From the IMG/VR virus record IMGVR_UViG_3300012921_000050, positions 1-52,651 of that record: 52,651 bases of DNA. One strand, given 5' to 3'. Of this stretch, positions 1-52,651 are shown piece by piece; position 1 is the stretch's first letter, and every line of letters begins with the position of its first letter. A program made the position numbers and the translations under genes. The notes beneath the pieces are model-generated. The model was not told where the DNA came from. It ran no database searches and worked only from the letters and a program-made list of their open reading frames with translations. Source of the stretch: a virus. Its lineage: Duplodnaviria; Caudoviricetes.

Positions 1-1332
1 TTAGCCGGTGTTCTGCGGCCGGCGTTTGTGACCCGTGTTTGTGACTCGGCCTTCCCGCTTCGTTCGCGGGCGGTTCCCGGCGTGCAGGTCGGTGACGTTC
101 TCCGCCGCCGGCCGCAGCATTCCCGACTCGACCAGCGTCTCTTCATACAGCGCGCTGGCGTTGCGCCGGAGCTGCACGTCCTCGGCCAGGTAGTGCTCCT
201 GCGTCGTCTTGAAATCAGCGTGCTGCGCCATCTCGTGGATGGTGATCGGGTCGACGCCCAGCTTGCGGAGCTGGTTCAGCGACGTCGTCTTGGTCTGGTG
301 GAAGCGGTGCTGCCCCAGCAGTCCGAGCTTCTTCAGCCGCGTGCGGAAGGCCGACTTCACGCTCTTGAAGGGCCGCCACGGGGTGGCCAGCGTCCTGCCT
401 TCCTTCTCGGCGCGGGCGGCGGCCTGCGGGTCCTTATAGAGGAAGCAGCGGTCGATGCCGACCAGCTCCGCCCGGCGCTTCAGCCCGACGAAGAAGGCGA
501 GGCCGGCCGGTCCCAGCGGGATGAAGTCCTCGCGACTCGCCTTGTTCTTGTCGTCGGTCCAGATGCCGCGCTCGTGCTCGTCCACCCATGTGCCTTTGAG
601 CGCGAGCAGGGAGGTGAGGCGCAGGCGGGTGAGCTGCGTGCCGATCAGCACCTCCTTGAGGTGCGGCGGGCTGTCCCGATGCGCCTCGGCGAGGACGGGC
701 AGGGCGATGGGGCGCTTGATGCGTTCGGGTTCGGGCTGGAACGGCACCGCCGGCAGCAGCGGCAGGAAGGTGCGCGGATTGAGCGTGCCGCGCGTCGCGG
801 GGTCCGGCGTCTCGTGCGCCAGCTCGAGCACCTGGCTCAGCGCCGACAGGTATTTGTTGACGGTGACGACGGAGAGCGTGCGCTTGAGCGTCTTCCACAG
901 CGACCGGTCGCTGGGGTCGCGCTTGCGCGGTCCGCCGATCCAGACCCGGTTATTCTTCTCCAGCAGATGGGTGACCAGCTCCTGCATGCGTGCGGCGGAG
1001 ATCTCGTCCAGCGGCGTCCCGGGCCCGAAGAAGGCAAGTATCTCGGCGAGGTACTTCCGGGTGTTGACCCAGCCGGCCTTGCGCTTGGCGATCGGCTTCC
1101 ACGCCGCCACGCCCTGCGCCAGCGAGTAGCCTTCGACGGCGACCGGTGCGGGAAGCTGGGCCTTGTTCTTCTCGCGGTCGCGAATCAGCTCCTGGATTGT
1201 CAGCGCCTCGCGCCGGCTGGTGGCTTCGACCCCGGTGTCCGGGTGGATGGCATAGTCGGAGAAGCGCGCACCATGGAGCTGGAAGCCATACATCCAGCGG
1301 TTCTGCCGGTCCTTGTTCTGCCAGACGGCCAT
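1..1332 (-). CDS. int: Tyrosine recombinase (phage integrase)
   Basis: Start trimmed to MAVWQNK (ATG 1332); N-terminal arm-binding-like region; catalytic-like motifs LTRLR, K, HQTK, H-ADFKTT-QEHY. Confidence 0.9.
   Translation of the reverse strand: MAVWQNKDRQNRWMYGFQLHGARFSDYAIHPDTGVEATSRREALTIQELIRDREKNKAQLPAPVAVEGYSLAQGVAAWKPIAKRKAGWVNTRKYLAEILAFFGPGTPLDEISAARMQELVTHLLEKNNRVWIGGPRKRDPSDRSLWKTLKRTLSVVTVNKYLSALSQVLELAHETPDPATRGTLNPRTFLPLLPAVPFQPEPERIKRPIALPVLAEAHRDSPPHLKEVLIGTQLTRLRLTSLLALKGTWVDEHERGIWTDDKNKASREDFIPLGPAGLAFFVGLKRRAELVGIDRCFLYKDPQAAARAEKEGRTLATPWRPFKSVKSAFRTRLKKLGLLGQHRFHQTKTTSLNQLRKLGVDPITIHEMAQHADFKTTQEHYLAEDVQLRRNASALYEETLVESGMLRPAAENVTDLHAGNRPRTKREGRVTNTGHKRRPQNTG
24..47 (+). 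repeat. Putative integrase arm-type sites (GTTTGTGAC x2)
   Basis: Direct repeats at 24-32 and 37-47; the same motif pair recurs at 51989-52011 beside attR. Confidence 0.7.
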
Positions 1333-1352
1333 GCTGCGCTCCGTGGGGGCGG

Positions 1353-1688
1353 TTAGAGTAGGCCGTCTTTCAGCAGATCGGCAACGGCCTCGCGGTGCCT
1401 CGCGTTCTGGGTCCGCGTCCGCTGCCGGGGCGCCTCCGCCCTGCCAACGGTCGGGACGGTGCTGTTGAGCAGCTTGTAATCCTCCACCGAGGCTTCGCTG
1501 ACACAGACGGCCCGCCGCTTGCGCCCGACGCCCGCGCGGTGGCCGCGCAGCTCGCCGGCCTCGAGCAGCCGCCGCACCGTGGTGAGGCTGCAGCCGATGC
1601 GCCGCGCCGCCTCGCGCACCGAAATCCCGACATCGACGCGGTCGGCGTCGGCGGGATCGGCGGCCAGGCGAAGAGGCGGGCGGGGCAT
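1353..1688 (-). CDS. xis: Excisionase-like HTH protein
   Basis: ISVREAARRIGCSLTTVRRLLEAGELRG winged-HTH motif; directly upstream of int. Confidence 0.8.
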   Translation of the reverse strand: MPRPPLRLAADPADADRVDVGISVREAARRIGCSLTTVRRLLEAGELRGHRAGVGRKRRAVCVSEASVEDYKLLNSTVPTVGRAEAPRQRTRTQNARHREAVADLLKDGLL

Positions 1689-1691
1689 CGA

Positions 1692-1931
1692 TCAGCCCCG
1701 CGAAGTCCCGGTCATCCGGGTACGTGCCTCGGCGATCACAGGCCAATTGCGCCGCATCGCGGCCTTGATGTCATTGGCGGCGGCCTCGGCGACCTTGTCC
1801 GCGTCGTCAATACTGCCGGCGGCTATGCCGATGGCCGCGGCAAGGCTGTCTATGACGGCAGGGATCACCAGGTCGATCGGGTGGCCGGCGAGAAGCATCT
1901 GAAGCTGACGGTGCAGGTCGTTGGAGTTCAC
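1692..1931 (-). CDS. Hypothetical phage protein
   Basis: Tightly packed ORF in the leftward operon. Confidence 0.6.
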   Translation of the reverse strand: MNSNDLHRQLQMLLAGHPIDLVIPAVIDSLAAAIGIAAGSIDDADKVAEAAANDIKAAMRRNWPVIAEARTRMTGTSRG

Positions 1932-2215
1932 TGCGGCCGTCCTTGCTCAACCGGCAGCCAGGCCTCGGCGCGGCGGGCGTGGGTCTCGAGGTCGTCGGCT
2001 ATCTTCACGGCGTGCTCGGCCGCGCCCTCGAACATCAGCGTCCGGTCATTGATCGCCGCGATCATCAGGTGAACCATGCTCTTGAGGCGCGCCGTCTCGC
2101 GGAGCTGCTCGGCGGCGCTGCGCGCCATGGCGGGCGTCAGGTCGAAGCGCAGATCGCTGTCCATATCGACGATCACCACCGTGCCGCCGAAGGTGTGGGA
2201 AACGCCGATGCTCAT
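1928..2215 (-). CDS. Hypothetical phage protein (MSIGVSHTF...)
   Basis: ATGA-type overlaps with both neighbours; purine-rich RBS. Confidence 0.6.
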   Translation of the reverse strand: MSIGVSHTFGGTVVIVDMDSDLRFDLTPAMARSAAEQLRETARLKSMVHLMIAAINDRTLMFEGAAEHAVKIADDLETHARRAEAWLPVEQGRPQ

Positions 2216-2511
2216 GCTGCCTTCTCCTCCTCGCCGCGCAGCACGGCGCGCAGGCGCCCGCTCTCGCCGATCTGGACGTCGATCAGCTCGGCCTTGAGCG
2301 CGGCCTCCATGTGGGAATCGCAATAGCCGTCGCCGCCCTTGCCCTCGGCATAGGTGGGCGGCAGCCAGCCCGGGCGCAGGGGCGTGTCGCGCTGCTTTCC
2401 GTCACGGCCGAAGACGCGCCCGCCCAGCACGTCCGGGAATTGCTCCAGCGCCTTGTGGACGCGAAGCGCCGTCACGAAGGCGAGGGCGGATTCCGGGGGG
2501 CGGGCAGTCAC
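2212..2511 (-). CDS. Hypothetical phage protein
   Basis: Coupled overlaps; ends ...EKAA, typical of phage early genes. Confidence 0.6.
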   Translation of the reverse strand: MTARPPESALAFVTALRVHKALEQFPDVLGGRVFGRDGKQRDTPLRPGWLPPTYAEGKGGDGYCDSHMEAALKAELIDVQIGESGRLRAVLRGEEEKAA

Positions 2512-2876
2512 GATTCGGTCCCGTCAACGGTGCTGATCGGCGGGGTGTCCACCGCGTCGCAGAGTTCCGCCCATGGCGACTTGCCATCCAGACCGTTTTT
2601 CCGAATGAAGGGCGACAGCACCGGGTCCCGTGCGCAGCGCACGTAGTTCTCTGCGGCTCTCGCAATGCGCTCCGGTCGATAGGCCGGCAGGTTCAGCACC
2701 TCGTTCGTGACAGCACGCGCGGTGTGGATGACGATCCCGCCGCTGAGGCGTGGCGCAGCCAACGTGATACGGCGCTTGGCGATCTCGAACACGGCGTCCC
2801 AGAGCCTCTGATACGTCGGGTCCGGTTCGCGGTCGGGCAGCTCGGCCGCCGAGGCGTCGGACGATCCCGGCTTCAT
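2508..2876 (-). CDS. Hypothetical protein, paralog of 13445-13654
   Basis: ATG 2876 overlaps the upstream stop; SAAELPD-EPD--YQ---DAVFEIA-RRI motif shared with the 13445 gene. Confidence 0.7.
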   Translation of the reverse strand: MKPGSSDASAAELPDREPDPTYQRLWDAVFEIAKRRITLAAPRLSGGIVIHTARAVTNEVLNLPAYRPERIARAAENYVRCARDPVLSPFIRKNGLDGKSPWAELCDAVDTPPISTVDGTES

Positions 2877-3268
2877 GACGACCGCGTGTCCTGCCCGAAG
2901 AAGGCCGGGTCGTTGGCCAAGATCTGGGTGCGTAGCGTGGCGATCAACTGGTGACCTTCGCCGAGGCCTGCGGCCCGCAGCTCCGCCCACATGGCCTTCG
3001 CCTGGTCGACGGGCAGCGAGACGGCAGGCGCCTCGACCGGCGCCGGCCAGACGCGATCAAGGGCGTAGCAGCCGCTGATCCCGTTCACCCAGATGACCGC
3101 GCTGTGTCCGCCGAACACACTCGCCTCGCTGCGCGTCGTGCTGCGCACGGTCAGGCCGGTGTCCTTGAGAACGATGACGGCGTCCCCGGGGCGATGAAGG
3201 CGGTTCCACTCGTCGCATTGCCGCTGCAGCTCGTGCGCCGGCACAGGGCGGGGACGGGCGCGGCTCAT
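2873..3268 (-). CDS. Hypothetical phage protein
   Basis: WN..H.PG..V....D.G....T.TRSEA....GHSAVIW..GISGCYAL pattern seen in phage proteins; coupled. Confidence 0.7.
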   Translation of the reverse strand: MSRARPRPVPAHELQRQCDEWNRLHRPGDAVIVLKDTGLTVRSTTRSEASVFGGHSAVIWVNGISGCYALDRVWPAPVEAPAVSLPVDQAKAMWAELRAAGLGEGHQLIATLRTQILANDPAFFGQDTRSS

Positions 3269-3675
3269 GCCGCACCCGCCATCGCCTTGGCCAGGGCGAA
3301 GAGCTGTCGCCGGGCCCGCTCGTTCTTGATGCCGAGGTAATGCCGCGAGAGCTGGGCCGTCTCGCGGGTCACCGTTTCGTCGAGCGCCGGGACCTTGGTG
3401 CCGGCTTCCGTCAGCTCGATGCCGTCGAAGAACCAGGTCACCGGCACCTCGAGGATTTCAGCGAGCTGGAGCAGCCGGAAGCCCGAGGCGCTGTTGTCGC
3501 CCTTCTCGTATTTCTGCACCTGCTGGAAGGTGAGGCCGAGGCGGGCGCCGAGCTTCTGCTGGCTCATGCCGAGCAGGATGCGCCGTTCCTTGATCCGGGT
3601 GCCGATGGTCTTGTCGATCGGCAGGGCGCCGGGGGCGCGACGGCGCCCCCGGCTCTTGGCGGTGCGGCGGGTCAT
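3265..3675 (-). CDS. XRE-family HTH transcriptional regulator
   Basis: IGTRIKERRILLGMSQQKLGARLGLTFQQVQKYEKGDN, a classic alphaproteobacterial XRE signature. Confidence 0.92.
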   Translation of the reverse strand: MTRRTAKSRGRRRAPGALPIDKTIGTRIKERRILLGMSQQKLGARLGLTFQQVQKYEKGDNSASGFRLLQLAEILEVPVTWFFDGIELTEAGTKVPALDETVTRETAQLSRHYLGIKNERARRQLFALAKAMAGAA

Positions 3676-3678
3676 GGC

Positions 3679-5496
3679 TCAGCGCCCCTTCTTCGTCGAC
3701 TTGGCCTTGGTCGCCTTCTTCGCGGCCGGCTTCTTCGTCGCCTTCTTGGCGGCGGGCTTGGCGGGTTTCTTCGCCTTCGCGGCCCCCTTCGGTGCGGTCT
3801 TCTTCAGGTGCGCCGCGATCACCTTGGGCGTGGCGATCATCAGCCAGGGCGGCACGTATTTCGGGTTCTTGGCCCGGGCGACGTGCAGCTCCGTCTTCAG
3901 GTCATCGATCATCCAGCAGCCATTGCGCTTGGCGACGGCCTCCGCGTCGATGCCAAGGTCGGCGGCGATGCGCTCCAACTCCGGCAACTGGCAGGCTTCG
4001 ACGAAGGCGCTTCCGGTGTCGCCCGCGAAGTCGAACACCTCCGTGATGTCGGCCTTGGCTTCCAGCGCGATGGTCACGTAGAGGTCGGACTCGCCCGGCG
4101 CGTCGCCTTCGCGCTCATGGCTGACGAAGCCCGCGGCCAGCACCGCCAGCGCCTGGTCCAGCGCCTGCGGGCGCAACTTGGTCAGGTGCTGCCAGGCCGC
4201 GAGGCCGTCCATCTGATAGATGGCCTGCAGGTGCTTGCGGTAGGCCTCGGCGATCACCGGCTGGGCCTGCACCTCGTCGCGCTGGACGTTGATCAGCTTG
4301 TACGTGGCGGCGTTGAGCCCGGTCATGATGACCTTCAGGGCCACCTCGGGCGCGCGGCTGATGGCCAGTTGCAGGGCTGCGTCTTTCAGGTCCGCGATGT
4401 GGTTGAGGAACTCGGGGTCGTAGGCGGCAAGCGTCTGCTGCTGCGTCTTCGGCGCCGCCTTGGCCGCCTCGGCCTCGCGCGCCGCTTCCCGTTCCGCCTG
4501 CTGGTCGACGAGGCCGGTGTGGATGGCGACGGCATGCGTCGTGCGGTCCTGCACGATGACCGCGCCGGACTTCTTCTTCTGGGCCTTGGTCGTGGCCTTG
4601 GTGTAGCGGTGGGCGAGAGCGTTAAGGGTGATGTCCCAGCTCTTCTCGACATTCACCCAGGGCCAGCGCTTCTCCAGCTCGGCCTTCTTCGCGTCGATGC
4701 CGGCCTTCTGCAGATCGAGAAACTGCGTCGTGTCGGCGAAGAGCTTCCTTCCCTTGGTCTCCGGGTCCTCGACATACTCGCCCGTGTAGCGCTCGAGCTT
4801 GAAGAAGGCGATGTCGACCGGCGACAGATCGCCGAACATCGCGTTGCGCATGTCTTCGGCGCTCTTGATCGTGCCGGTCTCGAGGCTCTTGAGGACGGTC
4901 GCCTGCAGGGCTTCCGGGGCGCGGGCGAGCTCGCGGGCCTGCTCGACGGTGACGCTGCCGGCGTTCAGCGCCTCCTGCGCGGCCGGCGAGAGGTTGAGCA
5001 GGGTGAGGCGCTGCTGGATGACGCGCTGCCTGACGCCGGTGCGCTTCTCGATCTCCTTCGTCTTCATGCCGCCGTCGATCAGGCGCTTGTAGCCCTTGGC
5101 CTCGTCGAGCGGCGGGATGTCCTCGCGCTGCAGGTTCTCGATCAGGCCGTCGACGGTCGCGTCCACATCATCGGCGGCGGCGATGGTGCAGGGGACGGGG
5201 TGGTCCTCCTTCAGATCGCCCCGGCCGATGAGCAGGCCCAGCGCGGCGTGGCGCCGCTCGCCCATGATGATCTCGAACTCTCCGCTGCCCTCGTCGACGC
5301 GCGGCCGGACCTTGAGCGGCTGCTGCAGCCCGCGGGCCTTGATCGACGCTGCCAGGCCTTCCAGCGGCCCGCCCTCGATGACGGTGCGGGCATTGAGCGG
5401 TGAGGGGAAGATCTTGTTATGGGGAATGAGCTTGGCGGCCGGGTTCATCGGCAGGTTGGGGAACAGGTCGGCTACGGCGTTGGAAGCGTCGGGCAT
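3679..5496 (-). CDS. ParB/RepB/Spo0J-family protein with C-terminal histone-H1-like Lys/Ala/Pro tail
   Basis: LAASIKARGLQQPL, GERRHAA (CTP-binding Arg patch), ENLQREDI, HTH; C-terminus KKTAPKGAAKAKKPAKPAAKKATKKPAAKKATKAKSTKKGR. Confidence 0.9.
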   Translation of the reverse strand: MPDASNAVADLFPNLPMNPAAKLIPHNKIFPSPLNARTVIEGGPLEGLAASIKARGLQQPLKVRPRVDEGSGEFEIIMGERRHAALGLLIGRGDLKEDHPVPCTIAAADDVDATVDGLIENLQREDIPPLDEAKGYKRLIDGGMKTKEIEKRTGVRQRVIQQRLTLLNLSPAAQEALNAGSVTVEQARELARAPEALQATVLKSLETGTIKSAEDMRNAMFGDLSPVDIAFFKLERYTGEYVEDPETKGRKLFADTTQFLDLQKAGIDAKKAELEKRWPWVNVEKSWDITLNALAHRYTKATTKAQKKKSGAVIVQDRTTHAVAIHTGLVDQQAEREAAREAEAAKAAPKTQQQTLAAYDPEFLNHIADLKDAALQLAISRAPEVALKVIMTGLNAATYKLINVQRDEVQAQPVIAEAYRKHLQAIYQMDGLAAWQHLTKLRPQALDQALAVLAAGFVSHEREGDAPGESDLYVTIALEAKADITEVFDFAGDTGSAFVEACQLPELERIAADLGIDAEAVAKRNGCWMIDDLKTELHVARAKNPKYVPPWLMIATPKVIAAHLKKTAPKGAAKAKKPAKPAAKKATKKPAAKKATKAKSTKKGR

Positions 5497-5519
5497 CGGT
5501 CAGACTCCTTGCGTTGCTG

Positions 5520-5534
5520 GCGAACGGCGTTCGC
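5520..5534. promoter_or_regulatory. 15-bp palindrome copy 1 (GCGAACGGCGTTCGC)
   Basis: Intergenic, 23 bp upstream of the ParB start. Confidence 0.8.
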
Positions 5535-5549
5535 CGGTTGGTTGAGAAA

Positions 5550-5945
5550 TCAGGCGGCGGGTTGAGCGGGTGTCAGAAGGGCGAGCGCGGCGCGGACATG
5601 CGCCACGGTGAAGGGGCAGGGGCGGTCGGTCTTGCGCTCTTCGGCCTCGCGGTTGAAGCGCTTGAACTGCCGGCGGCGCTCCTCAATCAGACGACGCAGG
5701 CGGTTGGGCCTGACGTCGACATGCCGGGGCGAACCTCTACGGAAAGCGGCGAGGCTCTCGCGGATGCGGACCAGACGCGCGTCGTAGAAGAGGGTGATCC
5801 ACTTGCGCCCGATCTCGACCACGACGTAACAGCGGCGGCCGGAGCCGACCTTGGCGTGGTCGAGGTAGACCTCGACGTAGTCGCCGGGCTTGCAGGCGAA
5901 GTCGGCTGGGCGCTTTCCGCCGGTGTCGGATGCGCTGGCCATCAC
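5550..5945 (-). CDS. Hypothetical phage protein
   Basis: ORF in the leftward operon, coupled. Confidence 0.6.
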   Translation of the reverse strand: MMASASDTGGKRPADFACKPGDYVEVYLDHAKVGSGRRCYVVVEIGRKWITLFYDARLVRIRESLAAFRRGSPRHVDVRPNRLRRLIEERRRQFKRFNREAEERKTDRPCPFTVAHVRAALALLTPAQPAA

Positions 5946-6226
5946 GCGACCTCTCGCAGCCAGGTTGCCGCGCGCTGGGGCTCAAGCCGATGCTCGATCC
6001 GCCATGCGAGGCGCTTCGCCTTGTTCCCGTAGACCTCAAGGATGGTCGCGACCTCGATATGACCGGCCGGCTCCAGCTCCTGCGCGGCCTTGAGGTAGCG
6101 CTCGGCGATGGCCCGCAATGTCTCCGGGCTGCCGGTGCGCGCGTCGATGACGAGCTGGGCGATGGGCCGATGGAACAAGGCCTGCGCCAGCGGCGAGAGT
6201 TGCGTGACGGGGATGCGGGCGGTCAT
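5942..6226 (-). CDS. Hypothetical phage protein
   Basis: Coupled overlaps. Confidence 0.6.
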   Translation of the reverse strand: MTARIPVTQLSPLAQALFHRPIAQLVIDARTGSPETLRAIAERYLKAAQELEPAGHIEVATILEVYGNKAKRLAWRIEHRLEPQRAATWLREVA

Positions 6227-6618
6227 CAGGAGACCGGCACGGCCTTACGAGCGGCCACATAGTCGTTGCCGCTGTAGACCTCCGTGTTGGGAAGCTGCCG
6301 GCTGTCGGTCGTGGTGTAGACGTAGCCGCCGAGAGGGAAGGGCGTGCGCGTAATCCGCCCGAGGGCGAACTGCTGAAACTCCGCCAACCGGTTGAGACGG
6401 AGCCAGCCGCGATTGGCGTCAGCCTTTACGCCGTCGTCGATGATGACCGGCCGGGCTGCAAGGGCCGCCTTGATCTGCGCGACGTGCTGGACGGCGCGAC
6501 GCTGGCGCTCTAGCCGCTTCGCCTCGGTCGGTGCGGTTGCCGCGACCTTCTCGACGTAGGGCAGGGCAACCTGAAGCGCGTCATAGACGGCGAGAGGGAT
6601 GGGGTGCCGATTGTCCAT
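6226..6618 (-). CDS. Hypothetical phage protein
   Basis: Coupled overlaps. Confidence 0.6.
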   Translation of the reverse strand: MDNRHPIPLAVYDALQVALPYVEKVAATAPTEAKRLERQRRAVQHVAQIKAALAARPVIIDDGVKADANRGWLRLNRLAEFQQFALGRITRTPFPLGGYVYTTTDSRQLPNTEVYSGNDYVAARKAVPVS

Positions 6619-6621
6619 CGC

Positions 6622-6807
6622 TCAGCCCTCCAGCGCGCGCATCGCCCGGGCGATGCGTTCCTTACCCTCGTTGATCGAAGCATGGTCGATCAGGCCCGCC
6701 GCTTCGCAACGCAGAACCGCGGGATGGTGCTGAGCCTTTTCGACGGCGAGGACGGCCCGGTTGAGGACGGCGAGCGCCTGCTGCTTGTCGTGCGCCTTGA
6801 GGCTCAT
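6622..6807 (-). CDS. Hypothetical phage protein
   Basis: AGGAG RBS upstream; coupled. Confidence 0.6.
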   Translation of the reverse strand: MSLKAHDKQQALAVLNRAVLAVEKAQHHPAVLRCEAAGLIDHASINEGKERIARAMRALEG

Positions 6808-7028
6808 GGCTGTCTCCTGTTCTTCTGCCGCTGGCGGAAGGCGCGGGCGCCCGCGCGATCGAAGGGAGAGACGGCAGCGGCGTGGCGCTGCCAGCGGGGC
6901 AGGGATTCCAGCCAGCCGGCTTCCTCGAGGTCGGCGCGGCTGGCGGCGCGGTCCTCGGCGAAGCGCGCGGCGCGCTCGCGCAGGCGGCGCAGGGCAAGGA
7001 GGTGAGGGTCGCGCGTGCGGGTCGCCAT
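6804..7028 (-). CDS. Hypothetical phage protein (MATRTRDPH...)
   Basis: Start trimmed to ATG 7028; packs between neighbours. Confidence 0.5.
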   Translation of the reverse strand: MATRTRDPHLLALRRLRERAARFAEDRAASRADLEEAGWLESLPRWQRHAAAVSPFDRAGARAFRQRQKNRRQP

Positions 7029-7029
7029 C

Positions 7030-7365
7030 TCAGCGCCCCCGCCGCGAGAATTTGGCGGTGCCGGTGAGGCGGAGATCGGGGCGGCCGGGCTTCGTCCATT
7101 CCCGGGCCCGCCACTTGCGCGACTGGCGCTCAATCCGCGTCAGGTCGGCGAGGTCGGCCAGGTTGTCGAGATAGTCGGCGAAGCCGCGCAGGCGGAAGCG
7201 CAGCTCATCGGCGCAGGAGCGGAGCCGGTCGGCGTAGGCCTGCAGCGCGGAGGGCGAGCCGTGAAGGGCGCGGGCGTGAAGCCGGTAGCCGGACTGGCGG
7301 AGATAGCGGACGGCCCTAGGGCTGAGTTTGCCGAGCTGCCTGTTGCGTAACCGGACCCCTGACAT
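7030..7365 (-). CDS. First gene of the leftward (PL) operon, Arg-rich hypothetical
   Basis: AAAGGGGG RBS just downstream of PL. Confidence 0.6.
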   Translation of the reverse strand: MSGVRLRNRQLGKLSPRAVRYLRQSGYRLHARALHGSPSALQAYADRLRSCADELRFRLRGFADYLDNLADLADLTRIERQSRKWRAREWTKPGRPDLRLTGTAKFSRRGR

Positions 7366-7390
7366 GACGCCCCCTTTGTGGTCGGGGCGG

Positions 7391-7442
7391 ACTGTGCATG
7401 TAATGCACAGACGATGTCAAGCCTTTGTGCATTTAATGCGCT
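7391..7442 (-). promoter_or_regulatory. PL promoter with OL operators
   Basis: -35 TTGACA (7415-7420, minus), N18, CACAGT (7391-7396); 17-bp operators TGTGCATGTAATGCACA (7393-7409) and TGTGCATTTAATGCGCT (7426-7442). Confidence 0.85.
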
Positions 7443-7453
7443 ATTGCGGGAAG

Positions 7454-7468
7454 GCGAACGGCGTTCGC
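7454..7468. promoter_or_regulatory. 15-bp palindrome copy 2
   Basis: GCGAACGGCGTTCGC immediately upstream of OL. Confidence 0.8.
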
Positions 7469-7471
7469 CGG

Positions 7472-7882
7472 CTACTTGCGCAGGCCCTGCGTCCGGTGAG
7501 CGGCCGGGATCATCAGGAGGCTGAGGTCGTCACCCCTGTAGTCCCGGCCGGCGATGCTCAGGCTGCGGATCGGCGGCACGTCCCAACTCGTCATGCCGGG
7601 CCCGAGGACGCAGTGGGCCATGTGGCGGATCGGCGCGTTGAAGGCGTTGACCGCGTCGAAGCTGACGAAGACCGACACGTCGCCGTCCCTGGGAAACTCC
7701 TGCGCGCTGATGCGCCGGTAGCTTGAGGGGCTGCGCAGGGTCTCGAGGGTCAGCGCCTCGCAATAGCGGACCGGCAGGCTGTCGCGGGGAGGAACGAGCC
7801 GATCCCCGAAGACGTAAAGCGCGGCACCTCCCACGGCGGCGACGGCCGTCAGCGCGATTGCCGTCTCGGTGCGTCGCTGCAT
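7472..7882 (-). CDS. Membrane-anchored protein co-transcribed with cI (rex/sie position)
   Basis: N-terminal hydrophobic helix; C...LRSPSSY and F.A.NAFNA.IR...C motifs. Confidence 0.75.
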   Translation of the reverse strand: MQRRTETAIALTAVAAVGGAALYVFGDRLVPPRDSLPVRYCEALTLETLRSPSSYRRISAQEFPRDGDVSVFVSFDAVNAFNAPIRHMAHCVLGPGMTSWDVPPIRSLSIAGRDYRGDDLSLLMIPAAHRTQGLRK

Positions 7883-7893
7883 GGTGCCGGCGC

Positions 7894-8466
7894 CTAGAGA
7901 CGCCGTATCCAGCGGATCGGCGCGGCCCAGCGCAGCCGCTTGTCCGTCAGCGGCTCGTGGCGCGGGTTATAGCTGATCAGGTTCCAGCGGTCCTTGCCCG
8001 ATCCCTTGCGCAGGATCTTCACCCAGAGGCAGTCGTCTTCCTCGGTCTGGCAAACGCAGTCGCGGCCGATGGCTTCCATCTCGACCTTGGTCGCCTTCTC
8101 GTAGACCAGCAGGTCGCCGTCCCGGTACGCCGGCTCCATCGAGTCGCCGCGCACGACGACGGCCGCGCCGAAACGAAACCCGGGCGGACCCTCGATCGTC
8201 TCGAAGGTGGCGTCGCGATCGAAGGGAGCGATCTTCTCGCCGGCCCCCACGGCGCCGACCAGGGTGATCTCGCCGGCATCGTCGGCCACCAGATCGACGA
8301 CCCGGCAGCCGTAGAGTTCGGCAAACCCCTCCAGCTGGCTCAGGGTCACATCGCTGCGCCGATTCTCGAGCCGCGACACCTGGCTGTGCGACAGGCCAAA
8401 GCGCTCGCCGGCCCGGCTGAGGGTCAGGTGAGCGCGGTCGCGGAAGGTCTTTAAGCGCAAGCCCAT
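7894..8466 (-). CDS. cI: CI-like repressor (HTH + S24 peptidase)
   Basis: HTH LSHSQVSRLEN; VGAG cleavage site; GDSMEP catalytic Ser; WVK catalytic Lys. Confidence 0.93.
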   Translation of the reverse strand: MGLRLKTFRDRAHLTLSRAGERFGLSHSQVSRLENRRSDVTLSQLEGFAELYGCRVVDLVADDAGEITLVGAVGAGEKIAPFDRDATFETIEGPPGFRFGAAVVVRGDSMEPAYRDGDLLVYEKATKVEMEAIGRDCVCQTEEDDCLWVKILRKGSGKDRWNLISYNPRHEPLTDKRLRWAAPIRWIRRL

Positions 8467-8474
8467 GCTTCATT

Positions 8475-8550
8475 TTTGCATGTAGTGCACAAGCCGGGAA
8501 CGGCACCAGATGCACATTGCTTGACTTGCTATGTGCATGTAATGCACAGT
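8475..8550 (+). promoter_or_regulatory. OR operators and PR promoter
   Basis: Operators at 8475-8491, 8500-8516 (degenerate) and 8532-8548 (identical to the OL site); TTGACT (8521-8526), N18, CACAGT (8545-8550), mirroring PL. Confidence 0.85.
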
Positions 8551-8558
8551 CGCGCGCC

Positions 8559-8780
8559 ATGAGACTCCGCGACTACCTTCAGGAGACCGGACAGTCCGAG
8601 AACGCCTTCGCCGAGAAGGCGGAGCTTCCGGCGTCGACCATCAACCGTGTCGCCGCGGGAAAGGTCATGCCTCGCCGGACGACGCGGGACCGGATCGTCC
8701 GTGCCAGCGGTGGCCGCGTGACGCTCGAGGGTTTGCTTAAGGCCTATGCCGACGCGCACTCCGCCGGAGCGCTGGCCTGA
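8559..8780 (+). CDS. cro: Cro-like HTH protein
   Basis: MRLRDYL...FAEKAELPASTINRVAAGK.MP; divergent from cI. Confidence 0.88.
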   Translation: MRLRDYLQETGQSENAFAEKAELPASTINRVAAGKVMPRRTTRDRIVRASGGRVTLEGLLKAYADAHSAGALA

Positions 8781-9273
8781 CCATGACCCCGGGGGCCTCA
8801 TCGCCAATTCCTTCCCCGCGCCGGGTCGACCGAGCCGTGACGCTTCTCTCGCAGCACACGGACCGTCAGGCGGCGGGAGTGGGGCGGGTCGGACCAGGGG
8901 GTACGCGTTGCCTCCCCTTGTCCGCCCGCCCCACCGATGGACACGTGCTGCCACGCCTCGTCGACGGTGCCGCAGCGAGCGACCTGTTCTTCCTGGTGCA
9001 GCGGATCGGCGCGGCGCTCTTCGCCGCGATGTTCGGTGACAGCCATGCCCCCTCCAAATCCCGGGGGACGCTCTCACGCCAAGCTGCGGCGCACGAGTGG
9101 AAAGGGCTGCTGGCGTTCCACTCCGGCGGACTACTGACGCAGGGCGACGATGGCCGCTGCCTCGTCGGCGAGCGACCGAGCGAGTTCTGCGTGCCTGTCG
9201 GAGCGCTCTCGCGCAACCCGGAAGGGGTTGCGCTGCGCGCCTGCCCGCGCCAATCCCCAGGGGGGATTTCGCT

Positions 9274-9738
9274 GTGAAGCCGCGACCCGTCCTCTCGGTC
9301 GCGGACGCCGTCACCCGCATCATCGAAAAATGCGGCATGCCGGCCTGCATGAACGCGGTCGGCAAGTCCTCGGGCCTGATCTATCGCTGGGCCGACCCGG
9401 CCGACGAGTCAGCGCCGTCGCTGGCGCAGTCGATCGCGCTCGATCAGCTCTGGCTGCTGAGCGGCGGGGACGGCGAGGGACCGCTGCTCTCCGCCTACCG
9501 GGCGCAACTCGTCGCCGGCACGGTCACCGTCGAACAGCTCGGCGACATCCGCGACCGGGTCATGCAGATCGGGGTGGAGTTCGGCGAACTGAGCGGCGAC
9601 GTCGCCTCCGCTTTGGCCGATGGCCACGTGTCGCCGGCCGACGCATCCCGCCTGGCCAAGGACGTGCGCGACATGCGCAAGCATCTCGACGCCATGGAGC
9701 AGGGCCTTGCCGCCGTCAAAGCCCGGAGGGCGCCCTGA
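9274..9738 (+). CDS. Phage regulatory protein, CII-like
   Basis: GTG start; VGKSSGLIYRWADP HTH and ALADGHVSPADA motif; position after cro. Confidence 0.72.
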   Translation: MKPRPVLSVADAVTRIIEKCGMPACMNAVGKSSGLIYRWADPADESAPSLAQSIALDQLWLLSGGDGEGPLLSAYRAQLVAGTVTVEQLGDIRDRVMQIGVEFGELSGDVASALADGHVSPADASRLAKDVRDMRKHLDAMEQGLAAVKARRAP

Positions 9739-10139
9739 TGGCAAGAAAACTTGTCGCGCCCTCTGTGCCGGCTGCAGGGCTCACACCAGAGGTAGAGCCG
9801 ATGGGGATCGGCTGGCGCTCCACGGATGCGCTCAAGATTTCCGAGCAGCAGCTCAACCGCTTCGTGTCGCTGGTGGTCAATATCGGGACCGCCAACGATG
9901 CCAAGCCGCGCGAGACCGTGTCGGAGGTCGCCCGGCTGACCAAGCCGGGAGCGAGCAACGTCCAGCTGGGCCGCAACGGCGTGCGCGGGATCAAGCTTCT
10001 GCTGCTGATGGCCGGATTCCCGGCGCTGCAGCGCCACGTCAACGACATCCTCGCCCGCTTCCCGACCGAGCCCGACATCGTCGAGCAGAAGCTCAAGGAG
10101 CTGGAGGCGACGTGGCGGTCGCTCCGGAAGGGCGAGTAG
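9738..10139 (+). CDS. Hypothetical phage protein (possible DNA-binding)
   Basis: TGATG overlap; GGAGG RBS. Confidence 0.65.
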   Translation: MARKLVAPSVPAAGLTPEVEPMGIGWRSTDALKISEQQLNRFVSLVVNIGTANDAKPRETVSEVARLTKPGASNVQLGRNGVRGIKLLLLMAGFPALQRHVNDILARFPTEPDIVEQKLKELEATWRSLRKGE

Positions 10140-10146
10140 GGCCGTC

Positions 10147-10470
10147 ATGGGGGGCGACCGCTACATCGAAATCCCGGTAAGGCCGCGCGTACCGCTGCTC
10201 TGGCTGGATGCCGGATACTCGGCGGTCTGGATGCGCGGGCGCGACGGTGGCGCATGGCGGCTGGCCTGGCATGTCGGCGCCTATCCGTGGCCGTGGCGCT
10301 ATCCGTCGCCCTGGTGGCGGCACGGGCGTCTGCTCGTCGAGCATTGGTGGACGCTGATCCGGCCCCGCTACAGCGACTACCGGGTTGACCAGCCGCAGAA
10401 CCCCGTCGCGATCACCACGCTGTCGTGGCTGGGCATCGAGCTGAACTGGTTCGGCGCGGGGTGCTGGTGA
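10147..10470 (+). CDS. Hypothetical Trp-rich protein
   Basis: Packed ORF in the operon. Confidence 0.5.
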   Translation: MGGDRYIEIPVRPRVPLLWLDAGYSAVWMRGRDGGAWRLAWHVGAYPWPWRYPSPWWRHGRLLVEHWWTLIRPRYSDYRVDQPQNPVAITTLSWLGIELNWFGAGCW

Positions 10471-10586
10471 TGACCGACCCCGTGGCCCGCATCATCCAGG
10501 AGCTGGAGCGGCGGGCCGCCTCCGGCGAGGCGCTGAAAGTCCGGCCGACCCTCTACGTGCTGCGGCAGCCCAAGGTGTCGCGATGA
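10470..10586 (+). CDS. Small hypothetical protein (MTDPVARIIQE..., 38 aa)
   Basis: TGATG and ATGA overlaps on both sides; below the ORF-track cutoff. Confidence 0.5.
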   Translation: MTDPVARIIQELERRAASGEALKVRPTLYVLRQPKVSR

Positions 10587-10765
10587 GAGACGACGTCGCA
10601 GAAGCCCTCGAGGCCGCATGCCGGCCGCTCGGCAGCGACGACAGCATCGGTCAAACGCGACGCTACGAGTCCGTTGATGGGGTCCGCCACGCATTGCTCC
10701 GGCTGATCCGCGACATGCCGGACGATCTGACCATCGCCGAGCTGCGCGAGGAGCTGGAGCCGTGA
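10583..10765 (+). CDS. Hypothetical phage protein
   Basis: Coupled overlaps. Confidence 0.6.
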   Translation: MRDDVAEALEAACRPLGSDDSIGQTRRYESVDGVRHALLRLIRDMPDDLTIAELREELEP

Positions 10766-11478
10766 CGGAGAGTCCCGCCTTCGCGCTGGACCTCGTGGGG
10801 GGGGGTGACGTGGTGAAAGCCACCAACCTCTCCTCGGCCGTGATGGCGCAGCGCCACGCCTCGATCGACGGGCTCGACGATTTCCCGACGCCGCCGTGGG
10901 GTGGGCGCGCCCTGATCCGCCACGTGATCGGCCGGCAGCAGGTCGACGGGCTGACCATCTGGGAGCCGGCCGCGAACCGCGGGTTCCTGGTGCGCGGACT
11001 GCGGGATTGGGGCGCCACGGTGGTGGCCTCCGACGTCTACGACTACGGCGCCGGCTTTCCGGTGTTCGACTTCCTGCGCCTGCGCGGCGGGTTCTTCAAC
11101 GAGCTGCCGCCCTTCCTGCCGGCCGAAGGCGTCGACTGGATCGCCACCAACCCGCCGTTCAAGTCGCTGCTCGATTTCATCCGCACCGCGATGGCCATCG
11201 CCAAGGTCGGCGTGGCGATGCTCTGCCGCACGCAGTGCCTCGAGGGCGTCGACCGCTTCGAGCGCATCTTCAAGCCGTATGCCGACCGCTGGACTTTCGC
11301 CGTGTTCGTCGAGCGCATCCCCATGGTGGAGGGCCGCGTCGACCCGCAGGCCAGCAGCGCCACGTCCTACGGCTGGCTGGTCGTCTGGAAGGAGCCGCAG
11401 CCGCCCGAGTTCCTGCTGGCCCGCCGCCACATCCCCGTCTGCCGCCACGCCCTCGAAATGCCGGGAGACTATCGATGA
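10762..11478 (+). CDS. SAM-dependent DNA (N6-adenine/N4-cytosine) methyltransferase
   Basis: DDFPTPPW, WEPAANRG (SAM-binding motif), ATNPPF catalytic motif. Confidence 0.88.
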   Translation: MTESPAFALDLVGGGDVVKATNLSSAVMAQRHASIDGLDDFPTPPWGGRALIRHVIGRQQVDGLTIWEPAANRGFLVRGLRDWGATVVASDVYDYGAGFPVFDFLRLRGGFFNELPPFLPAEGVDWIATNPPFKSLLDFIRTAMAIAKVGVAMLCRTQCLEGVDRFERIFKPYADRWTFAVFVERIPMVEGRVDPQASSATSYGWLVVWKEPQPPEFLLARRHIPVCRHALEMPGDYR

Positions 11479-11639
11479 GCGACCCGTGGACCGATTTCGT
11501 GCGCGAGCGCGGGACCGCCGACGAATGGGCCGATCACGTGAACGCCTCGGCCACGGCGCTGGAGGCGGGCGAGGACGCGGTAGACGTCGACTTCGCGACC
11601 GTCCGCCACGACCGCTTCTTCCGCGGAGACGAAGCGTGA
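11475..11639 (+). CDS. Small acidic hypothetical protein
   Basis: ATGA/GTGA overlaps. Confidence 0.55.
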   Translation: MSDPWTDFVRERGTADEWADHVNASATALEAGEDAVDVDFATVRHDRFFRGDEA

Positions 11640-12148
11640 CCGGCCCCGCGCGCTGGAAGCTGCCGCCCCGCCGCTGCTCGCGCGCACTGCGCATGATCTG
11701 GCACGCCCCGGACGGCACCGACCGCGCCTTCCACATGCATATCGGCTTCGACAAGGGGCCGCTCTCCCCCGCGACCTTTCCGGGCGAGATCTTCATCACG
11801 CCCTCCACCCGGGCCGGGCGCGGCGGCAGCATGGTCCACTTCCATTCGCACGACGCGGCCGAGAGCGTGAGCCTGCTGCTGCAGCACGGCCACCAGATCG
11901 CCGACCTGCGCGAACGCTACAAGCGGGGCTCTCTCCTGCGCTGCGCCCTCGAATGGGCCTGGCTGGAATGCGACGCCATCCACGCCGACGTGCCGCCGCT
12001 GCCCGGCGACCTTCCGAAGACGGTGCTGGTCCACTGGCGGCGTCTCTGCGCCGAGGACGAGACGGCCGAGCAGGCCAAGCGCGACCCGCGCGGCGCCCTC
12101 GCGAACGCCGTTCGCCATGAGCTGCGGGCGATGGGTATCCCGGCATGA
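11636..12148 (+). CDS. TSCPD-like (class II ribonucleotide reductase C-terminal-like) domain protein
   Basis: LP.RR start, GEIFI, DAA..VSLLLQHG pattern. Confidence 0.65.
   Translation: MTGPARWKLPPRRCSRALRMIWHAPDGTDRAFHMHIGFDKGPLSPATFPGEIFITPSTRAGRGGSMVHFHSHDAAESVSLLLQHGHQIADLRERYKRGSLLRCALEWAWLECDAIHADVPPLPGDLPKTVLVHWRRLCAEDETAEQAKRDPRGALANAVRHELRAMGIPA
12101..12115. promoter_or_regulatory. 15-bp palindrome copy 3
   Basis: GCGAACGCCGTTCGC in the 3' end of a gene, 30 bp before the next start. Confidence 0.75.
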
Positions 12149-13185
12149 GCGAGTCCTCCGCCATCGAGTGGTGCGACGCGACCTGGCAAATCCTGTCGGG
12201 CTGCCGGCCGAAGAACACGGCCTGCCGCATCTGTTACTCGGCCAATCTGTGCGGCACGCGGCTGAAGCATCTGCCGGATACCAAGGGCTTGGTGCGTCGC
12301 TCGGCCGATGGCCGCTTCGTGTTCAACGGCGAGGTTAGGTTCAATGAGCGCCGTCTCGACTGGCCACTGCGCTGGAGGGGCGACTGGAATGCCCGGGCCG
12401 AGAGGCGACCGTCCCGCATCTTCGTCGCCGACCGCAGCGACATCGGGTACGAGACCGTCAAAGACGAGTGGCGGGACGCTATCTTCGCTATCCAGTATCG
12501 GGCCTTCCGCCACACCTTCATCAACCTGACAAAGCGCCCGGCCACCCTAGCGGCCTATCTACAGACCCCGGCGCGCATGCGCGCCATGACGCGCGCGGAG
12601 TACGTCCGGCTTGGCCACGATCTGAGCGAGCGCTCGGACCTTTGCGCAGAATTGCGCCGGGACGTTTACGACACTCCGGCTCTTGCCGCCTCGAATATGT
12701 GGATCGGCTGGTCAGCGCACGACCAGGAGAGCTTCGACGAGGGCTGGGCGGCGCTGAAGCCGCTCGCCCAGGCGGGCTGGCTGGTCTGGGTATCGATCGA
12801 GCCAATGCTCGGGCCGGTCGACGTGCGCAAGGCGCTGGCGGAAGGCCTGCGCTGGGTCGTGGTCGGCGGGGAGAGCGGCAAGGGCGCGCGGCCGATGCAC
12901 CCGGATTGGGTGCGCGAAATCGAGTGGGCTTGCGCGTTCGCAGGCGTGGCCTTCTTCTTCAAGCAATGGGGCGCCTGGGTCCCCGAGAGCCATCTGAGCC
13001 GGGCGACGCTGGCGAAGCTGAAGCCCAGGCACTTCCACGGCTGGACGGACCTGCCGGCCGGCACCGTAGACCTCCATTCATGGCGTCTGTCGAAGAAGAA
13101 GGCCGGCGCGCTGCTCGACGGAAAGCTGCACCGGCAATGGCCTGAGCAGCGGGTGGCTTCTGGCGCCGCCGGAGCGCGCCTGTGA
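12145..13185 (+). CDS. Phage Gp37/Gp68 (DUF5131) radical-SAM-like protein
   Basis: SAIEWCDATW, GC-x6-CxxCY, LTKRP, SIEPMLG, WVVVGGESG, FFFKQWG. Confidence 0.92.
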   Translation: MSESSAIEWCDATWQILSGCRPKNTACRICYSANLCGTRLKHLPDTKGLVRRSADGRFVFNGEVRFNERRLDWPLRWRGDWNARAERRPSRIFVADRSDIGYETVKDEWRDAIFAIQYRAFRHTFINLTKRPATLAAYLQTPARMRAMTRAEYVRLGHDLSERSDLCAELRRDVYDTPALAASNMWIGWSAHDQESFDEGWAALKPLAQAGWLVWVSIEPMLGPVDVRKALAEGLRWVVVGGESGKGARPMHPDWVREIEWACAFAGVAFFFKQWGAWVPESHLSRATLAKLKPRHFHGWTDLPAGTVDLHSWRLSKKKAGALLDGKLHRQWPEQRVASGAAGARL

Positions 13186-13448
13186 CCACGCCGCTCGAAG
13201 ACGCCAAGCGAAAGATCGCTGGGCAGGAGGCCGCCTTCATCGAGGCCTGCGCCGGCTACTGGCGGTGGAAGGGCAAGCGGCGCTCCGACGCGCGCGGCAC
13301 GGTGAAGTTCCGCTTCAAGCTGTCGTGGCAGTTCCTCGAGCTGCTGGAAATCCATTTCCGCCTGCGCATCGGCGCCTGGCCGAACCTGCCGGCGCCGCTG
13401 TCGCCTGCCGCCATCGACCGCACCCTGCCAACGGGAGACCGGGAATGA
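13182..13448 (+). CDS. Hypothetical phage protein
   Basis: Coupled overlaps. Confidence 0.6.
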   Translation: MTTPLEDAKRKIAGQEAAFIEACAGYWRWKGKRRSDARGTVKFRFKLSWQFLELLEIHFRLRIGAWPNLPAPLSPAAIDRTLPTGDRE

Positions 13449-13654
13449 AGTGCGGCGATAGCTTCAGGTCCGCGGCCGAGTTGCCCGATGCAGAGCCCGA
13501 CGAGGCTTACCAGCAGTTCTCGGACGCCGTCTTTGAGATCGCGCGGCGACGGATCAAGCATGTGGCGCCAAGGTTGTCCGCTTCGCTTGTTGACTACACC
13601 GCACGCGCCATCGCTCAAGAAGTCTCGGGCGTGAAGGTGAGGCGGCGCGCATGA
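13445..13654 (+). CDS. Hypothetical protein, paralog of 2508-2876
   Basis: ATGA overlaps on both sides; shared motif. Confidence 0.7.
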   Translation: MKCGDSFRSAAELPDAEPDEAYQQFSDAVFEIARRRIKHVAPRLSASLVDYTARAIAQEVSGVKVRRRA

Positions 13655-14583
13655 CCCGGATGCCCGTCATCCGCGTCATCGACCTCGAAGCGACGGGCTT
13701 CGCGCCGGAGGGCGTGCCGATCGAGATCGGCTGGTGCGACGCCATCAATACGTCGTTCGAGAGCCCGCCACATCCGCAGGCCTGGGTCCTCGGCAGCTCG
13801 CGCGCGCTGCTCTGCTCGCCCGGCTGCGCCATCCCGCCCGAGTCATCGGCGGTCCACCATCTGATCGAGGCCGATCTGGTCGGGGCGCCCGATTGGGAGA
13901 CGGTGCGTCGCACGGCGCTGGAATGGCGCGACGGCAGCGAGCAGGAGCTGGTGGCGCTGTGCGCCCACAACGCCGCCATGGAGGCGAACTACCTGCCGGC
14001 CGAGAGCGACGGCGGCCTGCCGTGGATCGACACGTGGAAATGCGCCCTGCGGCTGTGGCCCGAGGCGCCCAGCCACAGCAACCAGGCGCTGCGCTACTGG
14101 CGCAACCCCGCCGGGCTCGACCGGCGTAGGGCCGCGCCGGCCCACCGCGCCGGACCCGACGCCTATGTCACGGCGCATCTGCTGCGCGACATGCTCGCGG
14201 GCGGCGCCACCATTGAGCAGCTCGTCCAGTGGAGCACGGAGCCGGCGCTGCTGATGCGCGTGCCCTTCGGCCGCGACACGCGCGGCATGCGCTGGTCCGA
14301 AGTCGACGACGGGTTCCTGCAATGGGTGCTGGAGCGCGACTTCAACGAAGACGTGATGTTCACGGCGCAGCACGAGGTGGAGCGGCGCAAGGCCATCCGT
14401 GCCGCCATGACCGAGATCCGGCTGGGACTGGCCGAGTTCTACTCGGCAGAGGAAATCGAGACCTGGCTGAAGTCGCCGCAGACGCTGCTGGACGGCGCGG
14501 TCGCCTATGACCTGGTGCTCGCCGGCAAGAGCGACGAGGTCAAGCGCCTGATCGCCCAACTGCGCGACGGGGTCTACCTGTGA
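13651..14583 (+). CDS. DEDDh 3'-5' exonuclease (ExoX-like) fused to a C-terminal Xre/MbcA/ParS antitoxin-like domain
   Basis: IDLEATG, AHNAAME, WIDT, HRA..DAY; C-terminus WLKSPQTLLDGAVAYDLV..G.SDEV..LI..L.DGVYL. Confidence 0.85.
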   Translation: MTRMPVIRVIDLEATGFAPEGVPIEIGWCDAINTSFESPPHPQAWVLGSSRALLCSPGCAIPPESSAVHHLIEADLVGAPDWETVRRTALEWRDGSEQELVALCAHNAAMEANYLPAESDGGLPWIDTWKCALRLWPEAPSHSNQALRYWRNPAGLDRRRAAPAHRAGPDAYVTAHLLRDMLAGGATIEQLVQWSTEPALLMRVPFGRDTRGMRWSEVDDGFLQWVLERDFNEDVMFTAQHEVERRKAIRAAMTEIRLGLAEFYSAEEIETWLKSPQTLLDGAVAYDLVLAGKSDEVKRLIAQLRDGVYL

Positions 14584-15731
14584 ACGCCCATCGCCGCTTC
14601 AGCGAGCAGGAGATCGACGAGGCGAACAGCGCCCGTCCGCTGCACGAGCTGATCGGCGATGACGTCGCCCTGAAGAAGAAGGGCCGGGAATGGAACGGGC
14701 TGTGTCCGTTCCACAACGAGAAGACGCCCTCGTTCTGGGTCAACGACGACAAGGGCTTCTATCACTGTTTCGGCTGCGGCGCGCATGGCAACGCCATCGC
14801 CTTCGTCATGCGCATCGACAGCAAGACCTTCCCGGAGGCGGTGACGATCCTGCTCGGCCGCGTGCCGCGCGACTCCGAGGGGCGGAAGGTGCCGCAGAAG
14901 ACAACGACGGAGCGGCATGCCGAGGCTGACGCCTACACCCAGCACAAGATCGCCACGGGCAGGCGCAACTTCGAGCGCGCCCGCGCCGTCGCGCCGGGCG
15001 ACCCGGTGTGGCGCTACCTGCATGGGCGCTCCTGCCTCGTGACGCCGGTGCCGGCGGTGCTGCGCTTCGAGCCGCGCATGTGGCACCCGATGTTCTTCGA
15101 GGACAAGAAGCCGACGCGCACCTGGCCGGCGATGCTGGCCCGGGTCGACAACGTGGCCGGCGAGTTCACCGGCCTGCACATCACCTACCTGGTCGACGCC
15201 GGGGAAGGGCGGGTGACGCAGGACCCCGAACTGAAGGCCCAGCACCTCTCCAAAATGACCATTGGTGCCATCCGGGGCGGCGCCATCCGGCTGTTCGAAT
15301 CGTCGGGCACGCTCGCGGTCGACGAGGGCAACGAGAACGCGCTGGCCGCCTGGCTCGATCGCGACGGGCGGGTGCCGTTCTGGGCCATGCCGTCGCACGG
15401 CCACATGGCGGCGTTCGCCATCCCCGCCTGGGTGTCCAGCCTCGATATCCACGCCAACCGCGACAAGCCGATCGTCTGCAAGACCTGCGGCGGCAGCAAG
15501 AAGCGGCCGGACGGACAGCGCTGCAGCGAGTGCGACGGGAAGATTCACGCGCCCGAGGGCGTGGGGATGAAGTCGGCCCGCACGCTGCACGCCCGCGCGC
15601 TCGAGCAACAGGTGGTCGGCCGCGTCTATCTGCCCGGCGGCGGGCACAAGGATTCCGCCGACGCGCGCGTGGCGCGTCTCAGCGGACGGGGTCGGTTGTC
15701 GGCCGGCTCCGTCGAGGCTGCGGTGCTGTGA
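14580..15731 (+). CDS. DNA primase (CHC2 zinc finger + Toprim-like)
   Basis: GLCPFHNEKTPSF...YHCFGCGAHG; WPAM.A, GLHITYL, G...GGAIRL, DEG.ENAL. Confidence 0.88.
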   Translation: MNAHRRFSEQEIDEANSARPLHELIGDDVALKKKGREWNGLCPFHNEKTPSFWVNDDKGFYHCFGCGAHGNAIAFVMRIDSKTFPEAVTILLGRVPRDSEGRKVPQKTTTERHAEADAYTQHKIATGRRNFERARAVAPGDPVWRYLHGRSCLVTPVPAVLRFEPRMWHPMFFEDKKPTRTWPAMLARVDNVAGEFTGLHITYLVDAGEGRVTQDPELKAQHLSKMTIGAIRGGAIRLFESSGTLAVDEGNENALAAWLDRDGRVPFWAMPSHGHMAAFAIPAWVSSLDIHANRDKPIVCKTCGGSKKRPDGQRCSECDGKIHAPEGVGMKSARTLHARALEQQVVGRVYLPGGGHKDSADARVARLSGRGRLSAGSVEAAVL

Positions 15732-16330
15732 GGCCCGACCGATACCAGCTGCTCGACCAGGGGCGGAAGCTGATCGACTGTTTTGCCCGAGCGAACGCGT
15801 TGCCGGCGCCGATGGTTGAGCTTCGCACGGTCGCGCAGTGGCCTCACAGCGTCTGCGCCTTCTACCGGCCCACGTTCATTGCGATCTGCCTGCCGAAATG
15901 CGCGCCAATCGGGCTCGCCGGCCGCGCCTGGTCTTATCCCGGATGGATGGTGGACCGGACGCCTTACGGCGTCGTTGCGCATGAGCTGGGACACCACGCC
16001 GACCGCGAGCGCGGCCGGGCGGAGGGGCTGCCGTGCGGCGAGTATTACAGCGATTTCGGCAAGCGCGTGCACGGGAACGCGGGCGAGGCCGGCATCACCA
16101 GTTACGCCGATGCCGCCGACTATGTCGAGTGGTTCGCCGAGTGCTTCCGGCTCTTCGTCACCAACCCGGGGCTGCTGCAGGCCATCCGGCCGCGCACCTA
16201 TCGCGAGCTGACGGCCGCCAAGTTTCAGCCTGTTCTGCCTCTGGACTGGCGCGCGCTTCTGGCCGAGGCGCCAGAGCGCACGCGGAAGCTGGCCGAGCGG
16301 CGGGTGGAAGAGGCGAGGGCGCTGATATGA
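15728..16330 (+). CDS. Zincin-like metallopeptidase-domain protein
   Basis: GTG overlap; AHELGH (HExxH), ITSYA, EWFAECF. Confidence 0.72.
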   Translation: MRPDRYQLLDQGRKLIDCFARANALPAPMVELRTVAQWPHSVCAFYRPTFIAICLPKCAPIGLAGRAWSYPGWMVDRTPYGVVAHELGHHADRERGRAEGLPCGEYYSDFGKRVHGNAGEAGITSYADAADYVEWFAECFRLFVTNPGLLQAIRPRTYRELTAAKFQPVLPLDWRALLAEAPERTRKLAERRVEEARALI

Positions 16331-16614
16331 GCGAGCTGATCGTCCGCTGTCTCATCCTGTTCTGCACCCTGACGCCAAGCGGCCAGTGCGACCGAGCCGT
16401 CGCCTTCACGGAAGCCGAGACGCAGGAGATTGCCACCGCCCCGCGCACGCGCTGGACCTCGCCGGCCCACCAGGCGTGTCAGGCCCGGCTGCAGGAGCTG
16501 CGGGAGCGGGGGCCGGCCCCTTCTGCTGACGGACGGGGCGAGCGGCCGATCTGGGCGGAGCCCGTCCGCGGCCAAAGCGAACGCCGTTCGCCAGCGGTAG
16601 CGGAGGCGGAGTGA
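16327..16614 (+). CDS. Hypothetical protein
   Basis: ATGA overlap. Confidence 0.5.
   Translation: MSELIVRCLILFCTLTPSGQCDRAVAFTEAETQEIATAPRTRWTSPAHQACQARLQELRERGPAPSADGRGERPIWAEPVRGQSERRSPAVAEAE
16577..16591. promoter_or_regulatory. 15-bp palindrome copy 4
   Basis: GCGAACGCCGTTCGC near a gene end. Confidence 0.75.
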
Positions 16615-16808
16615 TGGCCGAACCGAAAAAGTGGGACCCAAAGCCGGGGATCGTTCGCCGCATGGAGCATCTGCGCGAGCTGGTCGACGAGGGCGAGATC
16701 ACGCAGGCAGCGTTCAATCGAGAGTACGGCGCCCTGACGCGGCAACTGATCGGCGACAAGGAATATCGGGCTGCCAAGCGGCGCATCGCCAAGGCGAGGC
16801 CGGGCTGA
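16614..16808 (+). CDS. Hypothetical protein
   Basis: GGAGG RBS; TGATG overlaps. Confidence 0.6.
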   Translation: MAEPKKWDPKPGIVRRMEHLRELVDEGEITQAAFNREYGALTRQLIGDKEYRAAKRRIAKARPG

Positions 16809-17578
16809 TGACCGATATCCCCATCCTCTTCTCGGGAGCGATGGTCCGCGCGCTGCTCGAAGGGCGGAAGACGCAGACGCGTCGCGTACTGTCTCGCGTG
16901 CGAACGTTCGCGATGCCGGGAAGCCGGGCCGTGACGCTGCGGGGCGAGAACCTCAAGCGCGCGCTGCTCGAAGCCGCAGACTTTCGTCACATCGAGGGAA
17001 CGGCTTGGGCCTGGACCGCCAAAGCGTTCGACCATCAGGCGCCGGCGTTCCGCACGCATTGGCACGCTCACATTCCATACGCCCTTGGCGACCGGCTCTA
17101 TGTCCGCGAAACCTGCTGGATTTGGGGGCGCTGGTTTAAGAACGGACTGACGAAGAAAACCCGCCGTCAGAAATGGCGCTTCGTCGCCGACAAGCCTCAT
17201 ACGGTCGTTCTGGACCCCAAGCATCCGCAGATCGCTCAGGCCAGCACGCCGCGCGAGCGGCGAGCCTACTGGCGCCGTAACGCGATCCACATGCCCCGCT
17301 GGGCCTCACGCCTGACGCTGGTGGTGACGGCAACCAAGATCGAGCCCTTGAACAAAATCAGCCACGACGATGCCGTGGCCGAGGGCTGCTACCGGATCGA
17401 GCCCTGCGCCGAGTATCCGAACGGCAATGCCTGGGGGCGGGCCGGCTTCGCCGTCCTATGGGATCGGCTGCATGGGAAAGGTTCATTCGATGCCCGGCCG
17501 TCACCCGAAGTCGTCGCCCTGACCTTCATCGTCCATCGCGGCAACATCGACACGCTGCCAAATGAGGTGGCGGCGTGA
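16808..17578 (+). CDS. ASCH/PUA-like phage protein
   Basis: PILFSGAMVRALLEGRKTQTRR, GDRLYVRET, IHMPRWASRLTL, DAVAEG. Confidence 0.85.
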   Translation: MTDIPILFSGAMVRALLEGRKTQTRRVLSRVRTFAMPGSRAVTLRGENLKRALLEAADFRHIEGTAWAWTAKAFDHQAPAFRTHWHAHIPYALGDRLYVRETCWIWGRWFKNGLTKKTRRQKWRFVADKPHTVVLDPKHPQIAQASTPRERRAYWRRNAIHMPRWASRLTLVVTATKIEPLNKISHDDAVAEGCYRIEPCAEYPNGNAWGRAGFAVLWDRLHGKGSFDARPSPEVVALTFIVHRGNIDTLPNEVAA

Positions 17579-17580
17579 CG

Positions 17581-18351
17581 TTACTTCTGCGCCTCACTCT
17601 CAAGGTCTCGGATGACCGCATCGAGCTCCGGGACGAACTGCTTCAGGAAGTCAATCGCCATCTTGACTGCGCGGATGGCCGGAATGCCCTTCATGGACTC
17701 GATCGGAAAGGTGCGCAATCCGGCCAGATTGCCGTGCACCTCGGAGAGCTGCCGGATCAGCTCGACGGGCAGCAGACCAATTTCGCTAGCGTGAGCGGCG
17801 TACATGGGCGTCTCGATCCTCGGAAAGATATCGGTCGTTTCGAACGGCGGTACCGAGGGCGGGTGCTTGTCGTATTCGTCCCTCAGGGCCTCGAGGCTGG
17901 TGATCTGACCGAGGATGCGTTTGCGGGCCGCCGTCAGCTCGCCCTGCAGCGCCGCAATCAGCACTGCTCTGCGATGCAATATGTCCAGGCGCTGCTGGTT
18001 GGCTTGAGCCCGGCTCTGGCGATTCTGGACTTCAAAGGCCGCCCGGTTGTGCTCGCGGGCAACCTCCATGGCGGCCTCGCTCTGATCGCGCGCGGCCCTG
18101 ACAGTCGCTGTCGCCTGAATGCGGGCTGCGCGAAGAATGAAGAAGCCGGCGATGGCGGCCAGCGTGCCGCCCGCCAGGGCCCCCACGCCCTCTGGGATGT
18201 TGTAGAGCAGTGTGCCGTCCAGCCATTCCGGATGCGGCTGCAGCAGGAACACCACGACCAGGCACGCGCCGATAACGGCGAGGGCAACCAGCAGCGGTCG
18301 GTCTTTCTTCTGCATCGCCGGAACGTCGCACGGTGCTGGTATCTCCGGCAA
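17581..18351 (-). CDS. Membrane-anchored moron protein A (start may be ATG 18315)
   Basis: Two N-terminal TM helices, coiled coil, Y.A.ASEIGLLP..LI motif; antisense to the operon. Confidence 0.75.
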   Translation of the reverse strand: MPEIPAPCDVPAMQKKDRPLLVALAVIGACLVVVFLLQPHPEWLDGTLLYNIPEGVGALAGGTLAAIAGFFILRAARIQATATVRAARDQSEAAMEVAREHNRAAFEVQNRQSRAQANQQRLDILHRRAVLIAALQGELTAARKRILGQITSLEALRDEYDKHPPSVPPFETTDIFPRIETPMYAAHASEIGLLPVELIRQLSEVHGNLAGLRTFPIESMKGIPAIRAVKMAIDFLKQFVPELDAVIRDLESEAQK

Positions 18352-18405
18352 GGAGCGAGCGGTTTCCTTGGCAGTCTATCTGCTAGAACTGGCAGGCAGA
18401 AAAGC

Positions 18406-19173
18406 TCACAACGTTACGCCTCTGCGCGCGGCGAGCTCTCGTATCGGGTAACCGACGTCATCAGCGACTTTAAGGCGTTCTTCGTTTGTTACTTTTGTAG
18501 CCGCAAGAGGATCGAAGTTCGCTTCGGCAAATCGGGTCAAAGCAATCTGGAGGACGCCGCCGAGGTAACGGAGCCGAGGAACCGATTGAATCATTACCTC
18601 TGCGCCGCCTTGTACGGTTGCTCCGGAAACTGCGACGGTCTCTATGGTCCTCGCATAGTTGTAAAATTTCACGATATCGGTGATGAGGCCCTCTGGCAGC
18701 GCGCCGAGTTCCGAGGCAAGCGCGCGGTACATCACCCCGTCGGTCAACCGAAACATGTTCTCAGCGGGAAGCGCAGTGGTTATCTGCTGCCCTCGCTTAG
18801 CGGCTTCTTTCAGTTTCAGTATGAGCGCGGCAGCACTTTCGTGCTGCGCATCGGCGGTGAAGAGAGTCTCGTTTATCTCAGATTTCAGTCCGGCGATTAT
18901 TCTGGCCACACGCCGCAGTTCGAGGCGCTGATCGCTGGCTGCCTCATTGGCCGCTTGCTCGCGGAGCGTCACCTTCACTGCATAAAATGCTCCGGCGGCA
19001 CCAATGATGCCGCCGATGACGTTGCCAAAAGCCTGATGTATTTCGCCGCCTCCGGCGAACGACATGGATATCGCGAATATCGAGAGGGCAAGAACGCCCG
19101 CCCCCACTGCGTAATTTGTCTTTCCATCTTCCCCCATGGAAATGACGGTGCCGTATCGAGGTCCGTCATGCAA
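18406..19173 (-). CDS. Membrane-anchored moron protein B (start may be ATG 19137)
   Basis: Two TM helices, coiled coil, YRALASELGALP..LI motif; visibly lower GC. Confidence 0.75.
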   Translation of the reverse strand: MHDGPRYGTVISMGEDGKTNYAVGAGVLALSIFAISMSFAGGGEIHQAFGNVIGGIIGAAGAFYAVKVTLREQAANEAASDQRLELRRVARIIAGLKSEINETLFTADAQHESAAALILKLKEAAKRGQQITTALPAENMFRLTDGVMYRALASELGALPEGLITDIVKFYNYARTIETVAVSGATVQGGAEVMIQSVPRLRYLGGVLQIALTRFAEANFDPLAATKVTNEERLKVADDVGYPIRELAARRGVTL

Positions 19174-19187
19174 GTAAGGGCGGCGGC

Positions 19188-21065
19188 ATGACGGGCAGCA
19201 ACGTCACGCCTCTGCGTCTCGTCGGCGAACAGGGTGGCGACGCCAAGTTCGACGACGTCACCGACCAGGAGCCGCCGGGCGTTGGCGGGGGTGGTGAGGG
19301 CGGTGAGCAGAAGAAGAAACTGCCCCCGTGCCCCGTGGAGGCGCTGGGCCAGCTTGACGGCCATTACTGGTTCCGCTCGCCGCTGAAGGGCGAGCGCCAT
19401 CGGCTCAGCGAGTCCAAGCTGTTCAGCCGCGCCGGCATCGCCCGGCTGTTCGACGGCAACACCGAGTGGCTGCGCCTGCGCTTTCCGAGATACGGCAAGC
19501 TGCCGACCGACGAGCACGGCAATCCGACCGGCGACCCGGCTCCCGTGATCGGCTGGCTCTACAACGAGGCCGCCGAGTTCCTGATGCGGGCCTGCGCCGA
19601 CAAGCCGCTCTGGGACCCCCTGGCCCCGCAGCGCGAGCGCGGCGTCTGGGTGGTCGGCGAGTCCAACGACTCGAAGACCGAGCTGCTCGTCCATTGCGGC
19701 GACGCCATCGCCATCATCGTCAACGGCAAGGTCACGTGGGACCGTCCGGGTTTCCGGCGCGGCGGCATCATCTACTACGCGGCGGCCCCGATGCGTCGCC
19801 CCGACCTCGAGAAGCCGGCGACGCTCGAAGAGGCCAACGAGCTGATCGAGGGCGTGAACCTCTGGGCCTGCGAGGAGCCGAATGCCGGCATCCTCATGGC
19901 CGGCTCGGTCGCGCTGGCCCAGCTGGGGCAGGCCGTGCCGCACCGCTCCCACATCATCGTCGTGGCGCCGCCGGGCAGCGGCAAGTCCGAGTTGGCGCGG
20001 CTCTGCGTCAACGCCTCCTGCACGGCGGTCTACTACTCGAATTTCTCCGAGGCTTCGCTGCGGCATTCGATCAGCAACGCGGCGCGCGCCATCGAGCTCG
20101 ACGAGGCCGAGGGCGACCGCAACGAAAGCGGCTTCGGTGCGGTCGAGCTGGCCATCCAGTTCCTGCGCCGCCTGTCCACCGGCAAGTCGGCGGGGTCGCG
20201 CGTCGGCCGGGACGGGCAGGTCGAAACCTTCAACGCCACGGCCTCGGCCCGGCTTTACGCCGTGTCGCCGCCCGTGCTGCAGCCGGCCGACGCCACGCGC
20301 TTCACCCGCGTCGACATCCTGCCCCTTGAGGCCGGCGCTGACGACGCGCCGGTGACCAAGGCGCAGGAGCGCATGACCGAGCTGGCGCCGAAGATCTGGG
20401 GCCGGATGATTCTTGGCCGTGGCCGCTTCCTGCAGAACCTGGCCGCCCTGACCAAGGTGATGGGCGAGGAGGGCTGCGCGCCCCGGCAGATCAAGCAGGT
20501 GGGTTCGCTGCTCGCCGCCTACAGTGTGCTCGAACGCGACACGCCGATCGACGAGAAGCGGGCGCGGCTGCTTGTCGGGATGGTGCGCTTCGCCATCCAG
20601 ACGGTCGACGACCTCAAGCAGGACAACGGCGGCACGCGCTGCCTCAACCATCTCTGGGGCTCGGCCAGCGACAGCTTCGTCCACGGCGTGCGGCGCACGG
20701 TCGGCCAGGTGGTGGCCGGCGGCTTCAAGCGCAGCGGCCATGGCGACACAGACCGCTCGCTGCTGCCCTCGATGGGCATGCGCTTCGCCTACGGGAAGTC
20801 GGCGAAGATCGAGGGGCTCTGGATACTCAACACCGGCAATGCCTTCCTCACCAAGGTCTTTGCCGGCACGCCCGACTGGTCGGGCTCGCGCTGGGGCGGG
20901 CAGTTGAAGCTGGTGCCCGGCGCCATGGCCTCGAAAGACCCGATGCGCATCGGTGGGGCGAAGGAACGGGCGACGTTCATTCCGCTCGTGCAGCTGCCGC
21001 CCGAGGACGAGGACGAGCTGGAGCCCCCCGTGCCCCCTGAGGGGGGTGGGCAAGGTCCGCCGTAG
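19188..21065 (+). CDS. P-loop ATPase, replicative helicase-like
   Basis: Walker A APPGSGKS; Walker B ELDEAE; ADATRF (Arg finger-like). Confidence 0.8.
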   Translation: MTGSNVTPLRLVGEQGGDAKFDDVTDQEPPGVGGGGEGGEQKKKLPPCPVEALGQLDGHYWFRSPLKGERHRLSESKLFSRAGIARLFDGNTEWLRLRFPRYGKLPTDEHGNPTGDPAPVIGWLYNEAAEFLMRACADKPLWDPLAPQRERGVWVVGESNDSKTELLVHCGDAIAIIVNGKVTWDRPGFRRGGIIYYAAAPMRRPDLEKPATLEEANELIEGVNLWACEEPNAGILMAGSVALAQLGQAVPHRSHIIVVAPPGSGKSELARLCVNASCTAVYYSNFSEASLRHSISNAARAIELDEAEGDRNESGFGAVELAIQFLRRLSTGKSAGSRVGRDGQVETFNATASARLYAVSPPVLQPADATRFTRVDILPLEAGADDAPVTKAQERMTELAPKIWGRMILGRGRFLQNLAALTKVMGEEGCAPRQIKQVGSLLAAYSVLERDTPIDEKRARLLVGMVRFAIQTVDDLKQDNGGTRCLNHLWGSASDSFVHGVRRTVGQVVAGGFKRSGHGDTDRSLLPSMGMRFAYGKSAKIEGLWILNTGNAFLTKVFAGTPDWSGSRWGGQLKLVPGAMASKDPMRIGGAKERATFIPLVQLPPEDEDELEPPVPPEGGGQGPP

Positions 21066-21075
21066 GCGAAATCCA

Positions 21076-21318
21076 CCGTCCCAGCGTCCCGCCAGCGTCC
21101 CGCGCAAGCCCCTGAAAAGGCGTGATTGGGACAGCGGGACGGTCGGGACACCGACATTCCCCCGCGCGCACGCGCGAGGGCCATAGAGAAGAGGAAGAGT
21201 CATGCGCGCGCGCGAGTGTCCCGACCGTCCCTCCGTCCCATATTCTTCTATCAACCAAGGAATAGAATTAGTTACGACCGGGACGGCCAGCGGGACGGTG
21301 AAAAAGAGGGTGTCCCGG
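21076..21318. repeat. GGGAC/GTCCC iteron cluster with a perfect 16-bp inverted repeat (candidate replication origin)
   Basis: GGGACGGTCGGGACAC (21136-21151) / GTGTCCCGACCGTCCC (21216-21231), further GGGAC/GTCCC units, and an AT-richer patch at about 21240-21275. Confidence 0.6.
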
Positions 21319-21942
21319 CCTGCGCCACCGCCGAAAAGGCAGGCCATCGACATCCAGCAGCTGCTGATCTGGACCTATCGCACCCATTGCGCCGACAGGG
21401 TGGAGCTGGGCGGCTCGCCGGTCCCGTCGTCGGATGGATGGGTGCCGTCGCAGGCTGCCTATGACGCGCTCGACATCGGCGCCGACATCGATACGTCCGT
21501 GGGCTTCATCGAAGTCGAGCCCGATGCGCGCACGGTCCACCATGCGCTGACGGGGCTGGTGGTGAGCGGCGAGCTGCACGAGAGCGTGCGGCGCCTGGTC
21601 ATCGAGCAGGCCTACAAGGGCGAGGAGCCGACGCTCGCCGAGCACGTGAACGATTACTTTCTGCCGGTCTGGGTCGAGGCCAATGGCGGGCGTCGCACGG
21701 CGCAGCCGAAGGTCGAGTGGACCGACAAGAAGTGCCGCTATGGCTACTGCCCGCTCGACAAGCGCGAGGGGTCGATGTTCCGGGACCATGCGCGCCGGGT
21801 GTACGGCCTGTGGCACCATGCCCTGTCGCTACTGGCCGGCCGGCTGCGCGGGGAAGGGGTGCTGGAGCGCTGGCTGGTGCATGGCCCGGCTGCGGTAGCG
21901 GAGCCCTGGGGCACGCCACAGGTTGTAGTTGACTTGGGGTGA
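21202..21942 (+). CDS. Putative late-gene regulator (Q position); true start probably near 21298
   Basis: IDIQQLLIWTY...PDA..VH..L...Y..WH.AL pattern; last gene before cos. Confidence 0.6.
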   Translation: MRARECPDRPSVPYSSINQGIELVTTGTASGTVKKRVSRPAPPPKRQAIDIQQLLIWTYRTHCADRVELGGSPVPSSDGWVPSQAAYDALDIGADIDTSVGFIEVEPDARTVHHALTGLVVSGELHESVRRLVIEQAYKGEEPTLAEHVNDYFLPVWVEANGGRRTAQPKVEWTDKKCRYGYCPLDKREGSMFRDHARRVYGLWHHALSLLAGRLRGEGVLERWLVHGPAAVAEPWGTPQVVVDLG

Positions 21943-21973
21943 GCCCCTTGACATAGTGCGCGGACGTTGCAGC

Positions 21974-22011
21974 GCGCCCGGCGGGTCACCCCGACCGGGC
22001 GCTTCCTTTTT
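21974..22011 (+). terminator. Rho-independent terminator at the end of the early operon
   Basis: GCGCCCGGCGGG-TCAC-CCCGACCGGGCGC hairpin followed by TTCCTTTTT. Confidence 0.75.
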
Positions 22012-22029
22012 GGGCTTGGCCCTGTCGCT

Positions 22030-22044
22030 GCGAACGCCGTTCGT
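22030..22044. promoter_or_regulatory. 15-bp palindrome copy 5 (one mismatch)
   Basis: GCGAACGCCGTTCGT between the terminator and cos. Confidence 0.7.
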
Positions 22045-22097
22045 CCCCCTCTACCGCACCGTTAACGTCGACAATTGCAGACGTTAACCAGCCCAAT

Positions 22098-22354
22098 GGG
22101 TCCTTCCGGGGGTCTTTTCGGATACGGGCGGCAAAGGCGTGGGGGTTCGCTAGTTACGGCGATTTGCAAAAGGCTAAAGGGCTAAACGCGCTGAGCGGCG
22201 CGCCGGCTTGAGCCGGGGTTTAGGGCGGGCGGTGAAGCCCGCGTTTCGGGGTCGCAGGCTTTAGCCGCGCTGCCGGCTCAACACACGGACTCACAACGCG
22301 ATGCCAGCGGGCCACCGGCACACGCGGCTTTAGGCGCGACGCGGAGCTTTAGCC
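22098..22354 (+). other. Lambda-like cos packaging site (cosQ-cosN-cosB)
   Basis: GGGTCCT (lambda cosQ) at 22098; GGGCGGCAAAGG at 22126 resembling lambda cosN GGGCGGCGACCT; GGTTCGCTA follows as in lambda; repeated GCTAAA/TTTAG(C/G) units upstream of terS. Confidence 0.75.
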
Positions 22355-23065
22355 ATGGATCGTGTGGACGGCGACGCGCCGCGCGAGCTGGTGACCAAGG
22401 CCGAGTTCGCGCGCCGCGTGAAGCGCTCGCCCGGGCGCGTCTCGCAATGGATCGGCGAAGGGAAGATCAGCGGCCCGGCGCTGGTCGACGACGCCGGCAC
22501 ACAGAAGATCGACCTGGCCGTCGCCGTCCGGCAGCTCGGCCTGTCGCTCGACATCGGGCAGCAGGCGGCACAGCCGCACCCGGTGCCGACCACGGTCGTG
22601 CCGCTGCGCGTCGCGTCGTCGACGCCGTCGCTGCCGGGTCCGCTCGGCAGGGCGGCGGCCGACCGTCCGGCACCGCCGCCGCCGGCACCGCCCGAGGACA
22701 GCGACGAGGATTCCGACCAGAAGCGCCTGCGCAAGGCCAAGGCGGACAGCGCCGAGCACGACGCCGAGGAGAAGCGCCGCGCCCGCCTGGCCGAGAACGG
22801 CAAGTGGCTGCGGGCCGAGGAGGCGCGGCTCGGCTGGATGCGCTCGCTCGGCTCGATGCTGACGGTGCTCGAGGCGGAGTTCGTCAACATGGCGGAGGTG
22901 CTGGCGGCGGTGCCGCGCGGCGACAAGCGGGCGATGCAGCTCGCCATCCGCGCCGAGTTCCGCAAGGTGCGACAGAAGATCGCCGCCACGTCGCGGGCCC
23001 ATAGCGAGACGCTGCCGGTGGAGGCCGAGCAGCAGCACGACGAGCCGGAGCTGGTGGACGCCTGA
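22355..23065 (+). CDS. Terminase small subunit (Nu1-like)
   Basis: N-terminal HTH TKAEFARRVKRSPGRVSQWI; coiled coil; position. Confidence 0.85.
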   Translation: MDRVDGDAPRELVTKAEFARRVKRSPGRVSQWIGEGKISGPALVDDAGTQKIDLAVAVRQLGLSLDIGQQAAQPHPVPTTVVPLRVASSTPSLPGPLGRAAADRPAPPPPAPPEDSDEDSDQKRLRKAKADSAEHDAEEKRRARLAENGKWLRAEEARLGWMRSLGSMLTVLEAEFVNMAEVLAAVPRGDKRAMQLAIRAEFRKVRQKIAATSRAHSETLPVEAEQQHDEPELVDA

Positions 23066-23067
23066 CG

Positions 23068-25014
23068 ATGCCGCTCGACTTCAACCCGCTGGCCAACGCC
23101 GAGCGCCTGGTCCACGCGACGATCGCGGAGGTGATGGAGCCACCGCCGCCGGTCGATTTCTCGAAGTGGGCCGCCGATAACATCGTCTTCGGCACGGAAA
23201 GTTCGCGCCCTGGGCCCTACGACCCGGAGCGCCTGCCGGCGCTGAAGCGGGTTTTCGACGTGCTCAGCCCGGAGCATCCGGCGCGCGTCGTGTCGGTGAT
23301 GGGGCCGGTGCAGATCGGCAAGTCCGTCATCGCGCAGATCTTCATGGCCGCGTCGATGGATATCGACCCGTGCCAGGCGATCTACTACCACCCGACCGAC
23401 AGCAACGCGACGGAGTGGGTGCGCACCAAGTGGAAGCCGATGGTGCGCAACTCGGCGCGCCTCAAGGAGGTTTTCGGTACCGAGAAGTCCCGCGACGGCG
23501 GGCAGTCGATGATGTTCTACGAACGCCGCGACGGCCGCGGCGCCCTGCTGGTCTCGGGCTCCAACAGCCCGCAGGCCGTCCAGATGAAGTCGGCCCGCAT
23601 ACAGGTCCACGACGATGTGGCCCTCTGGGAAATGCTGTCCTCGGGCGACAGCGAGAAGCAGGCGGACGGCCGCAGCGACGATTTCCCATTCGCCAAGATT
23701 CTGAAGATCAGCAAGCCGCTGGTCGAGCCGGGTTGCCGGATCACGCGCAGCTACAAGGCGGGGACGCAGGAGCACCTGCATGTGCCGTGTCCCCATTGCG
23801 GCCTGTTTCAGGCGCTCGAATGGGAGAACATGGTGGCTTGCCTCGATCCGGAAGACCCGGACGATGCGCATTTCACCTGCACGGGGTGCAGCGGGCGGAT
23901 CGACGAAGGCGACATGCCGGCACTCAAGCCGCTGGCCGTCTTCGTTCCGCACAACCCGGTGGCGCGCGAGCCGAGCTTCTACCTCGCGCCGTTCTTTTTT
24001 CGGGCGTGGGCCGAGCTGGCCCGCGGCTGGCTGGTGGCGAAGGGCAAGCCGGCCGACGAGCAGACGTTCCTCAACGACAAGATCGGCCTGCCGTACAAGG
24101 GCGCGACCGAAAGCCCGCCTTGGGAGGAGCTGAAGGCGCGTTACGACGCGACCGGCCACAGGCTCGGCCTGGTCCCGCATGGCGGCCTGATCGTGACGGC
24201 GGGTATCGACTGCCAGAAGAGCTTCGTCGCCGCGCACATCAAGGCGTTCGGCCCCGAAGGGCGGCGCTGGACAATCGAGTATCGGCCGATCGAGGGGCAC
24301 ATTTCCGAGAGCGCGACGCGCGCCAAGCTGGACGCGCTGCTCAAGGAGACGTGGCCCGACGAATACGGGAACCAGCGTCCGCTGCAGATGCTGGCAATAG
24401 ACGGCAACGCCTGGACCGACGACGTCATGGACTGGGCGCGCACGCATCCGTGGAGCCGGGTCATCGTAACCCGCGGCCACAAGAGCGAGACGGCAGCGCC
24501 GCTGCTGCCGGTGAAGTCGGAGCGCCGCAACGACGGCAAGGCACGGCGCCAGCAGAAGCGCTTTTACAACCTCGGCGTCTCGCGCCTGAAGACGACGCTC
24601 TACACCGCGCTGGGCAAACGGGACCCACTGGAGCGCAGCTACTGCGGCTACCCGAAAGGGCTCGACGATTCGTTCTACCAGGAGCTGGCGGCAGAGCGGC
24701 GCGTGCCGAAGAAGTCGCGTGACGGCCAGGTGGAATACCGCTGGGTCAAGGATGCCGAGCAGGCGAACGAAGTCCTGGATACGGAGCTGATCGCCGAGGG
24801 TGCCGCCATCCGCTGCGGCTGGCGCGCCCTGACCGAGAAGACCGCGGCCGAAATGGAAGCGCGCCTGGTTGCCGAGGGTGAGCTGGCCCGCCAGAGCAAG
24901 GCGCCTGACCTGTTCGACCCCGCGCGTGCCGTCGCCGCGAACGCCGTTCGCCAGCCCGCGTCGGGCGAGCAACCGCAATCCGAGGCCGCGACGCTCGCGG
25001 CGCGTCTGGCTTGA
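23068..25014 (+). CDS. Terminase large subunit (GpA family)
   Basis: Walker A GPVQIGKS, VPCPHCG, AGIDCQ, NEVLD. Confidence 0.95.
   Translation: MPLDFNPLANAERLVHATIAEVMEPPPPVDFSKWAADNIVFGTESSRPGPYDPERLPALKRVFDVLSPEHPARVVSVMGPVQIGKSVIAQIFMAASMDIDPCQAIYYHPTDSNATEWVRTKWKPMVRNSARLKEVFGTEKSRDGGQSMMFYERRDGRGALLVSGSNSPQAVQMKSARIQVHDDVALWEMLSSGDSEKQADGRSDDFPFAKILKISKPLVEPGCRITRSYKAGTQEHLHVPCPHCGLFQALEWENMVACLDPEDPDDAHFTCTGCSGRIDEGDMPALKPLAVFVPHNPVAREPSFYLAPFFFRAWAELARGWLVAKGKPADEQTFLNDKIGLPYKGATESPPWEELKARYDATGHRLGLVPHGGLIVTAGIDCQKSFVAAHIKAFGPEGRRWTIEYRPIEGHISESATRAKLDALLKETWPDEYGNQRPLQMLAIDGNAWTDDVMDWARTHPWSRVIVTRGHKSETAAPLLPVKSERRNDGKARRQQKRFYNLGVSRLKTTLYTALGKRDPLERSYCGYPKGLDDSFYQELAAERRVPKKSRDGQVEYRWVKDAEQANEVLDTELIAEGAAIRCGWRALTEKTAAEMEARLVAEGELARQSKAPDLFDPARAVAANAVRQPASGEQPQSEAATLAARLA
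24937..24951. promoter_or_regulatory. 15-bp palindrome copy 6
   Basis: GCGAACGCCGTTCGC in the low-complexity 3' tail of terL. Confidence 0.75.
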
Positions 25015-25024
25015 AGGATCGACC

Positions 25025-25258
25025 ATGACCGATCTTGCGACCCTGCAGACGCGCCTCACCGAGGCGGAGACCGCCCTTCATCGGCTCGTGACGCTGAAGA
25101 TCGCGGTAGACGTCAACACCGGCTCGAGGAGCGTCCGCTACGCGTATGACGCGGGCTCGATCCGCGAGCTGCGTTCCTACATCGCAGACCTGAAGGCTCA
25201 GATCGCTGCCGTCTCGGGCACGAGCGTCGGGCGCCGCGCCATCGGGATGACGTTCTAA
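25025..25258 (+). CDS. gpW-like head-tail joining protein
   Basis: RL.EAE.ALHRL...RSVRY....I.EL..YI..L..Q. Confidence 0.88.
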   Translation: MTDLATLQTRLTEAETALHRLVTLKIAVDVNTGSRSVRYAYDAGSIRELRSYIADLKAQIAAVSGTSVGRRAIGMTF

Positions 25259-26880
25259 TGGCCCGGCCGTTCCAGTCCTCGCTGGTCGATGCCAGCGGGG
25301 CGCCGTTGCGCATGCGTGCGGCCACGCAGGACGCGGCGCACGCGGCGGCGGCGCGATACAGCCCGGAGCTGGCCAACTGGCATCCGTCTCTGCGCAGCGC
25401 GGACGCCGAGTGGCTTCCGGAACGCAACACGGTCGCTGCCCGCGTCCATGACGTCGCCCGCAATAACGGTTGGGCGTCGGGCGCGATGCAGCGCTTTGTC
25501 GACCAGGCGATCGGCGCCGACTTCCGGCTGTCATATCGCCCGGACTGGATGGCGCTCGGTCTGACGCTGTCGTGGGCGCGCGGCTTTGCGCGCGAGGTGG
25601 AGGCGCGCTTTCGTCTCTGGGCGAACGATCCTCGTTGCCTCTGCGATGCCGGCGAGCGCTCCATGCTCTCGGGGCTTATCGGTCTCGGCTTTCGTCACCG
25701 GATGGTCGACGGCGAGGCTGTCATCTTGCCGCAGTGGATACCGGGTCGTGCCAACGGTTATGCAACCTGTCTGCAGGTGATCGACCCGGACCGGCTGTCG
25801 ACCCCGGACGGAATGATCGACGACGAGACCCTGCGCGGCGGTGTGGAGATCAACGCCTACGGTGCGCCGCAGGCCTATCACTTCCGGGCCGCGCATCCCG
25901 GCGACGCATTCTCCTTTGGTGGCGATGTGATGCGGTGGGTGCGCATCCCACGCGCCACGAAGTGGGGGCGGCAGCGGGTGCTCCATTTCTTCGAGCCGGA
26001 GCGCGCCGGTCAGACGCGCGGCAAGTCCATCCTCACGCCGATCCTCGAGCGGATGATGATGGAGCACAAGTACAGCCGCTATGAGATGCAGGCGGCAGCG
26101 GCCAATGCGGTGTTTGCCGCCGTAATCGAATCCCCCTTCGACACGTCGATGGTCGAGGAGGGGATGCAGATCGGGCCCTACCAGGAGCTGCGCAGCGCGT
26201 TCCACAATGACCCGCAGCGCCGGATTTCGCTTTCGGACGGCGTGCGCATGCCGCACCTGTTTCCGGGCGAAAAGCTCAACTTCCAGACGGCTCAGCGCCC
26301 GAACAGCAATTTCAGCGATTTCGAGCGCGCGTTCCTGCGCTACTTCGCCGCTGCTACCGGCCAGGCGGCGGAGCAGGTCGGGCAGGACTGGTCGCAGACG
26401 AACTATTCGTCGGCTCGCGCGGCGCTGCTCGAGGCATGGAAGTTCCTCACCGCCCGACGCGGTCATTTCGCCAATGGCGTGGCCACGCCGATTTTCGGCC
26501 TCTGGCTGGAGGAAGCGATCGACAAGGGCGACGTGAAGCTGCCGAACGGGGCGCCTGATTTCTGGACAGCGTTTCCCGCATGGGTTCGCTGCCGCTGGAT
26601 CGGTCCGGGCCGTGGCTGGGTCGATCCGGTCAAAGAGGCGCAGGCGGCGCAGATCCGCAAGGACACCCTGCTGTCGACCGATCAGGACGAGGCGGCCGAG
26701 CAGGGGCGCGATATCGAGGAGATTTACGAGCAGCAGGCTCACGAGCGCGCACTGCGCCAAGAGTACGGGCTGCCGGAGACCAAGGCGGCGGGCGTCATCG
26801 ACGAGGCCGATCCGGACGCTAACGACGAGAAAGAAAACCAGCAGTCCGGGGCCCGTGCTCTGGTCCGGCGGGGGAGCTGA
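25258..26880 (+). CDS. Portal protein, lambda family
   Basis: RNNGWA, DGE, GQTRG, NYSSARA, GWVDP.KE. Confidence 0.95.
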   Translation: MARPFQSSLVDASGAPLRMRAATQDAAHAAAARYSPELANWHPSLRSADAEWLPERNTVAARVHDVARNNGWASGAMQRFVDQAIGADFRLSYRPDWMALGLTLSWARGFAREVEARFRLWANDPRCLCDAGERSMLSGLIGLGFRHRMVDGEAVILPQWIPGRANGYATCLQVIDPDRLSTPDGMIDDETLRGGVEINAYGAPQAYHFRAAHPGDAFSFGGDVMRWVRIPRATKWGRQRVLHFFEPERAGQTRGKSILTPILERMMMEHKYSRYEMQAAAANAVFAAVIESPFDTSMVEEGMQIGPYQELRSAFHNDPQRRISLSDGVRMPHLFPGEKLNFQTAQRPNSNFSDFERAFLRYFAAATGQAAEQVGQDWSQTNYSSARAALLEAWKFLTARRGHFANGVATPIFGLWLEEAIDKGDVKLPNGAPDFWTAFPAWVRCRWIGPGRGWVDPVKEAQAAQIRKDTLLSTDQDEAAEQGRDIEEIYEQQAHERALRQEYGLPETKAAGVIDEADPDANDEKENQQSGARALVRRGS

Positions 26881-26882
26881 TC

Positions 26883-28280
26883 ATGCCGCTCGACTACACG
26901 AACCTGCGGGCGCGGCTGTTCAACCGGCCGCTGCTGGTGACCCCGGATCGCGCGCGCGACCTGGCCGCTGTCTTTGCCGTCCGCGCCGGCTGGAAGGGCG
27001 AACTGCTCGTCCACACCGCCGAGGGCGTGATGGCGACCGATCTAGACAAGGTTGCGGCGCAAGCGGCGGAGGCGGCCGTCGCCTACGTGGACGGCGAGGC
27101 GCGCAAACCCTACGCGGTCGACCGCGGCATCGCGCGTATCGACATCGTCGGGACGCTGGTGGCGAAGCTCGGCACCATGCAGCCCTGGTCGGGCATGACC
27201 GGCTACGACGGCATCATCGCCCGGATCTACGCGGCAGGTGACGACGACGAGGTGCGCGGAATCTTCGTCGACGCCGAGACGCCCGGCGGCGAGGTGCATT
27301 CGAGCCTGCAGGAGGCGGCGCGCGCCATCGACCGGGCCGCCGCCAAGAAGCCGCTCTGGGTGTCGTGTTCCGACTACGCCTATTCGGCCGGCTACTGGCT
27401 GGCCTCGCGGGCGCACCGGGTCATCGTGCCGCCGACCGGCGGCGTGGGCAGCATCGGCGCCGTCGTGCTCCACGCCGACTTCAGCAAGATGCTCGACAAG
27501 GCGGGAATCAAGGTCACGTTGATTCACGCGGGCGCCCACAAGGTGGACGCCAATCCTTACGAACCTCTGCCCGAAGCCGTGCGCGACGAGATCCAAGGCG
27601 AGGTCGAAGACATCCGCACGATGTTCGCGGAATCTGTCGCCGAGGGCCGGATGCTCGAGGTCGACGAGGTTTTGGAAACCGAGGCGCGCTGCCTCAGCGC
27701 CCGGGATGCCGTCGAGCTCGGCCTGGCCGACGACGTGCTGACCCCGAGCGACGCCTTCGCCGCATTCGCGGCGGAACTGGACGGAGGCGGCGCCTCCGTT
27801 GCTCCACCACAGCGAAAGGAAAACGCGATGAAGACAAAGCCCGGAGCAGCGGCGCCATCCGCTGCGAAGCCAAAGGCCGAAGGCGAGAAGCCCGAGGACG
27901 AGAAGAAGCCCGAGGACGAGAAAATGCCCGAAGGTGAGAAGCAGGAAGACGAAAAGAAGCCCGAGGACGAGAAGAAGCCGGAAGGCGAGGCGGCCAAGGC
28001 TGCCGCTCCTGCCGGCGAGCGCGGGCGCATCGCCGCCATCCTGGACGCCCCCGAGGCCAAGGGCCGCGAAGGCCTCGCTCGCCACTTCGCGCTGCAGACC
28101 GAGATGAGCGCGGCGGACGCCGTCAAGGCTCTGGCTGCGGCGCCGAAGGAGAGCGGCGGCCTCGCCAGTGCGATGGCGGGCGTCGGCTCCCAGGCGATCG
28201 GCGACGGCCAGTCGCCGAAGGCGAGCGGCGGCGGCTGGGATCACGCCATCGCAAAGGCGTGCGGGCCGGCCAAGGGCTGA
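26883..28280 (+). CDS. S49 capsid maturation protease with C-terminal scaffold
   Basis: ETPGGEV, AYSAGYWLAS, GSIGAV; internal AAGGA-ATG at 27828 (Nu3-like). Confidence 0.93.
   Translation: MPLDYTNLRARLFNRPLLVTPDRARDLAAVFAVRAGWKGELLVHTAEGVMATDLDKVAAQAAEAAVAYVDGEARKPYAVDRGIARIDIVGTLVAKLGTMQPWSGMTGYDGIIARIYAAGDDDEVRGIFVDAETPGGEVHSSLQEAARAIDRAAAKKPLWVSCSDYAYSAGYWLASRAHRVIVPPTGGVGSIGAVVLHADFSKMLDKAGIKVTLIHAGAHKVDANPYEPLPEAVRDEIQGEVEDIRTMFAESVAEGRMLEVDEVLETEARCLSARDAVELGLADDVLTPSDAFAAFAAELDGGGASVAPPQRKENAMKTKPGAAAPSAAKPKAEGEKPEDEKKPEDEKMPEGEKQEDEKKPEDEKKPEGEAAKAAAPAGERGRIAAILDAPEAKGREGLARHFALQTEMSAADAVKALAAAPKESGGLASAMAGVGSQAIGDGQSPKASGGGWDHAIAKACGPAKG
27887..27985 (+). repeat. Coding tandem repeat (K)KPEDE in the scaffold region
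   Basis: AAGCCCGAGGACGAG units encoding KPEDEKKPEDEKMPEGEKQEDEKKPEDEKKPEG. Confidence 0.8.
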
Positions 28281-28329
28281 CCCAAGCGCCGGGGCGACCG
28301 CTCCGGTGCATGCAACCATCTGAGCCGTC

Positions 28330-28344
28330 GCGAACGCCGTTCGC
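28330..28344. promoter_or_regulatory. 15-bp palindrome copy 7
   Basis: Intergenic, just upstream of the decoration gene RBS. Confidence 0.8.
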
Positions 28345-28366
28345 CGGCCAAGTCGGAGTAGAGTGA

Positions 28367-29278
28367 ATGACGACGAAGACCGAGACCCCGCATGCCGGGG
28401 AGTTTCTTGTTTCCGAGGCCGAGGGCACGCGGTCGCGCAGGGCGATCACGGTCCTGGCCGACCAGGTGCTGAAGGCGGGCGCCATCATCGGCTTCCTGCT
28501 CGGCGCCACGGCGCTGGCCGGCGCCAACACCGGCAACGGAGCCATGGGCGCCATCACGGTCGGTGCGCAGGTGGAGAAGGGCGCCTACGTGCTCAAGATC
28601 ACCGAGGCGCAGACCGGGCTCGGCGCGGCGACCCCCGCGGCGGCGGCCGGCAACACCGGCGGTTCCGGCACCATCGGCGCCGTCACCGTGGGCGCCGCCA
28701 AGAAGGGCGTCTACAAGGTGGTGTGCATCGAGCCGGCGAGCAACGCCGGCAAGTTCACGGTCGAGGACCCGGACGGCATCACGGTCGGTGTCGCCACCGT
28801 GGCGGTGGAGTTCGTCGGCGGCGGACTGACCTTCACCATCGCCGACGCGACGGATTTCGTCGCGGGTGATTCGTTCACCATTACGGTGGCCGGCGGCAAT
28901 AACGGCGCCTTCTCGCTGAAGACCCCGTCCGGCTACTACCTGCCGAACGGTGCGGTCGGCGCGGCCTACACCTCAGACCACCTGAACTTCACGCTGGCGG
29001 ACGGCGCCACCGACTTCATCGTCGGCGACACGTTCACCATCACGGTCGCCGAGGGCAAGGTGAAGGCGTTCAACCCGGCCAATACGGACGGTTCGCAGGT
29101 CGCCGCCGGCATCCTCTTCGACGCGGTCGATGCGACCGGCGCCGACAAGCCAGGTGTCGCCTTCGTGCGCGACATCGAGTTCAACGAAGACGAGGTCACG
29201 TGGTTCTCCGGCGCCACGACCGACCAGAAGACGGCCGGCAAGGCACAGCTGGCTAAGCTCGGCATCATCGCGCGCTAG
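28367..29278 (+). CDS. Head decoration protein (gpD-like) with inserted beta-rich domains
   Basis: EFLVSEA.G.RSR N-terminus; DGSQ.AAGIL..AVDAT..D and QLAKLGIIAR C-terminus. Confidence 0.9.
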   Translation: MTTKTETPHAGEFLVSEAEGTRSRRAITVLADQVLKAGAIIGFLLGATALAGANTGNGAMGAITVGAQVEKGAYVLKITEAQTGLGAATPAAAAGNTGGSGTIGAVTVGAAKKGVYKVVCIEPASNAGKFTVEDPDGITVGVATVAVEFVGGGLTFTIADATDFVAGDSFTITVAGGNNGAFSLKTPSGYYLPNGAVGAAYTSDHLNFTLADGATDFIVGDTFTITVAEGKVKAFNPANTDGSQVAAGILFDAVDATGADKPGVAFVRDIEFNEDEVTWFSGATTDQKTAGKAQLAKLGIIAR

Positions 29279-29305
29279 CGACCGCGGCCGGGTCGCCCAT
29301 CGAGC

Positions 29306-29333
29306 GGGCCCCCGATCGGGGCCCTTTTGTTTT
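29306..29333 (+). terminator. Terminator-like hairpin between decoration and capsid genes
   Basis: GGGCCCC-CGATC-GGGGCCC followed by TTTTGTTTT. Confidence 0.7.
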
Positions 29334-29354
29334 CCCTCAACAGGAGTCCGTTCC

Positions 29355-30383
29355 ATGGCAAGCATGGATATCTTCAAAGGGGACGCCTTCTCGTGCCTGT
29401 CGCTCACCGGCGCGGTCGAGAAGATTCCCTACCAGCCTTCCTATCTCGGCACGCTGCCGGGGCTCTTCGCCCCCAAGCCGGTCCGCACCACCACCGTGGC
29501 GATCGAGGAGCGCGCAGGCGTCCTCAGCGTCATCCAGACGAGCGAGCGCGGTCAGTCGCTCGAGCAGCGCACCAGCGAGAAACGCAACATCCGCGACTTC
29601 CGCACGGTGCGTATTGCCAAGGGCGATCGGCTGGAGGCCAGCGAGGTCCAGAACATCCGGGCCTTCGGTTCGGAAAGCGAGCTGATGCAGGTGCAGCAGG
29701 AGATCGCGCGCCGCCTCGGCGGCCCGACCGGCCTCCGCGCCGAGGTCGAGCTGACGCATGAGAACATGCGTCTCGGCGCCGTGCAGGGCATCGTCTACGA
29801 CGCCGATGGCACGACGGTCCTGCGCAACTGGTTCACGGAGTTCGGCGTCGAGCAGGACGAAGAAATCGACTTCGCGCTCGGTACCGATGGCACCGACGTG
29901 CGCAGGAAATGCACGCAGGTCGTTCGTCAGACACTGCGCGCTCTCGGCGGCGTGGCCGGCACGGGGCTGCAGATCATCGGCCTGTCCAGCGATGCCTTCT
30001 GGGATGACCTGGTGGGGCACCCGAAGGTGCGCGACACCTACCTCGCCCAGCAGGAGGCCAAGGACCTGCGGAAGGGTGTGGCGTTCGAGTCGGTGCATTT
30101 CGGCGGCATCGACTTCGTCAACTACCGCGGCATGGATGACGGCACCAGCGTCTCGGTGCCGGCCAACAAGTGCAAGTTCTTCCCGAACGTGCCCGGCGTC
30201 TTCGAGGTGGCCTACTCACCGGCCGAGACCTTCGACTACGTCAACACGCCCGGGCAGCCGGTCTATTCGATGATCGTGCCGGACGAGAAGCGCAACATGT
30301 TCGTCGACCTCGAGGTCTACTCGTACCCGCTCTTCGTCTGCAAGCGGCCGAAGGCCCTGCAGCGCGCCAAGCGGGTGGCCTGA
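29355..30383 (+). CDS. Major capsid protein (lambda gpE family)
   Basis: MDIF..DAFS..SLT, E.T.E..R.GA.QG, PAET...VNT.G, PL..CKRP. Confidence 0.93.
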   Translation: MASMDIFKGDAFSCLSLTGAVEKIPYQPSYLGTLPGLFAPKPVRTTTVAIEERAGVLSVIQTSERGQSLEQRTSEKRNIRDFRTVRIAKGDRLEASEVQNIRAFGSESELMQVQQEIARRLGGPTGLRAEVELTHENMRLGAVQGIVYDADGTTVLRNWFTEFGVEQDEEIDFALGTDGTDVRRKCTQVVRQTLRALGGVAGTGLQIIGLSSDAFWDDLVGHPKVRDTYLAQQEAKDLRKGVAFESVHFGGIDFVNYRGMDDGTSVSVPANKCKFFPNVPGVFEVAYSPAETFDYVNTPGQPVYSMIVPDEKRNMFVDLEVYSYPLFVCKRPKALQRAKRVA

Positions 30384-30465
30384 TAGGCAATCGAAGAGAG
30401 GCGGCTACCCGGGACCGGTTCGCCGGCCCGGGTGGCCGCCCAGATACATCCTGACGGGGCGGCCC

Positions 30466-30816
30466 ATGACGGTGTTTGCCGACGCGATCGACGCCCTGTT
30501 TGCTGACGATAACCTCGCCCGCGACGGCACCTACACGCAGCCCAACCCGCCCGGCGGTGCGGCCGTGGCGGTGCGCGTCATGCTGCGCAAGCCGGACGCC
30601 ATGCGCGACGGTGCGCTGTTCGGCGGGGCCGGGGTGCAGCTCTCGCCGGCCGCGCAGGCGGCGGCGTGGGTCGCTGAAATCCGCCGGAGCGAGGTCGCGC
30701 TGCCGGCGCGTGCGGGCACGTTGTCTGTAGACGGCCGGTCCTATCCGGTCGCGGACGTCGTGCTGGACGATGACGACGGCCTGGTCTGGCTGCTCTCGCT
30801 CGGAAAGCCCGTCTGA
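30466..30816 (+). CDS. Head-tail joining protein (FII-like)
   Basis: FADAIDALFAD.NLARD; position. Confidence 0.75.
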   Translation: MTVFADAIDALFADDNLARDGTYTQPNPPGGAAVAVRVMLRKPDAMRDGALFGGAGVQLSPAAQAAAWVAEIRRSEVALPARAGTLSVDGRSYPVADVVLDDDDGLVWLLSLGKPV

Positions 30817-31283
30817 TGCCGACACCGTGCAAGGAGCAGCTCCTCGCCGCCGTCGCGACGGCGCTTGGGGGTATCACCGGAGTATCCGGCTTCACGGCGG
30901 CCTCGGTCGAGCGCGACCGGGAGATCGGCAAGCCAATCATCGAGACCGAGTTTCCGCGCCTCGTGATCTACGAGGGCGCCGAGTTGCCCGCCGACGCCTT
31001 CACCGGCGAGGACGGGTTCCAGCAGACCATCGAGATTCACGGCGCCGCGCTGGGCGCGACCCTTGCCGAGGCCCGGGCCACGGGCGCGGTGCTGCGGGCG
31101 AAGATCCGTGACGCGCTCTGGGCCGCATTCCCCTTCGACAACAAGGCCCGCGACCTTCAGCCCGCCGAGGAGCCGCCGCCGGTGCGCCTGGCCCTCGAAT
31201 GCCTGGACCGCGCCTACGGCTTCGAGCTGTCCGTCACCATCGAGTACGCCACGAAGGAAGGCGACTCGTTCACGTTTGCCTGA
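30816..31283 (+). CDS. Tail terminator-like protein
   Basis: EQLLAAV...L, V.RDR, P.L.IYEG, IEY.T..GD; position. Confidence 0.7.
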   Translation: MPTPCKEQLLAAVATALGGITGVSGFTAASVERDREIGKPIIETEFPRLVIYEGAELPADAFTGEDGFQQTIEIHGAALGATLAEARATGAVLRAKIRDALWAAFPFDNKARDLQPAEEPPPVRLALECLDRAYGFELSVTIEYATKEGDSFTFA

Positions 31284-31349
31284 GCCGCCTGGGCGCTTTT
31301 GCTTCGCAAAACGCCGGGCGGCTTGGCGCTTTTGCTGCCGCAAAACGCC
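31283..31349. repeat. Tandem duplicated palindrome GGCGCTTTTGC-N3/4-GCAAAACGCC
   Basis: Copies at 31292-31315 and 31325-31349; the first sits inside an outer AGCCGCC/GGCGGCT stem. Confidence 0.75.
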
Positions 31350-31351
31350 TA

Positions 31352-31366
31352 GCGAACGCCGTTCGC
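31352..31366. promoter_or_regulatory. 15-bp palindrome copy 8
   Basis: Intergenic, just before an AAGGAG RBS. Confidence 0.8.
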
Positions 31367-31383
31367 CAACCAAGGAGACCTTC

Positions 31384-31554
31384 ATGGACACACCGACGAC
31401 CCCGCCGATCGGCGGCTCGCGCAGCGTGGCGCAGCTCGAAGCGCTGAGCCTGCTGCAGGCCGGGCGCCCGGTCAACCGGGCCGACCTCCACCCCGACGAC
31501 GAGAAGTTCCTGCCGAAAAAGCAGGAAGCCTCGGACGCTCCCGCCACCGAGTAA
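31384..31554 (+). CDS. Small protein preceding the major tail gene
   Basis: AAGGAG RBS; 56 aa. Confidence 0.6.
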   Translation: MDTPTTPPIGGSRSVAQLEALSLLQAGRPVNRADLHPDDEKFLPKKQEASDAPATE

Positions 31555-31566
31555 CGGAGACGCGCC

Positions 31567-32748
31567 ATGAGCTTTCGCGACAAGAACCGGCAATACGCCA
31601 TCGGCCTCGAGTCGGCGCCCGGCACCGACGCCACGCCGAACGCGGCGACCGACGCGGTGAAGATCGAGCCGACCAAGGTCGGCAAGAACTTCGAGACCGT
31701 CGACACCTCGACCGAGACGACGGGCAGCCTCTCGGCGTCCAACCCGATCCCGGCCGGCGGCTTCGTCACCGCGCCGGTGTCCAGCTTCCTGCGCTCCAAT
31801 GGCGCGCCCGGCACGTCCGGCCCGAAGGTCGGCCGCTTCCTGCAGGCCGGCGCCTGCTCGGAGACGCTGCTCGCCGCCGCGGTCGCCAACACGGCGCAGG
31901 CGGGCTCCTCGAGCACCATCCAGTTGCATGCCGGCGCGTCGTCAGTCACCGACATCTACAAGGGCATGGTCATCCGCACCACGGCGGGCACCGGGCCGGG
32001 CCAGATGCGCGTGATCACGGCCTACAACGGCACGACGAAGAACGCCTCGGTCTACCCTAACTGGTCGGTCAACCCGGCGAGCGACACCGAGTTCTCGATC
32101 GAGGCCTGCGCGCTCTACCGCCCGGTGTCGAGCGGTCTCAAGGCGGCCTCGTTCTACCAGTGGGAGCACCACAACGACGCCTCCGAGAACAGCATCCTCA
32201 CGAAGCTGATCGGAGCCATGGGCAGCGTCGGCATCGAAATCCCGGTGCGCCAGCCGGCGAAGCTGACGACGCAGCTCCGCGGACTGTTCCCGGCCGCGTC
32301 GACCGACGTGAGCAAGCCCGCGGCCCCGGTCGCCGACGAGGCCAATCCGCCGCTCTTCATGGGCGCGGACGCCTATCTGGGCGGCACGGCGGTGAAGTTC
32401 AACCGCTTCATGCTCAATTTCGGCCTGTCCATCGAGCAGTTCGACAACCCGGCGGCCGAGTTCGGCTACGACCCGGCCGACGTCGTCGCCCGCAAGGTGA
32501 CCTTCGAGCTCAACCCGCAGCGCACGCACGTGGCGACGCGCGACGCGATGTCGGACTTCCTCAACGGCACGTCGCGCATGATCTGGCTGCGCTGGGGCAA
32601 GACGGCGGGCCACCGTTTCAGCCTGTTCGTCCCGGGCGGCCAGTACGAGTCGCCGCCCGAGGAGGACACGGTGCGCGGCCTGACGGCCGAGCGCCTGAAG
32701 GGGCAGGCGACGGGGCGCGACGCGGAGTTCTTCCTCGCCGCCTTCTAG
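31567..32748 (+). CDS. Major tail (tube) protein with an inserted domain
   Basis: ES..GTDA.P N-terminus, tube-like C-terminus; insert DIYKGMVI...AGTG.GQ.R.ITAY.G.TK. Confidence 0.8.
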   Translation: MSFRDKNRQYAIGLESAPGTDATPNAATDAVKIEPTKVGKNFETVDTSTETTGSLSASNPIPAGGFVTAPVSSFLRSNGAPGTSGPKVGRFLQAGACSETLLAAAVANTAQAGSSSTIQLHAGASSVTDIYKGMVIRTTAGTGPGQMRVITAYNGTTKNASVYPNWSVNPASDTEFSIEACALYRPVSSGLKAASFYQWEHHNDASENSILTKLIGAMGSVGIEIPVRQPAKLTTQLRGLFPAASTDVSKPAAPVADEANPPLFMGADAYLGGTAVKFNRFMLNFGLSIEQFDNPAAEFGYDPADVVARKVTFELNPQRTHVATRDAMSDFLNGTSRMIWLRWGKTAGHRFSLFVPGGQYESPPEEDTVRGLTAERLKGQATGRDAEFFLAAF

Positions 32749-32813
32749 CGTTCAACGGGCGCAGCCCTCTCGGGGGCGGTGCCAGCCAGGCCCGGGCGCA
32801 AGTCCGGACCGGG

Positions 32814-32844
32814 GCGGAGCCGGGTCAGATCCGGCTCCGCTTTT
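32814..32844 (+). terminator. Terminator-like hairpin after the major tail gene
   Basis: GCGGAGCCGG-N7-CCGGCTCCGC followed by TTTT. Confidence 0.65.
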
Positions 32845-32871
32845 CACCCTTGATCTGACCAAGGAGCGTTC

Positions 32872-33630
32872 ATGGCCAAGATTCTCAACCCGAAGGAGCC
32901 CGTGCGGTTCTCTCCGGAAGACCAGCTCACACGTCCGGAAGGCGAGCGCATCGTCTACCTGCTGAAGGTTCCCGACCGCTGGGACCGCATCAACCTGCGC
33001 AAGGCGCTGGCGGCGCGCGGCGCGCGTCAGGCCGGCTGGCTCGACCTGGCTCTCGCCATGCGGGCCATCGTGGCGCAGAACGACGCCGAGAGCGCCCGGC
33101 CGGTTCTGGCTTCCCTCGAAACCTTCATCGAGCGCGTCCGGGCCTATGGCGCGCAGGATTTCGGAACGACCGACGAGGGCATCAAGGCTCGGGTCCGCGA
33201 GCACCTCACCCTGTCGGCCTATTGGGACGAGTTGAAGCCGCTGGCCGATATCTGCGCCTCGGCGTCGGCCTCCTTTGCTTCGCTGCGCGGCGACGGCGAA
33301 GTCTATCTCGAGCTTGCCTCCATCGAAGCGGCCCGCATCTTCCTGCGCGGCTGGGAAGGCGCGCCGGCAGACGGTAAGAAAATGCCGGCATTCGATCGCG
33401 GCGTGAACGGCGTGCCGGTGGAGACGCTTGAGTTGCTGCCGCCCGGCCACGTCTTCGCCATCTACGAAAGGCTCGAGGAACTGCTCAAGCCCACGGAGAC
33501 GGAAGCGGGAAACTCCGTCTCGCCGTCGCCTGGAGCCGGTACGCAACCGACTTCGGAGACGGCGGCCCCGACAGCGACACCCCCGCAAGCCCCGCCGATC
33601 CCCGCGAGCCCGGAGACGGCTGGGACCTGA
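32872..33630 (+). CDS. Tail assembly chaperone (G-like)
   Basis: Between tail tube and tape measure; AAGGAG RBS; slippery G GGA AAC at 33507. Confidence 0.8.
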   Translation: MAKILNPKEPVRFSPEDQLTRPEGERIVYLLKVPDRWDRINLRKALAARGARQAGWLDLALAMRAIVAQNDAESARPVLASLETFIERVRAYGAQDFGTTDEGIKARVREHLTLSAYWDELKPLADICASASASFASLRGDGEVYLELASIEAARIFLRGWEGAPADGKKMPAFDRGVNGVPVETLELLPPGHVFAIYERLEELLKPTETEAGNSVSPSPGAGTQPTSETAAPTATPPQAPPIPASPETAGT

Positions 33631-33908
33631 GCTGCATCGGCTGGGGCGAGCTGCTCGTCCATCCGGCCTATCTGCTCGACGACGAGGACATGACCCTGCT
33701 GGCGCTCTGGCAGGACTTTCGCGGCGCCGCGCTTCGGGTGCCGGTGCGGGGTCCTGAGGGCGTGACATCGCTGCCTATGGGGCGGATGCCCGGGCGGTTG
33801 CCGTTTTCCGGCAGTCTGCTCGACCAGCCCGCCTGCGTGCTGGCGGCGTTCGAGATCATGAGCGCCGCCGACGACGAGCTGCAGCTTGCCCTGGGAAATC
33901 CCGCATGA
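33510..33908 (+). CDS. Tail assembly chaperone T part, expressed by -1 frameshift (G-T fusion)
   Basis: -1 frame is open from the slippery site to 33908 (KLRLAVAW...LPFSGSLLDQPA). Confidence 0.75.
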   Translation, partial: KLRLAVAWSRYATDFGDGGPDSDTPASPADPREPGDGWDLSCIGWGELLVHPAYLLDDEDMTLLALWQDFRGAALRVPVRGPEGVTSLPMGRMPGRLPFSGSLLDQPACVLAAFEIMSAADDELQLALGNPA

Positions 33909-34591
33909 GCGTCCGCATCCGGCTCGACTTCGCGGGTTTCGGCGATTTCGTGAAGCGCGCGGCCGACGACGCCTCGCGCGCCGTCCAGGCAGGCGTGTCG
34001 GCGGCGACGGAAGGCCTGAAGCACGAGCTGCGGCAGGCGGTGATCCGGGCCGGCCTCGGGCCGCGGCTGGCCAACGCCATCGGCTCGGAGGTCTATCCGC
34101 GCGCCGGCCGGCACAGCCTGCGGGCCGCTGGCATGGTGTTCCCGCGCGGCGAGGGGGCGCGGAAGATCTTCGACGCCTTCAACCAGGGCTCGACGATCGC
34201 CTCGCCGGGCGGCGCCTGGCTGGCCATCCCGGTGCTGGAGAACATGCCGGTGCTGGGCCGCGACGCGAAGCCGACGCCCGGCGCGGTGGAGGCCTTCTTC
34301 GGCCGCCGGCTTCGCTTCGTGCCGCCGCGCGCCGCGCATCGGCGGGGCTCCGCGCTGCTGGTGCTGGACAACCTGGTGCGGGGCCGCAACGGGCGGGGCG
34401 TGCGCAACGCCACGCCCCGGCGGGTCAAGGGCGGGCGCGGCGTGGCGCCGCGCAACGCCGAAGACAACGTCGTGATGTTCATCCTGGTGCCGGCCGCGCG
34501 CATGCCCAAGCGGCTGGATTTCGAGTCCGTGGCGCGGCGCTGGGGCGACCGCGTGCCGGAGCTGATCGACCGCTCCACGCCGAAACTTTAG
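33905..34591 (+). CDS. DUF6441-like phage tail/neck protein
   Basis: LK.ELR..V..AGLG.RLAN.I.S.VYP, WLAIP, MFILVP...KRLD. Confidence 0.75.
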   Translation: MSVRIRLDFAGFGDFVKRAADDASRAVQAGVSAATEGLKHELRQAVIRAGLGPRLANAIGSEVYPRAGRHSLRAAGMVFPRGEGARKIFDAFNQGSTIASPGGAWLAIPVLENMPVLGRDAKPTPGAVEAFFGRRLRFVPPRAAHRRGSALLVLDNLVRGRNGRGVRNATPRRVKGGRGVAPRNAEDNVVMFILVPAARMPKRLDFESVARRWGDRVPELIDRSTPKL

Positions 34592-34643
34592 TTTCCCCCG
34601 CGCCTCGCGCGGCCCTGCCGAAACTCCGCCGAAAGGGACGCCG

Positions 34644-37439
34644 ATGGCCAGCTCCGCGTCCCGCGCCTACACGTTCCGGCTGTCCTCGGAGGGCCTGGAC
34701 AAGCTCAAGCGCGACATGGAGGCGCTGGGTCCGGCGGGCGCCAAGGCGCTCGACCAGATCACGGCTTCAGTGCCGCAACTGCAGAACGCCTACGACCGGG
34801 CGCAGCGGGCGGCCGACGAGGCGCGCAAGCGCATCGAGGCCTCCAACGACAACGCGGCTCGCGGTTTCGGCCGGGTCGGCGAGGCGGCCGACCGCATGGA
34901 GGCGGGGGTCAAGCGCAGCCTGCGCGGCCTCAACGACGTGCGCGGCACGATGGAGCTGCTCGGCCCGCTGGCCGGCGAGGCGGGCAGCGGGTTCGGCAGC
35001 CTGGTCCGGGTGATCGGCAATGTCGGCGACGCCTTCGGCGTCTTCTCGACGCTGGTCCGGGCCAATCCGCTCGGCGTGCTGATCACCGGCGCCGGGCTGG
35101 CCGCGACGGCGGTCCTGACGCTGGGCGGCGGGCTGGAGAGCGCGGCCGCCGCCCAGAAGAAATATGACGAGGCGGTCAAGGTCTCCAGCGAGCTGATGGA
35201 GACCGCGTCCGAACGGACGCAGCGCCTGGCCGCCGAGACGCGGCGCAAGACGCTGGCCACGCTCGAGGACTCGCTGGCTGTCGAGCAGCGCAACGTCTCG
35301 CAGCTCAAGGCGGCGCGCCTCGCCGAGCAGCAGCTCCTGCTCAGCAATCCGCAGCTCAAGCGCGACGATTCGATCTTCGGTGCGATCGACGCCCAGCTCC
35401 GCGAGCGCCAGTCGCGCGCGACCGATCTCGAGCAGCGCATCAAGGCGGCGCAGAACCCGGCGAATGACGGCGCGGCGCGCGAGGCGGCGGCCAAGGAAGA
35501 GGAGACGTCGCAGGCTGAGGCGCAGAAGCAGTATCTCGCGGACATCGACGCGAGGATCGCGGCCGAAGAAGAGGCTATGCGGACGGTCGCGGCTTCGAAG
35601 CAGTCGCACCACCAGCTGCGGGACAAGATCGCGAAGGAATCGTCCGAGGCTCAGCAGAAGCTGGCGGAGGAGGACGCCAAGGTTCTCCAGGAGAGCGCCA
35701 AGCTCACTGCTGACTTCCAGATCAAGGAGGCGGAGCGGCGCGACCGCGAGGTCTTTGGCAGCGGCGCGATGCGCGCGGCGCAGGATTACTGGCAGTCGTT
35801 GAGTGAGCACGGGCGGCGCGCCGGACAGTTCGTCACCGGCTCGGTCCTCCGGCCGATGGAGGACCAGCTCACCAAGTTCTTCGCCACGGGCAAGGGCAAG
35901 ATCTCGGACTTCTTCGACGCGGTGAAGATGGGCGTGGCGCGCCTAGCCGCGCAGGACGTGATCGGCGGCATCGGTGCCGCGCTGGGCCTAGGGAGCGGCG
36001 GCGGCTCGGCGATCGCTTCCGGCGTGTCCTTTCTCTCCGGTCTGTTCTTCGAGGGCGGCGGCCGGCCGCCGGTGGGCCGTGCGGTGGTTGTCGGCGAGAA
36101 GGGGCCGGAGATCGCTGTCTTCGACCAACCGGCGACGATCTATTCGCACGAGCAGAGCCGGGCGATGCTGCGTCAGGCCGAGGGTTTGGGCCAAGGCGGC
36201 GACAACCGGCTGATCCACGTCATGGATAGGCAGTTGCCGGCGATTGCGTCCGCGCTAGGTCACGACGGAAGGAGAAATCCGCACACCGGCCTGCTGGGCT
36301 TTGCCGACAGCCCGGATGGCGGCTTCGGTGGCAGCACGGACACGGGCCACGACACGGCGACCGGATCAAACGCGGGTATCGGCAGCTCGCCGGCCAATTC
36401 CGGCGAGGGTGGGTTGGAGGGGCTCGACATCCCTGGCCTGCCCAGCCTGCCGGGCATCGGAGGCGGTTCGGCGCGCGGCCTGCATGGCGACCGCGATGAC
36501 CGCGCTGTTGCGGCCTACAACCAGGCACGCGAGATGGGCCTGAGCGTGGACATGGCCTCGCGCGTCGCGTCGTTGGCGTTCGGCCTGGGTCCGACGGCGG
36601 ATTTCGCGTCTCTGGTCGGGCGGGCCCGCTTCGACACCTCGATGCAGGGTCTGGGCCTCTTCGGCCGCCTCGGCTATTCGCTCGGCAATTTCTTCGGCAT
36701 CGGCCAGCAGGGCGGCTTTTTGGGATCGCGGGCAGCGGGTGGCCTCGTCGGCTTTATCAGCACGCTGCTCGGGATGACGCCGCTCGGTCCTTTGGCGGCT
36801 GGTCTGGTGGGCGTTGGCCTGAACACCGCGCGCGGGATGGCTGTCGGTGGGCCGGTAGCGAATGCCGGCCTGGCGAACATGCTGTCCGAGGCGATCAGCA
36901 GCGGCAATTTCGGTCGCTCAATCGGTCACAGCCTGAGCCAGAGCGTCGACCGCATCGGCACCACGCTCGGCCTCGATGGGTCGCGCAGCCTGGGAGCGAC
37001 CCCGGGCGGCCGGTTCGGCGGCTTCGACCTTGCGGCCGGGCAGTTCGGTCATGAAGGTCTGTCGATGGGCGGTGCGGCGCGGGGTGCGGTCGCACGCGGC
37101 GACCTGGCTGCTGACCTCGGCAGCCTGCGCGGCTCGCTGGCGGGGGACTGGAGTGGCGTCGTCGCCACGGGGCAGAACGTGCTGGCGAGCCTGCCGCGCT
37201 TCCACACCGGTGGGAGCTTCGAGGTTCCGGCAGGCGGCGAGGTGCCGGTGGCCTTCATGGCCGAGACGGGCGAGCGCGTCAGTGTGCAGTCGCGTCGGCA
37301 GGTCGAGGCCGGCGATGCCGCGGCCGAGGCGATCACCGACGCCCTCGCGGCTTTGGGTGTCATGTTGAGGGGCGAGTTGCGGGCGTTGCGGACGGAGTTT
37401 GTGCAGCTCTCGCGGCGCGGGGTGCCGGTACAGACCTGA
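34644..37439 (+). CDS. Tape measure protein
   Basis: 931 aa, Ala-rich coiled coil, ANPLG, GG.......VVGEKGPE. Confidence 0.88.
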   Translation: MASSASRAYTFRLSSEGLDKLKRDMEALGPAGAKALDQITASVPQLQNAYDRAQRAADEARKRIEASNDNAARGFGRVGEAADRMEAGVKRSLRGLNDVRGTMELLGPLAGEAGSGFGSLVRVIGNVGDAFGVFSTLVRANPLGVLITGAGLAATAVLTLGGGLESAAAAQKKYDEAVKVSSELMETASERTQRLAAETRRKTLATLEDSLAVEQRNVSQLKAARLAEQQLLLSNPQLKRDDSIFGAIDAQLRERQSRATDLEQRIKAAQNPANDGAAREAAAKEEETSQAEAQKQYLADIDARIAAEEEAMRTVAASKQSHHQLRDKIAKESSEAQQKLAEEDAKVLQESAKLTADFQIKEAERRDREVFGSGAMRAAQDYWQSLSEHGRRAGQFVTGSVLRPMEDQLTKFFATGKGKISDFFDAVKMGVARLAAQDVIGGIGAALGLGSGGGSAIASGVSFLSGLFFEGGGRPPVGRAVVVGEKGPEIAVFDQPATIYSHEQSRAMLRQAEGLGQGGDNRLIHVMDRQLPAIASALGHDGRRNPHTGLLGFADSPDGGFGGSTDTGHDTATGSNAGIGSSPANSGEGGLEGLDIPGLPSLPGIGGGSARGLHGDRDDRAVAAYNQAREMGLSVDMASRVASLAFGLGPTADFASLVGRARFDTSMQGLGLFGRLGYSLGNFFGIGQQGGFLGSRAAGGLVGFISTLLGMTPLGPLAAGLVGVGLNTARGMAVGGPVANAGLANMLSEAISSGNFGRSIGHSLSQSVDRIGTTLGLDGSRSLGATPGGRFGGFDLAAGQFGHEGLSMGGAARGAVARGDLAADLGSLRGSLAGDWSGVVATGQNVLASLPRFHTGGSFEVPAGGEVPVAFMAETGERVSVQSRRQVEAGDAAAEAITDALAALGVMLRGELRALRTEFVQLSRRGVPVQT

Positions 37440-37442
37440 TCG

Positions 37443-37682
37443 CTAGTAGCGGCTGTAATACTCAGTCTCGCCGATCTCGCGGTGACCGCCGGGGCAGCGG
37501 CGGGCCACGGTGAAATACTTGGCGTAGCCAGCGCCGTCCGGCATCAGGCAGTAGCGGGTCTTCTCCTCGGGCGGGTCGGCCGGGCCGCTATTCAGCATCG
37601 TGTCCACGGCGGTGATCGGGTCGATACACCCGCCCAAGGTCAGCCCCAAGAGTGCACAAGCCGCGACTCGCCGGATCGTCAT
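37443..37682 (-). CDS. Small lipoprotein moron
   Basis: MTIRRVAACALLGLTLGG-C lipobox; antisense inside the tail operon. Confidence 0.75.
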   Translation of the reverse strand: MTIRRVAACALLGLTLGGCIDPITAVDTMLNSGPADPPEEKTRYCLMPDGAGYAKYFTVARRCPGGHREIGETEYYSRY

Positions 37683-37700
37683 GCCGGGACGGTAGGCCCG

Positions 37701-37715
37701 GCGAACGGCGTTCGC
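37701..37715. promoter_or_regulatory. 15-bp palindrome copy 9
   Basis: Lies in the 48-bp gap between divergent starts 37682 and 37731. Confidence 0.8.
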
Positions 37716-37730
37716 CAGTGGAAAACCCGC

Positions 37731-39554
37731 ATGCGAATCCAACTGCTCGAATTGGGCTGTTACCTGTCCGGCACGTCCTCGACGTCCCGGGCAATCGGCA
37801 CGGGGGCCCACAGTTTCGTGCTGGCCAAGGAGACGCTCTACGGCGGCAAGGGGAAGCCGCCGCCCGGCCTGACCAGCATCGTCGGGCTGGCGATGCGGGC
37901 CTCGGCCGATGCCGAAAACTTCATGGAGGGCACGCTCACCGCCTATGACCCGGTGACGCGGACCGTGACGCTCGATATATCGGCGGTCACCGGGACAGGA
38001 ACGCACGGCGCCTGGCTGATCGGCGGGGCAACAACGCTGCGCTACGCCTCGGGCGAAGGCTACAACCAGCCCACGGCGCCCGATTACTACTGGCCGCGCA
38101 CCATGCAGCCGTTCTGGCTGCGCCGGACGGCCTTCTCGCCCGACAAGGTGGGAGGAGAAATCCGGGTCGGCGCGGGCGAGGCCATCCTCGCCAATGCGGA
38201 CGGGAGGCTGGACGCCCTGCGCCATTACGCCTTCGGGGGTCGCACCGCCGTGCTCAAGACGATCGACGACGCGGCGGCGTTCGGCACGGCGGAGACCGAG
38301 ATTTCGGCGGTGATCGACCAGCCTGTTCATCAATGGGGCGACGAGACGCCGTCGCAGATCGTGCTGCGGCTATACGACCGGCTCGAGGATTTGCGCAAGC
38401 CGGTGCAAACCAATCGCTACGCCGGGACCAACACCGGCTCGCCGCTGGCCGGCGTGGAAGGCGGCGACGACATCAAGGGCAAGGTCAAGCCTCTGGTCGT
38501 CTGCCAGGCCTTGGACGCGCCCGGGGAGTGCGTCAACCGGGACCGGCTGATCTACCAGTGGCACGACGGCGCCGTTCATTCGCTGGTGGTCTATGTCGGC
38601 GGCAAGCTGCTGACGGCCGGCACGCCCTACGCCAGCCAGGCGGAGATGGAGGCGAATGCGCCCAGCGCCGGCCACTACCGGGTCTGGCTAGCCGGCGGCA
38701 TGGCGCGTCTGGGCGAGGGGGCGACGGGGCCGGTCACGGCGGAGGTGGTCGTGGAGGCGACGGCCGCGGCCCGGACCACGTCGCAGGCGATGAAACGGGT
38801 GGCGACCCGCTCCAACGGCATGCCCGAGGGCGACGTGGTCGCCGCCGATGTCACGGCCCTGGACGCGGCGTCGGACGCGGAGGTGCAGCTCTTCGTCAAC
38901 CAGGAGGGCACGACAATTCTGGACTGCCTGAATGCGCTCGCGCCGGGCGCGGGCGCCTCGTTCGGCATCGACGCGCTCAATCGGCTGCGCATGAAGCAGC
39001 TCGCGGCGCCGGGCGGTTCGCCTGCAGTCACGCTGCGCAAGCTGGGCGGAGACGCGGTCGGGGACGCCACCACGGTGGACACGATCCGGGTGAGCCGGAA
39101 GGTCAACGGGGAGCGCAGCCTGTCCGTGCCGGTCTGCCGCGTCGTCGTGCATTTCAGGAAGTGCTGGACCGTCCAGCCCTCGGGCTTCGACGAGACCATC
39201 GACGAGGCCCGCAAGGCGTTCATCGGCAAGGAGTGGCGCGAGGCGGTGGCCGAGAGCGCGCTGGTCAAGCTCAAGCACCCCAACGCCCGCGAGCTGCACA
39301 TCCATTCGCCGCTGATCGACGAGGCGGCGGCACAGGCCGAGGCGGACCGGGTGCTGGTGTTGTTCGGCGCCGAGCGGGACCTGCTCGAGGCCCATGTGAA
39401 GTGGAGCCCGGCGCTCGCCTCTCTGGTGGATATCGGCTCGGTCGTGGAGCTGGTCGACAGCCGCTACGGCTACGACGAGGGCGAGACGCTGCTCGTGGTC
39501 GAGCATGAGCGCGACGCGGCGAAGGATTCGGCGATCCTGGGATTGTGGGGGTAG
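37731..39554 (+). CDS. Tail tip/hub protein
   Basis: LANADG.LD, YAGTN....G.EG..D.KGK.KP, IYQ.HDG, ends L.LWG. Confidence 0.75.
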   Translation: MRIQLLELGCYLSGTSSTSRAIGTGAHSFVLAKETLYGGKGKPPPGLTSIVGLAMRASADAENFMEGTLTAYDPVTRTVTLDISAVTGTGTHGAWLIGGATTLRYASGEGYNQPTAPDYYWPRTMQPFWLRRTAFSPDKVGGEIRVGAGEAILANADGRLDALRHYAFGGRTAVLKTIDDAAAFGTAETEISAVIDQPVHQWGDETPSQIVLRLYDRLEDLRKPVQTNRYAGTNTGSPLAGVEGGDDIKGKVKPLVVCQALDAPGECVNRDRLIYQWHDGAVHSLVVYVGGKLLTAGTPYASQAEMEANAPSAGHYRVWLAGGMARLGEGATGPVTAEVVVEATAAARTTSQAMKRVATRSNGMPEGDVVAADVTALDAASDAEVQLFVNQEGTTILDCLNALAPGAGASFGIDALNRLRMKQLAAPGGSPAVTLRKLGGDAVGDATTVDTIRVSRKVNGERSLSVPVCRVVVHFRKCWTVQPSGFDETIDEARKAFIGKEWREAVAESALVKLKHPNARELHIHSPLIDEAAAQAEADRVLVLFGAERDLLEAHVKWSPALASLVDIGSVVELVDSRYGYDEGETLLVVEHERDAAKDSAILGLWG

Positions 39555-39556
39555 GG

Positions 39557-40423
39557 ATGGCTGATATTTCCAAGAACGCCGTCCATTGCTTTCCTCGCTA
39601 TACCGAGGAGCTCAGCCTGAGCGGCGGGTCGTGGCATGCCACTTACGGGCTCGCCAACCTGACGGACCTGCCGCTGAGCTTCGTGGCGCGCTCGGCCAGC
39701 CTGTCGACGGCGCATACGCAAATGCTGGGTGTCATGGCGAAGCCTCGCTTGGTCAGCGTCGTGACCCTGGTGGGTCACAACGGCAGCCTCAACGGCTCGG
39801 CGCGGGTCCGCTACTACGAGGACGCGGCGGCGACCTCGCTCGTTCACGACATGGGCGAGCAGCCGATCTGGCCGATCGTCTATCCGCTCGAGACCTGCAT
39901 CTGGGGCTGCGAGCAGTGGTGGACCGGAAAGTACACGGCGGACGAGATCGCCGGCTACCGCTGGACCCGGGCCTTCCGTCTCGACTCGCCGGTGATGGCG
40001 CGGGCGATCAAGGTGGACATCGACGACACCTCAAACCCAGCCGGGTTCTTTCAGCTCGGCATGCTGGACGTCGCGCTGGGCAGCCAGTGGGGCGTCAATT
40101 TCGGCTACGACAAGCAGTTCGGCTTCGACGACCTGACGGAACTGCAGAGGGCATCCGGCGGCGAGGAATACGCCACCGATGCCGCGATCAAGCGCATTGT
40201 CACTGGCCAGTACAACGGCCTCAACCACGACGAGGCGATGACCGGGCCGTTCGAGATGCAGCGCCAGCTGCGCAAGAAGAAGCCCTTCGTCTTCATGCCG
40301 TTCCCGGCATCGCCGCTGCACCACCTGCGCGACACGATCCTTTGCCGTCAGGTCGAGCTGCCGATGCTGTCCCACATCCGGCACCGGCGCGACCGGTACC
40401 GCTTCACCTACCGCGAGGTCTGA
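39557..40423 (+). CDS. Tail tip (distal-tail-like) protein
   Basis: LSGGSW....L.NL....L..VARS, L.GHN.S, D.SNPAG...LG; position. Confidence 0.7.
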   Translation: MADISKNAVHCFPRYTEELSLSGGSWHATYGLANLTDLPLSFVARSASLSTAHTQMLGVMAKPRLVSVVTLVGHNGSLNGSARVRYYEDAAATSLVHDMGEQPIWPIVYPLETCIWGCEQWWTGKYTADEIAGYRWTRAFRLDSPVMARAIKVDIDDTSNPAGFFQLGMLDVALGSQWGVNFGYDKQFGFDDLTELQRASGGEEYATDAAIKRIVTGQYNGLNHDEAMTGPFEMQRQLRKKKPFVFMPFPASPLHHLRDTILCRQVELPMLSHIRHRRDRYRFTYREV

Positions 40424-40424
40424 G

Positions 40425-41813
40425 ATGTCCGAGAACGACGTCACCCTGAACGGCATTCTGTTCACGAGCGGCCCCAGCGACGGCACGAAGCTGGGCCTGA
40501 CCCCGTCAACGATCGATGCCGGCGCGCGCGTCAACCTCTTTCCGTTGCTGCGCGCGATGGTCGCGGTGGCGGCGGCCATCGGCGGCTACGGGGTCACCTC
40601 GTCGACGTCGATCACCCCGGGCACGGGCTCGAAGGGGCCCTTCACCACGGCGCCGGCCGCGACGGTCTATGCCGTCGACACATTGGTCTGGGCCTTCAGC
40701 CGCTCCGACCCGACCAAGGAGATCATCGGGCCTGTCGTCAGCCATGCCGGCGGCATCCTGCAGATGACCGGGGTCTACGCCAGCGGTGCGGGCGCGGTGA
40801 CGGACTGGATCATCGTGCCCTACAACCGGGCGCCGCTGCCGGCAGACGCTGCGGGCTATCTTAAGAACGATGGCGTCGGCGGTCTGAGCTACGGAGCGAT
40901 CACCGAACTGGCCTCCAGCCTGGCGTTCACCGGGGTGATTTCGCCGACGCAGCTCGCGGCGAACACGGACAACTACGCCCCGACGGGCGGCGGCACGGCC
41001 ACGACGTGGCGCCTGTCGACCGATGCCAGCCGCAACCTGACCGGAATGACAGGCGGCGCCACGGGCGTCGTGCGGCTGCTGGAGAATGTCGGCGCCAACG
41101 ACCTGGTACTCAAGCACGACGCGACCTCGACGGCAGCCAACCGCTTTTATTGCCCGAACAGCACGGACTACACGCTGAAGGCCAACGAAAGCGTGTGGTG
41201 CGTCTACGACGCGACCTCGAGCCGCTGGCGGGTGATCGCCAAGGCGCCCACGACGTCGGCGGGCTGGGAGTTCGTCGAGACACAGACCGCATCGACCTCG
41301 TCGACCATCGACCTCGGCGTTGCCAATCTCGCGGCCGGCTACGACTACGTCATCAAGTGCATCGAGGTGAAATGCTCGGGCGACCAGGCGGCCGGGTTCC
41401 CGGCGCTGCGCTTCGGCACAGGAGGCAGTCCGACCTATCAGACGAGCGGTTACACCTCCCAGCAATTCACCTCCGGCGGCGGCGGTGGCACGGACCAGAA
41501 GTCGGAACGCGACAACATCACATCGGGCGTCGCGCTGGGTCCCAACGGGGCCGCGACCGTGGACTATCTGGGCGGGGCGTCCGCGGGCGAGACGTGGGAC
41601 GGCGAGATCCAGATTTCGGCGCCGGCCAATAGCACCATCCACAAGGTGTCGGCGCGCCTGAACTACCTCACCAGCTCGGGCGGGAAGCAGATCACGCTCA
41701 GCACAGGCTGGCGCACCACGGCGGAGGTGCTGACGGCGCTGCGCCTGCTGCCGTCGAGCGGGACGTTCGAGAGCGGCACCTTCGTCCTCATGAGAAGGAA
41801 GATTGCGGCATGA
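40425..41813 (+). CDS. Tail fibre / receptor-binding protein
   Basis: Thr/Gly/Ser-rich beta modules; ends SGTFESGTFVL. Confidence 0.75.
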   Translation: MSENDVTLNGILFTSGPSDGTKLGLTPSTIDAGARVNLFPLLRAMVAVAAAIGGYGVTSSTSITPGTGSKGPFTTAPAATVYAVDTLVWAFSRSDPTKEIIGPVVSHAGGILQMTGVYASGAGAVTDWIIVPYNRAPLPADAAGYLKNDGVGGLSYGAITELASSLAFTGVISPTQLAANTDNYAPTGGGTATTWRLSTDASRNLTGMTGGATGVVRLLENVGANDLVLKHDATSTAANRFYCPNSTDYTLKANESVWCVYDATSSRWRVIAKAPTTSAGWEFVETQTASTSSTIDLGVANLAAGYDYVIKCIEVKCSGDQAAGFPALRFGTGGSPTYQTSGYTSQQFTSGGGGGTDQKSERDNITSGVALGPNGAATVDYLGGASAGETWDGEIQISAPANSTIHKVSARLNYLTSSGGKQITLSTGWRTTAEVLTALRLLPSSGTFESGTFVLMRRKIAA

Positions 41814-42406
41814 CCCAGCACATCCGCCGGATTTCCGAACCCTCCGCGCTCGAGGGCCGCTACAGCACGCGGGCTCTGCTCAGCGACGGGCCTGCCGGCT
41901 CGCGCGTGCAACTGCGCGACCCCGACACGAGCGATCTGCTGGTCGAAGACGTGCCGTTCACGGCCGAGGAAATCGCCGCGGCCGAGGCGGCGGAGGCCGC
42001 CCTGGAGCCGACCTTCGAGGACCGGCGCGCGGACAAGATCGCCGCGATCGAGGCGCGCAAGTCGGCCGTGCTGGCACAGGGCGCTCCCTTCGCCGGCAAG
42101 CGCATCGCCGTCGACCCGGGCTCGCGCAGCGATCTGGGCGGCATGGGGGCCACGGCTCTCGCGGTGCTGGTCACCAGCGGCAGCGTGCCGTGGCCGGAAT
42201 CCTACGCCGAGGGCTGGATTGCCGAGGACAACACGCGCGTGCCGCTCGAGACACCGGCGGCGGGTCTGGCTCTGGGGGCCGCGGTCGGTGACTGGTACGC
42301 GCAGGTCGTGCAGCTCGCGCGCGACCTCAAGAACGCGGCGCTGGCGGCCGGGGATGACGCGGCGCTCGAGGCGATCGACGTCGAGGGCGCCGGGTGGCCC
42401 GCCTAG
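41810..42406 (+). CDS. DUF4376-like tail fibre assembly protein
   Basis: D..SR..L.G, WIAEDNT.V.L, AR.LK.A...A.D..AL.AID...GWP. Confidence 0.8.
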   Translation: MTQHIRRISEPSALEGRYSTRALLSDGPAGSRVQLRDPDTSDLLVEDVPFTAEEIAAAEAAEAALEPTFEDRRADKIAAIEARKSAVLAQGAPFAGKRIAVDPGSRSDLGGMGATALAVLVTSGSVPWPESYAEGWIAEDNTRVPLETPAAGLALGAAVGDWYAQVVQLARDLKNAALAAGDDAALEAIDVEGAGWPA

Positions 42407-42420
42407 CGAACGGCGTTCGC
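42406..42420. promoter_or_regulatory. 15-bp palindrome copy 10
   Basis: GCGAACGGCGTTCGC begins at the last base of the stop codon; boundary of tail and lysis modules. Confidence 0.8.
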
Positions 42421-42450
42421 AAATCCGGATAGGCAGAAAAGGGGGCCGGG

Positions 42451-43101
42451 ATGCCGCCACTTGATCTGGCAATCGTGCTGATGCTGGCCGCCTCGGGCGG
42501 CATTTTTTATCGCGTGCGGGACGGCTGGCTCGGCGGCTATGTGCCGGGCGGCACGTTCGGGGCGCGCATGGTCTGGGCCGTCCCGACCGCGCTGCTGATG
42601 GGCTGGGCGTTCGGGCGCTGGTGGATCGTCCTCGCCGCGATACCGGCCTGGCTGGTCGGCGTGTCGATCGGCTGGGGCTCCTACCACGACCTCGGTCGCT
42701 CGGCGCCGACCGACGAACGCTGGGCCCGGCGGCTGCTTCACGCGCTCTTCCCGGCCGAGAAGCGCGGCGGACATCTCTACGACTTCGCCGGTATGACGAT
42801 CCGCGGCCTGATCCTGACCGCGCCGCCGTCGCTGGTCATCGCCGCGGTGAGCTGGCGCGACGCGCTCGTGTTCCTTATCTGCGGCCTTGCTCTCGGCCTG
42901 CACTACGAAATCGGCTGGCTGCTCGGGCGCTTCACCACGCAGAGCTGGCCGGCGCCGTTCGGCGAGCCGCCCGGCGTCAAGACGCGGGCGGGGGTGTTCA
43001 TCGACGGCGGCGGCGCGTGGGCCTCGCTCTGCGTCGGCATCGCGATCTGGGGTCTCATCGCCCAATGGGGCATTCAACCCATGGGGGGAGTGGAACGATG
43101 A
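42451..43101 (+). CDS. Multi-pass membrane protein
   Basis: Several hydrophobic segments; coupled to the holin. Confidence 0.7.
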   Translation: MPPLDLAIVLMLAASGGIFYRVRDGWLGGYVPGGTFGARMVWAVPTALLMGWAFGRWWIVLAAIPAWLVGVSIGWGSYHDLGRSAPTDERWARRLLHALFPAEKRGGHLYDFAGMTIRGLILTAPPSLVIAAVSWRDALVFLICGLALGLHYEIGWLLGRFTTQSWPAPFGEPPGVKTRAGVFIDGGGAWASLCVGIAIWGLIAQWGIQPMGGVER

Positions 43102-43430
43102 ACAATGTAAACGGCGGCGGTCTCTGGGACCCGATCTTCGGGGCCGTGCTGGCTTTCGTCTGCGGGCTGCTGGGCCGGTTGATGTATCACGCGCGCGAGG
43201 CGCAGGCCGGGCGGCGTCCCGTCCTCGGCTGGCACCTGGTGCTGGAGTTGCCGGTGGCGGGGGGCATGTGCGCCGTCGGCATGGGGATCGCCAGCTGGCT
43301 GGCGCTGGGCTTCTGGCCGACCGTCGCCGTGGTGACGGCCATCTCGTATGTCGGCCCGCCCTTCATCGAATGGGCGCTGGACCTGGTGCGGGCGCGGTTC
43401 GGCTCGACGAGCGGCGGAGGCGGGGCATGA
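43098..43430 (+). CDS. Holin (LydA-like)
   Basis: GLLGRLMYH..E.Q.GRR.....L.LELP.A..M; 3 TMs; precedes the endolysin. Confidence 0.85.
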   Translation: MNNVNGGGLWDPIFGAVLAFVCGLLGRLMYHAREAQAGRRPVLGWHLVLELPVAGGMCAVGMGIASWLALGFWPTVAVVTAISYVGPPFIEWALDLVRARFGSTSGGGGA

Positions 43431-43870
43431 CCCGCCTCAGCGAGAATTTCAGCCTCGACGAGCTGACGGTCTCGCAGGAGGCCGTGCGTCGCGGGCTGGA
43501 CAACACTCCACCGGATGCGGTGCTGCCGGCGCTCTTCCGCACGGCCGAGGGTCTGGAGCGCATCCGGGAGTCTCTCGGCAAGCCGATCGTCGTCACGTCG
43601 GGTTACCGCTCGAAGGCGGTCAACGCGGCGGTCGGCGGCAAGGAGACGAGCCAGCACGTGCGCGGCGAGGCAGCGGACATCATCTGTCCGCAGTTCGGCG
43701 ATCCGGCGGGGGTGGCGCAGTTCATTGCCGAGCGCGCGGCGGAGCTGGGCGTCGACCAGGTCATCCTCGAGTTCGACCGCTGGGTCCACGTCTCGTTCTC
43801 GCTCACGCCGCGGCACATGGCCCTGACAATCCGGGCGAGCGGCACCCGCCCGGGCATCGTCGCGGCGTAA
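43427..43870 (+). CDS. Endolysin, peptidase M15A family
   Basis: LSENFSL.EL, SGYRS..VN.AVGG...SQH..GEAAD, WVHVS. Confidence 0.92.
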   Translation: MTRLSENFSLDELTVSQEAVRRGLDNTPPDAVLPALFRTAEGLERIRESLGKPIVVTSGYRSKAVNAAVGGKETSQHVRGEAADIICPQFGDPAGVAQFIAERAAELGVDQVILEFDRWVHVSFSLTPRHMALTIRASGTRPGIVAA

Positions 43871-43885
43871 CCTCAAGAGGCTGTC

Positions 43886-44953
43886 ATGCTGGATTTCGTG
43901 CTGGGCCTGCTGCCCGGCGGCGGGCTGCTGTCTGCCGTCTTCAACCTGGCCGGCGGCTGGGATTCGGTGATCGGTCTGGCCTGCCCGCCGCTGGCAGCGG
44001 CCAGCTTCTTCTTCCGCAAGTGGAAGTGGCTGCTGCTCGGTCTCGCCGTCGCGGCGGCGGTCATCGCGGTGGTGATCCGGTTTGCGGCCCTGTCGGTGGA
44101 GATCGCGCATCTCGAGCGCGACCTGGCCGAGGAGAAGCGCGTCTCGCAGCGGCATGCCGACAACTTCGCCGACTGTCAGGCGGCAAACGATAGCCATGTG
44201 GCGCTGCTGGACCGCATTGAGCGCCGTGCGTCCGAGGACATGGCCGCGGTCACGAGCACGTTCGAGCGGAAACTGGAGCTGGAGAGGCGCCTGACGCGCG
44301 CCCGGAAGGAGATTCGCGATGGCGAGAAAACCTGTGTGGGCTCTGCTGGGCCTTATCGCGCTGCTCTCGACAGCCTGCGCCGCGACCGCGCCGGAGCCGC
44401 CGCCGAAGGTCGTGACGAAAATTCAGGAGGTGAGGGACGTGCCGCCGGCAGCCCTGTTGACCTGCAAAGACGAACCTCCCATGCCCCCCGACTCGTCCGA
44501 CGACGTGGCCAGCGCGGATTGGTTCTACGCCGCAATCGCGGCGGCCGAGGATTGCCGCAAGGCGCTGGGCGTCTTGCGGCGGCGCTTCTCGCAACCCTGA
44601 TCGGGCTGACGCTGCCGGCCGCCGCCGATCCGCCGGCCGGCGCGGATTCCGCGCTGGGGCCGTGGTTCAGGAGCCTGAAGATCCCGGGCAGCGAGACGTC
44701 GTGCTGCGACCTGTCGGATTGCCGGACCGTGGCGTACCGGGTGGTGGTCGAGCGGGACGAGAACGATTTCGTGATCGCCGGCCATATCGAGGTGCTGATC
44801 ACGCCGGAAAGCTTCCCGGTGGAGGCGCCGCTCTGGGAGCGGGTGCCCCCGGAGCGCGTGCTGACCCGCCACGACAACCCCACCGGCAAGGCGGTGGCCT
44901 GCTGGACGCCATGGCAGAAAATCATCTGCTTCGTGCGGCCGATCGAGACCTAG
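43886..44953 (+). CDS. Rz-like i-spanin, in frame with a C-terminal Cys-rich secreted-type domain (possibly a separate gene from about 44552)
   Basis: TM + coiled coil; then a signal-like stretch and WF.SL..PG...SCCDLSDCR...CW......CFV.P. Confidence 0.7.
   Translation: MLDFVLGLLPGGGLLSAVFNLAGGWDSVIGLACPPLAAASFFFRKWKWLLLGLAVAAAVIAVVIRFAALSVEIAHLERDLAEEKRVSQRHADNFADCQAANDSHVALLDRIERRASEDMAAVTSTFERKLELERRLTRARKEIRDGEKTCVGSAGPYRAALDSLRRDRAGAAAEGRDENSGGEGRAAGSPVDLQRRTSHAPRLVRRRGQRGLVLRRNRGGRGLPQGAGRLAAALLATLIGLTLPAAADPPAGADSALGPWFRSLKIPGSETSCCDLSDCRTVAYRVVVERDENDFVIAGHIEVLITPESFPVEAPLWERVPPERVLTRHDNPTGKAVACWTPWQKIICFVRPIET
44319..44600 (+). CDS. Rz1-like o-spanin lipoprotein embedded in Rz
   Basis: AAGGAG RBS; lipobox LSTA-C; Pro-rich; PP.ALLTC..EP. 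Confidence 0.85.
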   Translation: MARKPVWALLGLIALLSTACAATAPEPPPKVVTKIQEVRDVPPAALLTCKDEPPMPPDSSDDVASADWFYAAIAAAEDCRKALGVLRRRFSQP

Positions 44954-45056
44954 GCGAAGTCGCGCCAGCGATTTGCGCTATTCGGGATTCACGCGCGGAC
45001 ATGTCCGGCCGCGCGCTGGGTTGGCTAGTACCAGGACTTTCACAAGGAGAACGACG

Positions 45057-45305
45057 ATGCCGGTGATGCGCGCGAAGATGAAGATCAATCGCATCGATAA
45101 GCAGTACGAGGGTCAGGAGACCCTCCACCTCAGTGCCGTGGCGCGTTCGGACCGCTATCCCGACGATGGCTCCGACGAGAACAACACCTACGCCAAGTTC
45201 TCGCCGTCCGGAGCGCTCTCGCTGACCGTGGCCAACCCGGCTCTGCTGGGCAAGTTCAGCGAAGGCGAAGAGTACTACCTCGATTTCACCAAGGCCGGGA
45301 GCTGA
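45057..45305 (+). CDS. Small conserved phage protein
   Basis: AAGGAG RBS; RAK...L.AV...EN..YAK.SPSG...L.V.NP.....F..G.EYY.DF. Confidence 0.8.
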   Translation: MPVMRAKMKINRIDKQYEGQETLHLSAVARSDRYPDDGSDENNTYAKFSPSGALSLTVANPALLGKFSEGEEYYLDFTKAGS

Positions 45306-45354
45306 TCGGCGCCGAACCCTAAGCGGGGCGCTCAAGCCCCGCTCGTGTCCAACT

Positions 45355-45400
45355 GCCCCGCCGCGCCGGCTTCCACCGGTGCGGCGGGGCTCTTTCATTT
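45355..45400 (+). terminator. Rho-independent terminator
   Basis: 15-bp GC stem followed by TCTTTCATTT. Confidence 0.75.
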
Positions 45401-45402
45401 CC

Positions 45403-45843
45403 TCAGAGCCGTATCGAGAGTGTCGCGATCATGATCGTCGTGACGAAGGGCAGCACGACGTTTATGGCGAAGAGCAGGATGGCGATCGACACGACGCCCG
45501 CGACCACAATGAACCTAAGTCGCCGAATGTTCTCGTCGGCCGACGGCCAGCGTTCGACCAGTGCGGCGATGACATGCTCCTGCGTGGTCGTCATGGCCCG
45601 CCATATCTCCGCGGCCACGGCGACCAGCCAGAGCAGCAGCAGGATCATGGCGGCGACGGCGATCTTGATGTCCTGGGTCTTCATGTAGGCCGCCTGCAGC
45701 ACGCCGATCGCCAGCAGCCACGCAAGCGCCTTGAAGACGCGGTCCGAAAAGTTCCACGCGTGTGCCTTGCAGAAGCGCAGGGCCGAGACCCCGGCGGCAA
45801 ACATCCGGTCCTCGAGGTCGTCCCAATCTTTTTCGCCTTTCAA
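45403..45843 (-). CDS. Membrane protein (moron)
   Basis: Three hydrophobic helices; GGAGG RBS. Confidence 0.7.
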   Translation of the reverse strand: MKGEKDWDDLEDRMFAAGVSALRFCKAHAWNFSDRVFKALAWLLAIGVLQAAYMKTQDIKIAVAAMILLLLWLVAVAAEIWRAMTTTQEHVIAALVERWPSADENIRRLRFIVVAGVVSIAILLFAINVVLPFVTTIMIATLSIRL

Positions 45844-45994
45844 GGATTCCTCCGCTGGCTGAAACGGCGGGGGTCGAGCTGCGTCAACAGCTCGAACCGC
45901 GGCATGGCACGCCGCACGTCTGGCCTCGGCCGCTGGCCAGGCCGTCCCGCCACCGGGTCGACCGGCGGCGCGAACCTAACGGGACTCTCTCTCC

Positions 45995-46849
45995 GTGCCA
46001 AACCCTCCCCATGAGCCTACGCCCGTACACCTCGAGTCCGTCACCCCGCTGTCGCCGCCGCTGCCCTGGCAGGGCGGCAAGCGCCATCTGGCCGAGCGCC
46101 TGGTGACGCGCATCGAACAGATCCCGCACGACATCTATGCCGAGGTGTTCTTCGGCATGGGCGGCGTGTTCTTCCGCCGCCGCCGCCGGCCGCGTCTCGA
46201 GGTGATCAACGACCTCAGCCGCGACGTGTCGACCTTCTTCCGGGTGCTGCAGCGCCATCCGGACTGGCTGCTCGGCCAGCTCGCCTGGAGCTTGGCCAGC
46301 CGGACGGAGTTCGACCGCCTGCGCGCCATCGACCCGGCCCACCTGACGGACGTCGAGCGCTCGGCGCGGTTCTACGTACTGCAGCGGCAGGCCTATTCGG
46401 GCAAGGTCCACGGCCGGACGTTCGGGGTGACCACCGAAAGCCGTTACGACATCCAGCGCCAGCGCCGGCTCCTCGAGGCCGTCCACGGGCGGCTGGCCGC
46501 CACGGTCATCGAATGCCTGCCGTGGCACGAGCTGCTGGCGCGCTACGACCGGCCGGGGGCGCTGTTCTATCTCGACCCGCCCTATTGGGGCGGCGAGGAC
46601 GATTACGGTCCCGGGCTCTTCGGCCGCGGCGATTTCCAGCGGATGGCCGAGCAGCTGCGCGGGCTCAAGGGCCGCTTCATCCTCAGCCTCAACGACCGGC
46701 CGGAGGTGCGGCGGATGTTTGAGGGCTTCGCGCTCGAGGCGGTGACCACGACCTATACGGTGGGCTCCGTCGACCGCGGCGCCGACCAGGCGGAGCTGAT
46801 CATCAGCGACGGCAAGGGCGGGGAGGTCGGGCAGATGAAGCTTTGGTGA
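45995..46849 (+). CDS. DNA adenine methyltransferase (D12/Dam family)
   Basis: W.GGK..LA, Y.E.F.G.G.VF, EVINDL, FYLDPPY. Confidence 0.93.
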   Translation: MPNPPHEPTPVHLESVTPLSPPLPWQGGKRHLAERLVTRIEQIPHDIYAEVFFGMGGVFFRRRRRPRLEVINDLSRDVSTFFRVLQRHPDWLLGQLAWSLASRTEFDRLRAIDPAHLTDVERSARFYVLQRQAYSGKVHGRTFGVTTESRYDIQRQRRLLEAVHGRLAATVIECLPWHELLARYDRPGALFYLDPPYWGGEDDYGPGLFGRGDFQRMAEQLRGLKGRFILSLNDRPEVRRMFEGFALEAVTTTYTVGSVDRGADQAELIISDGKGGEVGQMKLW

Positions 46850-46885
46850 CTTCTTCTATAGACCAATGCCGGGGCCGCGGCCATT

Positions 46886-47650
46886 ATGGCGCTAGGGGAG
46901 GCCATGCCAGAATACAAGCGACCACCGATCACAGAGGCCGTGATCGAAGTGCGTTTCGAGAAGAAGCTCGACCGATCGCTCGTGGACAAGGCGTTCGCCA
47001 AGCTTAAGGGGGACTATCCGTTCACTGAACATATCAATGTGACGGATGTTGAGTTCAATCAGCAAGGCGCCATGCTCAGCGCCACGCTCATTCCGAGTGT
47101 CCTAGGGCATAAATACTCCAGCCTAGACCGCACGGACGTTCTGCAGATCACGACGAACTTTGTGTCTTCCTCTCGGATGCCGCCATACTCGGGCTGGGAA
47201 AGCTTCTTCGGCAGGGCTCAGGAGAATTGGACAACCTGGAAGCGGATCGGGGGCTACCACAAGGTAAAACGTATCGGGGTGAGGTTTATCAACCGGTTGG
47301 ATATCCCCGCCACCCCGGGGGGTGAAGGCATCCGGGTCGAAGACTACTTAAGGGTGTTTACCCATTGTCCGGACACGGTTTTTGAATCCACCAGGGCTTT
47401 CACACTCCAAATGCAAGGGGCGCTGGGCTCGCCGAATGACGGGTTTGGTCTGACCATCAATTCATCACTTGTACCGTCACCGCTTGTTAACCATGTGTCT
47501 GTAGTATTTGACATAGACATTTGGACAAGCGACAAGATTCCGCAATCGGACGAAGAGCTCTGGGAGCGGATCGGGCAGATCAGAGCTCACAAGAATCGCG
47601 TTTTCGAGGCGAGCGTCACTGACAAAGCCCGGGATCTGTTCGATACATGA
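46886..47650 (+). CDS. TIGR04255-like protein (start probably ATG 46904)
   Basis: YKRPPITEAVIEVRF, Y.GWE.F, RIGVRFINR, FDID, KN..FE...T..AR.LF. Confidence 0.8.
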   Translation: MALGEAMPEYKRPPITEAVIEVRFEKKLDRSLVDKAFAKLKGDYPFTEHINVTDVEFNQQGAMLSATLIPSVLGHKYSSLDRTDVLQITTNFVSSSRMPPYSGWESFFGRAQENWTTWKRIGGYHKVKRIGVRFINRLDIPATPGGEGIRVEDYLRVFTHCPDTVFESTRAFTLQMQGALGSPNDGFGLTINSSLVPSPLVNHVSVVFDIDIWTSDKIPQSDEELWERIGQIRAHKNRVFEASVTDKARDLFDT

Positions 47651-48294
47651 GCCTAATTCTGGCAGAGAGAAGCAAAGGCGCCGGCGTCGGTCCTTCCGGC
47701 CAATGGTTGCCGCCTGCTGCGCCATCAGCGGGAGCAGGAGTGGTTGCGGACGCAATCACCCAATCCCTGAAGGTCATCGCTCTGGGCCAACGCTCGCCGA
47801 CCAACGGAAGGGCGCTCCACATCGATCCGGTTCAGGCGAAGTCCACAGCGGAGCGGCTTTACGATTCTCTGGCTGAAGCTAAGCAGCTGACGGCCCAGGT
47901 CGCGATGCACCTCGACTCGGATTTGCGGCGTCGGCTGTTCGCTCAACTCGATGATCTGCTCAATCTTGATGATTGGCATGACGACGATACTCCACTCACC
48001 GGCAGCTCGTTTTCGACTTTTCTAAGGATGATTCTGTTCGTAAATCCTGATCGCCGACCGGGTCTCGGACTGTCCAATCATGGGAACTTGGTTGCAGCTT
48101 GGACTGTAGGTGGCGACAGGCTGACCATTGAGTGTCTGCCGAAGGATACGGTTCGGTGGAGTCTGTCCTGTGAAATTGACGGTGACCGGGAGCGCGCTGC
48201 AGGAGAGACACAGGTCGTGCGCTTGCCCGATGTGCTGAATTCGTTCAAGCCCCAGCGGTGGTTTGCACGTGGCAGTCACTCCGCTGCCATCTGA
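47647..48294 (+). CDS. Hypothetical protein, middle gene of the low-GC cassette
   Basis: ATGA coupling; L...DDW......P....SF.TFL and P.LGL...G...A.W...GDRL.IE.L. Confidence 0.75.
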   Translation: MSLILAERSKGAGVGPSGQWLPPAAPSAGAGVVADAITQSLKVIALGQRSPTNGRALHIDPVQAKSTAERLYDSLAEAKQLTAQVAMHLDSDLRRRLFAQLDDLLNLDDWHDDDTPLTGSSFSTFLRMILFVNPDRRPGLGLSNHGNLVAAWTVGGDRLTIECLPKDTVRWSLSCEIDGDRERAAGETQVVRLPDVLNSFKPQRWFARGSHSAAI

Positions 48295-48721
48295 TCATCA
48301 CGTTGTTCGGTATGTTCGAAAGCGACTTCTCCGCCGAACAGAAGATGGCGTTGTAGTAGGAGTCCTGCCGCAAGCCTTCGAGCACCGTGCTGAGGAGGTA
48401 TTCCTCTCGGTTACGTGGCTTGAGCACTTTTCCTCTGAGTATGAAGAAGGGCTAGCGGGCTCAGCTGCAGCAATCGGTCGACAATTGCTTGTGAAGCCGA
48501 AAGATGGTTTTACAGTCGGCTGTGTCCAGGCGATCAGCGACATCTGTCTGCGAATGTCCGCGGCTATTCGCGTTCTGCATGAGCCGCGTGATTTGAACCT
48601 GGGACACAGTGCCATTCGGCAATTGCCTCGAGACAACCTGGACTTGCTTGTGCTCCTCGCCGATGAGGCTTTCATCGACACCCGTCGATCAGATTCGTTG
48701 CCGCCAGCGGCGGCAGGGTGA
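48263..48721 (+). CDS. Putative ADP-ribosyltransferase/RES-like toxin
   Basis: VVRY...AF.....E..LSV.W ... HEP....GHS.I arrangement, reminiscent of ART-fold proteins (inference). Confidence 0.5.
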   Translation: MHVAVTPLPSDHHVVRYVRKRLLRRTEDGVVVGVLPQAFEHRAEEVFLSVTWLEHFSSEYEEGLAGSAAAIGRQLLVKPKDGFTVGCVQAISDICLRMSAAIRVLHEPRDLNLGHSAIRQLPRDNLDLLVLLADEAFIDTRRSDSLPPAAAG

Positions 48722-48751
48722 TGGCGCGGTCATAGCCATAGAGTTGCCTGC

Positions 48752-49675
48752 ATGTGCTATTCCGCGATGGTCAACGCCGACGCCAAGACGCTGGGCCGCC
48801 GGTTCGGCGCGATGCTCGAGACGGACGACATGGTCGCCCTCTACACGCGTCGGCTGGCCGATGCCTCGATCAAGATACTGAAGGCGTGGGACGCGAATTT
48901 CGAGCAACCGTCATCGCCGGCCGAGGGCACCATCCAGCACCTGATCCGCGACTACCGTACGCAGCAGGCCACGGCGTTCGAGCAGAAGCTGTTCAAGCAG
49001 AAGAAGCGCCTGGCCGATGCCGAACGGAAGCTGGCGGCCAAGCAGACGAAGGTGGCGCAGGAGAGCCGGCGAATCGCCAGCGGCAAGATCGAGCAGCTGA
49101 CCGGCCGCCTCAACGATCTAAAGCGCAGCGAGCTGAAGCCGCGCGACAGCCGCATCTTCCCGTTTGGCTACGCGCCGATCATCCTCGAGGAAGGCGGCCG
49201 CCGCATCCTGACGCTGGCGCGCTACCATTGCCGGCAGCAGGGCAAGCCGGCGGCGATCGACAGGGAGCGCGACGGACTCTACAACGCCCGCCGCGACAAC
49301 ATCGACCGGTTCTGGCGCAAGGAGTTCGGCCAGACCCACGCGCTGTGGGTGGTCAGCAGCTTCTTCGAGAACGTCCAGCGCGACGGAAAGAACGCCGTGC
49401 TGCGCTTCGACCCGACGCCCGCGCAGGACATGCTGATTGCCTGCGTCTACTCGCGCTGGACCGGACCGGCAGGCGAGACACTACTCTCCTTCGCCGCGAT
49501 CACCGACGAGCCGCCTGCCGAGGTAGCCGCCGCCGGCCACGACCGGGTGATCGTCAATCTCAAGGAGGAGAACGTGGAGTCCTGGCTCCGACCACAGGGG
49601 CGGGGCGATGCCGAGCTGCAGGCCATCCTCGGCGATCCGCAGCGGCCATACTACGAGCACGCCCTGGCGGCGTGA
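48752..49675 (+). CDS. SOS response-associated peptidase (SRAP/HMCES-like)
   Basis: N-terminal MCY, YNARRD, FFE, SFAAITDEP..EVAAAGHDR. Confidence 0.9.
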   Translation: MCYSAMVNADAKTLGRRFGAMLETDDMVALYTRRLADASIKILKAWDANFEQPSSPAEGTIQHLIRDYRTQQATAFEQKLFKQKKRLADAERKLAAKQTKVAQESRRIASGKIEQLTGRLNDLKRSELKPRDSRIFPFGYAPIILEEGGRRILTLARYHCRQQGKPAAIDRERDGLYNARRDNIDRFWRKEFGQTHALWVVSSFFENVQRDGKNAVLRFDPTPAQDMLIACVYSRWTGPAGETLLSFAAITDEPPAEVAAAGHDRVIVNLKEENVESWLRPQGRGDAELQAILGDPQRPYYEHALAA

Positions 49676-49682
49676 CGCTAGC

Positions 49683-49889
49683 TCAGCGGACTGGTCGCCG
49701 GGGGCGCTGCTCGAGATGGGCGACCTGGCGAGCGCCAAGCCAGATATCGACGCCCGACAGAACGGGTTCTGCCGCCAGCAACTCCCAACCATGCCCCTGC
49801 GCGTGCGCATCGTTGTCGCAATCGACATTTCTGCCGGGCTCGCTGATCTGGTTCTGAGAGTCGAGTTTGTAAAAGCGATAGAGCGCCAT
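49683..49889 (-). CDS. Small hypothetical protein
   Basis: GAGGA RBS; Y..Y.LD....I......C..D..A.....VDIW.G.R.V. Confidence 0.6.
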   Translation of the reverse strand: MALYRFYKLDSQNQISEPGRNVDCDNDAHAQGHGWELLAAEPVLSGVDIWLGARQVAHLEQRPRRPVR

Positions 49890-49928
49890 GCCTTCCTCAG
49901 ATTGACGCTGGTTACACCAGTACAGAGC

Positions 49929-50243
49929 TCAACCCGGTGATCTGCGCTTGAAAGCCAGACGCAGGGTGCCCGGCAGTGACGTGGACGCGAGCGTCGTGCG
50001 CACGATCTGGGTTCCGATCAGCATCTCTCCGTTCGGGGTCAACCCCATGTTGATCAGGGCGGCCTGATCGCCGGAAACACGGACGTGAATGGCGGGATAG
50101 CGGTCCAGAAGAACGGCTAGACAGCGGGTGAACATGATCCGGCGGCTCCCGAACTCACCGAAGTCCGCGGGCAGGACTTCGTGATGGGACTCGGCGCCGG
50201 TCGCCAAGGTTTCCGCGATCATCTTGTCGAACCGTTCCGGCAT
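49929..50243 (-). CDS. Hypothetical protein
   Basis: GGGGAG RBS before MPERF. Confidence 0.45.
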   Translation of the reverse strand: MPERFDKMIAETLATGAESHHEVLPADFGEFGSRRIMFTRCLAVLLDRYPAIHVRVSGDQAALINMGLTPNGEMLIGTQIVRTTLASTSLPGTLRLAFKRRSPG

Positions 50244-50361
50244 GCGCTCTCCCCTGCGCAGGATGATCCTGACGACGGTTGAAAGCAACCAGCTCGGCCG
50301 TGGGAAACGGAACCTCTGGCGATTCGGGACGCTGAATCCCTGTAAACGCGGAGGTTAAGCC

Positions 50362-50550
50362 ATGGCCGACAACCCCAAGGAACGGGGCCCGCAGGACCGG
50401 GCCCGGGTCAACATGGAGCAGGATTACGAGGTCCGCTGGTGGTCGAAGAAGTTCGGCGTCACCCCGGACAAGCTGCGCGCCGCTGTCGACGAGGTCGGCA
50501 GCTCGTCGGCCGCCGTGGCGCGCCAGCTTGGCAAGGGCGACCCGCTCTAG
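50362..50550 (+). CDS. DUF3606 family protein
   Basis: MAD....RGPQDR.RVN..QDYEVRWW..KFGV....LR.AV..VG; GGAGG RBS. Confidence 0.88.
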   Translation: MADNPKERGPQDRARVNMEQDYEVRWWSKKFGVTPDKLRAAVDEVGSSSAAVARQLGKGDPL

Positions 50551-50726
50551 TCTTGGCGGGTGCGGTCCTCGATCGGCAGGCCGTGGACGTGCTCTGCGGC
50601 CTGGCCGAGGTCGCGCATGTCGAAATCCTCGCCGCAGATCGGGCAGCGCATGAAGTGCTCGGCCTCAGACGCGACGGGTTCGTGCGGGACCCCGATATAT
50701 CTTCCCTTGGGTGTAGCCCGGCGCAT
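50547..50726 (-). CDS. Small zinc-finger-like protein
   Basis: EAEHFMRCPICGEDFDMRDLGQ..EH. Confidence 0.55.
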   Translation of the reverse strand: MRRATPKGRYIGVPHEPVASEAEHFMRCPICGEDFDMRDLGQAAEHVHGLPIEDRTRQD

Positions 50727-51002
50727 AGTGACGGCCTTCGAGATCGTGGCGGAATTCGTCGAGCTGGACGATGGCCCGGCGCAGGAAGCGGGCTTTTTCA
50801 CCCTTCAGTCCCGGGTGGGAGCGCTGGTAGGCGTCGATCGCCCTCCGGACCTGAGCCAGGCGGCCGAGGGCATTCATCCGGCTGAGGTCGTCGTAGACCA
50901 GCGGCTTGCACCGGGCGATGTCGTCCAGGAGCCGCTCGTAGTCGGTGTCGGCGCTGCCCACGTGAGGGGAACGCGGCTACGCCCGGAGTCGTTCCGACTC
51001 CC

Positions 51003-51290
51003 GTGCCTCCCGCCGAACGCGTCAAGCCGCTTTGCTACGTCAACATCTGGAAGGCCCGCGACGGTTCCTTCGAGGCCGACGCGTTCTCCATCCCCGACCA
51101 GGCACTTGAGGAGATCGGCGCGGGTTATCCGAACGTGACCTATGTCGGCACGGCCACGCTGCCCGCGCACGGCACCGAGGCGAAGTTCGAGGACTGGCGC
51201 GACGAGGCCCACCGCGTGGCGCAGGAAGCTGCCGACGAGTGGTTCGCCTATCTCGGGCTGAAGTTTCCGCGGCGGGGAACGGTGGACTAG
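51003..51290 (+). CDS. Hypothetical protein
   Basis: ORF with plausible composition; start uncertain. Confidence 0.4.
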   Translation: MPPAERVKPLCYVNIWKARDGSFEADAFSIPDQALEEIGAGYPNVTYVGTATLPAHGTEAKFEDWRDEAHRVAQEAADEWFAYLGLKFPRRGTVD

Positions 51291-51472
51291 CCTGTCGGCG
51301 GCGCCAGCGTGGCGACGGCCGCCCGGATCGCCTTCCAGCGCGCCATCCCGTCGAGGTCGCCGTAGCGGATGGCGGCATCGATCTGGGTGTCGCAGATACG
51401 CATTGCCCGCTCGACGCCGTGGTTGCCGAACAGGGCGCTGGCGGCGCGCGTGATGTCCTCGGCGTCCGTCAC
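51287..51472 (-). CDS. Small hypothetical protein
   Basis: A..L...HG..RA........A...GD..G...W..I..AV..L. Confidence 0.55.
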   Translation of the reverse strand: MTDAEDITRAASALFGNHGVERAMRICDTQIDAAIRYGDLDGMARWKAIRAAVATLAPPTG

Positions 51473-51535
51473 TTCTTCTTCGGCGTGAGCCGGCCAGTGT
51501 TCGTATCGAGCACGGCGACCGGCATCGTGCGGGGC

Positions 51536-51940
51536 TTAACGGTCACCCGTCGCGGGTTCTTCAGTGGCTCGGGCATGAGGCATCCTAGCGGCTTCCGCGG
51601 CCCGGCGCTCGCCGGGCGAGGGGCCCTTGCAGCCGCCGGCCTGCCAGCGGGCGAAGTCATTCCCCATCTTGTCGTACTCGCTGCCGTCCATCTCGGTCCT
51701 GTGGATGTCCACCGACCGGAACGGCCGGCCGGCGGCAAAGCATTTCATGCAGACCAGGCGCTTCGCCAGATCGTTGAGGCTGGTGTGGGTGGGGAAGCGT
51801 TTGGCCAGCGACGTGGCATCCAGCGGGGCGGTGTGCCCGCAGCGGTCGCACCGGCCGTGCATGAGGAACCGCTCGTCCACGGCGTGCTCGAGGAGGGCCA
51901 TCCAGCGGGCGATCACCTCGGCGGTAGGGAAAGCGACCAT
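51536..51940 (-). CDS. Zinc-ribbon protein
   Basis: CDRCGH...L.....LA.R.......L..L..RLVCMKC. Confidence 0.65.
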   Translation of the reverse strand: MVAFPTAEVIARWMALLEHAVDERFLMHGRCDRCGHTAPLDATSLAKRFPTHTSLNDLAKRLVCMKCFAAGRPFRSVDIHRTEMDGSEYDKMGNDFARWQAGGCKGPSPGERRAAEAARMPHARATEEPATGDR

Positions 51941-51972
51941 CCGGGGAGGGTAAGGGCCAGCGGCGCCCCGTG

Positions 51973-51987
51973 GCGAACGCCGTTCGC
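51973..51987. promoter_or_regulatory. 15-bp palindrome copy 11
   Basis: 1 bp from the attR arm-type repeats. Confidence 0.8.
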
Positions 51988-51988
51988 C

Positions 51989-52011
51989 GTTTGTGACTCC
52001 GTTTGTGAGTC
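51989..52011 (+). repeat. Putative integrase arm-type sites (GTTTGTGA(C/G)TC x2)
   Basis: Same motif as 24-47. Confidence 0.7.
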
Positions 52012-52093
52012 GGCGGGAAATATGGGGGTGCAGCGGGTGCTTTCCCGGGAGCGGTATGTCGTCAGATCAAGGGCTTGGCTGCCGACCTCCGCC

Positions 52094-52138
52094 CTACGGA
52101 TCTGAGGGTTGGGAGTTCGAATCTCTCCGGGCGCGCCA
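52094..52138 (+). tRNA. 3' half of tRNA-Arg(ACG), forming the attR core; not a complete tRNA
   Basis: CT-ACG-GA anticodon loop, T-arm GGGAG-TTCGAAT-CTCTC, acceptor half ending CCA; no D-arm or 5' half upstream. Confidence 0.88.
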
Positions 52139-52282
52139 TTATATTCTCCGGCCTGATCCAGCCTGAAACCGCCGCGCGCTAGGGCGCGCCCTTACTCCCT
52201 TGCTTGTACTCCGCTTGCCCGCTTCGCCTTGCGGCGCGTGAGTCCCACGTTTCAACGTATCGAAGCTGACAAGGAGGTGCCG

Positions 52283-52651
52283 ATGATCCGGCTCCTGCGC
52301 GGTGTCGTGCTCGCGATGGCACTCACGCCGCTTCTCCCCGTCCTCGTGCCGGCGGCGCCGCCGCCCAATCCCGATCCGCAGCTGAGCGAGTGATTCCAGA
52401 GTTTGCGCCAGCCCGGTACGAACTCGTCGTGCTGCGATCTCTCCGACTGCCGCGCCGTGGGCACGCGCATCGGCGAGGCGGGCTACGAGGTGCTGATCAC
52501 GCCGGCCTCGTTCCCGGTGGCCGAAGATCGCTGGGTGCGCGTGCCGGCGCAGACCATCCTGCACGGCAAGGACAATCCTCTCGGGCGCGGCGTGGTCTGC
52601 TGGACGCCGGGCAAGGGCGTCATCTGCTTCGTCAAGCCGGCCGAAGCCTAG
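52283..52651 (+). pseudogene. Secreted Cys-rich protein with an in-frame TGA at 52391 (host side of attR)
   Basis: AAGGAGG RBS; signal peptide; LSE*FQSLRQPG aligns with LGPWFRSLKIPG of the phage copy. Confidence 0.7.

What the first reader, a model, noticed from the sequence alone, without database searches (positions are those of the whole stretch)
5520..51987. A 15-bp palindrome GCGAAC(GCC)GTTCGC marks the whole prophage 11 times: candidate phage-wide ParB/KorB-like binding-site system
Seen in sequence: exact copies (either orientation, central GCC/GGC spacer conserved) at 5520, 7454, 12101, 16577, 24937, 28330, 31352, 37701, 42406 and 51973; a one-mismatch copy at 22030; a spacerless variant at 16900. 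They are 2-10 kb apart and always intergenic or in the last codons of a gene. Positions include upstream of the ParB gene, next to OL/PL, next to cos, the head/tail/lysis boundaries and the attR arm sites. A rough estimate at an assumed ~68% GC gives far less than one chance copy per window. The motif differs from the CI operator (TGTGCAT-N3-ATGCACA), so a second protein is implied. Established: RK2 KorB, a ParB CTPase, binds about a dozen dispersed palindromes and silences at a distance; mycobacteriophage L5 uses dispersed stoperators. Inference: these are loading sites for the phage ParB-family protein, or for the adjacent XRE, that organise, silence or time the whole phage genome.
Basis: partly seen in the sequence, partly recalled or inferred. 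Interest (0 to 1): 0.9.

Follow-up and report, generated by a model that had tools for sequence, protein, structure and literature searches.

The report
Phage ParB docking-site lattice
This prophage carries eleven evenly spaced copies of one 15-base palindrome that are most likely the loading sites of its own partner-less ParB-type DNA clamp, a protein-plus-site pair shared by many very different temperate phages and not found described in the papers I could search.

Summary
The window has 10 exact copies of GCGAACG-S-CGTTCGC, one 14/15 copy and one spacerless copy, against about 0.03 expected.

The motif is a perfect 7+1+7 palindrome. Copies lie about 4.6 kb apart, more evenly than chance.

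The window is a whole IMG/VR provirus record from a metagenome, so no host chromosome could be counted.

Comparative evidence points to the phage's orphan ParB (3679-5496, minus strand):
- Among 99 viral records with at least one exact copy, 30 of 32 with 5 or more sites encode a ParB-like protein. Only 2 of 37 single-copy records do.
- ParB is the only protein family shared by all 14 motif-selected whole genomes, which are otherwise very diverse.
- A site lies in or just before parB in 12 of 16 genomes, against 2.3 expected.
- One ParB relative carries 13 genome-wide copies of a symmetrically changed palindrome, GCGCACG-S-CGTGCGC.
- Five ParB-less relatives and 1.4 Mb of alphaproteobacterial replicons hold no exact copy.

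Binding and function remain untested. The closest known systems are KorB/OB, Noc/NBS and BisD/bisS.

This scan has already noted the same kind of array on other DNA.

The parts
3679..5496 (-). Orphan ParB-family gene (605 aa): N-terminal CTPase-type domain (GERRHAA, ENLQRED), ParB HTH, long unassigned middle and C-terminal part, lysine/alanine-rich KKPAAKKA tail
   Evidence: Pfam ParB_N E 2e-10 and HTH_ParB E 4e-13. Sequence. NCBIfam TIGR00180 scores 81.5 bits against a 58.45 cut-off, and no named subfamily cut-off is reached. PDB: Spo0J 3e-23, Noc 1e-18, KorB 1e-7. No ParA (PF13614) in the window. No [LFI]G[KR]G[LFI] ParA-binding motif.
5520..5534 (.). Palindrome copy 1, 23 nt upstream of the parB start codon and 15 nt after the stop of the gene before it
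7454..7468 (.). Palindrome copy 2, 3 nt after the stop of 7472-7882 (-) and 12 nt from the CI-operator-like pair at 7393-7442
12101..12115 (.). Palindrome copy 3, 29 nt upstream of the DUF5131 gene start (12145); in frame (A-N-A-V-R) in an unconfirmed ORF 11279-12148
16577..16591 (.). Palindrome copy 4, 22 nt upstream of a small ORF starting at ATG 16614
16900..16911 (.). Spacerless 12-bp variant GCGAACGTTCGC inside 16631-17578 (+); status unknown
   Evidence: 1 match, 0.02 expected
22030..22044 (.). 14/15 copy (last base T) in the 410-nt gap before the small terminase gene
24937..24951 (.). Palindrome copy in the 3' end of the large terminase gene, in frame A-N-A-V-R, about 70 nt before a gpW-like small ORF. 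A copy lies within about 25 nt of the homologous place in 4 of 5 relatives checked by hand.
28330..28344 (.). Palindrome copy between the head protease/scaffold gene and the decoration gene, 22 nt before the ATG at 28367
31352..31366 (.). Palindrome copy 17 nt upstream of a 56-codon ORF (ATG 31384)
37701..37715 (.). Palindrome copy between the tape-measure gene (ends 37439) and the next tail gene (probable start ATG 37731)
42406..42420 (.). Palindrome copy whose first base is the last base of the TAG stop of 41810-42406, 30 nt before the ATG at 42451
51973..51987 (.). Palindrome copy 32 nt upstream of the start of 51536-51940 (-), near the right end of the record
3265..3675 (-).
   Evidence: Pfam HTH_3 E 2.5e-14. 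Homologue found in 1 of 7 motif-rich genomes. In four relatives (G002, G022, G031, G040) an XRE/Cro-like stretch sits at the ParB N-terminus by reading of the sequence; Pfam supports this only weakly and only for G040 (HTH_26 E 0.0014).

Best explanation
The 15-bp palindromes are parS-like loading sites for the prophage's own orphan ParB-family protein (3679-5496, minus strand).

Proposed mechanism, by analogy with ParB, KorB, Noc and BisD:
- A ParB dimer recognises the palindrome through its HTH.
- It binds CTP through the conserved GERR and ENLQR motifs and closes into a clamp.
- The clamp slides away from the site.

Because the sites lie about every 4.6 kb, in gaps and in genes alike, clamps loaded at the lattice would reach the whole phage chromosome rather than a few promoters. 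One site sits 23 nt before parB, so the protein probably also regulates itself.

The gene lies in the leftward operon downstream of CI-operator-like sites. I therefore expect it to be made early after infection or induction.

What the coating does is open. My best guess is long-range control of phage transcription or DNA accessibility, possibly with a second HTH partner. Organisation or protection of replicating phage DNA is about equally likely.

Shown: the sites, their even spacing, the ParB motifs, and the ParB-site association across phages. Inferred: binding, the CTP clamp, spreading, timing and role.
For: 1. Sites are real and far beyond chance: 11 against 0.03 expected.

2. Co-occurrence in 99 IMG/VR records that hold at least one exact copy (counts; ParB profile A1):
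- 5 or more sites: ParB in 30 of 32 records.
- 2-4 sites: ParB in 8 of 30.
- 1 site: ParB in 2 of 37.
- Records at least 90% complete with 5 or more sites: 14 of 14 have ParB.
- The earlier single-sequence search, which was independent of A1, gave 27 of 31.

3. The ParB-like ORF is the only family present in 8 of 8 genomes and in 17 of 17. The next families reach 14 of 17. These phages are otherwise remote from the window, with TerL only 23-26% identical.

4. A site lies in or within 150 nt upstream of the 5' part of parB in 12 of 16 genomes, against 2.3 expected. In six genomes (G001, G007, G028, G037, G041 at -20 nt and G006 at -32 nt from the GERR box) it lies inside the gene and encodes A-N-G-V-R just before that box.

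5. Co-variation:
- G051 (ParB about 31-37% identical) carries 13 genome-wide GCGCACG-S-CGTGCGC sites, changed symmetrically in both half-sites.
- G028 carries hybrid GCGAACG-S-CGTGCGC sites.
- Other ParB relatives carry other palindromes of 15 to 25 bp.

6. ParB-less relatives with TerL 38-47% identical hold 0 exact sites in 5 of 5 records, including 750-kb and 653-kb alphaproteobacterial replicons.

7. CTPase motif residues are invariant in 12 ParBs: G79, R82, N121 and R124.

8. Spacing is even: mean CV 0.52 against 0.86 for random placement, and 0 of 5000 simulations reach it.

9. The palindrome is perfect through positions 7 and 9, which cannot pair in a hairpin. This is read from the sequence.
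Against: - No binding test of any kind was possible; everything is correlation.
- The host chromosome could not be counted, so a host-wide motif is not formally excluded.
The single-copy 'controls' may come from other host groups.
- Eleven of the ParB-positive records supplied rows of profile A1 and match it by construction.
- Two records with 5 or more sites showed no ParB: G012 (49% complete) and G070 (64% complete).
- Of 80 loci chosen by ParB homology, only 16 showed any palindrome at 3 or more copies within the 21 kb or less that I saw. Many phage ParB-like proteins therefore have no obvious array.
- Small or fast-evolving DNA-binding proteins under 60-90 aa would escape my clustering.
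- The candidate specificity residue is only a lead. R163 is Ser in G051, but the subgroup with Lys there still has GCGAAC sites.
Confidence: 0.75

Rival explanations
1. The palindrome is read by a host-encoded factor, or is a host-wide repeat such as a REP-like element or host regulator site. Phages of that host group would have accumulated it, and ParB would merely be common in those phages.
For: The identical 15-mer occurs in very diverse phages with GC from 0.61 to 0.71. A conserved host factor would explain that simply. No host chromosome could be examined.
Against: - 1.4 Mb of Azospirillum and Paracoccus replicons hold 0 exact copies.
- In an arbitrary sample of 120 metagenome stretches (684 kb) with the motif, 115 hold one copy. 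The 5 with two or more all resemble the motif-bearing phages, and only 3-4 of 23 stretches of 10 kb or more hold two or more.
- No complete motif-rich genome lacks ParB (0 of 14).
- The motif changes in step with ParB divergence in G051 and G028.
- The low-GC moron zone of the window (46-50 kb) has no copy.
Confidence: 0.08
2. Another phage-encoded DNA-binding protein reads the sites, for example the adjacent XRE protein, the accessory wHTH/XRE domains fused to many of these ParBs, or a small undetected protein. ParB would be only linked to it.
For: Most of these ParBs carry or neighbour a second HTH: XRE next to parB in the window; an XRE/Cro-like stretch read at the N-terminus of G002, G022, G031 and G040, with weak Pfam support for G040 only; a MarR-like wHTH N-terminus in several others at sub-cut-off Pfam scores; and ROS/MucR at the C-terminus in three. 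Short proteins escape my clustering.
Against: The accessory domains are of unrelated folds, yet the motif is the same. The window's XRE has a homologue in 1 of 7 genomes. Only the ParB N-domain plus ParB-HTH is common to all genomes.
Confidence: 0.1
3. The element acts at the RNA level: a 6-bp hairpin with a 3-nt loop placed before start codons, serving translation, processing or termination. This would resemble the start-associated sequences of some mycobacteriophages (that comparison is recalled, not from a call).
For: In the window six sites lie 17-30 nt upstream of start codons. The RNA can form a 6-bp stem.
Against: - Fold energies are unexceptional against shuffles in 3 of 5 tested contexts (z -0.16 to -0.62), while two contexts reach z about -2.
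- No T-run follows any copy.
- Stem sequences are invariant, with no compensatory variety.
- Palindromy includes positions 7 and 9, which cannot pair.
- In other genomes 79 of 172 sites lie deep inside genes.
- The association with ParB would be unexplained.
Confidence: 0.05

Closest known systems
KorB and its OB operators on IncP-1 plasmid RK2
   Same: A ParB-family CTPase clamp loads at a palindromic operator and slides to act at a distance, together with a small DNA-binding partner, KorA (PMC11790492: abstract and Main section read).
   Different: - KorB acts on a plasmid, has an IncC/ParA partner, and its sites are tied to promoters (proximal, or 45 to over 1,000 bp distal).
- Here the replicon is an integrating phage with no ParA. 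Sites sit inside long co-directional operons and, in relatives, deep in genes, and they are evenly spaced.
- The window's ParB gets no KorB-domain hit, and KorB is only E 1e-7 in the PDB search against 3e-23 for Spo0J.
- The protein is 605 aa; KorB is much shorter (length recalled).
Noc and its NBS sites (Bacillus subtilis)
   Same: A ParA-less ParB paralogue that reads many dispersed palindromes over a whole replicon. It is the best-scoring NCBIfam model (TIGR04285, E 5e-28) and second in the PDB search.
   Different: The score of 98 bits is far below the Noc cut-off of 315, so the window's ParB is not Noc. Noc is chromosomal and works through membrane tethering (recalled). Nothing here suggests that.
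BisD and bisS on ICEclc (Pseudomonas putida)
   Same: An orphan long ParB-like protein of an integrated mobile element. It loads at an odd palindrome (11+1+11), hydrolyses CTP when bisS DNA is present, spreads 50 kb or more, and controls element genes with a partner, BisC (PMC12409273: passages read).
   Different: BisD has only two bisS sites, 2 kb apart, and acts as an activator of transfer competence. Here there are 8-17 evenly spaced sites per phage. No sequence comparison with BisD was possible, because I held no BisD sequence.
17-bp dyad repeats of Cluster O mycobacteriophages (Corndog)
   Same: An invariant dyad-symmetric repeat (7+3+7, 34 copies) is spread through a phage genome, between and within genes and mostly away from promoters. 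Its binder is unknown, and those phages also encode a ParB-like domain protein (PMC4351075: passages read).
   Different: The host phylum, sequence and density (about 1 per 2 kb) all differ. The authors did not link the repeat to ParB. These phages are not obviously temperate.
Stoperators of Cluster A mycobacteriophages (L5 gp71)
   Same: Many dispersed copies of one short site over a temperate phage genome are read by a phage protein. This is recalled, and mentioned in PMC4351075.
   Different: Stoperators are asymmetric, oriented with transcription, and bound by the immunity repressor. Here the site is a perfect palindrome, and a separate CI-operator motif exists.

Membership tests
ParB/RepB/Spo0J superfamily (ParB-CTPase clamps) | N-terminal ParB domain with GxxR (GERR) and ENLQR nucleotide-binding motifs | tested here: met
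   Pfam PF02195 E 2e-10. TIGR00180 scores 81.5 bits against a 58.45 cut-off. GERRHAA and ENLQRED are in the sequence. G79, R82, N121 and R124 are invariant in 12 relatives.
ParB/RepB/Spo0J superfamily (ParB-CTPase clamps) | Central ParB-type HTH DNA-binding domain | tested here: met
   PF17762 E 4e-13, residues 125-205.
ParB/RepB/Spo0J superfamily (ParB-CTPase clamps) | Cognate palindromic site in or beside its own gene | tested here: met
   A site lies 23 nt upstream of the start. The same holds in 12 of 16 genomes against 2.3 expected.
ParB/RepB/Spo0J superfamily (ParB-CTPase clamps) | CTP binding and hydrolysis, site-stimulated clamp closure, sliding | not testable with these tools
   Needs biochemistry.
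ParB/RepB/Spo0J superfamily (ParB-CTPase clamps) | C-terminal dimerisation domain | tested here: inconclusive
   No Pfam hit beyond residue 205. The C-terminal part is poorly conserved. No structure was predicted.
Partition ParABS systems | Adjacent ParA ATPase and an N-terminal ParA-interaction motif [LFI]G[KR]G[LFI] | tested here: not met
   PF13614 is absent from the window and from 15 of 17 genomes. The motif is absent in 13 of 13 ParBs. The motif definition comes from PMC12704722.
KorB (IncP-1) | KorB-specific domain and close sequence kinship | tested here: not met
   No PF08535 hit for the window's protein. KorB chains score E 1e-7 to 5e-5, weaker than Spo0J and Noc.
KorB (IncP-1) | About a dozen dispersed palindromic operators on one replicon | tested here: met
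   11 sites on 52.6 kb. This is a functional likeness only.
Noc | Score above the TIGR04285 cut-off | tested here: not met
   98.2 bits against 315.
PRTRC-system ParB | Score above the TIGR03734 cut-off | tested here: not met
   78.8 bits against 278.6, N-terminal third only. The Atlas structural match has TM 0.46-0.50.
Stoperator-type repressor sites | Asymmetric site oriented with transcription and bound by the immunity repressor | tested here: not met
   The site is a perfect palindrome. A separate CI-operator-like motif exists.
Host REP-like or host regulator site | Comparable density in the host chromosome | not testable with these tools
   No host genome is held.

The most novel reading that the evidence does not exclude
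A large, undescribed class of orphan phage ParB clamps uses an evenly spaced lattice of private loading sites to coat the entire viral chromosome soon after infection or induction. This would mark phage DNA as 'self' and so shield it, counter host silencing, or organise it for replication and packaging. The counter-silencing idea rests on some members being fused to a ROS/MucR DNA-binding domain; MucR's role as a silencer in Alphaproteobacteria is recalled. It would be a role for ParB-CTPases distinct from partition, nucleoid occlusion and promoter-directed silencing.
Probability: 0.3. Interest if true: 0.85.

Novelty: new variant of a known kind. Interest (0 to 1): 0.68.

Why it matters
About 1% of ParB homologues in a recent survey are prophage-encoded, and the orphan variants on mobile elements are given no function in the passages I read (PMC12704722).

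This finding gives one such protein a concrete, conserved DNA target. It also gives a specific prediction: a one-base symmetric change of the site travels with a diverged ParB. The class therefore becomes directly testable by EMSA, ChIP-seq and CTPase assays.

The finding also offers a candidate explanation for dispersed dyad repeats in phage genomes that have stood unexplained since 2015 (Cluster O, PMC4351075).

If the lattice does load sliding clamps over a whole viral chromosome, it would be a new example of long-range, genome-wide DNA management in a virus.

Tried and rejected
Host chromosome test, not possible:
- The window is the whole record, an IMG/VR provirus.

Searches that found nothing useful:
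- No tRNA in the window.
- blastn of 17575-21065 against phages: no match.
- No named phage has a close ParB homologue; the best is 30-35% identity over the N-terminal 40%. The plasmid search was saturated by ordinary partition ParBs.
- The search for related loci failed with alignment A1, which had no conserved stretch. With the single protein it found nothing. It worked with the six-row A2.
- The Pfam PF02195 scan through the genome search missed the divergent ParBs of G028 and G037. I replaced it with local tblastn and profile A1.

RNA-level checks:
- The hairpin reading was tested by folding and was mostly not exceptional.
- The look-up of sequencing runs: no RNA holder listed. The one DNA run may be the source of the window.

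Rows dropped:
- One search gave 118 stretches, which I count by hand as 102 distinct contigs.
- I searched 50, chosen by me and mostly the longer ones, not at random. I searched 49 more.
- L022 and L043 (4-kb contigs) were left out to fit the limit. L111 was 'not held'.
- One search used centre S and centre N, so the counts are not strictly alike.
- G052 and G053 were left out of the spacing and placement statistics because their palindromes differ.
- In one search, G040 was dropped because the script picked the wrong ORF.

Literature:
- Searched the motif string, ParB/prophage/parS/CTP, phage ParB/palindromic repeats and orphan ParB/phage.
- None of the listed papers describes phage-wide ParB site arrays.
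- Supplements were closed. Dataset S1 and SI Fig. S3 of PMC12704722 may list this clade.

Not done: no structure prediction or complex prediction.

Full report
**1. The observation**

One search finds the exact 15-mer at ten places: 5520, 7454, 12101, 16577, 24937, 28330, 31352, 37701, 42406 and 51973. It finds one 14/15 copy at 22030. Dinucleotide-preserving shuffles expect 0.03 matches at this stringency, and none of 100 reached the observed number. The spacerless 12-mer at 16900 is also there, with 0.02 expected.

The motif is a perfect odd palindrome, GCGAACG-S-CGTTCGC. GC is 0.679.

By my crude GC3-based gene calls and reading of the contexts:
- Nine sites are intergenic, and six lie 17-30 nt before a start codon.
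- One is in the last 26 codons of the large terminase gene.
- One (37701) is in an ORF extension that probably precedes the real start. The PHROG match begins at residue 151, and an in-frame ATG follows at 37731.

**2. What the window is**

The window is a complete IMG/VR record, classed as a provirus and estimated 79% complete. Its only sequencing-run holder is a biocrust metagenome. No host genome is therefore available.

The gene order is lambda-like:
- a CI-like S24 repressor (7894-8466, minus strand);
- a leftward operon holding parB, an XRE gene and a truncated integrase-like ORF at the left edge;
- a rightward replication region;
- small and large terminase, portal, protease, decoration, major head, tape measure and tail genes;
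- a moron zone of lower GC.

The nearest named relatives of the large terminase are prophages or phage-plasmids of Azospirillum, Rhizobium, Paracoccus and Sinorhizobium, at 38-47% identity. Three relatives' ParB proteins end in a ROS/MucR domain (E about 1e-30). I recall that family as essentially alphaproteobacterial. I therefore infer an alphaproteobacterial host.

**3. The motif is not private to this phage**

I count these by hand as 102 contigs.

Searching 99 of those records whole shows two populations. Many records have a single copy, as chance would give in so large a collection. Thirty-two records have 5 to 17 copies per 25-95 kb.

I fetched 14 of the motif-rich records whole. They are very diverse. 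The window's large terminase is only 23-26% identical to theirs, two use other terminase and portal families, and GC runs from 0.61 to 0.71.

**4. What goes with the motif**

An all-against-all comparison of six-frame ORFs finds exactly one family in every genome: the ParB-like ORF. It is in 8 of 8 genomes and 17 of 17. Three of the 17 were chosen by ParB homology, so the fair figure is 14 of 14. The next families, terminase, portal and primase, reach 14 of 17.

Over the 99 records, a ParB profile (A1) gives these matches:

| Sites per record | Records | With ParB |
|---|---|---|
| 5 or more | 32 | 30 |
| 2-4 | 30 | 8 |
| 1 | 37 | 2 |

The two exceptions with 5 or more sites are 49% and 64% complete. 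All 14 records that are at least 90% complete and have 5 or more sites have ParB. None of the four complete records with one or two sites does.

Eleven positive records supplied rows of A1. The earlier single-sequence search, which does not have that flaw, gave 27 of 31. It missed only divergent ParBs that local searches then found.

The window's XRE protein has a homologue in only 1 of 7 genomes.

**5. A site at parB itself**

In the window a site lies 23 nt before the parB start. Across 16 genomes a site lies in the 5' part of parB, or within 150 nt upstream, in 12 cases. Chance would give 2.3. In one subgroup the site lies inside the gene and encodes A-N-G-V-R just before the GERR box. A site in or beside the gene is a classic ParB trait (recalled for B. 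subtilis spo0J).

**6. Co-variation**

I collected 80 viral loci by ParB homology alone. Those with the nearest ParBs carry the same motif. G051, whose ParB is 31-37% identical, carries 13 copies of GCGCACG-S-CGTGCGC across its 32.8 kb. This is the same architecture with a symmetric one-base change in each half-site. G028 carries hybrid sites with one half of each kind.

Other relatives carry other odd palindromes. G053 has a 15-mer four times. G052 has a 25-mer 13 times, but clustered in two regions.

In the six nearest ParBs, Arg163 in the presumed recognition helix is invariant, and G051 has Ser there. The subgroup with Lys at that place still has GCGAAC sites, so this is a lead only.

Against over-reading: only 16 of the 80 loci showed any palindrome at three or more copies in the 21 kb or less that I saw, and four of these are low-complexity GC strings.

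**7. Controls against a host or compositional origin**

- Five ParB-less relatives hold no exact copy, and only one copy with a mismatch. They include a 750-kb Azospirillum replicon and a 653-kb Paracoccus replicon.
The five with more all resemble the motif-bearing phages, one of them with ParB on the stretch.
- Within the window, the 9.5-kb gap without a site covers the low-GC moron zone.

None of this replaces a count in the true host chromosome.

**8. Geometry**

Mean spacing is 2.2-6.3 kb per genome and 4.6 kb in the window. The coefficient of variation averages 0.52, against 0.86 for random placement, and none of 5000 simulations reached that.

Sites are moderately enriched at gene boundaries: 93 of 172 are intergenic or within 75 nt of a gene end, against 57 expected. 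Still, 79 of 172 lie deep in genes. In the window most sites sit inside long co-directional operons, for example between the protease and decoration genes or between the tape measure and tail genes. Separate promoters are not expected there (inference from gene order).

This fits sites chosen for coverage better than promoter-linked operators.

**9. The protein**

The 605-aa product has a ParB N-domain with intact GERRHAA and ENLQRED motifs, and a ParB HTH. It passes the general ParB domain model but no named subfamily. It is nearest in PDB sequence to Spo0J and Noc, then KorB.

It has no ParA partner and no ParA-binding motif, and it ends in a KKPAAKKA-type basic tail.

Relatives add unrelated extra DNA-binding parts: a MarR-like winged helix or an XRE/Cro-like stretch at the N-terminus (the latter read from sequence, with weak Pfam support in G040 only), and ROS/MucR at the C-terminus. 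Only the ParB core is common to all.

**10. Reading**

The best explanation is a parS-like lattice for an orphan ParB clamp. The RNA-hairpin rival is weak:
- fold energies are mostly ordinary;
- no T-runs follow the copies;
- stems are invariant;
- palindromy extends through bases that cannot pair.

What the coating does is open. parB lies downstream of CI-operator-like sites in the leftward operon. I therefore expect early expression after infection or induction, with either long-range transcription control (as for KorB and BisD) or organisation and protection of phage DNA.

**11. Known and new**

Established precedents are:
- KorB/OB (PMC11790492: abstract and Main section read);
- BisD/bisS (PMC12409273: passages read);
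- Noc/NBS (recalled, and mentioned in PMC12704722).

Cluster O mycobacteriophages have an unexplained 17-bp dyad repeat and a ParB-like gene that the authors did not connect (PMC4351075: passages read).

A 2025 survey counts about 1% of ParB homologues as prophage-encoded and describes orphan variants on mobile elements without assigning a function in the passages I read (PMC12704722). My four literature searches found no description of phage-wide ParB site arrays. Supplements were closed.

This scan has noted the same kind of array on other DNA, including a near-identical 15-mer, GCGAACCSGGTTCGC. Those notes are unchecked leads and were not used as evidence.

Noticed in passing
L161:15222-17762 (+), L157:1083-2990 (+), L166:5392-7935 (-): Three ParB-like proteins of motif-rich phages (G037, G028, G041) end in a ROS/MucR DNA-binding domain (Pfam E 4e-30 to 3e-33). 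I have not seen a ParB-MucR fusion described. It hints at an interplay with MucR-type silencing in Alphaproteobacteria.
   Followed up: partly
ParB N-termini in L140, L147, L176, L174, L157, L161, L166; and L145, L169, L163 and G022: Most relatives carry an extra N-terminal stretch that looks like a DNA-binding domain: a MarR-like winged helix with an 'RDxSNxRK' signature (weak, sub-cut-off Pfam hits in some; none in L147), or an XRE/Cro-like HTH read from sequence (weak Pfam support in L163 only). The window instead has a separate XRE gene next to parB.
   Followed up: partly
window 7393-7409, 7426-7442, 8475-8491, 8532-8548: A second palindrome, TGTGCAT-N3-ATGCACA, occurs in two pairs flanking the CI-like gene region (4 matches against 0.05 expected). 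These are likely OL- and OR-type operators.
   Followed up: partly
G051 (L263-L264), whole record: A provirus with 13 genome-wide copies of GCGCACG-S-CGTGCGC and a ParB 31-37% identical to the window's. It is a natural specificity variant.
   Followed up: partly
G052 (L265-L267), 27135-33863 and 41227-42584: Thirteen copies of a 25-bp palindrome, GGGGACAGATTT-N-AAATCTGTCCCC, are clustered in two regions of a 54-kb phage with a short (296-codon ORF) ParB-like gene. This is a regional rather than genome-wide layout, reminiscent of bisS.
   Followed up: no
L213 (viral contig, ParB-homology locus): ATTTCC-NN-GGAAAT occurs three times near a phage ParB-like gene. From memory this resembles the Noc-binding-site half-sites.
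   Followed up: no
window 12101, 24937, 37701; parB genes of G001, G006, G007, G028, G037, G041: Where these copies lie in coding sequence, each is read in the same frame, as A-N-(A/G)-V-R. Because the 15-mer is a palindrome, this frame gives the same peptide on either strand.
   Followed up: partly
window 10762-12148: The DNA methyltransferase ORF 10762-11478 matches only positions 193-369 of a 458-position PHROG profile. It overlaps a following ORF, 11279-12148, that has no family hit. This may be a split or frameshifted gene.
   Followed up: no
window 1-1746 (-): The integrase-like ORF runs off the left edge of the record and gets only a weak Phage_integrase hit (E 0.002, below cut-off). 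The provirus boundary seems to cut it.
   Followed up: no
window 42421-51972: The longest site-free stretch (9.5 kb) coincides with the lower-GC zone (0.62 at 46-50 kb). This is consistent with recently acquired cargo that has not gained sites.
   Followed up: no
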